Positions 1 through 64,000 of a stretch of DNA of 64,000 bases are shown in pieces. Position 1 is the first letter of the stretch, and each line of letters begins with the position of its first letter. The position numbers and the translations under genes are program-made. The DNA comes from Pristiophorus japonicus. Taxonomy: Eukaryota. The stretch lies in NCBI RefSeq assembly GCF_044704955.1, contig NC_091989.1, positions 104,098,001 through 104,162,000 on the forward strand, in the 5' to 3' direction. The notes under the pieces were generated by a model, which saw nothing but the letters and a program-made list of their open reading frames with translations, was not told the origin of the DNA and searched no databases.

Positions 1-2325
1 AAACTGCACACAATAGTCAAGGTGTGGTCTCACCAAGGCCCTGTACAACTGCATTAAGACCTCCCTGCTTATTTAATCAAATCCTCTCGCTATGAAGGCC
101 AGCATGCCAGTTGCATTCTTTACTGCCTGCTGTACCTGCATGCCTACCTTCAATGACTAATGTACCATCACAGCCAGGTCTCGTTGCACCTCCACTTTTA
201 CAATCTGGCACGATTCAGATAATAATCTGCCTTCCTGTTTTTGACACCAAAGTGGATAACCTCACACTTATTCACATTATACTGCATCTGCCATGCATTT
301 GTCCATTCACCTAAACTGTCCAAGTCCCCCCGCAGCCTCCTAGCATCCTCCTCGCAGCTCGCACTGCCACCCAGCTTAGTATCATCTGCAAGCTTGGAGA
401 TATTACATTCAATTCCTTCGTCCAAATCATTAATGTACATTGTAAATAGCTGGGATCCCAGCACTGAACTCTGCGGCACCCCACTAGTGACTGTCTGCCA
501 TTCTGAAAAGGACCCGTTTATTCCCACTCTTTGCTTCCTGTCTGCCAACCAGTTCTCTATCCATGTCAATACATTAGCCCAATACCATGTGTCTTAATTT
601 TGCACACTAATCTCTTGTGTGGGACCTTGTCAAAAGCCTTTTGAAAGTCCAAATGCACCACATCCACTGGTTCTCCCTTATCCACTCTACTAGTTACATC
701 CTCAAAAAACTCTACAAGATTTGTCAAGTATGATTTCCCTTTCATAAATCCATGCTGACTTGGACTGATCCTGTCACTGCTTTCCAAATGCGCTGCTGTT
801 ACATCTTTAATAATTGATTCCAGCATTTTCCCCACCGTTGATGTCAGGCTAACCGGTCTATAATTGCCTGTTTTCTCTCTCCCTCCTCTTTTAAAAAGTG
901 GGGTTACATTAACTACCCTCCAATCCATAGGAACAGAACCAGAGTCCATGGAATGTCGGAAAATGACCACCAATGCACCTACTATTTCTAGAATCACTTC
1001 CTTAATAATCTGGGATGCAGACTATCAGGCTTTGGAGATTAACAGCCTTCAGTCCCTTCAATTTCCCTAACACCATTTCCTGACTATTAAGGATTTTGCT
1101 CAGTTCCCCCTTCTCGCTAGACCCTCGGACCCATAGTATTTTCTGGAGGTTATTCGTGTCTTCCTTAGTGAAGACAGAACCAAAGTATTTGTTCAATTGG
1201 TCTGCCATTTCCTTGTTCCCCATTCTGAATTCCCCTGATTCTGGCTGAAAGGTACCTACATTAGTCTTCACTAATCATTTTCTCTTCACATATCTACAGA
1301 GCTTTTGCAGTCAGTTTTTATGCTCCGTGCAAGCTTACTCCAATACTCTATTTTCCCCCTCCTAATTAAACCCTTAGTTCTCCTCTGCTGAATTCTAAAT
1401 TTCTCCCAGTCCTCAGGTTTGCTGCTTTTTCTGGCCAATTTTTATGCCTTTTCCTTGGATTTAACAGTTTCCCTAATTTCCCTTGTTAGCCAATATTGAG
1501 CCACCTTCCCTTTTTTATTCTTATGCCACACAGTGATGCAAAATTGTTGTAGTTCATCCATGTGATATTTAACTGTCTGCCATTGCCTATCCACCGTCAA
1601 CCCTTTAAGTATCATTCTCCAGTCTATCCTAGACAATTCATGTCTCATAGCGCCGAAGTTTCCTTCCTTTAAGTTCAAGACCATAGTCTGTGAATTAACT
1701 GTGTCACTGTTCATCTTAATGAAGAATTCTACCATATTATGTTCAGTCTTCCCCAAGGAGCCCCGCATGACCAGATTGCTAATTAATCCTCTCTTGTTAC
1801 ACAAGACCCAGTCTAGGATGGCCTGCTCTCTAGTTTTTTTCCTCGACATATTGGTCTAGAAAACCATCCCTTATACATTCCAGGAAATCCTCCTCCACAG
1901 TATTTCTAGCAGTTTGGTTAGCCCAATCAATATGTAGATTATAGTCACCTATGATAACTGCTGTACTCTTATTGCACGCGACCCTAATTTCCTGTTTGAT
2001 GCCATCCCCAACCTCCCTACTACTGTTTGGTGGTCTGTACACAACGCCCACTAATGTTTTCTGTCCTTTGATGTTTCGCAGCTCTACCCATATAGATTCC
2101 ACATCATCCACGCTAATGTCCTTCCTTACTATTGCGTTAATTGCCTCTTTAACCAGTAACGCTAACCCACCTCCTTTTCCTGCCTGTCTGTCCTTCCTGA
2201 ATATTGAATACCCTTGGATGTTGAGTTCCCAGCCTTGGTTACCTTGGAGCCATGTCTCCGTAATCCCAATTACATCATATCCATTAACAGCTATCTGCAC
2301 AGTAAATTCATCCACCTTATCATGC
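1..2325 (-). mobile_element. 5'-truncated CR1-clade LINE, ORF2 (AP endonuclease + RT), degenerate; lies in an intron of gene A
   Basis: ORF pieces GITETWLQ, GVVYRPPN, GDYNLHIDW (APE), NYRPVSLTS, LDFQKAFDKVPH, PQSSVLG, LADDTKLGG (RT), broken by stops and frameshifts; runs off the window start. Confidence 0.93.
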
Positions 2326-2924
2326 TTAATGTTCTTATATGTTTCCCGAAGATCATAGCTGAGGCACCTCCTTTCCAGTTTAAAATGTAACATTTATTCA
2401 GAGTTTTGGGAAAACTCAGTTCCCTGACACTGGGAAACCAGCCTGGTGGCTCTTTTCTGCGCTGGTGCTGGCGCTTGATCAGAAGTGACCAAAATTAGTT
2501 GCAATATTCAATAGTCCGTGTAATTAGAGCACTATACAGTTTGATCTTTCCCTCCTCTGACTTTCATTCTACTGTTTTGCCTATGTTGTTCATCAGGCTA
2601 TTGACTTTGTTCATTGCTCTTCTGCATTGGATGGATCTGATACCTGATTAACGTCCAGACTAATAAACTCCTTGATCAGTTTCATTTCCATCTTTATCCT
2701 TCTTAATACATGGAGTACATGTGCAGTTTACTTTTTCTTCTTATCTGTAGCGCGCTGCTCTTCTCTACATTGAATTTCATCTGCCATTGCTCTGCCAGAT
2801 ATATCTATATATCTAAAGTCATGTTAAGCTTTGCATTGACACTAAAACACTATTTAAAGTACAAACATGGAAAATTAATAAACATTTTAATAATTGAATG
2901 TAATTACATTCCATTCATTTCCAG

Positions 2925-2968
2925 GTAAACAGGAAAGTGTAATAATACTAGACCCGCATGAAGCGCTG
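2925..2968 (+). CDS. IgSF receptor gene A, first cytoplasmic exon (GKQESVIILDPHEAL)
   Basis: Acceptor cattcatttccag, donor gtaggt, 44 nt, phase 1 to phase 0; same length and entry phase as gene B exon 38557-38600. Confidence 0.7.
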
Positions 2969-3492
2969 GTAGGTTCATCTCATTTATCCGGGAATAGGGT
3001 TGCAATATAAATAAATATTGTTATGATGGGGATATTTTATCAAAACCTATTTTGCAGACGTATTTGCCCTGCTTTGATGTGTCATTCAAATCGTGTTTTC
3101 ACATTTGTTGCGAAGCAGGTGTAAGTTATTAAAGAAAGAGAAACAATGAAATCGGTAGCGTCATTGAACATATAACTAGATAATAATTATGTGTGCATCC
3201 ATCTAGCCGTTGCTTTTGGAATTTGATATTATATGTCTAAGATGCTGAAACGACCTATTGTTTCAACATATCTGAAACACTATATCGTAGTGAAAATCGA
3301 CAGGTTGAAATGTAAATTGCAATGGACACACTATTTAATGGGCATTTGCACATTTTAAAATATATTAGTTGTGGTTTCTGCATTTTATTTGTGGTCCAGT
3401 TCATTCTGTTTATTGTTTGATCAGCAATCTGTAAATTGGGGAAGACAATGAACAAGCCACATAAAAATACATTTTCTTTGTGGCCCATGCAG

Positions 3493-3630
3493 GGTGCCAA
3501 GGACGAGATCATTGCTTATGCTGCCGTAAATTTGAGCAAAGCCAAGGAAATTCCAAGGCGTAAACATGCAGAGGAGAGGACAACATACGCTCAGGAGAAA
3601 CATAGGAACGCGTGGAGCGCCAACATTAAT
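3493..3630 (+). CDS. IgSF receptor gene A, ITIM exon (GAKDEIIAYAAVNLSKAKEIPRRKHAEERTTYAQ...)
   Basis: Acceptor ttttctttgtggcccatgcag, phase 0; ITIM IAYAAV; the GT donor gtaaga at 3631 keeps frame; the probable ancestral donor after 3594 now reads GA. Confidence 0.78.
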
Positions 3631-3779
3631 GTAAGAGCGCAGTATTTGGGGTTGTTCTGACTTTGACCGTGTGTTGTATCTAAAACTGTGTGTGTTATTC
3701 TGACGGCTGCCTTGAGCAGCAAACCACAACCTGGTAAAACGACCACCAATCAACAATATTTAAAACATTGGCTTTTCAG

Positions 3780-3953
3780 ATAAAACAAGGGACAGCCCAG
3801 GACAAGGTGACCTACGCGATTCTAGAATTGTCTGGCACCGAGAAAGCGGGAAAATCTAAAAATAATAAAAGAATCATAGAATATGCCGAGATACAGACGA
3901 AAACCCCAAGAGGAATAACAGAAGCCGTCTACACTGATGCAAGAATGAAATAG
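3780..3953 (+). CDS. IgSF receptor gene A, terminal exon with ITIMs (VTYAIL, IEYAEI, AVYTDA); SIRP-alpha-like inhibitory tail
   Basis: Acceptor ttggcttttcag, phase 0, open to TAG 3951-3953; Y-to-Y spacing of 23 aa, identical to that in the preceding exon. Confidence 0.85.
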   Translation: MKQGTAQDKVTYAILELSGTEKAGKSKNNKRIIEYAEIQTKTPRGITEAVYTDARMK

Positions 3954-4020
3954 AGATACAATTCATTGGTGTATACTGATTAATTCCGAAGCCATATCAA
4001 CTCCACTGATTTAAATGGAA

Positions 4021-4026
4021 AATAAA
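4021..4026 (+). promoter_or_regulatory. Candidate polyadenylation signal of gene A
   Basis: AATAAA about 70 nt after the stop; another AATAAA at 4169-4174. Confidence 0.45.
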
Positions 4027-4729
4027 ATCTGGCGGTTTCTATAAAAGACCGGAGATTCGATTGAATAGTTTAACGCCCAAGCACTGGAAGTGTTAATTAT
4101 CTCCATGTGCAAGTATATCTGTGTTATCCAATCACCGAGATGTAACACATTCCAGTATTATAGTATATAATAAAGCTATGATAATTGTTTAATTTTTTTG
4201 GGGGGGGGGGAATTATTAGTCATAAATATATAGATGCGAGTAATAAAACAATTTTCAAGTTAAAGGTGTTATTTTTTATATAACGATCCTATACTATTTC
4301 AATTAGAAATGATTGAATAAACCATGATATACGTTGTTAAAATGTGGCCCAACCTCGCCAATGGAGTTATAAACTTTTAACATGCAATAGAGGTTTGATT
4401 CAAAAAAGCCTAAATAAATGGCATTGAACTACAAACACCCACTCCTTTTAGAGTGGTTGCCGCATCAGGAAAGCGATAACACGTGGTTTAAAATGTTACA
4501 TTGAGATCTCTTTGGGAAGTAGCTCAACTAAATTACAGGGTTAGAAGATTGTGCAACTGATACCAGAATAACGCTAGCCCAGCAGTTCTAATAACCAAGT
4601 TTTTGATTCCGAATCTGAAGACCATCCAAGACGAAGTGAATTAGTTGCCTCTTGCTTCCTGCAACTGTCATGGTTGCTTGATTGTGTGCATTATCAAGCA
4701 GGAGAATAGACACAGTACCAAGTGTTTTT

Positions 4730-5610
4730 GAATGTTAGAGATTAGAAAACGGCCATTCGACGCACAGAGACTGAAACATTGTTTTTCTCCACAAGAACCA
4801 CTTAGTTAATTCTATACACCTCTTCGCTCTTCATAATCTATAATGTTCCACTTTTTCATGCAGCTCCTTCTCAATGAAAAGGATGATCTGCTTCAACAAC
4901 GGAATACGGCAGGCTATTCCAAATTCGCACACTCTAACTATGGTCTCTGTAAAGAGTATTTTGCATCTCCATTTTGCGATTATTTGAAATGTATGGCTTC
5001 TTGTTACCGTCCACCGGCGAATGACAATAATTTAACAATCCTTCACAAACTTGAAAACCACCATATGCACACCTCTTAATCCTCCCAGCTGCGTTGATGA
5101 AAGCCCTAGCTTCTCAAGTCTCTCCATAACTTTAACCCCACATTCCTGGTAACACAGTAGCTAACCTATGATGCACGCCTTCCATGTTTTTTCTATCCTT
5201 CTTGTAATGGGATGATGATACCAAAATACACCAAACCAATTACAGTCTAAATAAACTAAAATACAACGTTACATCTATGTTTTTCCACTTTATTCCCCTA
5301 GACGGAAACTCAAAGGACTCTTTTCGGTACCAGAATTACCAACTTGTATATTCGCGCAGCAAGTTTAACGAATGTTTTATTTCTCCGTTTTCATCTCCAA
5401 AAATGCATTACTATACATGTATCTGCCATTTACATCTGTTGTTTAACTGCCCACCCAGCGATGCCTATCAGTAATCCGCTACAGGATTTCACAAGCTTCA
5501 TCCCAGTTCTACATCCTTCTTTTACCATTAGGTGTTATCTTCAAGTTTGGATGTTAATCCCTCAATTCCCACCGACCGATAATTTATGTGTGTAATAAAA
5601 AAAACAGCAC
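4730..5610 (-). mobile_element. Old, highly degenerate CR1 3' fragment
   Basis: Recognisable reverse-complement CR1 3' UTR and RT C-terminal sequence; no intact ORF. Confidence 0.55.
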
Positions 5611-5619
5611 CAACTCAGG

Positions 5620-8090
5620 TGCAGCTATGAAAAAGCATTCGTTAAGGTGCCACTCAAGAGGATATTACACAAAGTTAAAGCTCATGGGATTGGAGTTAAT
5701 ATATTAACATGGGCAAGAATTGGTTAACGGACAGAAAACAGTGAGCAGGAAAAAATGAATCATTTTCGGGTAGGCAACATGTAACCTAGTTAGGGCTTGG
5801 CCCTCAACTATTTACAATCTATATCAACGACCGATGGTTATGTACCCAACTTTTCTGACGACACACAGTTAGGTGGGAAAGCATACTGAGAGAAGAATAC
5901 ACAGAAGTTGCAAATATATATAGACAGGTTAGTTGAGTGATCACGAACATGGAAGCTGTACTATAATATGAGGAAGTGTGAAGTTATCCATTTTAGATGA
6001 AAAATCGAAAAGCAGAATATTGTTTAAATAGTGAGAGACTAGGAATTGTTGCTATTCAGAAAGCCCTGGCTGACCTTGTACACGAATCACATAAAGTTAA
6101 TATGCAGGTACAGCAAGCAATTAGGAAGACAAGTGGTATGATAGCCTTGATTACAAAGGAGTTGTTGCATAAGAGTAAATAAACTTACTACAATTGTATA
6201 GGGCCTTGGTGAGACCACACCTGGAGTAATGTGTACAGTTCTGGTATCCGTATCTAAGATAGGATATGCCTGCCTTATCATAGGCAGTCCCTTGGAATCG
6301 AGGAAGACTTGCTTCCACTCTTAGCATGAGTTCTTAGGTGGCTGTACAGTCCCATATGAGAACAACAGTCTCTGTCACAGGTGGAACAGACACTGGTTGA
6401 GAGGAAGTGTGGGTAGGCTCCTTCCGCTGCCTGCACTAGATTTCTGCATGCTGTCGGCAATGATGCTCGTGGAGCTCAGCGCCCTCCGGATGCATTTCCT
6501 CCACTTAGGGTAGTCTTTGGCCAGGGACTCCCACCTGTCAGTGGAGATTTCGCACTTTATCAGGGAGGCTTTGAGGTTGTCCTTGTAATGTTCCCTCTGC
6601 CCGCTTTTGGCTCATTTGCCTTGGACGAGTTCCAAGTAGAGCGCTTGCTTTGGGAATCTCGTGTCTGGCTTGCGAACTATGTGGCCTGCCCAGCGGAGCT
6701 CAACGAGTGTGGTCAGTGCTTCAATGCTGGGGATATTGGCCTGGTCGAGGACGCTAACATTTGTGCACCTGTCCTCCCAGTGGATTTGTAGGATCTTGCG
6801 GAGACATTGCTGGTGGTACTTCTCCAGTGACTTGAGGTGTCTACTGCACATACAGGAGGGCAGATATTACTACGGTCCTGTAGACCATGAGCTTGGTGAC
6901 AATATTGAGGGCCTGGTGTTCAAACGCTCTTTTCCTCAGGTGGCCAAAGGCTGCACTGGTGCACTGGAGGCGTTGTTGGATCTCGTCATCAATGCCTGCT
7001 CTTGTTGATAGGAGACTCCTGAGATAAGGGAAGTGGCAGTAGTTCACATTGTCCAGGGCCGTGCCATGGATCCTGATGTCTGGGGGACAGTGCTGTGCAG
7101 TGAGGATAGGCTGGTGAAGGACCTTTGTCTTACTGATGTTTAGCATAAGGCCCATTCTTTCATACACCTCGGTAAATACGTCGACTATGTCCTGGAGTTC
7201 AGCCTCTGTGTGTGCACAAATGCAGGCGTCATCCCCATACTGTCACTGGACGTCAGAGGTCGGAGTGGGCTTGGACCTGGCTGGGAGACGATGAAGGTTG
7301 AACAGCTTCCCACTGGTTCTGTAGTTTAGGTCCACTCCAGCAGCGAGCTTGTCAACTGTGAGATGGAGCATGGCAGCAAGGAAGATTGAGAAGAGGGTTA
7401 GGGTGATGACGCTGCCCTGCTTGATCCTGGTCCGGATGTGAATTCGGTCTGTGATGGATCTGTTGGTAAGGATCACGGCCTGCATGTTGTCGTGGAGCAG
7501 GCGGAGGATGGTGATGTACTTTTGGGGGCATCCAAAATGGAGGAGGACGCTCCATAGACCATCGCAGTTGACAGTGTCAAAGGCCTTTTTAAGGTCGAAG
7601 AAGGCCATGTATAAGGGCTGGCACTGTTCCCTGCATTTTTCCTGCAGCTGTCGCGCTGCAAAAATCATGTCCGTTGTGCCCCGCAGATTTAGTAATCTCG
7701 GCCTATGTTCCCTAGAATCTAGAAGAATCAAAGGTAATCTCATTAAAACATGCAAAATTATGAAAGGACTTGACAAGGTAGATGTTTGGAAAATGTTTCC
7801 CTTGGCTGGGGAGTATATAACTAGGGGTCACAATCTCAGAATAATGGGTTGGCCATTTAGGACTGAGATGAAGAAAAATTTCTTCCTCAAAAGATTGTAA
7901 ATCTTTGGAATTCTCTGCCCTAGAGTGCTGTGACTGCTCAGTCGTTGAGTACATTCAAGACAGAGATCGTTAGATTTCTGGATACTAAGGGAACAAAGGG
8001 ATATGGGGATAATGCGGGAAGGTGGAGTTCCGGTAGAAGGTCTTATTGAATAGCAGAACAAGCTCGAAGGGCCGAATGGCCTACTTCTGA
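5620..8090 (+). mobile_element. CR1 3' fragment interrupted by an RTE element
   Basis: RT motifs at 5630-6270 (KAF.KVP, FSDDT, RPHLE); resumes at about 7683 with SLESRRIKGNLIKT and the CR1 3' UTR. Confidence 0.8.
6278..7682 (-). mobile_element. 5'-truncated RTE-clade (BovB-like) LINE
   Basis: RGTTDMIFAARQLQEKCREQ, AFFDLKKAFDTVN, GLMLNISKTKV, LRWAGHIVR, C-terminal CSTC..GLYSH zinc finger. Confidence 0.92.
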
Positions 8091-10160
8091 TCTAGAAAAC
8101 TATCTTGAATCTAGGGAATTCTGGAAAATGAAAGCTATAGCAACCACTATCCCTGTATCCACCTTTCTCAAAACCCTGAGATTGTTACTATACTAATAGG
8201 TGTTGCTAATACTGACACCTTCGCATGCTTTTCTAAAGCTAAGTAAAGAACATGGCTCATGAGCTCATCTCCGCTGCTGCATTTCAAGTTTTAAATTTAG
8301 CTGTTAAAAAGCAACATTCTGAAAACGCGTGTTGCATAGCAACAGCTATTCAACCTCATATTTCGTGTAATTTCAGGAACACACAACGCTCACATTAAAC
8401 GAAGATTCTATTTGATATTTTCTCTTGTAACCTTTCCTAACCCCACTATCAACTGGAATCTGGAATCACGTCACCTTAAGGCGGCTGAATCGTTTCTTTT
8501 CTCATTTTCCTATATTGCGCTAAGTGTAGAACTGTATTCCTAAATAGATTTTCGACTGTCTAGTTTATTCATCGACACACAAGTGTCAGTGCAGTAATAT
8601 TGTCTATACACTTGATGTTTAACATAACTGAATGTACTCCATACTTTAATGTTGATCACATGGGCTTCCAAAATATATGTTGTGGACAACTGTCTAAAAT
8701 GTCACAAGTATTTGGTTAAACTTACACATATTTTATTCAATTGCATTTTAATTGTAATCATTTTAAGGTGAGTGCTGCTAAATTAAAATTGTCTTTTGTT
8801 TTACACCTTAGGACTGCAGGTTGTACGCGTGCCAAGGTCTATTTTTCCTACAGAATTTCTTGCGGGACATCTTGCCATTCAACTTCATCCACAGCATGAG
8901 CGGGACACAGGGTGGAGGGTAATTATGATGTCACAAGAGGGGAACTTTCATGTAGAATTCGTGCCTTCAAGCAGCAGTTTAACAGTATACAGTGCCTGAA
9001 GAGAGCGGTCAATGTATAGGTAATCCCTTGATAACACTGAAGGCATAATGTATAGATTAGAAGAATGCACTTTCCCTTTAAGCCTTTGATTATGTTCAAA
9101 TGATTGAAATGTTAAAGAACACAAATAAAAATAAGTACACAGACCAAAACGCATGCGTGAGTGCGTAAGCATCCACACTCACACACACGTTAAATTTTTA
9201 GTCTCTGTGCATACCCAAATGAAAAAAGTAAACAACCCTGACTATTATCGTAGGAATATAATAAAAATGAAAGTGAATATAGCAATGATAAAGGCAATTG
9301 TCTTGACAGACTCAATACGCGTAAAGCTCATGTGTTTTCGCTATCTCTAACTTAACCCAGCACCAAATCGTAATTGCTCACCAATCCCAAGCAGAAATGT
9401 ATTTATTTCACCATTCTGTAGTCATGGCGCTAGGTGCATTTTACACCGTCATTACAAGTCTGAGTGAGAACAAGCTGGGCTTTCAGTTATATGCAGTACA
9501 TCATTTTGAGAGCTGAGAATCAGGACTCTGGTTCCACACAAACAATCAGCCACCCCACTGATAGCGTTATCTGAACTGATCCACGTAGCGACTGCATTGA
9601 ATGTTTAGTGTATGTAGCTAACATATAATTTGCTCTCTGTGCAATTTGAAAACAATAATAATACGGTTGTTCTGAGACTGTGTGCTCCTTAGCAATATGA
9701 ATACTACACATGAAGCCGAGATCCATTTACATTCAATGAGAAACAAAAGGGCAGATACACAAATTAAGCCAGTACAAACTATAAACATAATGAGCACAAC
9801 GAAAGATCCCTTGGGAAATTTATTTTTTAACGTAATTTCACCCCACAGTTTAGTCACACTCGGGGTAGTGTCGGCCGCAAGCCCTGTGAGAATAATTAGA
9901 AACACAGAAACATGGAAAATAAGTGCAGGAATAGGCCTTTCGGCCCTTTGTGCCTGCACCACCATTCAATAAGATCATGGCTGAACATTCATCTCAGTAC
10001 CCCTTTCCTGCTTTCTCTCCATACTCCTTGATCCCTTTAGCCACTAGGGCCATATCTCACTCCCTCTTGAATATATCTAATGAACTGGCATCAACAACTT
10101 TCTGCGGCAGAGAATTCCAGAGGATAGCAATTCTCTGAGTGAAGAAGCATCTCCTCATCT

Positions 10161-10328
10161 CTGAGTCGGGAGTCCGTGAATCAGAGAGGCCTACAAAAGG
10201 CCGTGAGGCCGGGGGGGTGCGTCGCTGAGTCGGGAGTCCGGGATTGCTGAGAGGCCTACAAAAGGCCGTGAGGTCGGGAGGTGCATCGCTGAGTCGGGAG
10301 TCCGGGGTCGGCGAGAGGCCTACAAAAA
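10161..10328 (+). repeat. 64-bp tandem monomers (about 2.6 copies) at the CR1 5' end
   Basis: ctgagtcgggagtccg starts at 10161, 10225 and 10289; each unit contains ggcctacaaaa. Confidence 0.9.
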
Positions 10329-13300
10329 TCCCTGCTTGTGCAGCTACAGGGAGAAGGCAAAAAAGAAGTAGAAAGAAATAGAAAGGTGACGTTACAGCCA
10401 AGGGGGTAAGTGATTGGCTGGTGATTGGTAAGTAGTTTTTCTTTTATCTCTTCTATATCAGTGAGCAACTTTTAGCACTGTTGTTGCCAATTTAAGTTAA
10501 TTTAAGGGTTAAGTCATGGCAGGCGAGCTCGGACAAGTGTTATGCTCCTCCTGTACTATGTGGGAAATCAGGGATGCCTCCGGTGTCCCTGATGACTACG
10601 TGTGCGGGAAGTGTATCCGCCTCCAGCTCCTGACGGTCCGCGTTGCGGAATTGGAGCTGTGGGTGTATTTACTCTGGAGCATCCACGATGCTGAGAATGA
10701 CGTGAGTAGCACGTGTAGCGAGTTGGTCTTACCGCAGGTGAAGGGTCCACAGCCAGTTAGGGAATGGAAGACCAGCAGGAAGAGCAGTGCAAGGAAGGTA
10801 GTGCAGGGGTCCATTGCAGTCATCCCCCTGCAAAACAGATACACCGCTTTGAGTACTGTTGAGGGAGATGACTCATCAGGGGAGGGCAGCAGCAGCCAAG
10901 TTCATGGCACCGTGGCTGGCTTTGCTGCACAGGAGGGCAGGAAAAAGAGTGGGAGAGCGATAGTGATAGGAGATTCAATTGTAAGGGGCATTTCTGCGGC
11001 TGCAACCGAGACTCGAGGATGGTATGTTGCCTCCATGGTGCAAGGGTCAAGGATCTCTTGGAGCGGGTGCAGGACATTCTGAAAAGGGAGGGTGAACAGC
11101 CAGTTGTTGTGGTGCACATTGGTACCAATGATATAGGTAAAAAAAGGGATGAGGTCCTACGAGACGAATTTAAGGAGCTAGGATCTAAATTAAAAAGTAG
11201 GACCTCAAAAGTAGTAATCTCGGGATTGCTACCAGTGCCACGTGCTAGTCAGAGTAGGAATCGCAGGATAGCTCAGATGAATACGTGGCTTGAGCAGTAG
11301 TGCAGCAGAGAGGGATTCAAATTCCTGGGACATTGGAACCGGTTCTGGGGGAGGTGGACCAGTACAAACCGGACGGTCTGCACCTGGGTAGGACTGGAAC
11401 CAATGTCCTAGGGGGAGTGTTTGCTTGTGCTGTTGGGGAGGAGTTAAACTAATATGGCAGGGGGATGGGAACCAATGCAGGGAGACAGAGGGAAACAAAA
11501 TGGAGACAAAAGCAAAAGACAGAAAGGAGATGAGTAAAAGTGGAGGGCAGAGAAACCCAAGGCAAAAAAACCAAAAAGGGCCACTGTACAGCAAAATTCT
11601 AAAGGGTCAAAGTGAAATAAAAAGGCAAGCATGAAAGCTCGGTGCCTCAATGCAAGGAGTATTCGGAACCCAGGAGAGGGCTCTGAGCTAGGTAGAGTGG
11701 GTGAGAGCTCAGATGAACAGGACCCCAAGAAAGAATGCAAAAGGCAGGAGGCAACAAAGTAGAGTAGCACTGGGGTAAGTGTAAACCACAAGGTGATAGG
11801 AAGGGACAATGTGTATGAATATAACAGGGCTGCAGGAGGGGTCAAAACTAAAAATCATGGTTTAAAAACTAGTATTAAAACACTCTACCTAAACGCACGC
11901 AGCATTCGAAATAAAATAAATGAGTTGACGGCACAAATCATTACAAATGAGTATGATTTGGTGGCCATTACAGAAACATGATTGCAGGGTGGCCAAGACT
12001 GGGAATTAAACATACAGGGGTATCTGATGATTCGGAAAGATAGACAAGAAAGGAAAGGAGGTGGGATAGCTCTGTTAATAAAGGATGATATCAGGGCAGT
12101 TGTGAGAGACGATATTGGCTCTAATGAACAAAATGTTCAATTATTGTGGGTGGAGATTAGAGATAGTAAGGTGAAAAAGTTACTGGTGGGCGTAGTTTAT
12201 AGCCCCCAAGTATTAACTTCATGGTGGGGTGGGCAATAATCAAGGGAATAATGGAGGCATGTGAAAAAGAAACGGGGGATTTTAACCGACATATCGATTG
12301 GTCAAATCAAATCACACGGGGTGGCCTTGAGGAGGAATTCATAGAATGCATACGGGATTGTTTCTTAGCACAGTATGATACAGAACCTACAAGGGAGCAA
12401 GCTATCTTAGATCTGGTCCCATGTAATGAGACAGGAATAATAAACGATCTCCTAGTAAAAGATCCTCTAGGAATGAGTGATCACAGTATGGTTGAATTTA
12501 TAATACAGATTGAGGGTGAGGAAGTAGTGTCTCAAACGAGCATACTATGCTTAAACAAAGGGGACTACATTGGGATGAGGGCAGAGTTGGCTAAAGTAGA
12601 CTGGAAACACAGACTAAATGGTGGCACAATTGAGGAACAGTAGAGGACTTTTAAGGAGTTCTTTCATAGTGCTCAACAAAAATATATTCCAGTGAAAAAG
12701 AAGGGCGGTAAGAGAAGGGATAACGAGCCGTGGACAACCAAGGAAATAAAGGAGAGTATCAAATTAAAAACCAATGTGTATAAGGTGGCCAAGGTTAGTG
12801 GGAAACTAGCAGATTGGAAAAATTTTGTACGGCAGCAAAGAATGACTAAGAAAGCAATAAAGAAAGGAAAGATAGATTACGAAAGTAAACTTGCGCAAAA
12901 CATAAAAACAGATAGTAAAAGCTTTTACCGATATATAAAATGGAAAATAGTGACTAATGTAAATGTTGGTCCCTTAGAAGATGAGAAGGGAGATTTAAAA
13001 ATGGGAAATGTGGAAATGGCTGAGACTTTAAACAATTATTTTGCTTCGGTCTTCGCAGTGAAAGACTCAAAAACCATGCCAAAAATTGCTGGTCACGGGA
13101 ATGTGGGAAGGGAGGACCTTGAGATAATCACTATCACTAGCGGGGTAGTGCTGGACAGGCTAATGGGACTCAAGGTAGACAAGTCCCCTGGTCCTGATGA
13201 AATGCATCCTCGGGTATTAAAAGAGATGGCGGAAGTTAGAGAAGATGCATTTGTTATAATCTACCAATATTCTCTGGACTCTGGGGAGGTACCAGCGGAT

Positions 13301-14748
13301 TGGAAAACAGCTAATGTAATGCCTCTGTTTAAAAAAGGGGGCAGACAAAAGGCAGGTAACTATAGGCCGGTTAGTTAAACATCTGCAGTGGGGAAAATGC
13401 TTGAAGCTATCATTAAGGAAGAAATAGCGGGACATCTAGATAGGGATAGTGAAATCAAGCAGACGCAGCATGGATTCATGAAGGGGAAATCATGTTTAAT
13501 TAATTTACTGGAATTCTTTGAGGATATAACGAGCATGGGGATAGAGGTATACCGATGGATGTGGTGTATTTAGATTTCCAAAAGGCATTCGATTAGGTGC
13601 CACACAAAAGTTTACTGCAGAAGATAAAGGTACGCAGAGTCAGAGGAAATGTATTAGCATGGATAGAGAATTGGCTAGCTAACAGAAAGCAGAGAGTTGG
13701 GATAAATGGGTCCTTTTCGGGTTGGAAATCGGTGGTTAGTGCTGTGTCACAGGGATCGGTGCTGGGACCACAACTGTTTACAATATACATAGATGACCTG
13801 GAAGAGAGGACAGAGTGTAGTGCAACAAAATTTGCAGATGACACAAAGATTAGTGGGAAAGTGGGTTGTGTAGAGGACACAGAGAGGCTGCAAAGAGATT
13901 TAGATAGGTGAAGCGAATGGGCTAAGGTTTGGCACATGGAATACAATGTCGGAAAATGTGAGGTCATCCACCTTGGGAAAAAAAACAGTAAAAGGGAATA
14001 TTACTTGAATAGGGAGAAATTACAACATGCTGCAGTGCAGAGGGACCTGGGGGTCCTTGTGCATGAATCCCAAAAAGTTAGTTTGCAGGTGCAGCAGGTA
14101 ATCAGGAAGGCGAATGGAATGTTGGCCTTCATTGCGAGAGGGATGGAATGCAAAAGCAGGGAGGTCCTGCTGCAACTGTATAGGGTATTGGTGAGGCCAC
14201 ACCTGGAGTACTGCATGCAGTTTTGGTCCCTTTCTTCAGGAAGGATATACTAGCTTTGGAGGGGGTACAGAGATGATTCACTAGGCAGAATCCGGAGATG
14301 AGGGGGTTACCTTATGATGATAGATTGAGTAGACTGGGTATTTACACGTTGGAGTTTAGAAGGATGAGAAACATTTAAAATAATGAAAGGGATAGACAAG
14401 ATAGAGGCAGAGAGGTTTTTCCACTGGTCGGGGAGACTAGAACTAGGAGGCACAGCCTCAAAATACGGGGGAGCCAATTTAAAACCAAGTTGAAAAGGAA
14501 TTTCTTCTCCCAGAGGGTTGTGAATCTGTGGAATTCTCTGCCCAAGGAAGCAGTTGAGGCTAGCTCATTGAATGTATTCAAATCACAGATAGATAGATTT
14601 TTAACCAATAAGGGAATGAAGGGTAACTGGGAGCGGGCGGGTAATTGGAGCTGAGTCCACGGCCAGATCAGCCATGATCTTGTTGAATGGCGGAGCAGGC
14701 TCGAGTGGCTAGATGGCCTACTCCTGTTCCTAATTCTTATGTTCTTAC
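10161..14748 (+). mobile_element. Near full-length CR1 LINE (tandem-repeat 5' UTR, ORF1 zinc finger + SGNH esterase, ORF2 APE-RT, (cttatgtt)n tail), degenerate
   Basis: ORF1 CSSCTMW..CGKC, VIGDSIVRG, VHIGTND; ORF2 LNARSIRNK, AITET, FADDTK, RPHLEYC; several stops and frameshifts. Confidence 0.93.
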
Positions 14749-15599
14749 ATTATCTTGGTACAAAATGGCTTACCCCTTATCCTTAGACTGTGATCCCTGA
14801 TTCTGGACTTCACCAACATCGAGAACATTCTTCCTGCATCTAACATATCCAATCCCGTCAGAATTTTACATGTTTCTTTGAGATCACCTCTCATTCTTCT
14901 AAGTTCCTGTGAACATAAGCCTAGTCGATCCAATCTTTCTTCATATGTCAGTCCTGCCATCCCGGGCATCAGTCTGGTGAACCTTCACCGCACTCCCTCA
15001 ATAGCAATAACATCCTTCCTCAGATTAGGAGAACAAAATTGAACACAATATTCCAGGTGAGGCCTCACCAAGGCCCTGTAAAACTGCATCAAGACTTCCC
15101 TGCTCCGATACTCAAATCCCTTAGCTATGAAGACCAACATGCCATTTGCCATTTTCACCGCCTGCTGTATCTGCATGCCAACTTTCAGTGACTGATGTAC
15201 CATGACACCAAGGTCTCGTTACACATCCCCTTTTCCTAATCTGCCGCAATTCAGATAATAGGTCTGACAATAACTTGGATTCAAGCTGCAAAGTTAGCCC
15301 GCCTGCCAAGCGGAAACAGTTTGGTCGGTATGCTAAAGTTAGTAATAATGATTTGTAGCCCATAACTTATAAATCGTGCTCGAGTTGAATTTCCAATTTG
15401 AAAATGCCAGAAGAAACAAATAAGTTCTTTCCCAGATTCAGTGATTGCCGCTGATCACTATCTTATAAAATTTGTCAGTATTTTAATAAGGAATTCTACT
15501 GTAAGACGGAGAAACCACTCTCTGTTTGGGGAGGAGCTGTTAAGATATTGTTTTCATTAATAAAGTATTGTTGGTAGGAATGCATCCCCTTTGTTGTAC

Positions 15600-15902
15600 A
15601 ATAGTCTTGTAGGTGACACTGTCCATGGCCCAGTGTAGTAATAAGCATGCCACTGCAGCTTCCAGCGCGAGCTGTCCTGGTTAACCCTCGCCACTGGATA
15701 AAGGCCAAGCTTTTTCAAGCCTGTGTAGTGGCTGGTGTGCAACGGTCACCACACGTTAAAAAAATCCAAGCTCAGGCATCTTCCACCCCCTCAATTGGAG
15801 TTCAGGACTGGAACATCAGGTCTTTCATCAAAGCACCTGTGAACTCATGTGGAAGCAAGTCATCCTCATTGGACGGACCACCTATGCAGATGATGATGAT
15901 GA
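15600..15902 (+). mobile_element. Short non-autonomous element with an RTE-type 3' tail ending in (gat)n
   Basis: gtggaagcaagtcatcctc...ggaccaccta..gatgatgatgat matches the 3' end of the RTE at 6278-6320 (reverse strand gtggaagcaagtcttcctc...ggactgcctatga); 5' boundary uncertain. Confidence 0.65.
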
Positions 15903-16799
15903 GTAGTAATACGTATATCGAGCCGCACTGCTCTTTGTAATTCAGGTTAGTAAGAGACAATGTGCTTCATAGGACGAAAGCTTCCTGAATACAAACAACT
16001 GTCTGCGTCTTGCACAATCTGCTTAAATAAAAGTCAAACGCTTCTTAAACTGCCTGTCTCCCTGCTGGACAGGACGATACAGAGATGCTTGTCGCAGCAG
16101 GAATTTCTACCCATCTGTCAACTAATGCAGCAAAGTGAAGCTGCATGTATATTTAGCTTGTAACCACAGACAGTTAGATACGTGCAGTTTTACATGTCCA
16201 TTCACCTGCAGTCCAGCAAACCTGCAGCGGCTACAACTTTTGCAAACAGAAGTCAACTTATCTGCGTTCACAAATATCTACGAACACGCACTTTTGGTAC
16301 AAATACACCCTTATATAATCAGAGGAAGTCCTTTCTCTGTGACCATTAGACTGTTTTACCTTTGAATTGTTACCGCCAAGTAGGAAGTCCTGCACCTGTT
16401 GATATTATGATAAGATTGAGGGTTTTGTTTTAGCTTTAGAGAATCACAGGTCTTTCAAACGATATCTGTAACTTGCTGGTGCTCAGTGGGCAAATGATCC
16501 GCGAGGTGCAGCATTGAGTCATGCAGGGAGATCACTTTTTCTGAGCCCTGTTGCCTGTTGAAATAGAGTTTAGGGAGTGGGGTTCTACAGCCGATCTCAG
16601 CTGCCGTGACCTCTGCTTCAGGTTGGAGATGTGATAGTTCCTACAATCCGATTATCGACGAATGGACTCGAGAGAAAAATCTGTAAGCTGTGCAGCTAAA
16701 ACTATGGCCTTTAATGACCGTTGGTGTTATCCCTAAGATTAAATAAATCATTGGGAGTACATCCGTCTGCACTGAAAGCAATGGTGTTGATACAAAGCG

Positions 16800-17040
16800 A
16801 TTCAAGAAAGGAGGGAGAGAGATAACAGGGAACTACAGGCCCGTTAGCCTCACATCAGTTGTAGGGAAAATGCTGGAATCCGTTAATAAGGAAGTGGTCA
16901 CAGGACACTTAGAAAATCATAATACGATTAGGAAGAGTCATCATGGTGTTATAAACGGGAAATCCTGTTTGACAAATTTATTAAAGTTTTTTGAGGATGT
17001 AACTAGCAGTGTAGATAAAGGGGAATCAGTGGATTTAGTG
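16800..17040 (+). mobile_element. CR1 RT fragment
   Basis: GNYRPVSLTSVVGKMLES..GKSCLTNLLKFFEDVT. Confidence 0.85.
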
Positions 17041-17554
17041 CAGGGGAAGAGCTTCTCTTTATCAAGCTTCTTGAGCATTCGAATGGTTTAGTAGTTGCAA
17101 GAGCACTCTATATAACACAGTGTACCCGCAAAGTTGATAAAGGAACGGCGATATGTATCAAAGTCAGGACGGTTTGTGACTTGGAGAAGAACTTCACGAT
17201 TATTACGTTCCCATGACGTTGTTGCTCTCATCCTGCTCGTTGGTAGAGTCTAAGAGCTGGGATGTGTTACTTAAGAAGAACTTCCTTACATCAGTCCTAA
17301 ATTGGCTTGCATCTGTTAGCCAGATAATAGATTTAGCTTGCACAGCGTTTGCTAACGATCGTCAGCAGCCGGACTTTTAAACAATCCGCCTGAAAGTTCA
17401 CTTACCACTGTATTTTCATTTATTTGAAATATATTTGAAGTTGAGAACTGCAAGATATATGTGTCCTACATGGGTGAAATTGTTTTAATAAATGCATAAC
17501 TTGATGAAGTCTACAGCAGGACGGACCTTGCAACGGGAATGTGACATCACTATA

Positions 17555-17945
17555 TTATACAATCACAGAATAGTTACAGCACAGAAGGCGGCCATTCGGC
17601 CCGTCGAGCCCGTGCCGGCTCTCTACAAGAACACTTCAGCAATCCCAGTCCTCTGGTCTTTCCCCGTAGCCCTGTATTTTATTTCCTTCAGGGACTTACC
17701 CAATTCCCTTTTGAAAGTAACAGCTGAATCTGCCTCAACCACGCTTTCAGGCAGTGAATTCCATATCCTAACCATTCGCTGTGTAAAACGTTTTTCCTCA
17801 TCCTGCCTTTGGTTCTTCTGCCAATCATCCTAAATCTGTGTCCCCTCGTTCTCGACCCTTCCGCCACTGGGAACAGTTTCTCTCGGTCTAGACACCTCAT
17901 GATTTTGAACCTCTCTATCAAATTTCGTCTCAAACCTCTCTGCTC
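17555..17945 (-). mobile_element. CR1 3' end (continues at 18997-19035 after an insertion)
   Basis: REKLFPVAEGSRTRGHRF motif and 3' UTR on the minus strand. Confidence 0.8.
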
Positions 17946-18996
17946 ACTTTTTAAAAAAGGAGGGAGAGAGAAAACAGGGAATTATAGACCGGATAGCCTG
18001 ACATCGGTAGTAGGGAAAATGTTGGAATCAATTGTTAAAGATGTAATAGCAGGGCATTTGGAAAGCAGTGACAGGATCGGTCCAAGTCAGCATGGATTTA
18101 TGAAAGGGAAATCATGCTTGACAAATCTTCTAGAATTTTTTGAGGATGTAACGTGTAGGGAGGACAAGGGAGAACCAGAGAATGTGGTGTATTTTGTCTT
18201 TCAAAAGGCTTTTGACAAGGTCCAATACAAGAGATTAGTGTGCAAAATTAAAGCACATGGAATGGTGAAAGATTAGGAAAAGGGAGGTGCAACGAGACCT
18301 GGGTGTCATAGTGCATCAATCATTGAAAGTTGGCATGCAGATACAGCAGGCTGTGAAGAATGTTGGCCTTCATAGCGAGAGGAAGGTCTTACTGCAGTTG
18401 TACAATGCGTTGGTGAGGCCACATCTTGAATATTATATATGTTTTGGTCTCCTAATCTGAGGAAGGACATTCTTGCTATTGAGGGAGTGCAGCGAAGGTT
18501 CACCAGACTGATTCCCAGGATGGCAGGACTGACATATGAAGAAAGACTGGATCGACTAGGCTTATATTCACTGGAATTTAGAAGAATGAGAGGGGATCTC
18601 ATAGAAACAAGTAAACTTCTGAAGGGATTGGACAGATTAGATGCAGGAAGAATGTTTCCGATATTGGGGAAGTCCAGGATCAGGGGTCACAGTCTAACGA
18701 CAAGGGGTAAGCCATTTAGGATGGCGATGAGGAGAAATTTCTTCACTCAGAGAGTTGTCAACATGTGGAATTCTCAACCACAGAAAGTTGTTGAGGCCAG
18801 TTTATTAGATATATTCAAAAGGGAGTTAGATATGGCCCTTACAGCTAAAGGGAACATGGGGTATGGAGAGAAAGCAGGAGTGGGGTACTGAAGTTGCTTG
18901 ATCAGCCATGATCATATTGAATGGTGGTGCAGGCTTGGAGGGCCGAATGGCCTACTCCAGCACCTATTTTCTATGTTTCTATGTTTCTGTGTTTCT
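17946..18996 (+). mobile_element. 5'-truncated CR1 with (tttctatg)n tail
   Basis: FKKGGREKTGNYRP..; same family as 1-2325 and 42927-45065; internal deletion near 18265. Confidence 0.9.
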
Positions 18997-21070
18997 AAAC
19001 AGAACAGCCCCAGCTTCTCCAGTCTATCCACATAAGGGAGGTCCGTGAGATCGGGAGGCCAGAGAAGTCCCTGATTTCGGGAGGCCAAAGAGGTCCATGA
19101 CTTTGGAAGGACAGAGAGTTCCGTGAGTTCTGGAGAGTTCAGGAATTCTGGAGGTGAGGAATCCGAAGATCAGGAGGCCCAGAGATTGTCGAAGAGTTCA
19201 CTTCTGATGAGGATCTCACAGCCCTCGCCCGGGCAGTGGTTGGTTGTTTAATTGGTATGTATCTCTCTTTTTTCTTTTTCTTTTAAATTGATTTTAAATT
19301 AGATAAGTTTAAATAGAGGGATGGCAGGGCAGCCCATTCCCATGGACTGCACATCTTGTGACATGTGGGAAGTCCTGGATGCTTCACATGGCGTAGATAA
19401 CCATGTGTGCAGGAGGTGTCTCCAGGTTCAACTTCTCGAGCTCCATGTTTTGGAGCTTGAGCGATGGCTGGAGTCAATACGGTGCATCTGTGAGGCTGAG
19501 AGCTACATGGATAGCACGTTTCAGGAGGTCATCATCCCACAGCTTAAAAGCATGTAGGTAGAAGGGAAATAGGTGAACACCAGATGGAGGAAGAATGCTA
19601 GGCGTGTAGTGCAGGAGTCCCCCGTGAGTCCATCTCACTTTCAAACCGATATTGTCTTTAAGCACCGGTGTGGGCGATGGTGCCTCTGGGGAGTGCAGCC
19701 AAAGTTAAGTCCAAGCACTACGGGTGGCTCAGGTGCACAGGGGGGAGGGATGAAGAATAAAAGAGCTGTAGTGATAGGGGATTCTATAGTTAGGGGAAAA
19801 GAGAGGGGTTTCTGCAGCCGCAGACGTGACTTCAGAATGGTCTAGTGCTTCCCTGGTGCCAGGGTCCAGGATGTCACAGAGCAGATGCAGAGCATTCTGG
19901 GGGGAGATGGTAAACAGCTACAGGTTGTGGTCTATATCGGTACCAATAACATAGATAGAAAGAGGGATGAGGTCCAACAGGAAGAATTTAGGGAGTTAGG
20001 AAGAAAATTAAAGGGTAGGACCTAAAACTAGTAATCTCTGGGTTACTCTGGTGCCACATGATAATGCGTACAAGAAAGGAATGATAGAGAGGATGAATGC
20101 ATGGCTGAAAAGTTGGTGTAGGAGGGAGGGCTTTAAATTACTGAGGCATTAATACTGAGTCTGGGGAGATGGGACCTGTACATACCGGACGGGTTGCACA
20201 TCAATGGCGCTGAGACTAATATCCTCACGGGGAGTTTTGCTACTCCTGTTGGGGAGAGTTTAAACTAGCTTGGCAGTGGTATTGAAACCTGAGAACTAAT
20301 TCAATAGGGAAGGAAGTAAACCAGAAATTGGACCGCAAGAATTTAGAAAAGGAATCTGTAAGACAGAGAAAACAAGGGCTAGTTAGTATTAATCAAGGAG
20401 GTCTTCCTATGCTAAATGGTATATACTTTAATGTAAGGATTGTAGCGAATAAGGCGGATGAGCTAAGAGTACAGGTAGACACTTGGGAGTATTCAATTAT
20501 AGTCATTACAGAGACACGATTGAAAGAGGGGCAGGTTTGGCAGATCAATGTTCCTGGTTATAGGTTTTTTTAGACAAGACAGAGAGAGGGTTAAAAATGG
20601 GGCGGGGGGATGGTCGCATCATTGATTAAATAAACTATTGCAGCTGTGAGGAGGGTGATATGTTGGAGTGATCATCAAATGAGGCCATATTGAGTCGAAT
20701 TGTACAATAAAAAAGGGGCAATCAAACTGCTGGCTGTCTATTATAGACACCCAAACAGTGGGAGGTAGATGGAAGAGCAAATATGTAAGCTAATTGCTGT
20801 GACATCCAAAAACTGTAGGGCAGTAATCGTAGGGGATTTTAACTATCCAAATATTGATTGGGACAAATATAGTGTGAAGGGCATAGAGGGTGAGGAATTT
20901 TTAAAATGCATTCAGGAGAACTTTTTTAGTCAGTATGTAACAAGCCTAAAATGGGAGGGGGCGGTTCTGGATTTTGTTTTGGGAAATTAAGCTGGGCAGG
21001 TGGAAGGGGTATTCGTGTGAAATCACTTGGGTGCCAATGACCATAATTCAGTCAGATTCAAGGTAGTTAT

Positions 21071-21318
21071 TGTCATGTATCTTACATTATTATATATAAC
21101 TGTATCCAAACATGCTATACATGACTGTAATAAGATATGACCTGTAACCAGCAGCAAACCTTACCACCAGGGGTGCACTTGCAAGAGACAGGAATATAAG
21201 GACAGGTCTCAGGCAAGTGCAGCATTCCAGAGCTGTGAAATAAAGGTGCAGGTCCAGAGTGACCTTGACTCTACTACATGCCTTGTGTAAATCTGTACTG
21301 AGGGGACAGGACTTTACA
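21071..21318 (+). repeat. Gypsy 5' LTR
   Basis: tgtcatg...ctttaca; about 12 mismatches against the 3' LTR; aataaa inside. Confidence 0.96.
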
Positions 21319-24300
21319 GTGGCGACGAGTTACGGGATTACAGAATCCACAGAATGGCAAACAACGGATCAGATGAAAAGTACAATGTGGGAGACAATTG
21401 GGAGGACTTTATACAAAAAGGCTCCAGCAAAGCTTTGTAACCAAAGACTGGTTAGGCGATGATAAGGCAGACAAGAAAAGAGCCCATCTCTTGACCAGCT
21501 GTGGCTCAAAAACATACGCTTTAATGTAGGATCTGTTGGCACCCGAGAAACCATCAAGCAAGTCATTTGAAGAATTGAGCACACTGTTAAGAGACCACCT
21601 GAAGCCAGCGAGCAGCCTACACATGGCCAGACACAGGTTCTATAACTACGCTGTATGGGCCAGAGCATACCCGACTTCGTGGCGGAACTTCAGAGGTTGC
21701 CTAGTTTATGTGAGTTCTCCGATGAACTGAGGAGAGAAATGCTGAGACTTTTTCATTGAAGGAATAGGCCACGCAGGCATATTCCAAAAGTTCATAGAGA
21801 CCAAGAACCTGACCTTAGAGGCAGCAGCACTGGTTGCACAGACATTCTTGATAGGGGAAGAAGAAACAAGGTTGATTTACAATGCAGGTACGACAACTAA
21901 CGAAATATCGGAACAAGAAGTTCACAGCATTAAACAAGCTGCTACCCCCACACACAGACAAAACCAGGAGAACAGGCTCTCAACAGCAGGCAGAAGCCAT
22001 CAAGGACCACAGCAACGGCCGTTCACACCTCATCAACCCATAATGTGAGCAATCAACTGCAAACTGAGAGAAGCTCAAGGGAGATCAGCCAGATGCAGCT
22101 CATTCTTTGGGAACACTTTGAACAATGAAACAGGTCTGTGCTGGAAGTGTGGGGGTGGGCACTCGTCAAGGGGATGTCGATTTCAGCAGGCTGTTTTCAG
22201 AAATTGTGAATATACAGGGCATTTGCCCCGCATGTGCAAAAAAACGGCAGCTCAGCTGGTATATGAATCCGATGGGTTGGAAAGCGGACCAGAAGATGGT
22301 AGGGACAGTACCCGGGACACCGATTACAGCGAGTCAACATGATCAATGGCCGCTGCTCCTACAACAGGATGCCTCTTATAATGATGAGGATCCTACTCAA
22401 CGGGATATCTGTCAAGATGGAGCTGGATACGGGAGCGAGTCAATCTCTCATGGGCGCTCAACAATTTGAACAACTGTGGCTGCATAAAAGAGACAGACCA
22501 AAACTCACAAGGGTCGACACCAAACTAAGAACCTATACCAAAGAAATCGTACCAGTCCTCGTCAGCGCCATGCTCTCTGTCACACACAAAGGGACAGAGA
22601 ACCGACTTCCCTGTGGATTGTCCCCGGAGATCCCCCAGCACTGCTGGGGAGAAGCTGGCTGGCAAAACTAAACTGGAAATTGGATGATGTCCATGCCATG
22701 TCGTTAGAGGAACGGAACTCCTGCTCAACAGTTATAAAGTGATTTGAACATCTCTTTCAGCTAGGTGTGGGTACTTTCAAAGGGGCCAAAGTCAAAATCT
22801 ACATCACACATGATGCTAGACCGGTCCATCACAAGGCCAGAGCTTTACCCCATGTGATGATGGAAAAGATTGAACATGAACTAGACAGGCTTCTGCGGGA
22901 AAGCATTATATCACCTGTGGAATTTAACGACTGGGCAAGTCCCATCGTCCCAGTCATGAAGCCTGATGGATCCGTATGAATCTGTGGGGACTACAAATCT
23001 ACCATAAACAGAGTCTCCCTACAGGACCAGTACCCGCTGCCCAGAGCGGAGGACTTATTTGCCACATTGGCTGGAGATAAACTTTTCTCAAAATTAGACC
23101 TCACATCTGCGTATATGATGCAAGAATTGACCGAGGAATCCAAGCTACTCACCACCATCAACACACATCGAGGCCTTTTCATGTACAATCGATGCCCATT
23201 CGGCATCAGGTCGGCAGCTGCCATATTCCAGTGCAGCATGGAGAGTCTGCTCAAGTCCATCCCGGGAACGGTTGTATTTCAAGACGACCTACTTATCATG
23301 GGCAGGGACACCGACTCCCATCTCCGTAATATGGAGGAAGTACTAAAGTGGTTGGATCGGGTAGGCCTACGAGTCAAGAAATCCAAGTGCCTGTTTCTCG
23401 CACCTGAGGTTGAATTTTTGGGCAGAAGGATTGCCGCTGATGGAATCCGCCCAACAGAGTCCAAAACAGAAGCAATTCGCCTGGCACCGAGGCCCCGGAA
23501 TGTCTCAGAACTGTACACCTTTCTCGGGCTACTCAATTACTTTGGGAACTTTATGCAGAACTTAAGCATGCTGCTGGAGCCTCTCCATGTGCTACTCAGG
23601 AAGGGGTGCGATTGGTTTTGGGGGGACGCCCAGGAACGCGCCTTCAAAAGGCACGCAACCTTCTGTGTTCCAACAGTGTTTTGACTTTCTTTGACCCAGG
23701 TAAAAAGCTAGTTCTCACATGCGATGCGTCAGCATATGGGGTCGGGTGCGATTTGCAACATGTCAATAGTGTGGGCAAATTAGAACCCATAGCTTATGCC
23801 TCCAGGTCACTTTCGCAGGCGGAGCACGGGTACAGAATGGTAGAGAAGGAGGCGCTCGCGTGCGTGTACGGTGTCAAAAAGATGCACCAATACCTTTTCG
23901 GGGCCAAGTTCGCATTAGAAACCAACCACAAGCCGCTCACATCTCCCATATCTGAGAGCAAGGCAATAAACGCCAATGCCTCGGCGCGAATTCAACGGTG
24001 GGCACTCATGCTGGCGCCCTACGACTATACCATAAGGCACAGACCAGGCACAGACAACTGTGCTCAGCAGGCTACCCCTGGCGACAACAGAAGGGTCTGA
24101 CGAACAGGAGTGTGAGATAGTCATGGCAATCAATGCCTTTGAGTCCACAGGTTCTCCGATGATGGCTCACCAAATCAGAGCCTGGACGGCCAGTGACCCC
24201 ACGTTATCCTTAGTAAAAAGATGTGTCCTAACCAGTGACTGGGCAGAGGCTTGTGATGCCTGCCCCGAGGAATTAAAACCCTTTCACAGGCGCATGCATG

Positions 24301-25551
24301 AGCTATCACTACAAGCTGACTGCCTGATGTGGGGCAGCACGAGTAGTCATGCCTCTGCGAGGCAGAGAGGCATTTGTCCGGGAGCTCCACCACGAGCACC
24401 CGGGGATCGTTCTCATGAAGATCATAGCCAGATCCCACATCTGGTGGCCTGGTATTGACGCGGACTTGGAGCTCTGCGTCCGAAGGTGCACCATTTGTGC
24501 CCAACTCAGCAATGCCCCCAGGGAGGCTCCACTGAGCCCCTGGCCCTGGCCTACCAAACCGTGGTCGCGGGTGCATGTAGACTATTCAGGCCCATTCATG
24601 GGCAAAATGTTCCTCGTAGTTGTAGATGCATTTACAAAGTGGATCGAATGCACCATTTTAAACTCAAGCACAACCTCCACCACTGTGGAGAGCCTCGCAA
24701 CCATGTATGCAATGCATGGAATCCCTGACATATTGGTCAGTGACAATGGTCCGTGCTTCACCAGCGCAAAATTCCAAGAAGTTATAATTGACCACGGCAT
24801 GAATTGCGTCAAGACGGCACCATTCAAGCTGGCCTCCAACGGTCAGGCGGAGAGAGCAGTGCAAATCATTAAACAAGGCATGCTTAAAATCCAAGGTCCC
24901 ATGCTGCAGGGTCACCTGTCGCGACTGCTGCTGGCATACAGATCTCGTCCGCACTCACTGACTGGGATCCCCCCTGCGCAACTGTTGATGAAAAGGACTT
25001 TAAAAACAAGGCTCTCATTAATCTTCCCAGACATGCATGAAATCGTTGAGGCAAAGCGCCGTAAGCTGACTGATTACCATGACAGAAATTCGAGGTGGAG
25101 ATGGAATGAGATAGGGGACAAAGTGTTTGTACTAAACTATGGCAGGGGTCCCAAATGGCTTGCAGGGACAGTAACGGAAGGAAAGAGGCTGCTGGTAGTA
25201 CAAATGGACAATGGCAAAACCTGTCGGAGGCATGTAGACCAAGTCAAAAGCAGATTTACCAACAACACTGTGGAACCAGAGGCAGACTACAATGTGGAAC
25301 TCGCAGCACACCTGGTGGACAGGCAGAAGGAATAACCTGAGGAAAGGGCAATCCCAACAGACAGACCAGGCGAGTCAACAACAATCACACCAATTGAAAC
25401 AGACAGCCCAGGCGAGATACCAGCAACCACACCCAAAGAAAAACAGGCACCAAGGCAAACAACTGCACCACAACTCAGACGCTCCACGCGAGAGCGTAGA
25501 CCACTTGAGAGACTGAAGCTATAAAGACAATAAGACCTTGGGGGAGGGTGA

Positions 25552-25799
25552 TGTCATGTATCTTACATTATTATATATAACTGTATCCTAACATGCTATA
25601 CATGACTGTAATAAGATATGACCTGTAACCACCAGCATACCTTACCACCAGGGGTGCACTTGCAAGAGACAGGTATATAAGGACAGGTCTCAGGCAAGTG
25701 GAGCATTCCAGAGCTGTGAAATAAAGGTGCAGGTCCAGAGTGACCTTGACTTCACTACATGCCTCATGTGAATCTGTACTGAGGAGACAGGAATTTACA
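25552..25799 (+). repeat. Gypsy 3' LTR
   Basis: tgtcatg...atttaca, preceded by the PPT. Confidence 0.96.
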
Positions 25800-27317
25800 G
25801 TTGTAGAGAAGGACAAGGATAGACCAGGAATAAAAGTCCCAAATTGGGGAAAACCTAACTTTGATAAGTTGAGGAGTGATTTAGCCACAGTGGACTGGAA
25901 ACAGCTAATTGTGGGTAAATCAGTGTCAGAGCAGTGGAGGCATTCAAGGAGGAGATCCGGAAGGCTCCAGCCAAATATGTGCCCTTAAAGATAAAGGGTG
26001 CGAATAATCATTCTAGAGTCCCTTGTTGTCTACAGACTTACAGGGGAGGATAAAGAGAAAAAGGGAAGGTTATGTCATATACAAACGGCTAAATACTGTA
26101 CAATCTTTGGAGGAATATAGAAAGTTAAGAGATAAAATTAAAACGGATATTAGGAATGCTAAGAGAGAGCATGAAAAATTATTGGCTAGTAAAATTAAGG
26201 AAAACACAAAGATGTTCTATAAATATATTAAGAGTAAGAGGATAACTTAAAAAAGGGTAGGGCCTATTAGAGACCATGATATTTGTGTGGTGGCGGAGGA
26301 TGTTGGTATGGTTCTTAATGAATACTTTGCATTTGTTTTCACAAGGGAAAGGGGCAATGCAGATACTGCTATTATGGAGGAGTGTGAAATTCTGGATGAA
26401 ATAAAAATAGTGAGAGAGGAGGTATTAAGGGTTTTAACAGCTTTGATAGTAGATAAGTCTCCATGCCCGGATGAAATGCATCCCAGGCTGTTGAGCAAAG
26501 TAAAAGAGGAAATAGGAGAGGCATTGACCATCATTTTCCAGTTTTCTTTGGATTTGGGCATGGTGCTGGAGGACTGGAGGACTGCTAAAGTGGTACCCAT
26601 TTTTAAGAAGGAAGAAAGGGATAGGCCGAGTAATTACAAGCCTGTCAGCCTAATCTCAGTGATGGGAAAATTATTGCAAATAATCCCGAAAGACAGGATG
26701 AATCTACATTTTGAAAGGCAAGGATTAATTAGGAACAGTCAGCACGGATTTGTTAAGGGAAGATCCTATTTGACGAACCTGAATGAATTTTTTGAGGAGG
26801 TAACCAGGAGTGTTGATGAAAGTAGTGCATATGATGTAGTGTATATGAACTTTAGCAAAGCTTTTGATAAGGTCACACATGGTAGATTGGTCACGCAGGT
26901 TAAAGCCCATGTGATCCAGGGCAATGTGGCTAACTGGATCCAAAATTGGCTTGGAGGTAGGAAGCAGCGGTTAATGGTTGATGCATGTTTTTGTGACTGG
27001 AAGGATGTTTCCAGTGGGGTTCCACAAGTCTCAGTACTGGGTCCCTTGTTTTTTGGGTACACATCAATGACCTAGGTTTTAATATAGGGAGTATGATTAA
27101 GAAGTTTGCAGATGAAACTAAAATTGACTGTGTGGTTGATAATAAAAAGAGTCATAGAATGTAGGAGGATATCAATCTGCTGGTCAAGTGGGCAGAGCAG
27201 TGGCAAATGGAATTGAATTCAGAGATATGTGAGGTAATGCACTTTGGGAGGGCTAATAAGGAAAGGGTATACACATTAAGTGGTAGGCCACTTAAAAGTG
27301 TAGATGAACAAACGGAC

Positions 27318-29188
27318 ATAAGAACATAAGAAATAGGAACAGGAGTAGGCCATATGACCTCTCGAACCTACTCCGCCATTCAATAAGATCACGGCTGAAC
27401 TGATCATGGACACAGTTCCACTTCCCTGCTCACTCCCCACAATCCCTTATCCCCTTATCGTTCAAGAAAATGCCTATTTCAGTCTTAAATTTAATCCATG
27501 TTCCAGCTTCCACAGCTCTCTGATGCAGTGAATTCCACAGATTTACAATGCTCTGAGAGAAGAAATTTCTCCTCATGTCTGTTTTAAATGGGCAGCCTCT
27601 TATTCTAAGATCATGCCCTCTAGTTCAATCTTCTCCATCAGTGGAAACATCCTCTCTGCATACAACTTGTCAAGCCCCCTCATAATCTTCTACATTTCGA
27701 TACGATTACCTCTCATTCTTCTGAATTCCAATGAGTAGAGGCCCAACCTACTTAACGTTTCCTCATAATTCAACCCCCTCATCTCCCCAATCAACCTAGT
27801 GAACCTTCTCTGATCTGCCTCCAAAGCAAGTACATCCTTTCGTAAATATGGAAACCAAAACTGCACGCAGTATCCCAGGTATGGCCTCACCAATACCTTA
27901 TATGGCTGAAGCAAGACTTCCCTGCTTTTGTACTCCATCCCCTTTGCAGTAAAGGCCAAGATGCCATTGGCCTTCCTCATCGCCTGCTGTACGTGCATAC
28001 TGTCCTTTTGTGTTTTATGCACAAGTACCCCCAGGTCCCGCTGTACTGCTGCACTTTGCAATCTTTCACAATTTAAATAATAACTTGCTCTTTGATTTTT
28101 TTTTCTGCCAAAATTCATGACCACACACTTCCCAACATTATACTCCATCTGCCAAAGTTTTGCCCACTCACTTAGCATATCTATGTCCTTTTGCAGTTTG
28201 TTTGTGTCCTCCTCACACATTACTTTTCCACCCATCTTTGTATCATCAGCAAACTTGGCTACGTTACACTCAGTCCCTTCTTCCAAGTCGTTAATATAGA
28301 TTGTAAATAGTTGGGGTCCCAGCAGGGAGCCCTGCGGCACCCCACTAGTTACTGGTTGCCAACCAGACAATGAACCATTTATCTCAACTTTCTGTTCTCT
28401 GTTAGTTAGCCAATCCTCTATCCATGCTAATTTATTACCCCCGATCCCATGAACTTTTATCTTGTGCAGTAACATTTCATGTGGCACCTTGTCAAATGCC
28501 TTCTGGAAGTCCAAATACACCACATCCTTTGGTTCCCCTTTATCTACTCTGTTCGTTACTTCCTCAAAGAACTCCAGCAAATTTGTCAAAAATGACTTCC
28601 CCTTCATAAATCAATGCTGATTCTGCCTGACTAAATTTTGCTTTTCTAAATGTCCTGCTACTGCTTCTTTAATAATGGTCTCCAACATTTTCCCAACCAC
28701 AGATGTTAGGCTAACTGGTTTATAGTTTCCTGCTTTTTGTCTGCCTCCTTTTTTAAATAGGGGCATTACATTTGCAGTTTTCCAATCTGCTGGGACCTCC
28801 CCAGATTCCAGGGAATTTTGGTAAATTACAACAAATGCATCCACAATCCCTGCCGCTACTTCTCTTAAGACCCTAGGATGCAAGCCATCAGATCCAGGGG
28901 ATTTATTTGCCTTTAGTTCCATTATCTTACTGAGTATCACCTCCTTAGTAATTGTGATTGTGTTAAGTACCTCCCGCCTCCCCCCCCCCCCCACCACCAC
29001 CCCCCCGCCCCCTCATAGCCCCTAGACTATCTACTGTTGGAATATTGTTAGTGTCCTTGACCGTAAAGACTAATACAAAATATTTGTTCAGAGTTTCTGA
29101 CATCTCCATGTTCCCCATTACTAATTCCCTGGTCTCATCCTCTAAGGGACCAACATTTACTTTAGCCATCCTTTTCCTTTTTATATAC
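27318..29188 (-). mobile_element. 5'-truncated CR1 inserted antisense into the RT of the 19036 CR1
   Basis: 305-aa RT ORF 27690-28607 with FADD; tail (acataaga)n at 27318; host reads gaacaaacggac|cttggagtg across it. Confidence 0.92.
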
Positions 29189-30218
29189 CTTGGAGTGCTT
29201 GACAACAGATCCCTAAAAATAGCAGGCCAGGTGGATAAGGTGGAAAAGAAGGCATACAGAATGCTTGCCTTTATTGGACGAGGCATAGAATACATGAGCT
29301 GGAAGGCTATGCTTAAATTTTATCATCGTCTGGTTAATTCACAGCATGCAGTTCTGGTTGGTGTATTATAGGAAGGACATGATTGAACTCGAGAGGGTGC
29401 AGAGGAGATGTACTAGGATGCTGCCTGTAATGGAAAATCCTAGCTATGATGACACATTGCATAGGTTGGATTTGTTTTCATTGGAACAGAGGAGGTTGAG
29501 AGGAGACCTCATTGATGTGTACCAAATTTTGAGAGGCCTGGATATAATGGATAGCAAGGGCCTATTTCCCTTGGTGGAGGGGTCAATTAAGAGAGGGCAT
29601 AGTTTTAAGGTGGTTGGTGAAAATTTCAGAGGGGATTGGAGGGGAGGCCTATTCAAGCAGAGGGTTGTGAGCATGAGGAACTCACTGCCTGGAAGGGTGG
29701 TGGATGCAGAAAACCTCACCACATATAAAATATGCTTGAATGGGCTCTTGAAGTGCCTTAACCTGCAGAGTTACGGACCTAGAGCTCGTAATTGGGATTA
29801 GATTGGATGACCTTTTGTTGGTTGGCGCACTTATAATGGTAAGTATTGCAGGGAATCAAATACGGCCAGGGTGGTCTCCTGGACTAGTTTCGATCACCTG
29901 GATGGGTCAGAGAAGAATTTTCCCAGATTTTCTTCACCCCAATTGACCTGGATTTTTATTTGTTTTTTGCGTCTCCCAGCAGATCACATGGCTCTGGCGC
30001 AGGTGGAATGTAGAATGTTTCGGTGCAAGGGGTGTCTTAGTTGTGTGGGGTGGACTGGTTGGGCTGTGTGCTCTTTATCTTTATGCCATTGTTCATTGTT
30101 AATAGGTTTATACGTAACCTTCATGGCTACTGACAGAGGGCCATGCGGCTCTCTGTCGGCCGCCATGAACACAATGGGCTGAAATAGCCCCCTTCTGCGT
30201 TGTAGATTTCTATGTTTC

Positions 30219-32575
30219 ATCTAAATTTCTGTAACTCAAGTCCCTCATCTCTGGAACCTTTCTTGTAAATCTTTTCTGCACCCTCTCTGAGACCTTAACA
30301 TCCTTCCTAAAGTGCGATGTCCAGATTTGGACACAGTCCTCTAGTTGAGGCCGAACCAGGTTCATTATAACTTCTTGGCTTTCGTATTCTATGCCCCTAT
30401 TTATGAAGCCCAGGATCTGGTAAGCTTTTTGAACCGCTTTCTCAACCTGCCCTGTCAACTTCAATGATTTGTACACGTATATCTCCAAGTCTCTCTGTTT
30501 AGAACTGTACACTTTAGTTGCTATTGCCTCTCCTCGTTCTTCCTACCAAAATGTATCACTTCGCACTTTTCTGCGTTAAACTTCATCTGCCACGTGCCCA
30601 CCCATTCTACCAGCCTGTCTATGTCTCCTTGAAGTTTATCACAATCTTTCTCACTGTTCACTATTCTTGCAAGTTTTGAATCAGCTGCAAATTTTGAAAT
30701 TGTGCCCTGTACACCCAGGTCTATGCAATTAATATATATCAAGAAAATCAGTAATCCTAGTACCGACCCCTGGGGAACACCACTGTATATCTTCCGTTCA
30801 CCACTACTCTCTGTTTCCTGTCATTTAGCCAAGTTTGTATCTATGCTGCCATTGTCCCTTTTATTCCATGGAATTAAAATTTGCTGGAAAGCCTATTATG
30901 TGGCCCTTTTTCAAAAGCCTTTTCGAAATCCATGTTCACCATATCAACTTCAATGCCCTCATCAACCCTCTCTGTTACCTCATCAAAAAACTCAATTAAG
31001 TTAGTTAACACGATTTGCCTTTAACAAACCCATGCTGGCTTTCCTTAATTAATACATACTTGTTCAAGTGACAGTTAATTTTTTCCTGGATTATAATTTC
31101 TAAAAGCTTGCTGTTGTGCAGCATTATTCAATACGTGACGCATGTCTGTTTCAGAGTAATAAAGAGTTCTTTATTTAAACGTGCAAGGGAGAGGTGTTCT
31201 TTGTGAGTCCGTACTCAGCTCCGACACCCACTCTCTCTGAACATTTCATCATCACCTTTATAAAGTTACTTTACATATTTTGGTCAGCAGTTTTTCTGTT
31301 CAAAGTTCATATGAAGTTTGTGGTTTGTATATGCGAAACCGTTATTGCTTCTTGGAACTAGCAAACTACGCCTTTCACAATGAGCCACATCTCATGCTCG
31401 TGCTTCGGACGTTATTTCAGTGGATTTACTTTAGCTCTAGCGTGTTTGCGGTTTATGCATACGTGATATCTCAGCCGTTACAGCTAGTGCACAGGTTGCA
31501 CATGTTAACCCCTTAATTCCTGAAGGACACAATGTCCCACTTCACTTCCCCACTACCGAGGTTAAACCGACTGGCATGTAATTGCTGGGGTTATCCTTAC
31601 ACCCTTTCTTGAACAAGAGTGTTACATTTGCAAGTCCTCTGGCACCAGCTCCTTATCCTAGGAGGAAAAGAATATTATGTCCAATACTTCCCTCATCATC
31701 CTAGGATGCATCTGCTTTGATCCTGGTGACTTATCAAGTTTAGGTACAGCCATCCTTTCTAGTACCTCTTCCTTATCATTTTTTATCCCATCCAGTATCT
31801 CCACTACCTCCTCTTTCATTATGAATTTGGAAGCATCTGTTTTCTTGTTAAAGACAGATGCAAAGTACTCATTTAGTACCTCAGCCATGCCCTCTATCTC
31901 CATGCGTATGTCTACATTTCGGTCCCGAATCGGCCCCACCCCTTCACGTCCTATCCCTTTACACGTTATATGTCTACAGAAGACATTTGGATTTTCTTTT
32001 ATATTAGCTGCCAATCTATTCTCATATTCTCTTTGCCCCTCTTATTTACTTCCATTTCTGAACTTTAGGTATTCAGCCTGGTTCTCACTTGTATTCTCAA
32101 CCTGACATCTGACCTATGCCCCGTTTTTCTGCTTCATCATACTCTCTATCTCATTCGTGATCCAGGGAGCTCTGGCTTTGGTTGCCCCATCTTTTCCCCT
32201 GTTGTGAATGTACCTCGACTGTACCCAAACCATTTCCTCTTTAAAGACAGCCCGTTGTTCAATTACAATGTTGCCTGCCAATCTCTGATTCCAAGTTACT
32301 GGGTGCAGATCCATTCTCAACCCACTGAAATTGGCTTTACTCCAATTAAGTATTTTTACTCTAGATTGCTCCCTGTCATTTTCCATTGCTAGTCTATAAG
32401 CCTTATAATACTGTGATCGCGGTTCCCACTATTGTTCCCTTACTGAAACTTGACACACCTCTTTCCCCAAAACCACATCCAGCAATGCCTCCTTCCTCAT
32501 TTAGTCGGAAACGGATCAAGAAAGTTCTCATGACCACACCAGAAATTCTTGTCCCTCTCTGCCCTTTACATATCA
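30219..32575 (-). mobile_element. Degenerate CR1 ORF2 fragment interrupted by a solo LTR
   Basis: ISKFAADSK, DKSPGS.QMHPR, LNWSKANF motifs; host collinear across 31111/31545. Confidence 0.85.
31112..31544 (-). mobile_element. Solo LTR (433 bp)
   Basis: TG...CA termini; 5-bp TSD CTTGC/CTTCC; splits CR1 sequence; minus-strand AATAAA near the left end; orientation tentative. Confidence 0.75.
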
Positions 32576-33539
32576 AGAAACAATGCAAGAATAGGGCTTC
32601 CTATAATTGTACAGATACGAATGTTATGAAACAACAGCTGATTATTCCGTGTACATATTATTACCTCAGTACGCTAAGTTTTTATGCAATCATTTCTCGA
32701 AAGGAAGTTGATGGCAAGGTTTTTCGTAGCTGAAAAATGTCACTATAATTAACAGTGTTCAGAAGCTCTTGGCTCAATTTCGTGCTAAACCATCATTTTG
32801 CCCTCAACAGCTTTGGACTATCTGTAAACTCCAAGAATTGAAGGAGCCCCCATAGCGAGAGAGATTCTGCTATCACCGACACTCCTGGACAGAACAACAG
32901 AAAAGTATTTGCATCCAACAGTTGTTCTCCTCATCTTCACCCTGTCTGCTGCTCTCACTATTGGTTCCCTATGCTATCATATTACTGTCAGCGCTGTTTC
33001 AAATGTTTACCGTTTTTCCTCCTAAACTGCAAATATGTCTTCCAGCAGGCTCTTCTTCATTTCTACTCCCTCAAACAGTTGAATTCAAGACGTATTCCTT
33101 GAAGACCTCCAAACCTTGCTCACTCTTTGCTTCCTCCGATTATCGACATGATTTCAAAACCTCTGCTTACTATTATGAATCACAGCCTCCTGATTTGCAT
33201 TGTGCTTGATCTTAGGCCTTTCAATCTCAAAGGGGACCATATCCATACAACTTGGTTTTTGAATTTAGAATAAATTTAAATGCAGGGAGTGCGTGGCATT
33301 GTGTTTGGAACATTACAGTTCTTTCACCATTGCAGACGCCCGTCACATTAAATTGCTTTGGCCAGCTCAATTGACTTGATCAATTATGTTCTCAAGTTCA
33401 ACTTATTATGAAACTTAAATATATTTTTCAACAGACACAAAATGGTCTGAGGTTGCCTTGAAATAACATTGGGTGTTGTGATGAGGCTTTAATCTACATG
33501 AAGCTCACACCTCCATTTCATTCTTTGAATTCGGCCGTT

Positions 33540-33674
33540 GAGACCACAGTCACATGCGTGTAGTCTCTCACGTCATTATCTCACAATTCACATCAGGTTA
33601 TGCACAGAATTATTTCCCCAAAGTATTAGAGTTCCGTGTTTGTTGTTTTCAAACGGCCAGTATCAATCACTGAA
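33540..33674 (+). promoter_or_regulatory. Candidate proximal promoter of gene B
   Basis: RUNX-type GACCACA 33542-33548, CRE-like TCACGTCA 33568-33575 and GATA-type TTATCT 33576-33581 just upstream of the ATG; motif matches only. Confidence 0.35.
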
Positions 33675-33729
33675 ATGGCTATGAGAGCTGTACTTCGGAG
33701 TATACAGTTCATGGGGCTTACTTTCATAG
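33675..33729 (+). CDS. Gene B exon 1, leader peptide (MAMRAVLRSIQFMGLTFI)
   Basis: ATG in gaaATGg context, phase-1 donor gtattt, 102-nt intron ending tttcttaatag. Confidence 0.8.
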
Positions 33730-33831
33730 GTATTTTCTTTAGTTCGTTCTTTGTCTTTATGCCTCTCTCTCTCTCTGAATCTCGCTCCATTTTTTTTTTA
33801 TAACTCTAACAAATGTTCATTTTCTTAATAG

Positions 33832-34143
33832 TTGCTGCGGATACTCTGTTTGAAGTAGCCCAAGCCCCTGAAAATACCAATTCGATCGCTGGTGCAAACG
33901 TTGCCTTCAATTGCACGTTTCCTATTTTGCAACACGATTCAGATGTGGATGTTCATTGGTGGAAACTTGGCGAAAATGAATTTATACAACCAGACACCAG
34001 GAAACGATTTCTTATTGAGAAAGGAAGAGTCTATTTCGAACTCCGGAATATCAGTGTCCAGGACTCTGGAGTTTATCATTGCGGAGTGATACGTCGGGGA
34101 AACATGTTCGTAAATGGAAGCGGATCAAAGCTTGTTGTTAGAG
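33832..34143 (+). CDS. Gene B exon 2, V-set Ig domain with germline-joined J-like segment
   Basis: VAQAP..G.NVAFNC..VHWWK..RF..LRNISVQDSGVYHC..NGSGSKLVV; phase 1/1; donor gtaaga. Confidence 0.93.
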
Positions 34144-34654
34144 GTAAGAACATTGTAAAGAGCGAATAGGCGGTATTGTCTTACAGTTATTAAATATAAA
34201 TATTAACGTATAGCATTCCTCACTCTCTCACTGTAGCTTTAAACTTACATTAGAAATCAAACGGTTCAATTATAATTCTAGTTACAAAGTTGTAATTATA
34301 AATATAACACGTGTAGAGCGGTTTGCTGTTTTTAAGCCACCTTAATGTTTCATTAATCTTTAGTTCTATAATTTCATGCATGTAAGCTTGCGCAGGAAGC
34401 GTTGTCATGCCATTCAGGTGCGAATGCAAATTGTGATAACTTCAAAGGTTTTCAGTATAAATTACATTTTCATTGGCCTTATTTCAATATATCCGAAACA
34501 GTTTAAAACTGCAGTTTGATGACCATCTAAACTATCAGTCTAAACGTGCTGTTTTCGAGTATAAAGTCTAATTTCAATTATACATGTATGCAAAAGTTAA
34601 TCTACATGATCATTTTTGAATGTTGTGTCCCTGCTCTTGCTGCGATAAATAAGA

Positions 34655-35075
34655 AAGAGTTTGTACTTATATGCCGCATTTGGTGTCCCAAAGCGTTTTA
34701 CAACCAATTAAGTGCTTTTGAAATCTAGTTACTGTATTAGTGTAGGCAAACGTGGCAGCGAATGTACAAGCAGCAATGTCCGACAATGGGACATTTCATG
34801 GTGGTGACTGAGGGATAAATATTGGCCAGGACATCGAGACCATATCTATGCACTGCTTCGAGTAGTGCCATGGGAGGGTTTACGTTCACCTGAGAGGGCA
34901 GAAGGGGCCGAGGTTTAACATTTCATCGAACATCGCTCCGACAGTGCAACATTCCCTCCGTACTGCACTGAAGGGCCAGTCTTGATGATTTGTGTTGAAG
35001 TCTCTGGAATAGGCTTAGAAGTCACGAAGTTCTTACTCGGAGGCAGGGGTGCTACTGCTAAGCCACGACTGACAA
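34655..35075 (-). mobile_element. Deu-domain SINE (SacSINE1-like) in gene B intron 2
   Basis: Reverse complement of the element at 42400-42780; matches the recalled Deu core and cgctttgggac...tatataa tail. Confidence 0.7.
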
Positions 35076-35719
35076 TGTATTCTCTAGGACTGAGAGATCA
35101 GAGTCTCGGAAGCCTGGTTCTATTTCCTGTTCTTCAGAAAGTAGCTTCTCTCGGCCTCTGGTCGACGAACCAAATAATTTCCATCTCCTCAAATCCCTTC
35201 AAAAACGAATATATTATCGATAAAGAATTTTGTGAATGTGTCCCTGAATTGTGCAAACTCCATTCGCCGCAGTTGTTAATTTCTAGATATGAATGTTCCA
35301 TGACGCCAAAGTAACCCGTGAAGTGAAAGGTTCGTTTTTGGTTAATATCCCCGATTGTGATGTTATACGTTTATTATGCAAGTAATACGAATAAAGAAAA
35401 ACCTCGTGGCTGGAAATAGAATTCCTTTTGTGGTCGCGGTTAACTGTGAGAGAAAGTTCGCATCTAAGATGCTATTTATGTCTTGCCGTTGTTTATTTCT
35501 CGGGTTACCTCAGTAACAAGACGGGCGATGATGTGGGGTTGCGCTTCCTCTGCGCACCGTAGGTAGTGACAATGTGTGAGCGCATTCTGAAGGTTTTGTC
35601 GGGTTGGGAATAGTGGGCATAGAAGGTCTTCACAAATGCATCTTCAATTCGCTACACAGACCAGGAGAATGCTTCATCCACGCTTTCAAATTGTTCTCAA
35701 TAACGAGGTAACGCTGGAA

Positions 35720-36020
35720 AGTGAGGTTTCTATGTTTTATAGAGGGAGATGTATAAATTGTGAACATAATGGGCAAAAGAGGGGAAAATTACACAGCAAG
35801 TTGCTATGATCTGAAATGCACTGCCTGAAAGGGTGGCCGAAACCGATTCTATAGCAACCTTCAACAAGGAAATTGGTTAACTACTTGAAGGGGAACATTT
35901 GCGGGGCTCTGGGGAAAGAGCAGGGGTGTGGAACTAATTAGATTGTTCTTCCAATGAGCCAGCATAGGTACGATGGGCCGAGTGGCCTATTTTTGTGCTG
36001 TATATTCTATGATTCTATAA
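35720..36020 (+). mobile_element. CR1 3' UTR fragment in gene B intron 2
   Basis: gatgggccgagtggcct...attctatgattctat tail. Confidence 0.7.
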
Positions 36021-36203
36021 TCTATAGTAATTAAAACGTAATGTTTTCAATTCACCATAAACACACAGATGTATAGCTTTCTCATACTGTTGTATCCGAT
36101 CTGAAGACATATTATGCCATTTGGAGTGTTCCACAAAAGGAGATTAAGTCATAAATTCCAGAATAGATCAGAAATGTAACTTTCTTTTTCGACCTGTCAC
36201 CAG

Positions 36204-36521
36204 CTCCCCCAACTCCCCTGAGGATTGTTCGAAAAGAATCGGAAAGTAATGTACCTGTATTCGATTCTTTGACTCTCGTGTGTGAAATGTCTTCATTTTA
36301 CCCGGATGAACTGGCTATCACTTGGTACAAAAATAATGGAAGTATTGAGACCGGAATACATACTACTAAGCAGCTCAGCAGAGCCGGGATGTATGAAGCT
36401 TCCAGTTTTTTTGCAGAGGCACAGCCTGTCCAAGGAGGAACTGTTTATGTCTGTCTGGTTGCTCACGTGACCCTCCAGTTTCCAGCCATGGTAATTTACT
36501 TGGTTCCAAATTCTAATTCAG
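36204..36521 (+). CDS. Gene B exon 3, C1-set Ig domain
   Basis: LTLVC...FYPDELAITWYKN...G.YEASS...YVCLVAHVTL; acceptor tcaccag, donor gtaaga, phase 1/1. Confidence 0.93.
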
Positions 36522-37910
36522 GTAAGATGTCACTTTGCTTACAAAAATAAACGTCTGCCAGTAATCTGAGTGAATTATTATGAGACGTGTAAAGATTTTC
36601 TCTTTTGCTGTTTAAAGTGTAAGAAATGTAGCTACAAATTGCGAACAGTGTAAATGATCAACCACATGATATTTTTGTAATATCCCATCAATATTAAAAG
36701 GATTACTATTTACTGTTTATTTCCAGAGCACATAGATTTTCAGTTTCTGATATATCACCTCCTCCGGAATGGTTACAGGCGGAACTTTCAACTTCGGTGG
36801 GGTGGGATGCAAAACTGGCGGTATAGGATCGGGCGCGTTATGCACACGCCAGATTTTCCTTTCGATTTGTTTTTATATACCTACCAAAGCTGAACGTTCG
36901 CCCAGTGCATCCCGTCAGTTCAGTAAATATTGCAACCTGGAAAACAGTTATGTACAAAATTATTTTTTTTCACATCAGGCCAAGTTTATTCATCAATTTG
37001 CACTCTTCGTTCAAACTGCCTCCACTATCACCTCATCTCAAATCAAATAACCGCTGATTTAGTGCAAAATGATCGAAACGCTTAGTAGATTACGTTGATC
37101 TAGAACACGTATGTGGCTTGAGTGTTGCAATTCTTTAATGTGAAGTGTCAAATGATGTAGTATTGTGCTGATCGCTCTATGGCAAATATATGTGTGACCA
37201 TTTCCTGTGATCGCTATTGCTAGTGAAATGGGAATCATGCAAACCAGTTATCTTAGGTACCGAGTACTAGCTGCATATTTTTTCTTTTCTTCAAATAGTG
37301 GCAGTTACATCGTTTGGAATGCATGGAGCGTTGATGAAACAAAGCAGCGGTGTGATAAATTTTACAAACATAATTCTACAGAAAAAAGCAACAAGCTTAG
37401 ACATACCTAGCAGAGGAAATGCTCCCAAAAGAAGTTATGACAAAATCCCACATAGTGACGAGGGCAAATGCTAAATTAATTAATTAACTATTTAAAACTA
37501 AAAATTAATTTTTATCTTATCAATAGAAAATGCTCTTATCCCGCAGAGTGAAAAACAGATACAGAAACTCAAGATCGGCCAGCCTTCCAGGAACATAGAA
37601 TAAACAGGGATGAAATTGGTCTTTAGCGGTAGCTAAAAATGGCCAATATCCATTCAGTCTTCTTTACACTCCTGGCGATTTTCTATTACATTAGCCCGTT
37701 TTCCGCCGGGCGATAAGGATAATGTCTCCCACCCTTTGCGTTTAGTTTTCAATAGCGATAAATCAATTTCCATCAGTTAACAATTTGATTACCCATGCTC
37801 AACTGACGTAAACATTTGTTCAAGTATCAGATTCCGTTTAGGGCTCTAACTGTTGACGGCATCCTCAACAATGCACAGCCCTATATGTAAAAGTTATATT
37901 AATTTTGCAG

Positions 37911-38030
37911 GCAGTGACTGTACCTCACCCTCACCTTATTTACGGATCATTGGATGTGCAGGCTTTGCGATGACGTTTCTGGTGCTACTGATTATTGTTG
38001 GAATGTCGTTCACATGCAGTAACAGTAAAG
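37911..38030 (+). CDS. Gene B exon 4, stalk + transmembrane (GSDCTSPSPYLRIIGCAGFAMTFLVLLIIVGMSFTCSNSK)
   Basis: Acceptor aattttgcag, donor gtaagt, phase 1/1; hydrophobic helix with an N-terminal Arg. Confidence 0.88.
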
Positions 38031-38556
38031 GTAAGTTATCACCAGATTGTAAAAGTTAAATCCAAATTAAAACAAACAGAAAGGGCTAGTCAGCATGACT
38101 TGATCCACGCTGTAATTTACTGGTCAGAAAATTTTTTGCCGCTGGAATAGAGCTCTTGGTGGTGGTTGAATTTTGAAATCGGTCTGTGGTCCGGAAATGC
38201 AGTTTTTATATTAGAATAGTATGAACATAAAGATGGATTGTATCTCCGCTGCGCGGTCTCCCACCACACCACAATCGGAAAATGGTCTCCCTCATGTTTA
38301 AATACACTAGGGGATGAATATATCTGAAATTCTTCTCCCGATTTTTTTCAGGCAGAGGTGTCAGACTGTTTATGTCTTTATAGAGAGCAATGTCGCATTA
38401 ATATTGATCAACTGGTATCCCACGGCGAAAATCCAGATTGCGGAGTGTTATGATTGTTTTTCGACTTTGCCCTCACTGTAATTTGACATTGGCCGTACTT
38501 GCTGTATCATATTGTGCATCATTAACAATGACGTTTTGAATTTTGTGTTTTGCCAG

Positions 38557-38603
38557 GCAGACACAGAAAAAATGAAGCAAACAATGGTGACGAGTCTAAG
38601 TAA
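38557..38603 (+). CDS. Gene B exon 5, short cytoplasmic tail GRHRKNEANNGDESK* (total predicted product 283 aa)
   Basis: Acceptor ttttgtgttttgccag; 44 coding nt like gene A exon 2925-2968, then TAA where a GT donor is expected. Confidence 0.65.
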
Positions 38604-40039
38604 ACATTCATCCGATTGACGTTTAAAGCGCATTGTGATGATTAATTTCAGATTCCAGCATTCGCCGTATTTTACTTCTGTTTTAGTGATCATTTTGTGT
38701 TGAGCTCAGAACATTCCAATTCTATTTCTGACAAGGGGTAACACTTCTGTGTGCTTTTCCAGTTGACTTACTTTGGAATGGGACATCGAAATCTGTCAGC
38801 ATGTAGTACTCTCAAGAAGGCTGGCGCAGAATTCGTACCGAAATCCATTGTCCAGGCACTCAGTCTGCCCAGGTCCAGGAGCAGTGCACTTTCTGTCCGG
38901 ACCAATACAACAGTCTGGGGACACTCCCAGTGTATGCCGACACAGTGGCAGGGTCTAATGCCCGGTGAGAAAGGCAGGACATATAAGTGAGGCACCGGGT
39001 CGCAGGGTTTTGAAAGCAGCAGCTAGCAGGCTCCCAAACCCAGACAATGGTTTGGTAACTTGGGAAAAATATCCAACTTAACTTTTAGCATTCTATTTGT
39101 TTTGTTGCAAGGCCTTTTGAGGCCATCTAGTCGGTGGAGAGCAGGCAGCCACGGCGCAAATCTAATATCTTCTTCATGAGGCATCTCTGCATCGAGATAC
39201 TTAAAATTCTTCGTATAGGAAATGGGCATGAGACCAAGAGTTCCCTCTCCCACCTAGCTGCCATGAGTAGGTCGAGCTGGACTACTGCTGTCCCTAGATC
39301 CCGAAGCAAAATAACGGGGATTAGGCCCGGTGTAATTGGTCAGTGTCCCTATTTTCCTGACCGCTGCGCCCAAGGACATGTAATTTTACTCGGGCAAAAA
39401 TATGGAAAATGAACCTTACACGAAAATCCCATCTTGGGGTGTGTTATTTTGAAACATCGATATACTTTCTCCTGAGATTGGCAGTTTAGTTTCAATTAGC
39501 CACAGTTCCGCACCAGCAACTATTTTCCACCCACTCCTCAAGGACGAGCTCCCCATTGCCCTTGGAAACCCAGCTTGGAGCCCTGCAAGGAAATTGTAAA
39601 AGGTTGGCCACGGAAGATTGACTTGGGCCAATGACATAACAGTGAGTGGCCACAAAGAGCGTTGCACCAAATTAAGTTTTTTGTGCTGTTGTTATGCACC
39701 ATGTAACTCTCGCTAGAGGCACACAGAATGGTAGTTTTAAATTTATGTCCCACGCTTTGCGTACTCAAAGTGGGTTGAGACTGCGTTTTTGAGGCGAGTG
39801 TAGCATTTCAGAGATTTAGAGCGCTCCTGCTTGTAACATTGAAACGTTTGTATTTATGTGCATCCATAAACACTTGGCGTCAATGGAATTTGACGATATT
39901 ACCTACATTACCTACATGTGCTCCAAAATAATTATTTTGCTGTTCATTTGGACCTCCTGATGTCGTGGAGGGCGCTATACAAATGCAAATGATCTTACTT
40001 TTTTCAAAATGCTATCTGAAAAGTATGCTAAGCGTTTGG

Positions 40040-40420
40040 AAATAAGATTAGGTTCATAGGGCCTTATGTCACTAAGATGGGAGATGAGGATCGACTGAAG
40101 AAACTGTTTTTTTTTAACTAAGACAAAGAATTGAAAAGAAGATCTGATAGAGATGTTCACATTTTGAAGGATATTAAGTAAATAACTAGAGGAAATCTAT
40201 TTCCACTGACCCATGAGTCGGCAACTAGAGGTCGTAAATTTAAGATCATCACCTAAAGAACAAAAAGGTGGTATAATGTTTCTTAGCCAGGTGGTTGTTG
40301 GGTGGTGGAATTTCCTACCAGACTGTTGGTGAAATCAGAATCCATAGAAGCTTTTGCAAGAGGAGGAGATAACTATTTCCAAAAAAAAATGATTAAACGG
40401 TAGGGGGAAACGACTAAGTG
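40040..40420 (+). mobile_element. Old CR1 3' fragment
   Basis: DLIEMF...TRGRKFK remnants. Confidence 0.55.
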
Positions 40421-40787
40421 GTTACCCCGTTATAAGAGCACGAATATGTAAAATGACATGATACTAACAATATCAAACAGGTGGCCAGTGAAACTGTGGA
40501 CGCAATGGGCATTAAATATTGCATACTGTGGACAATGTCTTGATAATTATTAAACTATATTAACAACAGTTATGGAGTTGGATAATCTACAGCGTTACCT
40601 GAAAAGCACCTATATGGGAATGGATGTTATAGAAATGTAATTACCTGAGGTAAGTAGCTGACCCAATAACAAAAATATACCAAGCTAAGGAATATTCAAA
40701 TATCATCAAGACTTTAATCTGATTTACGAAGCATTCTCTAGATTAATTAAGTTGATGAGATAATTCTACAAGGCATTACTTTTATAG

Positions 40788-40962
40788 ACCTTGCAAGAAG
40801 CAGTTGATAACCCGCTGACTTACGCAACTGCCGACTAAGAAAAATGGAGAACCGAGAAGGAAGGAAAAGAGCACAGAGTACGCAGAAATAGGGAACGTAC
40901 ACCAAAAGAGATACGCCTTATTCGTCTACACGGAACCAAGATTCAAATTATACCAATTGTAG
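40788..40962 (+). pseudogene. Frameshifted relic of the gene B terminal ITIM/ITSM exon
   Basis: TLQEAVDNPLTYATAD* followed, in another frame, by KSTEYAEI..VYTEPRFK; aligns to gene A exon 3780-3953 with an 11-nt deficit. Confidence 0.82.
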
Positions 40963-42399
40963 ACGATGAAGCCTTTTACTTCTTTTCATGTGACATGCAA
41001 TGTCCTCTGTTGTCATCAACCTCAGTCATTCTTATGACTCAGAGTAACTCCAACCCAACATTATATCTAAAGTTTCAACAGAATAGTATTTATAATAAGG
41101 GAAAATTATTTGATCATTTGAATGAGAGTTCATTGGATTAACTAGATATTGTAGTCGGTTAATACATCATAATTTCATGACTGTCAATCTAACCGTCAGG
41201 ACGGTTTTACCACTGCTTAAAAGTAACCAGAAGAAACCAGCAACCTCGTTTTTTCAGAGATTCTGTTCAAAGTCAATGCCTATTTCTTTCCAGGGATAAT
41301 TTATTTCGAGATTTCTGTAAAAAAAAATCAAATACTCTGCAGTCTGCCACAAATACAGAGTAAAGACGGAAGATAAATATATTTGGGTCTCCTCAAAGTG
41401 AAAGATTTATATACATAAAAAACTTCAGGCATTAGTTATAACCATGTAACATAGCTGGATGTAGCACACAACTCGTTTTACTCTAACCATGTGCGAACAG
41501 TATGTCTTCTCCCAAAGGCCACATGTGCATTTCCAAGTGCATAGAATTATATAAGCCCGGAATTTGCAGTCGGAGGCGTACGTCCGGAGAACACCTACGA
41601 CTGGCTAAAATTATCCTCACTTACCTTCAGGGTCTCAAGCTGCTGAGACGTCTGGTCCTGGGCCTGCAGGGTTACGCCTGCGTAAAGACCCACGGATCCC
41701 AGGGAGGCGGGTCGTTCCGAAGCGTACCTGGAAGCACGTGGGCCAGGTCGTTCATTCAGAAAGGAGGATTCCTAATATGCTTATTGCGATTCCATTTATG
41801 TACGGAATCCCCATAAGCATATTAGGAATAACCGAACAATTAAATAATTTAGACAAATGCAATAAGAATAAATGCTATCATGTTCAAAATTAATGGAAAG
41901 TCCCTTCAATAAAGCAAATACAAAATAAATGTAATTTAAAAAATATATGTTAAACATTTTAATCCAGGCCAAAATTTGCGTAAACTAATGTTATGTGTTT
42001 GTGCGTCATTTTTTTATTTTAAAATGTTTAATTTAAGATTTATATTAACCCTTATGCTGGTGAAAGCAGACCTACACCTACTTTTACAAGGCGTAAAGGT
42101 TTCACGGCCATTTGCTGGACAGTAGTTGGATAAATAGCCCAACTCTGCTTTAACGAAAGTGATTTTCCAGTTGGTGCAGTAGATCGGTCAAGGCAAACAT
42201 AAACAGATCGCAAGTTCCGTTTTTCATGCATGTGCAAAGCATGCAGAAACCTGGATCATGCAGGGCCTTTCTGAAGGCTTACAAAGCCGTCAGCAGAACT
42301 ACAAAATCTTGGTCATAGAGTCTGCAGCACAGAAACAGATCATTCGGCCTAACTGGTCTATGCCAGCGTTTATGCTTCACATGAGCCTCCTCCCACCCG

Positions 42400-42780
42400 G
42401 AAATGTGAGCATAAAACTCGAAGCTGAAACTCGAATGCAGTAATGAGGGAGTGTTGCATTGTCTTTTGTATGCGAAAAGGAGGCTGCATCTGCACTCTCA
42501 GATGGATGGAAAATATCCCATGGCTAGATCTAGAAGAACAGCATTGGAGTAATCTCCGTTGGCCTGGCCAACATGTATCCCTGAATCAACATTAATAAAA
42601 GAAACAGATTTTCTGGTCATTATAACATTGCTGTATGTGGGAGCTTGCTCTGCACAAATTGGCTGCCACGTTTCCTCCATTACAACAATGACTAAACTTA
42701 AAACTATTTAATTGACTGTAAAGCACTTTGGGATGTCCTGAGGGCGTGAAGGGCGCTATGTAAATGCAAGTCTTTCTTTT
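42400..42780 (+). mobile_element. Deu-domain SINE (SacSINE1-like)
   Basis: gtgggagcttgctctgcacaaattggctgccacgtttc...aaagcactttgggatgtcctgagg..gcgctatgtaaatgcaagt followed by a T-rich tail. Confidence 0.75.
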
Positions 42781-42926
42781 CTTTTTCCTTCATGTAAGTA
42801 TTATTAGCACATGCTACTTTTACTTTCTTCTTTATGTGCTTATCTAGCTGCCCCATGAATGCATATATGCTATTCGCTCACCTGCTCCTTGTGGTATCAC
42901 TCTCCACATTCTTACCACACTTTAGG

Positions 42927-45065
42927 ATCATGATACTGAAGGGGTTGACTGTGGATGGGCAATGGCAGACATTTAGAGACCGCATGGATGAACTACAACA
43001 ATTGTACATTCCTGTCTGTCGTAAAAATAAAAAAGGGAAGGTGGCTCAACCGTGGCTATCAAGGGAAATCAGGGATAGCATTAAAGCCAAGGAAGTGGCA
43101 TACAAATTGGCCAGAAATAGCAGAGAACCCGGGGACTGGGAGAAATTTAGAACTCAGCAGAGGAGGACAAAGGGTTTGATTAGGGCAGGGAAAATGGAGT
43201 ACGAGAAGAAGCTTGCAGGGAACATTAAGACGGATTGCAAAAGTTTCTATAGATATGTAAAGAGAAAAAGGTTAGTAAAGACAAACGTAGGTCCCCTGCA
43301 GTCATAACGGGGAACAAAGAAATGGCGGACCAATTGAACAAGTACTTTGGTTCGGTATTCACTGAGGAGGACACAAACAACCTTCCGGATATAAAAGGGG
43401 TCGGAGGGTCTAGTAAGGAGGAGGAACTGAGGGAAATCCTTATTAGTCGGGAAATTGTGTTGGGAAAATTGATGGGATTGAAGGCCGATAAATCCCCAGG
43501 GCCTGATGGACTGCATCCCAGAGTACTTAAGGAGGTGGCCTTGGAAATAGTGGATGCATTGACAGTCATTTTCCAACATTCCATTGACTCTGGATCAGTT
43601 CCTATGGAGTGGAGGGTAGCCAATGTAACCCCACTTTTTAAAAAAGGAGGGAGAGAGAAAACAGGGAATTACAGACCGGTCAGCCTGACATCGGTAGTGG
43701 GTAAAATGATGGAATCAATTATTAAGGATGTCATCGCAGTGCATTTGGAAAGAGGTAATATGATAGGTCCAAGTCAGCATGGATTTGTGAAAGGGAAATC
43801 ATGCTTGACAAATCTTCTGGAATTTTTTGAGGATGTTTCCAGTAGAGTGGACAATGGAGAACCAGTTGATGTGGTATATTTGGACTTTCAGAAGGCTTTC
43901 GACAAGGTCCCACACAAGAGATTAATGTGCAAAGTTAAAGCACATGTGATTGGGGGTAGTGTGCTGACGTGGATTGAGAACTGGTTGTCAGACAGGAAGC
44001 AAAGAGTAGGAGTAAATGGGGACTTTTCAGAATGGCAGGCAGTGACTAGTGGGGTACCGCAAGGTTCTGTGCTGGGGCCCCAGCTGTTTACACTGTACAT
44101 TAATGATTTAGATGAGGGGATTAAATGTAGTATCTCCAAATTTGCGGATGACACTAAGTTGGGTGGCAGTGTGAGCTGCGAGGAGGATTCTATGAGGCTG
44201 CAGAGCGACTTGGATAGGTTAGGTGAGTGGGCAAATGCATGGCAGATGAAGTATAATGTGGATAAATGTGAGGTTATCCACTTTGGTGGTAAAAACAGAG
44301 AGACAGACTATTATCTGAATGGTGACAGATTAGGAAAAGAGACCTGGGTGTCATGGTACATCAGTCATTGAAGGTTGGCATGCAGTTACAGCAGGCGGTT
44401 AAGAAAGCAAATGGCATGTTGGCCTTCATAGCGAGGGGATTTGAGTACAAGGGCAGGGAGGTGTTGCTACAATTGTACAAGGTCTTGGTGAGGCCACACC
44501 TGGAGTATTGTGTACAGTTTTGGTCTCCTAACCTGAGGAAGGACATTCTTGCTATTGAGGGAGTGCAGCGAAGGTTCACCAGACTGATTCCCGAGATGGC
44601 GGGACTGACCTATCAAGAAAGACTGGATCAACTGGGCTTGTATTCACTGGAGTTCAGAAGAATGAGACGGGACCTCATAGAAACGTTTAAAATTCTGACG
44701 GGGTTAGACAGGTTAGATGCAGGAAGAATGTTCCCAATGTTGGGGAAGTCCAGAACCAGGGGACACAGTCTAAGGATAAGGGGGAAGCCATTTAGGACCG
44801 AGATGAGGAGGAATTTCTTCACCCAGAGAGTGGTGAACCTGTGGAATTCTCTACCACAGAAAGTTGTTGAGGCCAATTCACTAAATATATTCAAAAAGGA
44901 GTTAGATGAAGTCCTTACTACTAGGGGAATCAAGGGGTATGGTGAGAAAGCAGGAATGGGGTACTGAAGTTGCATGTTCAGCCATGAACTCATTGAATGG
45001 CGGTGCAGGCTAGAAGGGCCGAATGGCCTACTCCTGCACCTATTTTCTATGTTTCTATGTTTCTA
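42927..45065 (+). mobile_element. Relatively young 5'-truncated CR1
   Basis: 349-aa and 204-aa RT ORFs with PQGSVLGP and FADD; (tttctatg)n tail. Confidence 0.95.
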
Positions 45066-46729
45066 TCTATTGGATTTTTGTAGTTACACTTTTATATTTA
45101 TGACCTCTAGTTTTGGACTCCCCTACAAGTGGAAACATTTTGTTTATGACTATCTATTAAATCCTTTCAGAATCTTAAAGACCTCTAACAAATCACCCCT
45201 CAGTCTCCTCTTTGCTAGAAAAAAGATCCCCGGCCTGTTCAGCCTGTTTTGGATAATTATATCCTCTTAGTGCTCGTATTATAATCGCGAACCTTTTTTG
45301 CACTGGTTTAGATATTTCCATCTCCCTTGTACATGTCCGCCCTTGTGGGGCCACTGAGTGGCAGATTCATCTCTAATTACAGGCACCTTTTTTTTGCTGT
45401 TGTAGGCTCTTATCCTTTAGAAGTTGGTCTACGACCATCCCAAACGTGATTCGTGTAGGAAACCCTGCCACGAAGAGAATAGGATTGAGGACTTCGATCG
45501 CTTCACCTGGCATGCTTCACTTAGAGGTGGAAGTATTGAAAGTATAATATATTAATCCACCATAACAGCTAGTTGTTCATTCTTTATATTCTTTATATTT
45601 TTCATTGTATTTTATCCTGCGACTGAACTCACTGAAGTCAGAGGTTAAATGTTCAGACACAGCCAGAATATCAGTGCTTTACCCATCAATTACATCACTT
45701 TCCACGATTCTCGCTTAGGATTAAACTGGCAGTTCACAAACTAGCAAACGTGTACCTGGCCGGAGAAACATACAGTCAGTGACCAAGTCCACCTATTAAT
45801 AGCACATGTGCCAATCCCTATTTCTTCACCGCTGCTGCAAAAACTCTCATGCGCAACTTTGCCACCTCCAGACTGAACTTTCCCAAGGCCATCACAGCCA
45901 ACTTTAGATGTTCCACCCTCCATGCACTGATCAAGATCTCCAGTATGACATTCTTGATTTACAAATTGCCATTCACCAATATTACCTTTGAACAATTGTT
46001 GGAATATGGAACTCAGTTAATTCAGCTTCTGAAAGGTGTTTAGTTCATGCAATATAAGGAAAAATGTGGGTGGCATCATTAGAGCGAGATACAGATTTCA
46101 CTTAGCAATAGTCAGTTGCTGTTTAGCAGGCAACCATCCTTGGATATGTCTATAATAGAATGTTTAGATTAGCAATGTTATGATGAGAATGTCTAGAGAC
46201 TAGAATGGTTATGCTTACCACAACAAGGCCACCATGATTTTACGTGCATTTAACGTTGTTGACGTACGTTGAAGAAAATGTAGACTTGTTTCTTTGGAAT
46301 ATGCAGTAGCCAGAAACTACCATATTCGCCAATGCCAGTTCCATTTTGATAAGAAAACAGTGTATAAATATATATTTTTTCCATTGTTCAAGCAGCAGGA
46401 GAAACGACCAAAGGCTACATTTGCATGTTCTACCTGTGACTATACGCTGCTTGTAAAATGCTTGTTATGCTGAATTAATGAATAAAATGATTATAACCAG
46501 AAGACTGAATTCGTTACTACTTAAGCAAACAACAGAACACTTATTAAGACAAAAATAATAAGCTCCTGTGCCTCTCGGGTTAAACTTAAAATTCCTCATC
46601 CTTATCTACAAATTCCTCCACAATATTGCTGCATGCTATTCTTCCTCCACCTTTGCTCTCAGCTTAGACTTTCCAAGTCTGCTCAACTTAACATCCCATT
46701 CTTCCCGTGCTGCCGTCTTCAACCTCTGC

Positions 46730-48920
46730 AGTCCTTGTGGTGAAGGTACTCCCACAGTCCTGTTCATGAGGGAGTTTCAGGATTTTGACCCAGCGACGAT
46801 GAAGGAACAACAAAGTATTCCCAAATCAGGATGGTGTGTAACTTGGTGGGGAACTTGCAGATGATGGTGTTCCCATGCACCTATGTGCTTGTTATTCTAG
46901 GTGGTACAGGTCATGGGTTTGGGAGGTGCTACTGAAGAAGCCTTGGAGAGTGGAGAGTTGCTGCACTGTATCTTGTAGATGGTACACACTGCAGCCATAG
47001 TGTGCCAATGGTGCAGTGAGTGAATGTTTAAGGTGGTGGCTCAGGTGCCAATACAATGGGCTGCTTTGGCGTGGCTGGTATCGAGCTTCTCGAGTCTTTT
47101 TGGAGCTACACTCATTCAGGCAAGTAGAGAGTATTCCATCAAACTCCTGACCTGTGCCTTGTAAATGGTGGAATGTCTTTGGGGAATCAGGAGGTGAGAC
47201 ACTCACCATAGAATACCCAGCCTCTGACTTGCTCTTGTAGCCACACTATTTATGTGGCTGGTCCAGTTCAGTTTCTGGTCAATGGTTATGCCCAGGATGT
47301 TGATGGTGGGCATTTGGCAAAGCTAATGCCATTGAATGTTAAGGGCAGTTGTTTGGCTCTCACTTGTTGGAGATGGACATTGTCTGCCATTTGTGTGGTG
47401 TGAATGTTGTGTGCCACTTACAAGCCAAAGCCTGAATGTCATCCAGGTGTTGCTGCATTCAGGCATGGACTGCTTCTTTTTCTGAGGAATTGTAAATAGA
47501 ACTGAACCCTGCAATCATCAGCGAGCATCCCCACTTCTGACCTTATTATGGAGAGAAGGCCATTGATGAAGTGGCTGAAGATGGTTGGGCCGAGGCAACT
47601 GCCCTGATGAACTCTAGCCACAATGTCCTAGGCCTGAGATGATTGACCTCCAACAACTCCAACCAGCTTCCTTTCTGCTAGGTCTGACTCCAACCGTGGC
47701 GAGTTTTCCCCTGGATTCCCATTGACTTCAACTTTACTAAGGCTCTTTGATGCCACTCTGGTCAAGGGCAGTCATTTGCACCTTACCTCTGGAATTCAGC
47801 TCTTTGTCCATGTTTGGCCAAGGCTGTAATGAGGTCTGGAGCCGAGTGGTGCCGGAAGAATCCAAACTGAGCATCGGTGAGCAGGTCATTGATGAATAAA
47901 TGAGGCTTGTTAGCATTCTCGATGACACCTTCCATCTCTTTGCTGATGATTAAGAGTAGACTGATGGGGCTGTAATTTACCGGATTGGATTTGTCCTGTT
48001 TTTTTTGGACAGGACATACCTGAGTAGTTTTACACATTGTCGAGTATTGCCAGTGTTGTAACTGTACTGGAACAACTTGGCAAGAGGCACGGCTAGTTCT
48101 GGAGCAAAGTCTTCAGCACGACAGCTAGGATGTTTTCAGGGCCCAAAGCCTTTGCTGTATCCAATGCATTCAGCCATTTCCTAATATTACGTGCAGTGAA
48201 TCGAAATGGCTGAAGACTGTCTTATGTGATGGTGGGGTCCTCAAGAAGAGGTCAATATGGATCATCCACTCGGAACCTCTGGCGGAAGATGGTTGCAAAC
48301 ACTTCAGCCTTGACTTTTTCAATCATGCGTGGGGCTCCATCCTGATTGAGGATGGGGATGTACATGGAGCCTTCTCGTCCCATTTGTTGTTTAATTGTGC
48401 ACTACCATTCACGACTGGATGTGGTAGCACTGCAGAGCTTTTATCTAATACGTTGATTTTGAGATTTCTTAGATCTGTCTATAGCATGCTGCTACCTCTG
48501 TTGAGAATGCACGAAGGCTTGTGTTGTGGCTTCTCCAAGTTGTCACCCCATTTTCAGGTATGCCTGATGCTGCTCCAGGCATGCTGTTCTGCACTCCTCA
48601 TTGAACCAGGATTGGTTCCCTGGCTTGATGGCAATGGTAGAGTGAGGAATGTGCCAGGCCATGAGGTTACAGAATGTGCTGGAATACAATTCTGCTGCTG
48701 CAGACAGCCCACAGAGCCTTATTGATGTGAGTTTTGAGCTGCTAGATCTGTTCTGAATCTATCCCATTTAGCATGGTGGTAGTGCCACGCAACACTATGG
48801 ATGGTGTCTTCAGACTTAACACTGCATTTCGTCTCCACAAGAATTGTGTTATGGTCACTGTTACCAATGCTTTAATGGACAGATGCACCTGCTACAGGTA
48901 GGTTGGTGAGGATGAGGTAA
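46730..48920 (-). mobile_element. CR1-group LINE of a different family (L2/Crack/Daphne-like), degenerate
   Basis: KKQDKSNPVNYSPISLL.IISK.ME, QFGF..HSAPDL, QGSCLGPTIF..FIN..LADD; related fragment at about 17100-17280. Confidence 0.75.
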
Positions 48921-50431
48921 AAATTTTTTTTGCCTCTAATGTCCTTCTAGGAAATAGAAACAGGAGCAGGCTGTACAGCCCCTCGAACCTGCTCTGCTCT
49001 GATCTCACTCTTGAATAAACACTGAGAATCAAACGCTATCTCGGGTAGAGAATTCCAAAGATTCGCATCTCTCTGAGTGAGGTCATTTTGCCTCATTGCA
49101 GTCCTAAATGGCTGACGAATTATCCATAAATCATGACCTGTAGTTCTAGAATCTCCAGCTAGGGAAGACATTCTCTCAGCATCTACCCTGTCAAGCCCTC
49201 TAAGAATTTCACATGTTTCAAAAAAACTCCAGAGAATATAGGCACATTCTGCTCAATATCTCTCCATAGGACCGAACTTCCATCACAGGAATCAACATAG
49301 TGAACCCTCATTGCACTCCTCTAAGGAAACTATATCCTTTCTAGCTAAGGAGAACAAAACTGTACACAGTACTCCAAGTGTGGTCTCATAAATGCCCTAT
49401 ATAATTGGAGCAAGACTTCCTTACTTATATACTCCACACCACTTGAAATAAAGGCTAACATACAATTTGCTGAAAATGACCCATTTAAGCCTGCTCTCTA
49501 TTTTCTGTCTGTTAGCTAATTCTCAATCAATGGTAAGATATTACCCCCAATCCCATGAGCCCTTATCTTGCATAACAACCTCTTATGTGGCACCTTATCA
49601 AATGCCTTCAGAGAAGAAATTATACGACACACTGCTTTTGCTTTACATACCATGCTAGTTACACCCCCAAAAATCTCTAATATATTTGTCAAATGCGGCT
49701 TTCCTATCATAAAGCCATGTTAGCTCTGCCTAATGATACTGTGATTTTGCAAGTGCCCTATTACCAAGGGCTAGAACCTCCACTTTTTTTGTCTGCTTAA
49801 CGCCCACTTAATGCCCATTTTACCGCTGAAATGACGTATAACGCCCATATATCATCCATTTTGGCACAAAAGGGAAACTGGCGGGCATTTTTCGGAAACT
49901 TATCGCCGAGCATTACTTTCCCCATGTGCTTAACGCTGAAAAAAATATTACCGCCCGCCCACTCTTTTGGGATGGAATGAACAGGATGGATGACTTCAAC
50001 GGCCATAATATTTCCACACCAAATTAACGCTGAGATTCAATATTATTGTCCGGCGACTGTTTTTTGTCGTAAAGACCATATTTACCCAAACTAGCGGTCA
50101 TGGAGGTCGCCCATCATCAATTTCACCACCTCACACACATTTCGCCTACATTATTGCTCACTTAAAAAAACGCCCACAAAAAGTGGAACTAACTGGTTCG
50201 AATCACAGCGTTATGGACGCCATGTTGTAGATCACGCCATGTCATGTCCTTTAAAAGGCTGCTGTGCTTCAACCTCGGTGGAGTTCGGATGTACACTGCA
50301 GGTCATTGGAGTTGATGTGAACATCTCTAAAAACATGTTGACCACACTGTGACCGATTGGAATTGAAGAAGTGTGTTCGTCGGCACATTCCTTGTTTGAG
50401 TGCAATTGGTGGAAAACAGAGAACTACTGCA

Positions 50432-51623
50432 ATGGGGCATGTCCTTTCTTACCCTCTCTTGGTGACCAAATACATGCAGCAGACTCGACATCACTGAAGA
50501 AATGCTGCACTGCATTATGTGCCCAATGAACAAAGTGACAGACGGATGAGGAGGACCGGGCGTTACACCTCCGGCAAGTACAAGGAGAAGCATTCTTACC
50601 TAGACTTGCCCGACACCACCTGCCTTTGGAGACTGTGCTTCCACAAAGAGGTTATCACTGAGGTATGCCAGCTGATAAGGGTAGATCTGCAGCCTGATAG
50701 TACCATCAGAATTGCATTGTCCGTTGAGGTCAAAGTCACCGTGGCACTGTTGTTCTATGCCTCGGGTTCTTTTCAGGCCACAGCTGGCGACATTTGCAGA
50801 ATTTCTCAGCATGCTACACATCACTGCATTAGACAGGTCACTGAAGCCCTGTACAAATGCAGGGGGGACTTGATCAGCTTCCTATGACCAGCGACATGCA
50901 GAGTTAAAGAGCTCGAGGTTGCTCCAGAATTGCAAACTTCCCAAGGTGCAGGGAGCAATAGATTGTGCACACATCATGATGTGGGCACATTTTCAGGATA
51001 CTGGGGTTTTCAGGAACTGCAAAGGTTCCACTCCCTGAATGTACAGCTGGTTGTTGACCACTAGCAAATTATACTGACTATGAATGCTCAATTTCTGGGC
51101 AGCAGCCATGATGCGCACATCCTGTGTGAGAGCACTGTATCTGAACCACAAGGTCAATGCTGGATGCTTGGGGACAAAGGATATGGCCTGGCCACCTGCC
51201 TGATGATAACCCTGCATGACTCTAACTCTGAGGCCGAGAGGCGATACAATGAGAGCCACAGAGCAACTCGCAATATCATTGAGAAATACATTGGCGTGCT
51301 GAAGCAGCACTTCAGATGCCTGGACCACTCAGGTGGCGAGATCCAATACCACCCTGAGCAGGTAGCTCAGTTCATGGTGGTCTTCTCCATGCTACAATGT
51401 GGCTGTCAGCAGGGGACAAGAATTGCCTGATGAGCCTGACAGTCCACCTCACCAGAGAGAGGAAGAGGAGGACAAGGAGGCGGATGCTGACATAGAGCCA
51501 GACAATCAGGCTGATGCTGAAGCCATGCCCCCATCCCTCTGTAGACCGCATGAAACGGACCATGGTAGCATGATAGCTGCAAGATCCTTACATCAGGAGC
51601 TCATCAATGATCGCTTTGCCTGA
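50432..51623 (+). pseudogene. Harbinger DDE transposase (HARBI1-like), frameshifted
   Basis: ALSVEVKVTVALLFYASGSFQ, VQGAIDC.HI, GSSHDAHIL, LGDKGY, YNESHRATRNIIE..IGVLK..FRCLD. Confidence 0.9.
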
Positions 51624-52445
51624 AAGAATGTTGGTGTTATTTACAAGGCTGACACACTGCTGGGTTGGTGACAGTTAAAGTTTAAGTTGATTGAAGTTAA
51701 GTGCAATTATACCCTTTGATGTTAAGGAATCAGCAGCGTGTAATGGTGCAGCTATCTGAGCCAATGTGCTGCAAAGTTTTGTTACATAAAAACATTTAAA
51801 CCGAACATTAGTCTGAAATCATCAGTATTTCTGTACAAACCAACCCTCCCCCCCCCCCCCCGCCCCACTTCTCTTCCCCACCTCCACCCCTTCCCCTTCC
51901 CCTCCTGGCACAAAGTCGCCTGGCCAAGGAAGTCCTCAGGTGATGCTTAATTGGCGGTGGGGGGGGGGAGGTGGGCAGGGGTGACGGCCGATGCGCTGCT
52001 TGGACAGCTACGGGAGGGGACGCTCCAGAGGTGGGAGCATGCTGCAAGCCTTAAGCAAGGTGTTGCTGCAGGCTCCCATTTGTGGTTGGCAATGGGGGTG
52101 CATCACCTTGGGGTGCAGTGCGGTGCTCCGGGACAACTGGGAGCCCTCTGCCACCAATGTTCCTGGCTACCAACTCCAGGGCTTCTTCCATTCCTTCCAT
52201 TTTATATGTTATTTGTTGGACAAAAACTCGGTGCCAACTATGTTCTTGGTGCTTAGTGGGTTTGTTGCTGCTGTTGAATGTCCGTCGTTCCTCCCACAAC
52301 AGCCAAACAAGCTCATACCACAACCACACATGCTTTCAGTGCCTCTGAGCTCCCTCTCTCTCTCTCTGTCGCCTCCTCTGCGCATGTCATGGTGACCCTT
52401 GACCTCCAGAATCGCGGAATGGAGCGATGCCATGCTGTTGCTATG

Positions 52446-53025
52446 TGTTGGGGTAAAAAGGAGGCATCTCTCCTTCAAGGTGGATTAACTGTTATAGTTA
52501 ATCGACACCTGCCCCTCTTCCACTGTATAACAAACGAAATCCCAGGATCAACCGGCTTTTATTTCGAGCAATTGCAAGGGAAGATTCAGTCGTGGATCCT
52601 CCGAAATACAAGAGTTTGCTAGCATAATTTATAGGTTTTGGAGAGGATCTATCCTCCTGTAAAATCATCGATAGGTCGATTGCTATCTGCGAAGTTACAT
52701 TGATTTTTCGACTCTTATCAGACGGGCTCTGAGTGGTACATACAACTGGCCATCTCTCATCATTGTTTTGTTCCATTTTCCCCTCTACCCCAGTCTATCC
52801 GACGCCTAAGGGTTGTACTGGCTTATTTATCTCTTCCTCAGGGACTTTTAAACAAAACAGCTGACTTTGGCTGTTGAAGTTTTACTAAGTTTAAGCTATA
52901 GTTTAATACGTATAAGTGTGCTATACCTATATAAGCAAGGGTTACATACATAGGCAATTTATAAGTTCACTACCTTCAGCATAATTATGACCCCCTATTT
53001 GCAATCTTGCAATTTATCCCTTACA
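52446..53025 (-). repeat. ERV 3' LTR
   Basis: Same termini as the 5' LTR; PPT adjacent. Confidence 0.93.
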
Positions 53026-53229
53026 ATTCCTCCCTAATGGCCCTTGGCTATATGCCCAAGATGGGCCAGTTCCCAATTAATACCTCTAAGGTGAGCTTCC
53101 AGGGTTGTCCGTTCGCTTGGGTAGTGCTACTTCCCGAGCTGCAGGATCTGCCTGTTGGCTTTCCCATCAAGGTTATACTAAGTAAGTCCTTTCTGTCAGA
53201 CTGTCTGATTTCCCTTTATTCAATGTTTT

Positions 53230-55215
53230 AACTATAGTACGGGCTAGGGCCTGGCTGTTACGTCGGTTACTCCGTTTTACAGGATAATACTAGCAAGGTG
53301 AGTTCACTTGCATTACAGCCAGTACATTTAGTCCAGCATAGTTTGTGTATAAGTCCTTTTTAGCCAACATTTTCTCAGTGTTTGAATTATGCCCCACCTG
53401 GAGTATCCTCTGTTTCTTCTATCTTTCCTCCACTTGGGGTCTTCTCTATTCTGTCGAATTTCTGCCCTGCCTGGGTTATCCTCTATGTTGTCGAATGGTG
53501 TCCAATTCAGTCGAGTTTGTTCCTCTTTCAGTTCGATAATCGGTTTTCCTTGTGACCCGATGGCCTTCACATAACCTCCTCAGGTAATGACCATCATTGT
53601 CCCATCGATCTTTCCTCCTTAAGTTCAGGCTTATAATAAACCCGTTTATATCTGTCTCGTCAAGCGGAGTAAAGCAGAAGTCAATATCCATAATGGTGCA
53701 TGAGGTGTACCTTTTTTCATTTCAGTTGCCGTGGTGCTCACACATCAATCTCCATTTCCTCGTGGAACAGACACAATTTAGTAGTCCTGTGGTGGGGTAA
53801 TACTCAAGGTGCACTCATCCACTTAGTTAAATTCACAGTCATCTTTGACCATTCGTAGTGGATCTTGACATAAAGCAATTGGTTATTTTTATAACAATCA
53901 TCTATCCTGAGACTCCTAGTACTGTTGTTCTCTTCAGTTACATGTCTGGTTTGTCATGGTACCGCATGCGCGTTTGATTTCTTATTTCTCCTACATTGCT
54001 TGGTATAGAGGACCTCCCTTTGACACATCATTGTGTGGTATAGAAAGTAAAAAACCTATTATATTTAAATGTCCGGTTACACATCTGGGACCCAAGCATG
54101 ACTGTTTCTCCGCAGCTCGTAGGCATAAGTCATGTTTTTGTCCAAGGTCCAGTTGGTAAATACATCAAGTGTTATCCAATCCGGCACCTTTCTATTCTGA
54201 AGCTGCTCTAGGTTATATTGTATTCCAGTTAGCAACCATGCACCATAGCCTGTACATACTAGTTCTGTCTGTATGGTTTTACTTAAGTTCCGTTCTGCTT
54301 TATTCATTTATAGTTCTGGCATGAGCTCGCAATGTGTGGGCCACTTGTAATAATTCCCTTTCTGCACCATTCCCCAGTTGTGCCTGTATCTTTTCATTAT
54401 ACTCATCCCTTTCCAGCAACCCCTGTAAGGTTCATGTTCGAGCGTTAACACGACCATCTATCGTGTGCAGATCAATAGTATTTACCGTTGCAACTCCCGC
54501 TGCGTATCCCTTGCCTACTATTTCCAGTAACCCCCTTTTTTCCCGATTCCATTAATTACCTGAGATTCTTTTCACATTAAGCTTCATGGTTCTTGATTCA
54601 GGGCCTTCAAGTACCCGCAGTGTCAGGTTTTTATACAAGCTTATAGTGTTTAAATTTAAGAATATTAATTATTCGCTGACGTACCCCGAAGTGTATCTAA
54701 TCCTTGGTCTGTTTTATCAATTTCTCTTTTGCCCCAGCGTTCATACTTCGACACATTTGTGGCGCTGGGGGCGTGATGGTCAAGGACCTGGTCGTGCTCA
54801 CTGTTGCTAAAGTAATAGGTGGGGCCATGTTGGTGGGTCTATCTCAGGAGATATCCTTCCACCACTATTCATAGATGTTGAGTGAAATCTGCACCCCCTT
54901 CCCCCGGGTGCAGTATCTTTGTCCCGCCTGATTATAAAACACACCGCAGTCTTATTCCCACTAATTATTGGTCCTGTATTACTGGCCTATCCCCAATGTT
55001 GTTTAGTTTCCTTGTTAGATTGTATTATGCCCGTTATTAAGTCGACTGTTACTCCGTCCGTCACCATCAGTGTTTTTGATTCTTTATTAAACTAATACCG
55101 CCCGAGTCCCTCTAACACAGGCCTTGCCGTCCCTCAGCCTGTTGTCCTTGATATGAGGCTGCTTTACCCCACGAGCACTAGGATCCTGCTAAAAACAATA
55201 TTTCCCGGTCATCAC
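53230..55215 (-). pseudogene. ERV env, F-protein/spuma-like architecture, degenerate
   Basis: REKR (54545-54534) | GLLEIVGKGYAAGVATVNTIDL, heptad-like stretch, then a Cys-rich region; about 430 codons follow the cleavage site. Confidence 0.78.
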
Positions 55216-55229
55216 CGGTTAGATAGTGA

Positions 55230-57640
55230 CCATGTTTTTTTAACTGGGTCCAGTATTTCCACTTTCCGATACCCCTTATAACTACCATAACTTACCATTA
55301 TTACCTGATAGGGTCCAGTTCATTTGGCTGCGAGCCCGGACCTCTCTGGAGTAATCACCTGACTGCCTATTTGGGATGTTTGGACCTTCTGTTCCTTCGT
55401 GTCGTTCTCCATGTCCTTGATTAAACTAATCTCTAGCCTGTGCCTTTAAATCATATAACTGCTTACAGAGTTGCATTAAAAATTTCCGTATTCTGTCTTT
55501 ATATGGTCCTACATCCTCACTTGCAGAAACCAAGATTTCTTGCAGTCTCATTGCCCTTCCAGTCATTAGTTCAAAGGGTGTCAGTCCTGTCGTCCGACTA
55601 GGGGTTACCCTGAGCTTCATTAGTACTCGGGGTAACATCTCGACCCAACCTTTTCCAGTCCCCTCGATTGTTTTAGCTATGGTTGTTTTTAAGGTCCTAG
55701 TCATTCGTTCCAGCAATCCGGAGGATTCTGGATTGTATGGGATATGGAACTTTTGCCTAATCCCTAGCAAAGTGCAGGCCTGTTTCATCACCTTCGCTGT
55801 GACGTGGGTACCATCTGAGTCCAGTTATAGTGGCATTCCCCATAGGGGTATTATTTCTTCTGCTAGGATCCTGGCCACGGTTTCTGCTGAACAATTTCTA
55901 GTGGTGAAAGCTTCTACCCACTTTGTAAACTGGGCTATTATAACTAGGCAGTATGTCTTCCCTTTGTTGCTGGGTAACAGTCCAGCAAAGTCGAGCTGTA
56001 AGTTTTCCCAGGTCCTTTCGGTCGGGGCTGATGTCCCATTGTGACCTTTACTTTCCTCCCTGGGTTGTATTTTTGCATGTCACGTACCTTCTACAGTGGT
56101 CCCCTATATCTTTACCCATTCCCTTCCACCACCAGCATCTGGACTTCAAGCTTATGATGTTGGTTCTACTTGTATGGACATATGCATGGTATAAATTTAA
56201 TAGGCACCCCTGGATGTATTCCTGGGCCACCACATTCCCATTCTACTAAGGTATGCTGGGTATGTGTCCCGACAGTACTATGCCACTTGCTTATGCCTGT
56301 GCCCAAGTAATGATCTTTACTGTGGTGGGTATAGATGTAAAAGGGCCTATTCTGGTGGGGAAATCCCAGAGCTGGAGCACTTGTGATAGCTTGTTTTAAC
56401 CTTACACCCACAATTTCCTGATCTCGGCATTTCTACAGTAGTTGAATCGCCCTACACTTGCCTGACCCCTTTCACGGGTCCTGGCCTGGGCATTGATTGA
56501 ATTGCTTCCTTTCTGTCCTCGGGCATCTGTCTCTTCTCTTGTGATATTATGTATCCTAGATATGTTACTTCGCTCCTTCCCACCTGCACCTTCCTAGCTG
56601 TGTAGTTAAAGCTAGTACGTATTGTTGTTCTGTGCTGGAGGCAATAAGGATATCATCCACATACTGCAAAAGGATGCTTCCTTCTCCTACGTCTACTGGT
56701 TCCAAAATCCCTGATAATACTCGATGAAATATGCTCGGGCTATTGTGGAATCCCTGTGGCACTCTGGTCTATTTGTAATGTTTTCCCTTTAAAGCGAAGG
56801 CAAATTTTCCTTGGGACGCTTTGTCTAAAGGTATGGCCAAAAATCCATTCGCTATATCCAGCATGGTGAATATCTTATGTTCTGGATCCAGGCCATTAAA
56901 AATTGTGGCCGGACTTGCCACTATTGGTTGTTCTTGGGGAGTCATCTTATTCAGGGCGGTATAATGGATAGTTAGTCATAAGACCTGTCGGCTTTTTTTA
57001 CCGGCCACACAGGTGAATTAGTGGAGGCTTTAACTACCCCTTGTATCTCTAATTCCTGAACTCTCTGACAGACCGCTGCCTCAGCTTCGGGTCTTAATGG
57101 GTACTGTCGGTGAGCTTTGTGCTCGGGTCCAGAAATTTTGAGGGTGGTATCTCTGCTAATCCACAATCTTGCTTGTATTTTGCCCCTAGTGTCGGGTATA
57201 ATTGGCACATGCTACACCATACACCCTATGTTTCCCACTCAGGTTGGATTAGGGTTATTTCGGCCACTCATTGCTGCTGGTGTCCTGGGTGTTCAAACTT
57301 AATTCGGTTTCGGTGCTTATCCCCCAAAATTATCCCGTTGTGCTGGGGATCTAGCAGTACCCCTATCTCTCTTAAGGTATCGATGCACAATATGGTGCCT
57401 TCTGTTTTCTGACAGCACCAGAAATGAGTAGGTAACTTTACCCCCTGTACTTCTAACAACACTATTTCATTTAGGGTTGCTTTCTGATATCACCCACCCA
57501 GTCCTTTTATGTGTACAGTCCTGTAGGTCCGGGGAAAATCTAACTTGGAAACGGACGCTCCTGTGTCTACTCGCATATCGCAGTGCTGGCCCCCTAACAC
57601 TGCACTAATGAACATCCTTTGGATCCCCTAGCTTCCGTCC
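55230..57640 (-). pseudogene. ERV pro-pol (protease, RT, partial tether, integrase with GPY module); RNase H region apparently deleted
   Basis: MRVDTGASVS; TNSPVWPVKKAD; LDIANGF; PQGFHNSPSIFH; LQYVDDILIAS; LQLDF..FTKWVEAF; SSGLLER; TGPYQV. Confidence 0.9.
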
Positions 57641-57649
57641 CATACCTAC

Positions 57650-60150
57650 GCCGGGGGCTGGCAACCCCTCGCGTGTATTGGCTAATCAGAGCATATTGAT
57701 GATATCCTCATTAGAGGGTGTCTCAGATTGGGGCGGTGGTGGCAGTGATAGCAGTGGTGCTGGTACCTGTCTGAGCATGTCCATCAGCTCTTCGCTGGTT
57801 AATGGTGTTCGCTTCTTTGCCTGTGGCGGGCCTCAACTTCCTGCGCCTCCCCCTTACTCCAACAACCTTTGGCCAAATGTCCAAGTTTACCACAATTTTG
57901 ATATCTCCCTTTAGAATTTCCGTAACCTCTCCTTTTCTGCGGGCAATCCCGACTGAAGTGGCCTTCCTGATTGCAGTTATAAACATCTCAGGGGAGCTGT
58001 GCGCGTTGTGTCTCCTCCTCCTTCGTTTCTGCTGCTATCGCTGATGCTGTTTTTTTTGCTATTTTCTCCCTTTGTTCTAACTTTAACTCCTGCCCATTCC
58101 AAAATTTCATCGTAATCATCTCCTATCTTAAATCCTAACTTCATTATCTTTTGATGTGCCTCTCCTAATCCGTCTTTAAACATTTTGAAGAATGCTGCAT
58201 CATTTTTGTCGGGGTCATTAGTTCTAAAGTGGTCTTTGTATTCAATCCACTTTCGTTCCCCGTACTCCCCTACCCTTTTGCCTGCCTTTTGAGTCACATT
58301 CAGTATTCTACTGCAATTGGTTCTAATTGGACCCCAGCATCCTTCCATCCCGTATTTGAGGACATCCAATCTTTGCATTTTCCTTCCCTTATTATGCCAT
58401 TCCCCATCTTGTATCTCTGGTGTCGCTTTGTGCCAATTTATTGGACCCATTTTGGCTTTTACCAGATTATGAATGTCTGATAAGTTTAGGTTATGGGTGT
58501 CTAGCAGTTCTTCCACCTTTTGCCAGAATTCTGTATTCCTACTATTTTATTTATGGGTTGGTAACTCATTCAATAGAATTTTTCTCTCCTGTGGGCTGAG
58601 GGTTACCTCCTGTATGGTAATCTGGGCTGCTCTACGTCCGCTGAAGGGAATGGTGGTTGCGCAAATTGATGCCGCTGATAGATAGCCATTATCATGTGCC
58701 TCGGGCCACTCTACTCCGCACACATTATCCCAGTCTGGTTGACTGTTAGGTTGGGTTTGTGGACTACACTTACCCACCGTGAGGTACATTGGCTCTATTG
58801 TCCTAGATGATGGAGCTAAGGCTGCGCACTGTACTTTCTGTCTGGTCCCGTTTTTTTATTTCTTCCAGCTTGTTTATCTTAGCTGCTAACTCTTGAATTT
58901 GTTTTGTTTGGGTATCTATCTGTCCTCTATAGCAGGTGAGTATTATTACATAGACTTTCTTCATTTTATTTTTATTCTGACTATCCCACCATTTCTTCTG
59001 TCTGTCAGGTGAGTCTTCTTTCTTTTATTAAGAAATCCAAATTAATAATGCCCAGTATAAAACAGCTGTCAATGGAAAGGGGAAACTCCTTTACAGGTTT
59101 GTAAGAAGGCCTGACGTCATTACGTGACTTTGCGTAATCATCCGAAAAATTTTTCCCAAGTCTTTGTGCTTTCAAAACTTGCTTAGAAATTAGGAATCCG
59201 TTAAACCGGCAGAAATCATTAGTAAAATTGTCATAATAAAACCTTCTCATCAGGAAAGACAGCATTTTAGATTAAACTCCAATTTCTCTCAACTTCCATT
59301 TCAAATACTTGCCAAAGATTTTTTCATCGATTTAAAATAAGACCACACATTTTTAATAGCTATTTTCTTTACTGAAATCCAATTTTCCTACAAGCTATAT
59401 ACATTTCAGCATTTCGTTTTTACGGTCCCGTTCACTGAGCAAATCTTGTGTTTTATTTCGTTCGACACAAAATCTAAACTTCTGCGCCGGTTCCATCTTT
59501 TAAAAAAATTCTCTAAGTCCCAGTTTTTTCCTTCCTTTGCTGAGTTTGCATTACTTAGATTTTTTTCCCCTTTTTTTTTAATGACCTTCCTCTACTCCAT
59601 AGTTAAACATCTTTGTTTCTCTTTCTCGGCACAGAACTTCTGTGTCGTGTTTAACTCATAAGCTTTTTATATTTAAACCAATATCTTTTTCACAGCCAAT
59701 TTAAATCTCCGTTCTTCAAATTAGGTTTTGTATTTTAATGATCTTCCTCCAGTCCATTTTCCTAAACATCTTTATTTCTCTTTCTAGCAGCTGCAGCTTT
59801 CAAGGTCGCATTTTTATCTTTTGATAAAAACATGCTGTCCTTTGTAAATTCAATGTGTTTTTCCAGCATTTTTCTTTTCTTTTATTAATTTTGCATTTTT
59901 CTCAGCTAGCATTTTATCACACTGGCCAGTTTTCCTAGGATCCTGGGGTCCTACCCCACTTTTTAGGTTGTATTCCTTCTTTGTTTGCGCTGCACAAGAT
60001 CAATACCGGCTTCTCCATGTTGTTACCGTGTCACACTTTGGGACATACACCTTATTTTTCCTCTAACGATCGCAGGGGGTCCTCTCCCCCTTAGGTTGTA
60101 TTCCTTCTTTTTCAGGCAATACACCTATCACACCCTTGGTTTTCTTCCTT
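57650..60150 (-). pseudogene. ERV gag (split by a solo LTR), with two CCHC knuckles
   Basis: KWWDSQ..LTC, FWQKVEELL, RTNCSRILNVTQK..EYGER; C.NCNQEGHFSRDC and (Y)QNCGKLGHLAKGC. Confidence 0.8.
59003..59921 (-). mobile_element. Solo LTR (919 bp) inserted in ERV gag
   Basis: TG..CA termini; TSD CTGTC/CTGGC; removing it rejoins gag (KTGQ|KKWWDSQ); minus-strand AATAAA about 20 nt from its end. Confidence 0.78.
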
Positions 60151-60318
60151 CCGTGGTTCGCGATAACTTGTTCTACAAATTACCCCTTCTAATTCTTTAT
60201 ACAGATTACCTCCTTTGCCTTAAATGCTACAGCTGCTGGTCGTACAAAACATACTCACTGCCATTCAGCTGTCTCATCATTCAGGTCAGAGGGTCTGCAT
60301 CCTGCTCGTGATGCCAAA

Positions 60319-60881
60319 TGTTGGGGTAAAAAAGAGGTTTCTCTCCTTTAAGGTGGACTAACTGATGTCGTTAATGGACACCTGCCTGTCTTCCACTGTA
60401 TAACGACCACGGAAGTAAACAAACAAAATCCCAGGTTCAAGGGAAGGTTCAGTCGTGGAACCTCCGAAATACAAGAGTTTTCAAGCATAATTTATACAAG
60501 TTTTGGAGGAGAGTTATCTACCTACAAAATCATTGATAGGTCTATTCCTATCAGCGAAGTCACATTGATTTTTTGACTCTTATCAGACAGGCTCTGAGTG
60601 GTACGTGCAACTGTCCTTCTCTCATCATTGTTTTGTTCCATTTTGCCCTCTACCCCAGTCTAAGAGGGTTGTACTGGCTTCTTTATCTCTTCCTCAGGGA
60701 CTTTTACACAAAGCTGCTGACTTCGGCTGTTTAAGTGTTACTAAGGTTAAGCTATAGTTTAATGCATATAAGTGTGCTATACCTATATAAGCAAGTGTTA
60801 CATACATAGGCAACTTATAAGTTCACTACCTTCAGCATAATTCTGACCCCCTATTTGCAACCTTACAGTTTATCCCTTACA
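60319..60881 (-). repeat. ERV 5' LTR
   Basis: tgttgggg...cttaca on the + strand; PBS adjacent. Confidence 0.93.
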
Positions 60882-61899
60882 CTAAGGATGGCCACACTTT
60901 ATGGCAGAAGGTCAGAAAAATGTTACTCTACCGCCCATTTGATATTGCTCACGCTAACGTCTATTTCCAAAAATGTAAACTAGGTGTTTTCAGAATGGGT
61001 GAGAAGCCAATGATCCAAAAACCCTTTTTTAATGCCCACAACGGAAATAACGCCCATTTTTGGGTGCAAAGCTCAAAAGTGGAGGTTCTAGCCCCAAGTC
61101 CTTAATAATAGATTCTAGCAAGTACCCTACTACGGATTTCAGGCTGAATGGCCTATCGTCACGGGATTTCTCTCTCGCTCTCTTCTTCAACAGCATTACA
61201 TTTGTTACCTTCCAATGCACAGGGACCATTCTAGAATCTAGCGAATTCTCGAAGATCAAAACCAATCCATCCACTATCTCTGCACCCATCTCTTTTAAAA
61301 CCATAGTATCTAGGCCGTTAAGTCCAGGGGATTTGTTAGATTTTAGTCTCATTAATTTCTCCCGTACTTTATCTTTACTGATATTAATTACCTTAAGTCT
61401 TCTACTTTGCATCTTCCACTGTGAAGTTAGATACCAAATATTTGTTCAACGTCTCTGCCATTTCCTTATTTCCCATTATAATTTCTCCATTCTCTGCCTC
61501 GAAGGAGCGCACCTTTACTTTTACCAATCTCTTCTGCCTTACATATTAGTGAAAACTATTAAAAGCAATTTTTATAATTCTTGCAATTTTTCGTTCAGCT
61601 TGGACCTGACACCCAACTGTGAACTGCTTTGTAACATTTGCTACAATAAATGTGCTGTATAAATTCAATTTGTTGTCTGTAAATAGGGATGATACATAAT
61701 TTAACATACTACAGAAGAATATAGTAGTCATTTATATACCAAGACAGCAGCGCTCCATATTGTCACTTCATAGACATGACACTACCATGAGATAATATTA
61801 TTTATAAAATGAAAGCCATAAGCAACTGTAGTCTAGATAAGAATAGTAAATCCAGCCAATTTTTATTCTAGGCTAGAGCAAGTGAAAAAGTTACATCAG

Positions 61900-62115
61900 A
61901 AATTTATTAAAATGGAAATCTAAATCTCTTTCTCAAAAGGCTGTGGCTGCTGGGTCAATTGAAATGTTCAAGATTTTACATCGATAAATATGTGTTGGGT
62001 AAAGTGTTTCAAGGGATATGGGGCAATAGCAGGTAAATGAAATTGAGGTACAGTTTAAGCAATATGTCAATGAACAGGATCGAAGGAATGAATGGCCTAC
62101 TCCTGTTCCTATTCT
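61900..62115 (+). mobile_element. CR1 3' end fragment
   Basis: caagggatatggg..tgaatggcctactcctgttcctat. Confidence 0.7.
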
Positions 62116-62688
62116 TCACTAAATTACTTTGCGATGTTATACTATGCCAAACATCACCAATGTGCAATTTTTCATGCCTTGAAAGTACGAAAACATCCCA
62201 CGCTTCTTCCCAGTGACGTAATTGGGCAAAAGTATATAGGTCAGGAGGGTCTCGGTTTGAATATCTTATCTGTGCTGACGTAGCTAATTTCAATCAGTCA
62301 ATAGTAGAGCACTATGACTGGTCTCCTCTGGGCCAAGAAGATGGAGAATTACATGGAGTTTCCATTCCTGATCATTCGCCAGTGACTTCCACCTGTAGGT
62401 CTTAGTTGAGGATTAGATTGGTTCCGATCAATGACCTCCACAACACACACACACAGACACACATATATTTAGGTACACGCACGCGCATGTATACACGCTC
62501 ACGTGAGCCAGTTGACATTGATGGTCCTGTCTCATATTTGAAGAAATCACTTAGGTCAGCAGCCAGTGTTGTGGAAATTGTACAACGTTCTCCATCAGGA
62601 ATCATCACTTTGAGGAGGTGGAAGAATTGGGTGGATAATGAGAGGTTTAAGCTGCTTTTCGTTGTGTTAATTACAGTTGTGATATTTA

Positions 62689-62813
62689 GGCCCGAACGTC
62701 GCCGGAGGGTTCAAGGCCCGAATGTTGCCGGAGGCTTGAAGGCCTGAATGTTGCTGGAGGGTTGAAGGCCCGAATGTCGCTGGAAGGTTAAAGGCCAGGA
62801 TGTCACCGGAGGG
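62689..62813 (+). repeat. 26-bp tandem repeat, about 4.8 copies
   Basis: ggcccgaaYgtYgcYggagggttNaa units. Confidence 0.9.
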
Positions 62814-63134
62814 AAGACTCGTGCATGAGGGCGAGATTGAAGGAGAAAAAGTAGGGTTCAAACCTGTGGTTGGAGCTGGTCGGAGGCTTGCCGGGGGTCG
62901 GTTGGAGCAGCTCAATTGGCCATTGGGGAGCGAGAGTCCAGTTGGAGGGCCCTTGGTAGTAGGGGGGTTGACCTGGAAGGTAAGTCAGGGATGGGCAGTG
63001 GGCCCATGCAACATGGGATTTAGGGGTAGGGGGGCTTAGACTGTCAGCGGGAGAGGGTTGAGGGAGAGAGAGGTGAAGAATGGCAGCAGATGGTCAGAGG
63101 AAGGTTTGTTCGGGGAGAGCTCCATAGAGAGCTG

Positions 63135-64000
63135 CTATCCCATCCGCCATCTCATCAAGTCAAGCTGGTCTGCATCATCGCACCAACCCTCTTCTCGATC
63201 TTTCTCACTGCAATGCTCCACCTCATATTCAAAATGCTCCCCGCTGGAGTGGAACTAAACTATAGAACCAGTGGGAACCTGTTCAACCTTTGTCAGATCC
63301 AAGACCATCCCAACCTCTGTCATCAAGCTACAGTACGCAGACGACATTTGCATCTGTGCACATTTAGAGGCTGAACTCCAAATCATCATCAACATCTTCA
63401 CCGAGGCTACGAAAGCATGGGCCTTACACTAAACATTTGTAAGACAAAGCTTCTCCACCAACCTAACCCAAACACACAGCACTACCCCCAGTGATCAAGA
63501 TCCACGGTGCAGCCCTGGACAACGTAGATCACTTTCCATATCTTGGGAGCCTATTATCAGCAAGGGCAAACTTCGACGATGAGGTTCAACACCGCCTTCA
63601 GTGCACCAGTGCAGCCTTCGGCCACCTGAAGAAGACAGTGTTCGAAGATCAGGCCTCAAATCTGTCTTATAGCTTATCGTCTACAGGGCTCTAGTGATAC
63701 CCACCCTCCTGTATGGCTCAAAGATGTGGACCATATACAGTAGACACCTCAAATCGCTGGAGAAATACCACCAACAAAGTCTCTGCAAGATCCTGCAAAT
63801 CTCGTAAGAGGACAAACACACCAATGTTAGTGTTCTCCATCAGGTTAACATCCTCAACATCGAAGCACTGACCACAGTCAACCAACTCCATTGAGCAGGC
63901 CACATTGTTCTCATAGCTGACACAAGACTCCCAATGCAAGCGCTCTACTCAGAACTCTTATGGAGCAAGCAAGCCCCAGGTGGACAGTGGAAACCTTCCA
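63135..64000 (+). mobile_element. RTE-clade LINE fragment (same family as 6278-7682)
   Basis: IIAPTLFSIFL.AML, YRTSGNLFNL, YADD, VDHFPYLGS, LEKYHQQ. Confidence 0.9.

What the first reader, a model, noticed from the sequence alone, without database searches (positions are those of the whole stretch)
2925..40962. Paired-receptor conversion: ITIM-bearing gene A next to a tail-truncated paralogue B whose ITIM exon is decaying
Seen in sequence: (1) Both genes have a 44-nt phase-1 juxtamembrane exon (2925-2968 and 38557-38600). In A it ends in a GT donor (CTG|gtaggt). In B it reads AAG|taaac, consistent with loss of one G that turned the donor into a TAA stop. (2) The old terminal exon of B is still present at 40788, with the same 33 nt from acceptor to first Tyr and the same 16-codon EY..VY spacing as in A, but 58 nt rather than 69 nt between the two main Tyr codons. 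This frameshift destroys the first ITIM (LTYATAD*) and puts TEYAEI out of frame. (3) All extracellular and TM exons of B are intact with consistent phases. Established knowledge: SIRP, LILR, PIR and KIR families contain activating members derived from inhibitory ones by tail loss. Inference: B is a retained activating or decoy receptor derived from an inhibitory ancestor in a shark immune cluster.
Basis: partly seen in the sequence, partly recalled or inferred. Interest (0 to 1): 0.9.

Follow-up and report, generated by a model that had tools for sequence, protein, structure and literature searches.

The report
Shark SIRP-like receptor losing inhibitory tail
A shark immune-receptor gene with an intact outer part and a membrane arginine has lost its inhibitory tail through two small DNA lesions, an ordinary event for this receptor type that here left its fossil exon behind.

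Summary
The sequence observations hold. Gene B (33675-38603, + strand) has five clean exons: leader, germline-joined VJ, C1, stalk/TM and juxtamembrane. It runs into TAA at 38601 because the juxtamembrane donor is damaged. The old terminal exon at 40788 is still recognisable but carries an 11-nt deletion.

Orthologues settle the reading. The V and C1 exons, tested separately, place B in one elasmobranch orthogroup (support 97.6 and 99/92). The two halves of the relic exon, in two different frames, best match the tails of B's own orthologues: Chiloscyllium at 71% and 83%, then S. torazame and Mustelus.

The interpretation needs correcting in two places.
- **The membrane Arg is ancestral.** It occurs in orthologues that still carry the ITIM/ITSM tail, so B descends from a dual Arg-plus-ITIM receptor, not a purely inhibitory one.
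- **A is not B's partner.** It is a distant paralogue (tail 34% identical, with an extra exon), and its outer part lies outside the window.

Predicted orthologues in three rays, Heterodontus and S. canicula also lack the tail, so tail loss appears recurrent.

No RNA run was listed, so expression is untested. The family is auto-labelled "SIRP-alpha-like". The scan has already reported a similar case elsewhere in this genome (s1-874488).

The parts
2925..2968 (+). Gene A juxtamembrane exon (44 nt, starts in phase 1, ends in phase 0; encodes KQESVIILDPHEAL)
   Evidence: Polypyrimidine tract and AG acceptor, open frame, CTG|GTAGGT donor. The upstream TM, C1 and V exons lie before the window start.
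3493..3630 (+). Gene A tail exon with the first Tyr pair (IIAYAAV ITIM, then TTYAQE 23 residues later)
   Evidence: Acceptor CATGCAG|, donor AAT|GTAAGA. It is 42-48% identical to the equivalent tail exon of family members P0048, P0029, P0041, P0058 and P0004. No counterpart exists in B.
3780..3953 (+). Gene A terminal coding exon (VTYAIL ITIM, IEYAEI, AVYTDA; stop TAG 3951-3953)
   Evidence: Acceptor TTTTCAG|. It is 55-58% identical to Callorhinchus and other family tails, E about 1e-11. AATAAA lies at 4021.
33675..33729 (+). Gene B leader exon (MAMRAVLRSIQFMGLTFI, ends in phase 1)
   Evidence: ATG and TAG|GTATTT donor. The sequence matches orthologue N-termini such as MSARAVLQGIQFMEFIF in Heterodontus.
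33832..34143 (+). Gene B germline-joined VJ exon (V-set domain with a J-like NGSGSKLVV strand and no RSS gap)
   Evidence: Pfam V-set 9.4e-08. It is 66% identical to Heterodontus P0162. The V tree places it in a 10-member orthogroup with SH-aLRT 97.6.
36204..36521 (+). Gene B C1-set exon
   Evidence: Pfam C1-set 1.1e-10. It is 77-80% identical to the Heterodontus and Cetorhinus orthologues. The C1 tree gives orthogroup support of 99/92.
37911..38030 (+). Gene B stalk and TM exon (SDCTSPSPYLRIIGCAGFAMTFLVLLIIVGMSFTCSNSK; Arg codon CGG at 37943-37945)
   Evidence: AG/GT sites and phase 1-1. The YLRIFGCAGF motif with R is shared with the Heterodontus, both Scyliorhinus and Chiloscyllium orthologues. 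Rays have K and Mustelus has Q.
38557..38603 (+). Gene B juxtamembrane exon (RHRKNEANNGDESK) running into TAA 38601-38603; damaged donor, with a cryptic GT at 38600-38601
   Evidence: Sequence read. RHRKNEANN matches RQRKDEANN of Heterodontus. Orthologue alignment places the ancestral exon end after TCT at 38597 (inference).
40788..40962 (+). Gene B relic terminal exon. Frame 0 reads TLQEAVDNPLTYATAD then TAA (40836-40838). An 11-nt deletion lies at about 40830-40839. Frame +1 reads KNGEPRRKEKSTEYAEIGNVHQKRYALFVYTEPRFKLYQL then a stop at 40960-40962. TGA at 40816-40818 blocks frame +1 upstream of the deletion.
   Evidence: Alignment to A's terminal exon. The best matches are B's own orthologues: P0168 at 71% (frame 0) and 83% (frame +1), plus P0167 and P0165. 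Frames are shown.

Best explanation
Gene B is the orthologue, in this shark genome, of one conserved elasmobranch lineage of non-rearranging VJ-C1-TM receptors. This lineage belongs to the large cartilaginous-fish family that NCBI auto-labels 'tyrosine-protein phosphatase non-receptor type substrate 1-like' (SIRP-alpha-like), 'tapasin-related-like' or 'Ig lambda-like'.

The ancestral gene of this lineage combined two features. One was a basic residue two to three positions inside the outer end of the TM helix. The other was a short cytoplasmic tail made of a juxtamembrane exon plus a terminal exon carrying an ITIM (LTYAxV) and an ITSM-like TEYAEI, 23 residues apart.

In B the tail has been cut off by two lesions:
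- a 1-2 nt loss at the juxtamembrane donor, which leaves AAG TAA;
- an 11-nt deletion between the two Tyr motifs of the terminal exon.

Every splicing option I could construct gives a Tyr-free product. Read-through gives ...DESK then a stop. Use of the cryptic GT at 38600 gives ...DESKPCKKQLITR then a stop.

Shown:
- the exon structure;
- the two lesions;
- the orthology;
- the ancestral Arg-plus-tail state;
- an ectodomain that is not evolving faster than in its orthologues.

Inferred:
- The truncated gene is still functional.
- It signals, if at all, only through a partner recruited by the TM Arg, as an activating-type or at least non-inhibitory receptor.
- The basis for both inferences is that tail-less, Lys-bearing orthologues are predicted in three ray genera with conserved ectodomains.

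Gene A is a neighbouring, distantly related family member. It has the family's full four-to-five-tyrosine SIRP-alpha-style tail.
For: **Exon anatomy and lesions.** Read directly from the sequence.

**Orthogroup.** The C1 tree gives 99/92 support and the V tree gives SH-aLRT 97.6, from separate exons.

**Relic exon.** It best matches B's own orthologues in two different frames, at E=1.8e-06 and 3.9e-14, with exactly 11 nt missing.

**Ancestral state.** TM Arg together with an intact ITIM/ITSM tail is seen in Chiloscyllium P0168 and S. torazame P0167. Lys with a short tail is seen in Mobula, Hypanus and Pristis. Arg with a short tail is seen in Heterodontus and S. canicula.

**Ectodomain rate.** The relative-rate test shows no excess change on B in V plus C1. 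For example, 15 against 14 unique changes versus Heterodontus. All 15 comparisons give p>0.12.

**Conserved residues.** All family-invariant Cys, Trp and Gly residues are kept.

**Lesion placement.** Both lesions fall in the 219 nt of tail, out of about 1023 nt of coding sequence. The chance of that if lesions were spread evenly is about 0.046 (my arithmetic).

**Family pattern.** A TM-embedded basic residue goes with Tyr-free tails. The counts are 12 against 4, versus 18 against 24 (odds ratio 4.0, p=0.04). The script misses five more basic, tail-less cases, and the rows are not independent.
Against: - No transcript evidence. No RNA run was listed, so read laying could not be used.
- Raw reads over 38595-38605 and 40820-40840 could not be inspected. 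An assembly error or a null allele private to this individual is therefore not excluded.
- The orthologue tails come from automatic gene models. Some 'short' forms may be alternative isoforms rather than genomic losses.
There is therefore no dN/dS estimate and no dating of the lesions.
- The relic exon is so well preserved (83% identity to Chiloscyllium after the deletion) that the loss is recent. Too little time may have passed for a dead gene to show damage in its ectodomain.
- An adaptor partner is unproven. A 2014 survey found no FcR-gamma homologue in sharks (PMC4016189).
Confidence: 0.6

Rival explanations
1. B is a young unitary pseudogene. The tail lesions are simply the first hits in a gene that has lost its function altogether, and the ectodomain looks intact only because too little time has passed.
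For: - The donor is damaged and a frameshift is present.
- The relic exon is barely decayed, so the event is recent.
- No expression evidence exists.
- Earlier scan notes report other damaged family members in this genome (s1-876483; not tested here).
Against: - Both lesions lie in the tail and none lies in the 804 nt of leader, V, C1 and TM. The chance of that if lesions were spread evenly is about 0.05.
- There is no rate acceleration in V or C1.
- Tail-less orthologues with a conserved ectodomain and TM Lys are predicted across three ray genera. This orthogroup can therefore persist without the tail.
Confidence: 0.22
2. A and B are a paired inhibitory/activating couple, and B arose from an A-like purely inhibitory gene by tail loss.
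For: - A and B lie on the same strand, 30 kb apart.
- Both have a 44-nt phase-1 juxtamembrane exon.
- Their terminal exons are homologous, with identical acceptor-to-Tyr and EY-to-VY spacing.
Against: - The terminal exons are only 34% identical.
- A has an extra Tyr-pair exon that is absent from B and from all B orthologues.
- B's relic matches its own orthologues far better than it matches A (83% against 34%).
- The TM Arg predates the tail loss.
- A's ectodomain is unseen.
Confidence: 0.08
3. The lesions are assembly errors or a rare allele, and the species' normal B gene still encodes the Arg-plus-ITIM/ITSM receptor seen in Chiloscyllium.
For: - No reads could be inspected.
- The relic exon is otherwise highly conserved, including an open 42-codon frame after the deletion.
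Against: - Two independent lesions sit 2.2 kb apart.
- Neither lies in a long homopolymer; the longest nearby run is five A's.
- An 11-nt deletion is not a typical consensus error (sequence read).
Confidence: 0.08

Closest known systems
SIRP family (SIRP-alpha inhibitory; SIRP-beta with TM Lys and DAP12; SIRP-gamma tail-less)
   Same: - N-terminal V domain with a J-like strand followed by a C1-set domain.
- The family profile aligns across V and C1 of human SIRP-alpha (2wng, E=2.2e-32, rank 4) and SIRP-gamma (4i2x).
- A's tail has two Tyr-pair modules, as the SIRP-alpha tail does (the comparison with SIRP-alpha rests on my own knowledge).
- The family mixes ITIM-tailed members with short-tailed members carrying a basic TM residue.
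- NCBI auto-names many members SHPS-1/SIRP-alpha-like.
   Different: - One C1 domain rather than two.
- With the V exon alone, no SIRP chain was among the 40 PDB matches at E up to 0.01. Ig heavy chains and UrIg2 score as well as or better than SIRP in the profile search.
- B's basic residue is an Arg at the outer TM edge, and it coexists with the ITIM tail in orthologues.
- CD47 binding and DAP12 coupling are untested.
- Orthology to tetrapod SIRPs is not shown.
KIR2DL4-type dual receptors (TM Arg plus cytoplasmic ITIM), and tail loss giving activating KIR, LILR or PIR members
   Same: - The ancestral state of B's orthogroup is a TM basic residue together with an ITIM/ITSM tail.
- Derived forms keep the basic residue and lose the tail through small mutations. 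A fossil exon is left behind, as in some activating KIR and LILR genes (the KIR/LILR comparison rests on my own knowledge).
   Different: - The ectodomain is VJ plus C1, not C2/I-set.
- There is no evidence of an adaptor.
- It is an independent evolutionary origin in cartilaginous fish.
UrIg / UrIg2 (non-rearranging VJ-C genes of elasmobranchs; PMC12227049)
   Same: - Germline-joined VJ exon with a split leader, followed by C1-set domains.
- UrIg2 (9dmx) is the second-best PDB hit of the family profile, at E=8.4e-36.
   Different: - UrIg and UrIg2 have three to eleven C domains.
- A term search of that paper found no ITIM mention, and it reports expression outside lymphocytes.
- B has one C1 domain, a TM with Arg and an ITIM-type tail ancestry.

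Membership tests
Elasmobranch VJ-C1-TM receptor orthogroup (models named 'tapasin-related-like', 'SHPS-1-like' or 'NCR3LG1-like') | V and C1 domains cluster with the orthogroup to the exclusion of other family members | tested here: met
   The C1 tree gives a clade of 11 with 99/92 support. The V tree gives a clade of 10 with SH-aLRT 97.6.
Elasmobranch VJ-C1-TM receptor orthogroup (models named 'tapasin-related-like', 'SHPS-1-like' or 'NCR3LG1-like') | Stalk/TM motif Y-L-(R/K)-I/V-F-G-C-x-G-F and an RQRKxEANN-type juxtamembrane exon | tested here: met
   B's YLRIIGCAGF and RHRKNEANN match P0162, P0164, P0167, P0168 and the ray orthologues.
Paired activating/inhibitory receptor couple (A with B) | Near-identical ectodomains in the two linked genes | not testable with these tools
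The two tails are only 34% identical.
Paired activating/inhibitory receptor couple (A with B) | One member with a functional ITIM tail | tested here: met
   A's three tail exons are open with good splice sites and carry IIAYAAV, VTYAIL and IEYAEI.
Paired activating/inhibitory receptor couple (A with B) | The other member has a short tail and a charged TM residue acquired for adaptor coupling | tested here: inconclusive
   A short Tyr-free tail and a TM Arg are present. However, the Arg is ancestral and coexists with ITIM tails in orthologues. Adaptor binding is untested.
SIRP family | V-set plus two C1-set domains | tested here: not met
   There is only one C1 exon between the V and TM exons. 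No further Ig exon was found anywhere in the window.
SIRP family | Specific sequence kinship to SIRP ectodomains above other V-C1 proteins | tested here: inconclusive
   SIRP-alpha ranks 4th (2.2e-32), behind an IgA heavy chain, UrIg2 and CT3. With the V exon alone, no SIRP chain was among the 40 matches at E up to 0.01.
SIRP family | Cytoplasmic tail with four Tyr in two ITIM pairs that recruit SHP-1/2 | tested here: inconclusive
   A has two Tyr-pair modules 23 residues apart. A tail-only database search found only chimaera relatives. SHP binding is not testable.
UrIg / UrIg2 | VJ followed by three or more C domains | tested here: not met
   B has a single C1 exon. UrIg architecture is taken from PMC12227049.
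Rearranging antigen-receptor chain (Ig light chain or TCR) | Separate V and J segments flanked by RSS | tested here: not met
   The J-like strand NGSGSKLVV is contiguous with V in one exon, 33832-34143.
Tapasin-related protein (the auto-label of several orthologues) | Large tapasin-type N-terminal domain before the Ig domains | tested here: not met
   The leader exon splices directly to the V exon. The mature protein starts at the V domain.

The most novel reading that the evidence does not exclude
B's orthogroup is an ancient receptor, at least as old as the shark-ray split. It originally combined an adaptor-coupling TM Arg/Lys with an ITIM/ITSM tail, making it a dual-signal receptor. Separate lineages have repeatedly shed the inhibitory tail while keeping the basic residue. 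On current gene models these lineages are the rays, Heterodontus, S. canicula and the sawshark, with a partial loss in Mustelus. On this reading, activating receptors in this family arise from dual-signal ancestors by tail loss alone. The sawshark copy is the one case where the molecular fossils are still readable.
Probability: 0.35. Interest if true: 0.6.

Novelty: new member of a known kind. Interest (0 to 1): 0.42.

Why it matters
Conversion of inhibitory receptors into activating or decoy forms by tail loss is a textbook theme in mammalian KIR, LILR, PIR, SIRP and Siglec families. It is thought to be driven by pathogens. Seeing it in a cartilaginous fish has two consequences.
- It places the same evolutionary process in sharks and rays, a lineage that separated from our own early in jawed-vertebrate history.
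- It occurs here in a non-rearranging VJ-C1 receptor family that resembles antigen-receptor chains.

The orthologue comparison adds a testable point. In this lineage the membrane arginine came first and the tail was lost later, several times.

In itself the case is ordinary for its kind. It is also unproven at the RNA and protein level.

Tried and rejected
- **RNA and read evidence.** The look-up of sequencing runs on 33500-41400 listed no run.
- **Orthologue and upstream DNA.** I therefore have no orthologue DNA, no dN/dS, no dating and no access to gene A's upstream exons.
- **Joined model.** Each exon was searched on its own by reference, and natural orthologue proteins served as full-length queries.
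- **Relic of A's middle exon in B.** I searched 38300-41300 for one. blastn and tblastn found nothing above noise.
- **More Ig exons in the window.** None was found.
- **Alternative splice sites for B.**
  - An acceptor at 38560 gives a frame unlike any orthologue.
  - The cryptic donor at 38600 re-enters the TEYAEI frame but meets TGA at 40816-40818.
  - All three frames of the relic exon stop before TEYAEI.
- **Tail-only homology search.** P0058 residues 262-406 found only one chimaera paralogue. SIRP-alpha tail homology therefore stays a resemblance, not a result.
- **Literature.** Searches for shark or cartilaginous-fish SIRP-like, ITIM or paired receptors found no description of this family. 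One paper reading failed on a term that was too short.
- **UrIg/UrIg2 membership.** Considered and rejected on domain number.
- **Squalomorph orthologue.** None was found in the protein collection to time the loss.

Full report
**1. What is in the sequence**

Gene B lies on the + strand and has five clean exons.
- The leader exon is 33675-33729.
- The germline-joined VJ exon is 33832-34143.
- The C1 exon is 36204-36521.
- The stalk/TM exon is 37911-38030.
- The juxtamembrane (JM) exon starts at 38557.

All have AG acceptors and good GT donors (GAG|GTAAGA, CAG|GTAAGA, AAG|GTAAGT), and all junctions are phase 1. Pfam calls the two large exons V-set (9.4e-08) and C1-set (1.1e-10). The TM exon encodes ...SPYLRIIGCAGFAMTFLVLLIIVGMSF..., with the Arg at 37943-37945.

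The JM exon reads (G)RHRKNEANNGDESK and then TAA at 38601-38603. The local sequence is TCTAAGTAAAC. There is therefore no GT directly after AAG. The only nearby GT (38600-38601, TAA|GTAAAC) lacks the G at -1 and at +5 that every other donor of the gene has.

Downstream, at 40788 and behind a proper acceptor (TTTTATAG|), lies a disused terminal exon. Frame 0 reads TLQEAVDNPLTYATAD and stops at 40836-40838. Frame +1 reads ...KNGEPRRKEKSTEYAEIGNVHQKRYALFVYTEPRFKLYQL and stops at 40960-40962.

Only the tail of gene A is in the window, but it has three exons rather than two.
- The JM exon is 2925-2968.
- A middle exon, 3493-3630, carries IIAYAAV and, 23 residues later, TTYAQE.
- The terminal exon, 3780-3953, carries VTYAIL, IEYAEI 23 residues later, and AVYTDA.

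These are 33 nt from acceptor to first Tyr, 16 codons from EY to VY, and 69 against 58 nt between the main Tyr codons.

**2. Is it more than chance, and what is B?**

A and B are only distantly alike. The terminal exons are 34% identical at protein level, the JM exons show no detectable similarity, and B has no trace of A's middle exon. The decisive evidence comes from other species.

A search of 1.84 billion representative proteins with the V exon alone found 92 relatives at E up to 1e-10. Those whose sources I looked up are all from sharks, rays and the chimaera Callorhinchus. Their sources name them 'tyrosine-protein phosphatase non-receptor type substrate 1-like' (that is, SIRP-alpha-like), 'tapasin-related protein-like', 'immunoglobulin lambda-1 light chain-like' or 'NCR3LG1-like'.

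Trees built separately from the C1 exon and from the V exon place B in the same well-supported orthogroup. I never joined the exons. Support is 99/92 for C1 and SH-aLRT 97.6 for V. The other members are single models from Heterodontus, Cetorhinus, Mustelus, Chiloscyllium and two Scyliorhinus species, with Pristis, Mobula and Hypanus as the ray branch. B is 66% (V) and 77% (C1) identical to the Heterodontus protein.

**3. The relic exon read against true orthologues**

The Chiloscyllium orthologue (P0168) ends ...YVRIFACAGF...NRQGNDEASHCGNS TFQETIDNSLTYATVQPVSSMKNGNPRTKEKGTEYAEIRNVHQKR. The S. torazame orthologue (P0167) ends ...YLRIFGCAGF...SRQRKGGANNCGKS VKEVTYAEVELIRSKKNGNPPGKEKSTVYADIRNVRKER.

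B's frame-0 piece matches P0168 at 71% (E=1.8e-06). Its frame +1 piece matches at 83% (E=3.9e-14). Between ...TYAT and KNG... the orthologues have 7 residues (21 nt), and B has 10 nt. The 11-nt deletion is thus confirmed against orthologues as well as against paralogue A.

The JM peptide aligns with orthologues only when shifted by one residue: RHRKNEANNGDES against RQRKDEANNCDKS. B has therefore lost one codon at the exon start, and the ancestral exon probably ended after TCT at 38597. This is inference. Only DNA from close relatives can decide.

In either case the product lacks every Tyr motif.
- Read-through gives ...DESK then a stop.
- Splicing at the cryptic GT gives ...DESKPCKKQLITR then a stop.

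One curiosity is worth recording. The donor shift and the 11-nt deletion sum to a multiple of three. A transcript spliced at 38600 would therefore return to the TEYAEI frame, but TGA at 40816-40818 lies in between.

**4. What this does to the interpretation**

The Arg at the outer TM edge is not a novelty acquired with the tail loss.
- It is present in every shark orthologue except Mustelus, which has Gln. That includes the two that keep the ITIM/ITSM tail.
- It is replaced by Lys in all three rays.

The ancestral receptor of this lineage therefore carried both a basic TM residue and an inhibitory-type tail. This resembles what is known for KIR2DL4 (my own knowledge).

Tail-less forms are predicted repeatedly.
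- Rays end ...FRFISCRDR or in a Tyr-free 20-residue tail.
- Heterodontus has a stop inside the JM exon (...EANNCD).
- S. canicula ends ...FIRSSYEDIASRI.
- Mustelus stops just after its first ITIM.

These are automatic gene models, so some may be isoforms. Only in B is the loss shown at DNA level. Across the wider family, a TM-embedded basic residue goes with Tyr-free tails. The counts are 12 against 4, versus 18 against 24 (odds ratio 4.0, p=0.04). The script misses five further basic, tail-less cases, and the rows are not independent.

**5. Functional gene or pseudogene?**

Several points favour retained function.
- All invariant Ig residues are kept.
- B's V and C1 exons have accumulated no more unique changes than any orthologue. 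Against Heterodontus the counts are 15 and 14, and all 15 tests give p>0.12.
- Both lesions lie in the 219 nt of tail and none in the 804 nt upstream. The chance of that if lesions were spread evenly is about 0.05.
- The ray orthologues show that this very lineage can persist without the tail while conserving its ectodomain and TM Lys.

Other points count against it, or leave it open.
- The relic is so well preserved that the loss is recent. Relaxed constraint would not yet be visible.
- No RNA run was listed.
- Orthologue DNA could not be fetched.
- The adaptor that the Arg would engage is unknown. A 2014 survey found no FcR-gamma in shark data (PMC4016189).

**6. Comparison with known families**

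A profile of 29 family members hits the following in the PDB.

| Rank | PDB entry | Protein | E-value |
|---|---|---|---|
| 1 | 2rcj | IgA1 heavy chain | 1.4e-40 |
| 2 | 9dmx | UrIg2 | 8.4e-36 |
| 4 | 2wng | SIRP-alpha, across V and C1 | 2.2e-32 |
| 12 | 4i2x | SIRP-gamma | 1.3e-27 |

The family works like SIRPs: a V-C1 ectodomain, a multi-Tyr inhibitory tail, and short-tailed members with a basic TM residue. It fails the two-C1 criterion, however, and specific kinship to SIRPs over other V-C1 proteins is not shown.

It is not UrIg or UrIg2, which have three or more C domains (PMC12227049). It is not a rearranging chain, because V and J lie in one exon. It is not tapasin-related, because it has no N-terminal tapasin domain.

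I found no paper describing this family.

**7. Earlier scan notes**

- Notes on other parts of this genome call it a Japanese sawshark and report many VJ-C1-TM-ITIM genes (s1-876460, s1-876461). I did not test either statement.
- One follow-up (s1-874488, 5.8 Mb away) describes a very similar 'SIRP-like activating receptor with fossil tail'. The phenomenon has therefore been found before on other DNA of this genome.

**8. Verdict**

This is a new member of a known kind of event: tail loss in a paired-type immune receptor. It is made more informative by the orthologue evidence that the TM Arg preceded the loss and that the tail appears to have been lost repeatedly. Interest is moderate.

Noticed in passing
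window 22118-25335 (+): LTR-retroelement gag-pol. It has a Zn-knuckle gag, RVT_1 (23067-23681, 3.4e-21), and Integrase_H2C2 plus rve (24349-25332). It is split over several frames, so it is probably degraded.
   Followed up: partly
window 198-2393 (-), 27693-28607 (-), 43322-44368 (+): LINE-type endonuclease and reverse-transcriptase ORFs (RVT_1 at 4.4e-22 and 3e-34). The first set sits inside gene A's TM-to-JM intron, which explains why that intron exceeds 2.9 kb against 526 nt in B.
   Followed up: partly
window 51080-51427 (+): Remnant of a PIF/Harbinger-type transposase (DDE_Tnp_4, 5.3e-15).
   Followed up: partly
window 37919-37921: B has a Cys in the membrane-proximal stalk (SDCTSPSP). 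The aligned shark orthologues (Heterodontus, Mustelus, both Scyliorhinus) have Ser there. This could allow a B-specific interchain disulfide.
   Followed up: partly
window 38599-40818: The donor shift and the 11-nt deletion together restore the reading frame, so a transcript spliced at the cryptic GT at 38600 re-enters the TEYAEI frame. A TGA at 40816-40818 in the shifted stretch blocks it. This is probably coincidence.
   Followed up: yes
family proteins P0002, P0007, P0071, P0169, P0170, P0171: This subgroup of the family has a TM of the form (P/H)R(F/L)(I/V)L...(D/E/V)H, with a basic residue at the outer edge and often an acidic one near the inner edge. The tail is always short and Tyr-free. 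It is a distinct putative activating-type TM exon.
   Followed up: no
ORFs at 55429-55791 (-) and 57980-58516 (-) gave no Pfam hit at E up to 0.001 in my scan.
   Followed up: no

What the first reader, a model, noticed from the sequence alone, without database searches (positions are those of the whole stretch)
33675..38030. Non-rearranging receptor shaped like a TCR chain: leader - VJ - C1 - Cys stalk - TM
Seen in sequence: one exon encodes both the V core (DSGVYHC) and a J-like G strand (NGSGSKLVV, compare G.G.T.L.V), with no RSS. It is followed by a true C1-set domain (FYP, W, Y.C.V.H) and a membrane-proximal Cys (GSDCT). Established knowledge: C1 domains are confined to Ig, TCR, MHC, B2M, tapasin, SIRP and a few relatives, and germline VJ(-C1) genes are discussed as relatives of the pre-RAG antigen-receptor precursor. 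Mammalian SIRP-alpha/beta have V-C1-C1; this gene has only V-C1. Inference: it belongs to a poorly characterised chondrichthyan VJ-C1 receptor family, possibly disulfide-dimerised.
Basis: partly seen in the sequence, partly recalled or inferred. Interest (0 to 1): 0.82.

Follow-up and report, generated by a model that had tools for sequence, protein, structure and literature searches.

The report
Shark SIRP-like V-C1 receptor gene
This is a real, intact shark gene for a non-rearranging surface immune receptor (one antibody-like variable domain, one C1 constant domain, a membrane anchor), but it is an ordinary member of a large receptor family that databases already predict, under contradictory names, in sharks, rays and chimaeras.

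Summary
Five GT-AG exons, with phase 1 at each of the four junctions, encode leader, V(J), C1, stalk+TM and a short tail (283 aa). Pfam, sequence hallmarks and confident predicted folds confirm a short V-set domain with a J-type G-x-G bulge and a true C1-set domain. There is no RSS.

The gene is not unique. An exhaustive protein search found at least 71 proteins with the same V-C1 layout, and every one I could name is chondrichthyan. Their automatic names disagree: SIRPα/SHPS-1-like, SIRPβ-like, tapasin-related, NCR3LG1-like, Igλ-like, MHC II β-like. Separate V and C1 trees place the window gene in one conserved shark+ray orthogroup (60-79% identity to shark members).

The stalk Cys is not conserved, so dimerisation is unsupported. 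Three orthologue models carry an ITIM/ITSM tail. In the window that terminal exon survives only as a frame-broken relic (40788-40914), leaving a short tail and an orthogroup-specific Arg at the outer TM edge. An ITIM-tailed paralogue's tail lies 30 kb upstream.

The V-C1 unit scores the same against SIRPα (62 bits) and Ig light chains (60-62), and lower against UrIg2 (42).

The scan has already reported this family repeatedly on other DNA of this genome. I found no paper describing it.

The parts
33675..33729 (+). Exon 1: start codon and most of a split signal peptide (18 codons + 1 nt), followed by a 102-bp leader intron
   Evidence: ATG at 33675, donor tag|GTATTT. The leader matches the N-terminus of orthologue P0155.
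33832..34143 (+). Exon 2: end of the leader plus a short V-set domain with a germline-joined J-type G strand (NGSGSKLVV); phase 1 in and out
   Evidence: translation. Pfam V-set 9.4e-8, 32.7 bits. Model pLDDT 89.9 with the G strand broken at G-S-G. Foldseek top matches are VNAR, TCR V-alpha, SIRP-alpha d1 and NKp30. No RSS heptamer.
36204..36521 (+). Exon 3: C1-set domain
   Evidence: Pfam C1-set 1.1e-10, 42.2 bits. FYP, 13 residues from Cys to Trp, and C-L-V-A-H, the hallmarks listed in PMC2785349. Model pLDDT 87.5. Foldseek top hits are MHC class II C1 domains, TM 0.75-0.82.
37911..38030 (+). Exon 4: stalk (G-S-D-C-T...), Arg at the outer membrane edge (Y-L-R-I-I-G-C), transmembrane helix, start of the tail
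   Evidence: The best 19-aa Kyte-Doolittle window (2.61) starts right after the Arg. Aligns with orthologue TMs.
38557..38603 (+). Exon 5: short basic/acidic tail (RHRKNEANNGDESK) ending in TAA at 38601-38603. A GT at 38600 could instead act as a phase-2 donor.
   Evidence: Matches the C-terminus of the Heterodontus orthologue P0155.
40788..40914 (+). Relic of the ancestral terminal exon (ITIM + ITSM-like motifs), now frame-broken. The piece ending in LTYA is followed by T-A-D and a stop in one frame. The KKNGEPRRKEKSTEYAEIGNVHQKR piece is in the +1 frame, and the orthologues' stop after KR is lost.
   Evidence: tblastn with orthologue tails: P0158 71% over 28 aa, E 3e-7; P0174 E 5e-4; P0156 77% over 13 aa. 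Frame analysis.
41867..41929 (+). Cluster of AATAAA signals, the nearest canonical polyadenylation signals downstream of the gene
   Evidence: No AATAAA lies between the exon-5 stop and the relic exon, only ATTAAA at 40392-40549.

Best explanation
The locus is an intact, non-rearranging gene for a type I membrane receptor of the chondrichthyan 'SIRP-like' V-C1 family: split leader, one short V domain with a germline J-type strand, one C1-set domain, a stalk, a TM and a short tail. It belongs to a conserved shark+ray orthogroup marked by a basic residue (Arg in sharks, Lys in rays) at the outer edge of the TM helix. The lineage's ITIM/ITSM-bearing terminal exon has decayed in this genome, so the protein made here has a 15-24 residue tail without tyrosine motifs. 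Shown: gene structure, domain types, family and orthogroup membership, tail decay, and an ITIM-tailed paralogue's tail 30 kb upstream. Inferred: the monomeric V domain binds a cell-surface or pathogen ligand through its loops, as SIRP does. Having lost its inhibitory tail, the receptor acts as the activating or non-signalling partner of inhibitory paralogues. If activating, it would signal by pairing its membrane-edge Arg with an acidic ITAM adaptor of the FcR-gamma/DAP12 type. I put activating at about 0.4, a signalling-dead decoy or adhesion form at about 0.35, and the rest on the rival explanations.
For: Gene model and splice phases. Domains: Pfam, C1 hallmarks, predicted folds and Foldseek. 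Family: 234 hits below 1e-10 with the C1 exon alone, and 71 fetched proteins with the same V-then-C1 layout, all named ones chondrichthyan. Orthogroup: the same 11-member clade with SH-aLRT 95 in independent C1 and V trees, with 60-65% V and 74-79% C1 identity to Heterodontus, Cetorhinus and Mustelus. Arg/Lys is specific to the orthogroup, and paralogues have L/A there. Tail relic. Neighbouring ITIM-type tail at 3490-3950. All invariant family residues are retained.
Against: There is no expression evidence: no RNA run was listed, so the 3' end (stop in exon 5 versus splicing to the relic exon) is unknown. The Arg lies just outside the hydrophobic core, not inside it. Orthologue models that still carry ITIM/ITSM tails (P0158, P0174) have the same Arg, so it need not mean adaptor coupling. 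No adaptor or ligand was examined. The tail decay rests on a single assembly.
Confidence: 0.8

Rival explanations
1. The gene is still an inhibitory receptor. The ITIM/ITSM tail is made through splicing I could not model, or the frame breaks are assembly errors.
For: Orthologue models P0156, P0158 and P0174 have such tails. The relic exon keeps an intact T-E-Y-A-E-I motif, and the canonical AATAAA signals lie beyond it.
Against: No GT in exon 5 gives the phase needed for the LTYA frame. Skipping exon 5 also hits a stop. The two motifs are in different frames, the first motif reads L-T-Y-A-T-A (wrong +3 residue), and the ancestral stop is lost. That makes at least three independent lesions.
Confidence: 0.07
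2. The whole gene is a young pseudogene, and tail loss is the first step of decay in a repeat-rich region.
For: The terminal exon has decayed. The window is otherwise almost all retroelement debris. No RNA run was listed. Earlier notes report dead copies of this family elsewhere in the genome.
Against: 283 codons are open across five exons with eight canonical splice sites. Every invariant family residue and all C1 hallmarks are kept. Short-tailed orthologue models exist in Heterodontus, S. canicula and three rays.
Confidence: 0.1
3. It is a relic close to the pre-RAG antigen-receptor precursor (UrIg-like, or TCR-chain-like) that forms disulfide-linked dimers.
For: Single-exon VJ, split leader with a 102-bp intron, V directly followed by C1, and a stalk Cys. 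Fig. 2 of PMC12227049 postulates a two-domain VJ-C1 ancestor. The family profile scores as well against Ig light chains as against SIRP-alpha.
Against: The stalk Cys is Ser in all orthologues. An N-G-S/T sequon sits at the J bulge in 39 of 50 family V domains. The score against UrIg2 V-C1 is only 41.9 bits. A UrIg2-type protein (P0003) falls in the outgroup of the C1 tree. The family has ITIM-type tails and a paired-receptor organisation, like innate receptors.
Confidence: 0.03

Closest known systems
Mammalian SIRP family (SIRP-alpha/beta/gamma; SHPS-1/PTPNS1)
   Same: Non-rearranging type I receptor with an N-terminal V domain that has a J-type G strand, followed directly by C1-set domains. 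The V+C1 unit aligns contiguously with SIRP-alpha d1-d2 (62.3 bits), including the shared ...V-x-H-V-T-L-Q end of the F-G region. The family contains ITIM-tailed and short-tailed members arranged in clusters, the 'paired receptor' criteria quoted in PMC3716694. RefSeq often names members SIRP-alpha/SHPS-1-like or SIRP-beta-like.
   Different: One C1 domain instead of two. The V domain is shorter (56 residues between the cysteines) and resembles VNAR in shape. Sequence similarity is no higher than to Ig light chains. Synteny with the tetrapod SIRP cluster and CD47 binding are untested. This particular gene has neither an ITIM tail nor a mid-membrane Lys.
Chondrichthyan V-C1 'SIRP-like' predicted proteins (e.g. 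XP_067906082.1, XP_062923439.1, XP_007902825.2)
   Same: Same exon-encoded layout, the same invariant residues, and 38-79% identity per domain. The window gene nests inside one orthogroup of this family.
   Different: Nothing essential. This copy has a private stalk Cys, Gly instead of Arg at the inner TM end, and a decayed terminal exon.
UrIg / UrIg2 (elasmobranch non-rearranging VJ-C1n genes, PMC12227049; PDB 9dmx)
   Same: Single-exon VJ, split leader, C1-type constant domains, elasmobranch, non-rearranging.
   Different: UrIg/UrIg2 have three to eleven C domains and form disulfide-linked homodimers. The family profile scores only 41.9 bits against UrIg2 V-C1. A UrIg2-type protein sits in the outgroup of the C1 tree.
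Ig light chains / TCR chains
   Same: V(J)-C1 order and comparable profile scores (60-62 bits). The C1 hallmarks are shared.
   Different: No RSS and no separate J segment. The gene has a TM with its own tail lineage, and there is a glycan sequon at the position of the J-motif Phe/Trp.
Tapasin/TAPBPR, B7-H6 (NCR3LG1), MHC class II beta (names given by automatic annotation)
   Same: They contain a C1-set or C-like Ig domain next to the membrane. Foldseek's best C1 matches are MHC II membrane-proximal domains.
   Different: The gene has no tapasin N-terminal domain, no peptide-binding domain and no B7-type V. None of tapasin, TAPBPR or B7-H6 is among the 60 best PDB matches of the family profile.

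Membership tests
IgSF C1-set domain (exon 3) | (F/Y)(F/Y/H)P at the start of the BC loop; exactly 13 residues between the B-strand Cys and the C-strand Trp; xVxH after the F-strand Cys (PMC2785349) | tested here: met
   FYP; 13 residues (EMSSFYPDELAIT); C-L-V-A-H. Pfam PF07654 42.2 bits against a cut-off of 21.
IgSF C1-set domain (exon 3) | C1-type fold | tested here: met
   Model pLDDT 87.5. The best Foldseek matches listed are MHC class II chains aligned over a C1 domain, TM 0.70-0.82.
VJ-type V domain (exon 2) | V-set domain with DxGxYxC and a G strand carrying a G-x-G bulge, encoded in one exon without an RSS | tested here: met
   DSGVYHC and N-G-S-G-S-K-L-V-V. The G strand is split at 95-97 in the model. 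No heptamer. Caveat: the V is short, and the I-set score is close behind (28.6 vs 32.7 bits).
Chondrichthyan SIRP-like V-C1 family | Leader, V(J), single C1 and TM layout, and placement inside the family in domain trees | tested here: met
   71 proteins share the layout. The window V and C1 each fall in the same 11-member clade, SH-aLRT 95.
Chondrichthyan SIRP-like V-C1 family | Cytoplasmic ITIM/ITSM-type modules (long-tailed members) or a short tail (short-tailed members) | tested here: met
   This gene has a short tail, with a frame-broken relic of the long tail at 40788-40914.
SIRP family (tetrapod) | Three extracellular Ig domains, V-C1-C1 | tested here: not met
   Only one C1 exon. tblastn with the window's own exon translations finds no further Ig exon in the window. 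Family-protein tblastn hits outside the two domain exons were tail/TM matches only.
SIRP family (tetrapod) | Closer in sequence to SIRP than to other V-C1 proteins | tested here: inconclusive
   The family profile scores 62.3 bits against SIRP-alpha d1-d2, 61.8 against lambda and 60.2 against kappa light chains.
SIRP family (tetrapod) | Paired-receptor organisation: clustered genes with similar ectodomains and both inhibitory (ITIM) and activating/short-tailed members | tested here: met
   An ITIM-type tail of a neighbouring paralogue lies at 3490-3950 on the same strand. Family members of one species share one chromosome-sized contig. Criteria are from PMC3716694.
SIRP family (tetrapod) | Shared synteny with the tetrapod SIRP cluster, and binding of CD47 | not testable with these tools
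Activating receptors coupled to FcR-gamma/DAP12 | Basic residue within the TM helix that pairs with the adaptor's Asp, plus a short tail | tested here: inconclusive
   An Arg is present and conserved as R/K in the orthogroup, but it sits immediately before the hydrophobic core. It also co-occurs with ITIM tails in P0158 and P0174.
Rearranging antigen receptors (IgL, TCR) | Separate V and J segments flanked by RSS | tested here: not met
   V and J-type strand are in one exon, and there is no heptamer.
UrIg / UrIg2 | VJ followed by three or more C1-type domains, and closest sequence relation to UrIg | tested here: not met
   One C1 only. 41.9 bits against 9dmx V-C1. UrIg2-type P0003 is in the outgroup.
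Tapasin / TAPBPR | Large tapasin-type N-terminal domain preceding the C1 domain | tested here: not met
   The N-terminal domain is a 103-residue V-set domain. No tapasin or TAPBPR chain is among the best 60 PDB matches.

The most novel reading that the evidence does not exclude
The chondrichthyan V-C1 family, scoring about the same against Ig light chains and SIRP-alpha, could be the surviving form of the two-domain VJ-C1 gene postulated as ancestor of UrIg and the antigen receptors, and of SIRPs. Within it, this orthogroup (a basic TM-edge residue kept for roughly the shark-ray divergence time, with an ITIM/ITSM tail kept in some species and decayed in others) would capture repeated inhibitory-to-activating conversion in progress.
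Probability: 0.07. Interest if true: 0.7.

Novelty: new member of a known kind. Interest (0 to 1): 0.3.

Why it matters
On its own the gene adds one more copy to a family that genome annotation pipelines already predict in every cartilaginous fish checked, and that this scan has met repeatedly in the same genome. The family as a whole is worth a specialist's attention. It is a large, apparently chondrichthyan-restricted set of non-rearranging V(J)-C1 receptors with inhibitory and short-tailed members. It carries a dozen contradictory automatic names and appears in no paper I could find. It also sits at equal sequence distance from SIRP and Ig light chains, which bears on the old question of how SIRPs relate to antigen-receptor precursors. 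This locus gives a clean example of an orthologue that lost its inhibitory tail while keeping a basic membrane-edge residue.

Tried and rejected
(1) The word-index search with the V exon alone gave nothing. The length filter makes this blank uninformative.

(2) RNA evidence: no run was listed.

(4) A search for further Ig exons in the window by tblastn, with the window's own exon translations, found none.

(5) I tried every GT in exon 5, and exon-5 skipping, to join the relic tail exon in frame. None works.

(6) The automatic names tapasin-related, NCR3LG1, Ig lambda and MHC II beta were rejected on architecture and on the PDB profile ranking.

(7) UrIg/UrIg2 membership was rejected.

(8) Disulfide dimerisation through the stalk Cys was rejected as a lineage feature. 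However, four galeomorph shark orthologue models have a different unpaired Cys five residues upstream.

(10) The joined five-exon protein was never sent to any tool.
Full report
**Observation.**

- The ATG at 33675 opens an 18-codon leader exon that ends at 33729.
- After a 102-bp intron, exon 2 (33832-34143) finishes the leader and encodes a 103-residue domain. That domain holds D-S-G-V-Y-H-C and, 10 residues later in the same exon, N-G-S-G-S-K-L-V-V.
- Exon 3 (36204-36521) encodes a 105-residue domain with FYP, one Trp and Y-V-C-L-V-A-H.
- Exon 4 (37911-38030) encodes G-S-D-C-T, then Y-L-R followed by a 19-residue hydrophobic core (Kyte-Doolittle mean 2.61).
- All four introns between exons 1-5 are GT-AG, and all four junctions are phase 1.
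- No RSS heptamer lies in or beside the V exon.

**Domain types.**

- Pfam gives V-set (32.7 bits, cut-off 26) for exon 2 and C1-set (42.2 bits, cut-off 21; next best family 25.9) for exon 3.
- Hatherley et al. 2009 (PMC2785349) list three sequence hallmarks of C1-set domains. Exon 3 has all three: FYP, exactly 13 residues between the B-strand Cys and the Trp, and xVxH after the F-strand Cys.
- Each exon-encoded domain was folded with an alignment of relatives. The C1 domain gave mean pLDDT 87.5, and its best Foldseek matches are the C1 domains of MHC class II chains, TM 0.75-0.82.
- The V domain gave pLDDT 89.9, with its G strand interrupted at G-S-G as in J-encoded strands.
- The V domain is short (56 residues between the cysteines). 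It most resembles shark VNAR, then TCR V-alpha, SIRP-alpha d1, Ig-beta and NKp30.

So the "VJ" and "true C1" parts of the observation hold.

**Relatives.**

- The C1 exon alone, scored against 1.84 billion representative proteins, gave 234 hits below 1e-10.
- Every one of these for which a source name could be read is from a shark, ray or chimaera. The genera are Heterodontus, Cetorhinus, Mustelus, Scyliorhinus, Chiloscyllium, Stegostoma, Heptranchias, Pristis, Mobula, Hypanus, Hemitrygon, Narcine, Amblyraja and Callorhinchus.
- The names are all automatic and contradict each other: SIRP-alpha/SHPS-1-like, SIRP-beta-1-like, tapasin-related, NCR3LG1-like, Ig lambda-like, CD276, MHC class II beta-like, or uncharacterised.
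- The non-chondrichthyan hits are multi-C1 proteins of amphibians and coelacanth, IgNAR and Ig constant regions.
- Full-text searches found no paper that describes SIRP-like genes of cartilaginous fish.

**Orthogroup.**

- Exon-by-exon BLASTP shows clear orthologue-level matches:

| Protein | Species | V identity | C1 identity | TM identity |
|---|---|---|---|---|
| P0155 | Heterodontus | 65% | 77% | 58% |
| P0157 | Cetorhinus | 60% | 79% | not aligned |
| P0156 | Mustelus | 60% | 74% | partial |
| P0153, P0023, P0151 | rays | 46-54% | 53-55% | 40-60% (partial) |
| paralogues | various | 54% or less | 50% or less | not compared |

- Separate maximum-likelihood trees of the C1 segments (outgroup IgNAR, a UrIg2-type protein and others) and of the V segments were built.
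- Both place the window gene in the same 11-member clade (SH-aLRT 95). The three ray members form a strongly supported subclade in both trees (SH-aLRT 99). This marks a gene lineage at least as old as the elasmobranchs.
- The window protein itself was not in the databases searched.

**What the orthologues change in the reading.**

- The stalk Cys is Ser in every orthologue. Four galeomorph shark models have a different unpaired Cys five residues upstream, while Heterodontus, Chiloscyllium and the rays have none. Disulfide dimerisation is therefore not a conserved property.
- The Arg in Y-L-R-I is conserved as Arg in sharks and Lys in rays (Gln in Mustelus), and is replaced by Leu/Ala in paralogues. 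It is a marker of this orthogroup.
- The family's J-type motif is N-G-[ST]-G-[ST] in 39 of 50 V domains. That is an N-glycosylation sequon at the place where Ig/TCR J segments have the Phe/Trp that packs in the V-V interface. From this I infer a monomeric, SIRP- or VNAR-like V domain rather than a paired one.

**Tail.**

- The Heterodontus model ends like the window's exon 5. The Mustelus, Chiloscyllium and S. torazame models continue into a tail with an ITIM (LTYAEV-type) and an ITSM-like motif (TEYAEI-type).
- tblastn with those tails finds their counterpart in the window at 40788-40914, 2.2 kb past exon 5 on the same strand.
- That exon is broken, in four ways:
  - The only usable donor in exon 5 (38599|38600) is phase 2. 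With the acceptor at 40787|40788 it reads K-PCKKQLITR-stop.
  - The frame that encodes the LTYA piece requires phase 0, reads L-T-Y-A-T-A (wrong +3 residue), and stops three codons after the motif.
  - The TEYAEI piece is in the +1 frame, behind an out-of-frame deletion relative to the orthologues.
  - The orthologues' stop after KR is gone.
- Whether the message stops in exon 5 (283 aa) or splices to the relic (292 aa), no tyrosine motif is made.
- The nearest AATAAA signals are at 41867-41929, which hints that the old terminal exon may still serve as the 3' end.

**Neighbourhood.**

- The rest of the window is retroelement debris. The exception is 3331-3953 (+), where a TM-like segment and two tail exons with IAYAAV, TTYAQE, VTYAIL, IEYAEI and AVYTDA motifs match the tails of long-tailed family members (E down to 4e-9).
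- This is the 3' end of an inhibitory paralogue whose V and C1 exons lie upstream of the window.
- The two genes are head-to-tail, as in paired-receptor clusters. Members of the family from one species also share one chromosome-sized contig.

**Nearest characterised families.**

- A profile of 18 family members was scored against all PDB sequences. The per-unit scores for V+C1 were:

| Target | Bits |
|---|---|
| SIRP-alpha d1-d2 (2wng), one contiguous alignment ending in the shared V-x-H-V-T-L-Q | 62.3 |
| Lambda light chain | 61.8 |
| Kappa light chain | 60.2 |
| UrIg2 V-C1 (9dmx) | 41.9 |

- No tapasin, TAPBPR or B7-H6 chain is in the best 60.
- P0003 ("titin-like", white shark) is a UrIg2-type protein (292.6 bits against 9dmx) and falls in the outgroup of the C1 tree.
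- In architecture and signalling logic the family works like SIRPs, meeting the paired-receptor criteria quoted in PMC3716694. As a matter of membership, though, the three-domain criterion is not met. Sequence does not favour SIRP over IgL, and synteny and CD47 binding could not be tested.

**Mechanism.**

- Shown: a type I receptor with a glycosylated short V domain, one C1 domain, a short stalk, a TM preceded by Arg, and a 15-24 residue tail without tyrosines, next to an ITIM-tailed paralogue.
- Inferred: ligand binding occurs through the V loops. Loss of the inhibitory tail turned this copy into either an activating partner or a non-signalling decoy/adhesion form like SIRP-gamma.
- The activating route would work through Arg pairing with an FcR-gamma/DAP12-type adaptor. 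From memory, FcR-gamma-coupled receptors carry their Arg near the outer end of the TM, but this was not tested here.
- The Arg lies just outside the hydrophobic core and co-occurs with ITIM tails in two orthologue models. The adaptor step therefore remains uncertain.

**Limits.**

- True tetrapod SIRP, tapasin and B7-H6 sequences could not be brought into the trees.
- The joined spliced protein was not submitted anywhere. All work was done exon by exon by reference.

**Earlier notes of this scan.**

- They report the same family many times in this genome, which they call a sawshark. I did not test the species.
- Several copies lie on the same piece as this window. One locus 5.8 Mb away shows the same pattern of an Arg-TM gene with a fossil tail next to an ITIM-tailed neighbour.
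- My results were obtained independently and agree with these notes.

**Verdict.**

However, this is an ordinary new member of a family that is already predicted, though unnamed and unstudied. The dimer idea and the special link to the antigen-receptor precursor are not supported.

Noticed in passing
window 3331-3953 (+): This is the 3' end of a neighbouring paralogue: a TM-like segment (about 3358-3420) and two tail exons with five tyrosine motifs (IAYAAV, TTYAQE, VTYAIL, IEYAEI, AVYTDA). They match the tails of long-tailed family members (P0028 E 4e-9, P0056 E 1e-8). Its V and C1 exons are not in the window.
   Followed up: partly
window 33498-33674 (+): The roughly 180 bp upstream of the start codon align, when translated, with the N-terminal extension of the sawfish model P0153. 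That model probably translates a 5'UTR, and the match suggests a 5' flank conserved between a shark and a ray.
   Followed up: no
P0154 (S. torazame), P0001, P0016 (Amblyraja): Some database models of the family look like fusions of tandem neighbours: P0154 is V-V-C1 and P0001 is C1-V-C1. The skate protein P0016 has two almost identical C1 domains, so a SIRP-like V-C1-C1 layout arose inside the family by a recent exon duplication.
   Followed up: partly
window 1-32700 and 42800-64000: There is dense retroelement debris on both strands. It includes LINE-type reverse-transcriptase ORFs (e.g. 27690-28607 -, 43322-44371 +) and an LTR-element pol with integrase (23067-25335 +).
   Followed up: no
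orthologue models P0157, P0156, P0173, P0154/P0174: Four galeomorph shark orthologue lineages carry an unpaired Cys in V-P-N/T-C at the end of the C1 exon. The window gene has Ser there and instead has a Cys five residues later. So a membrane-proximal Cys has arisen at two different positions in this orthogroup.
   Followed up: partly
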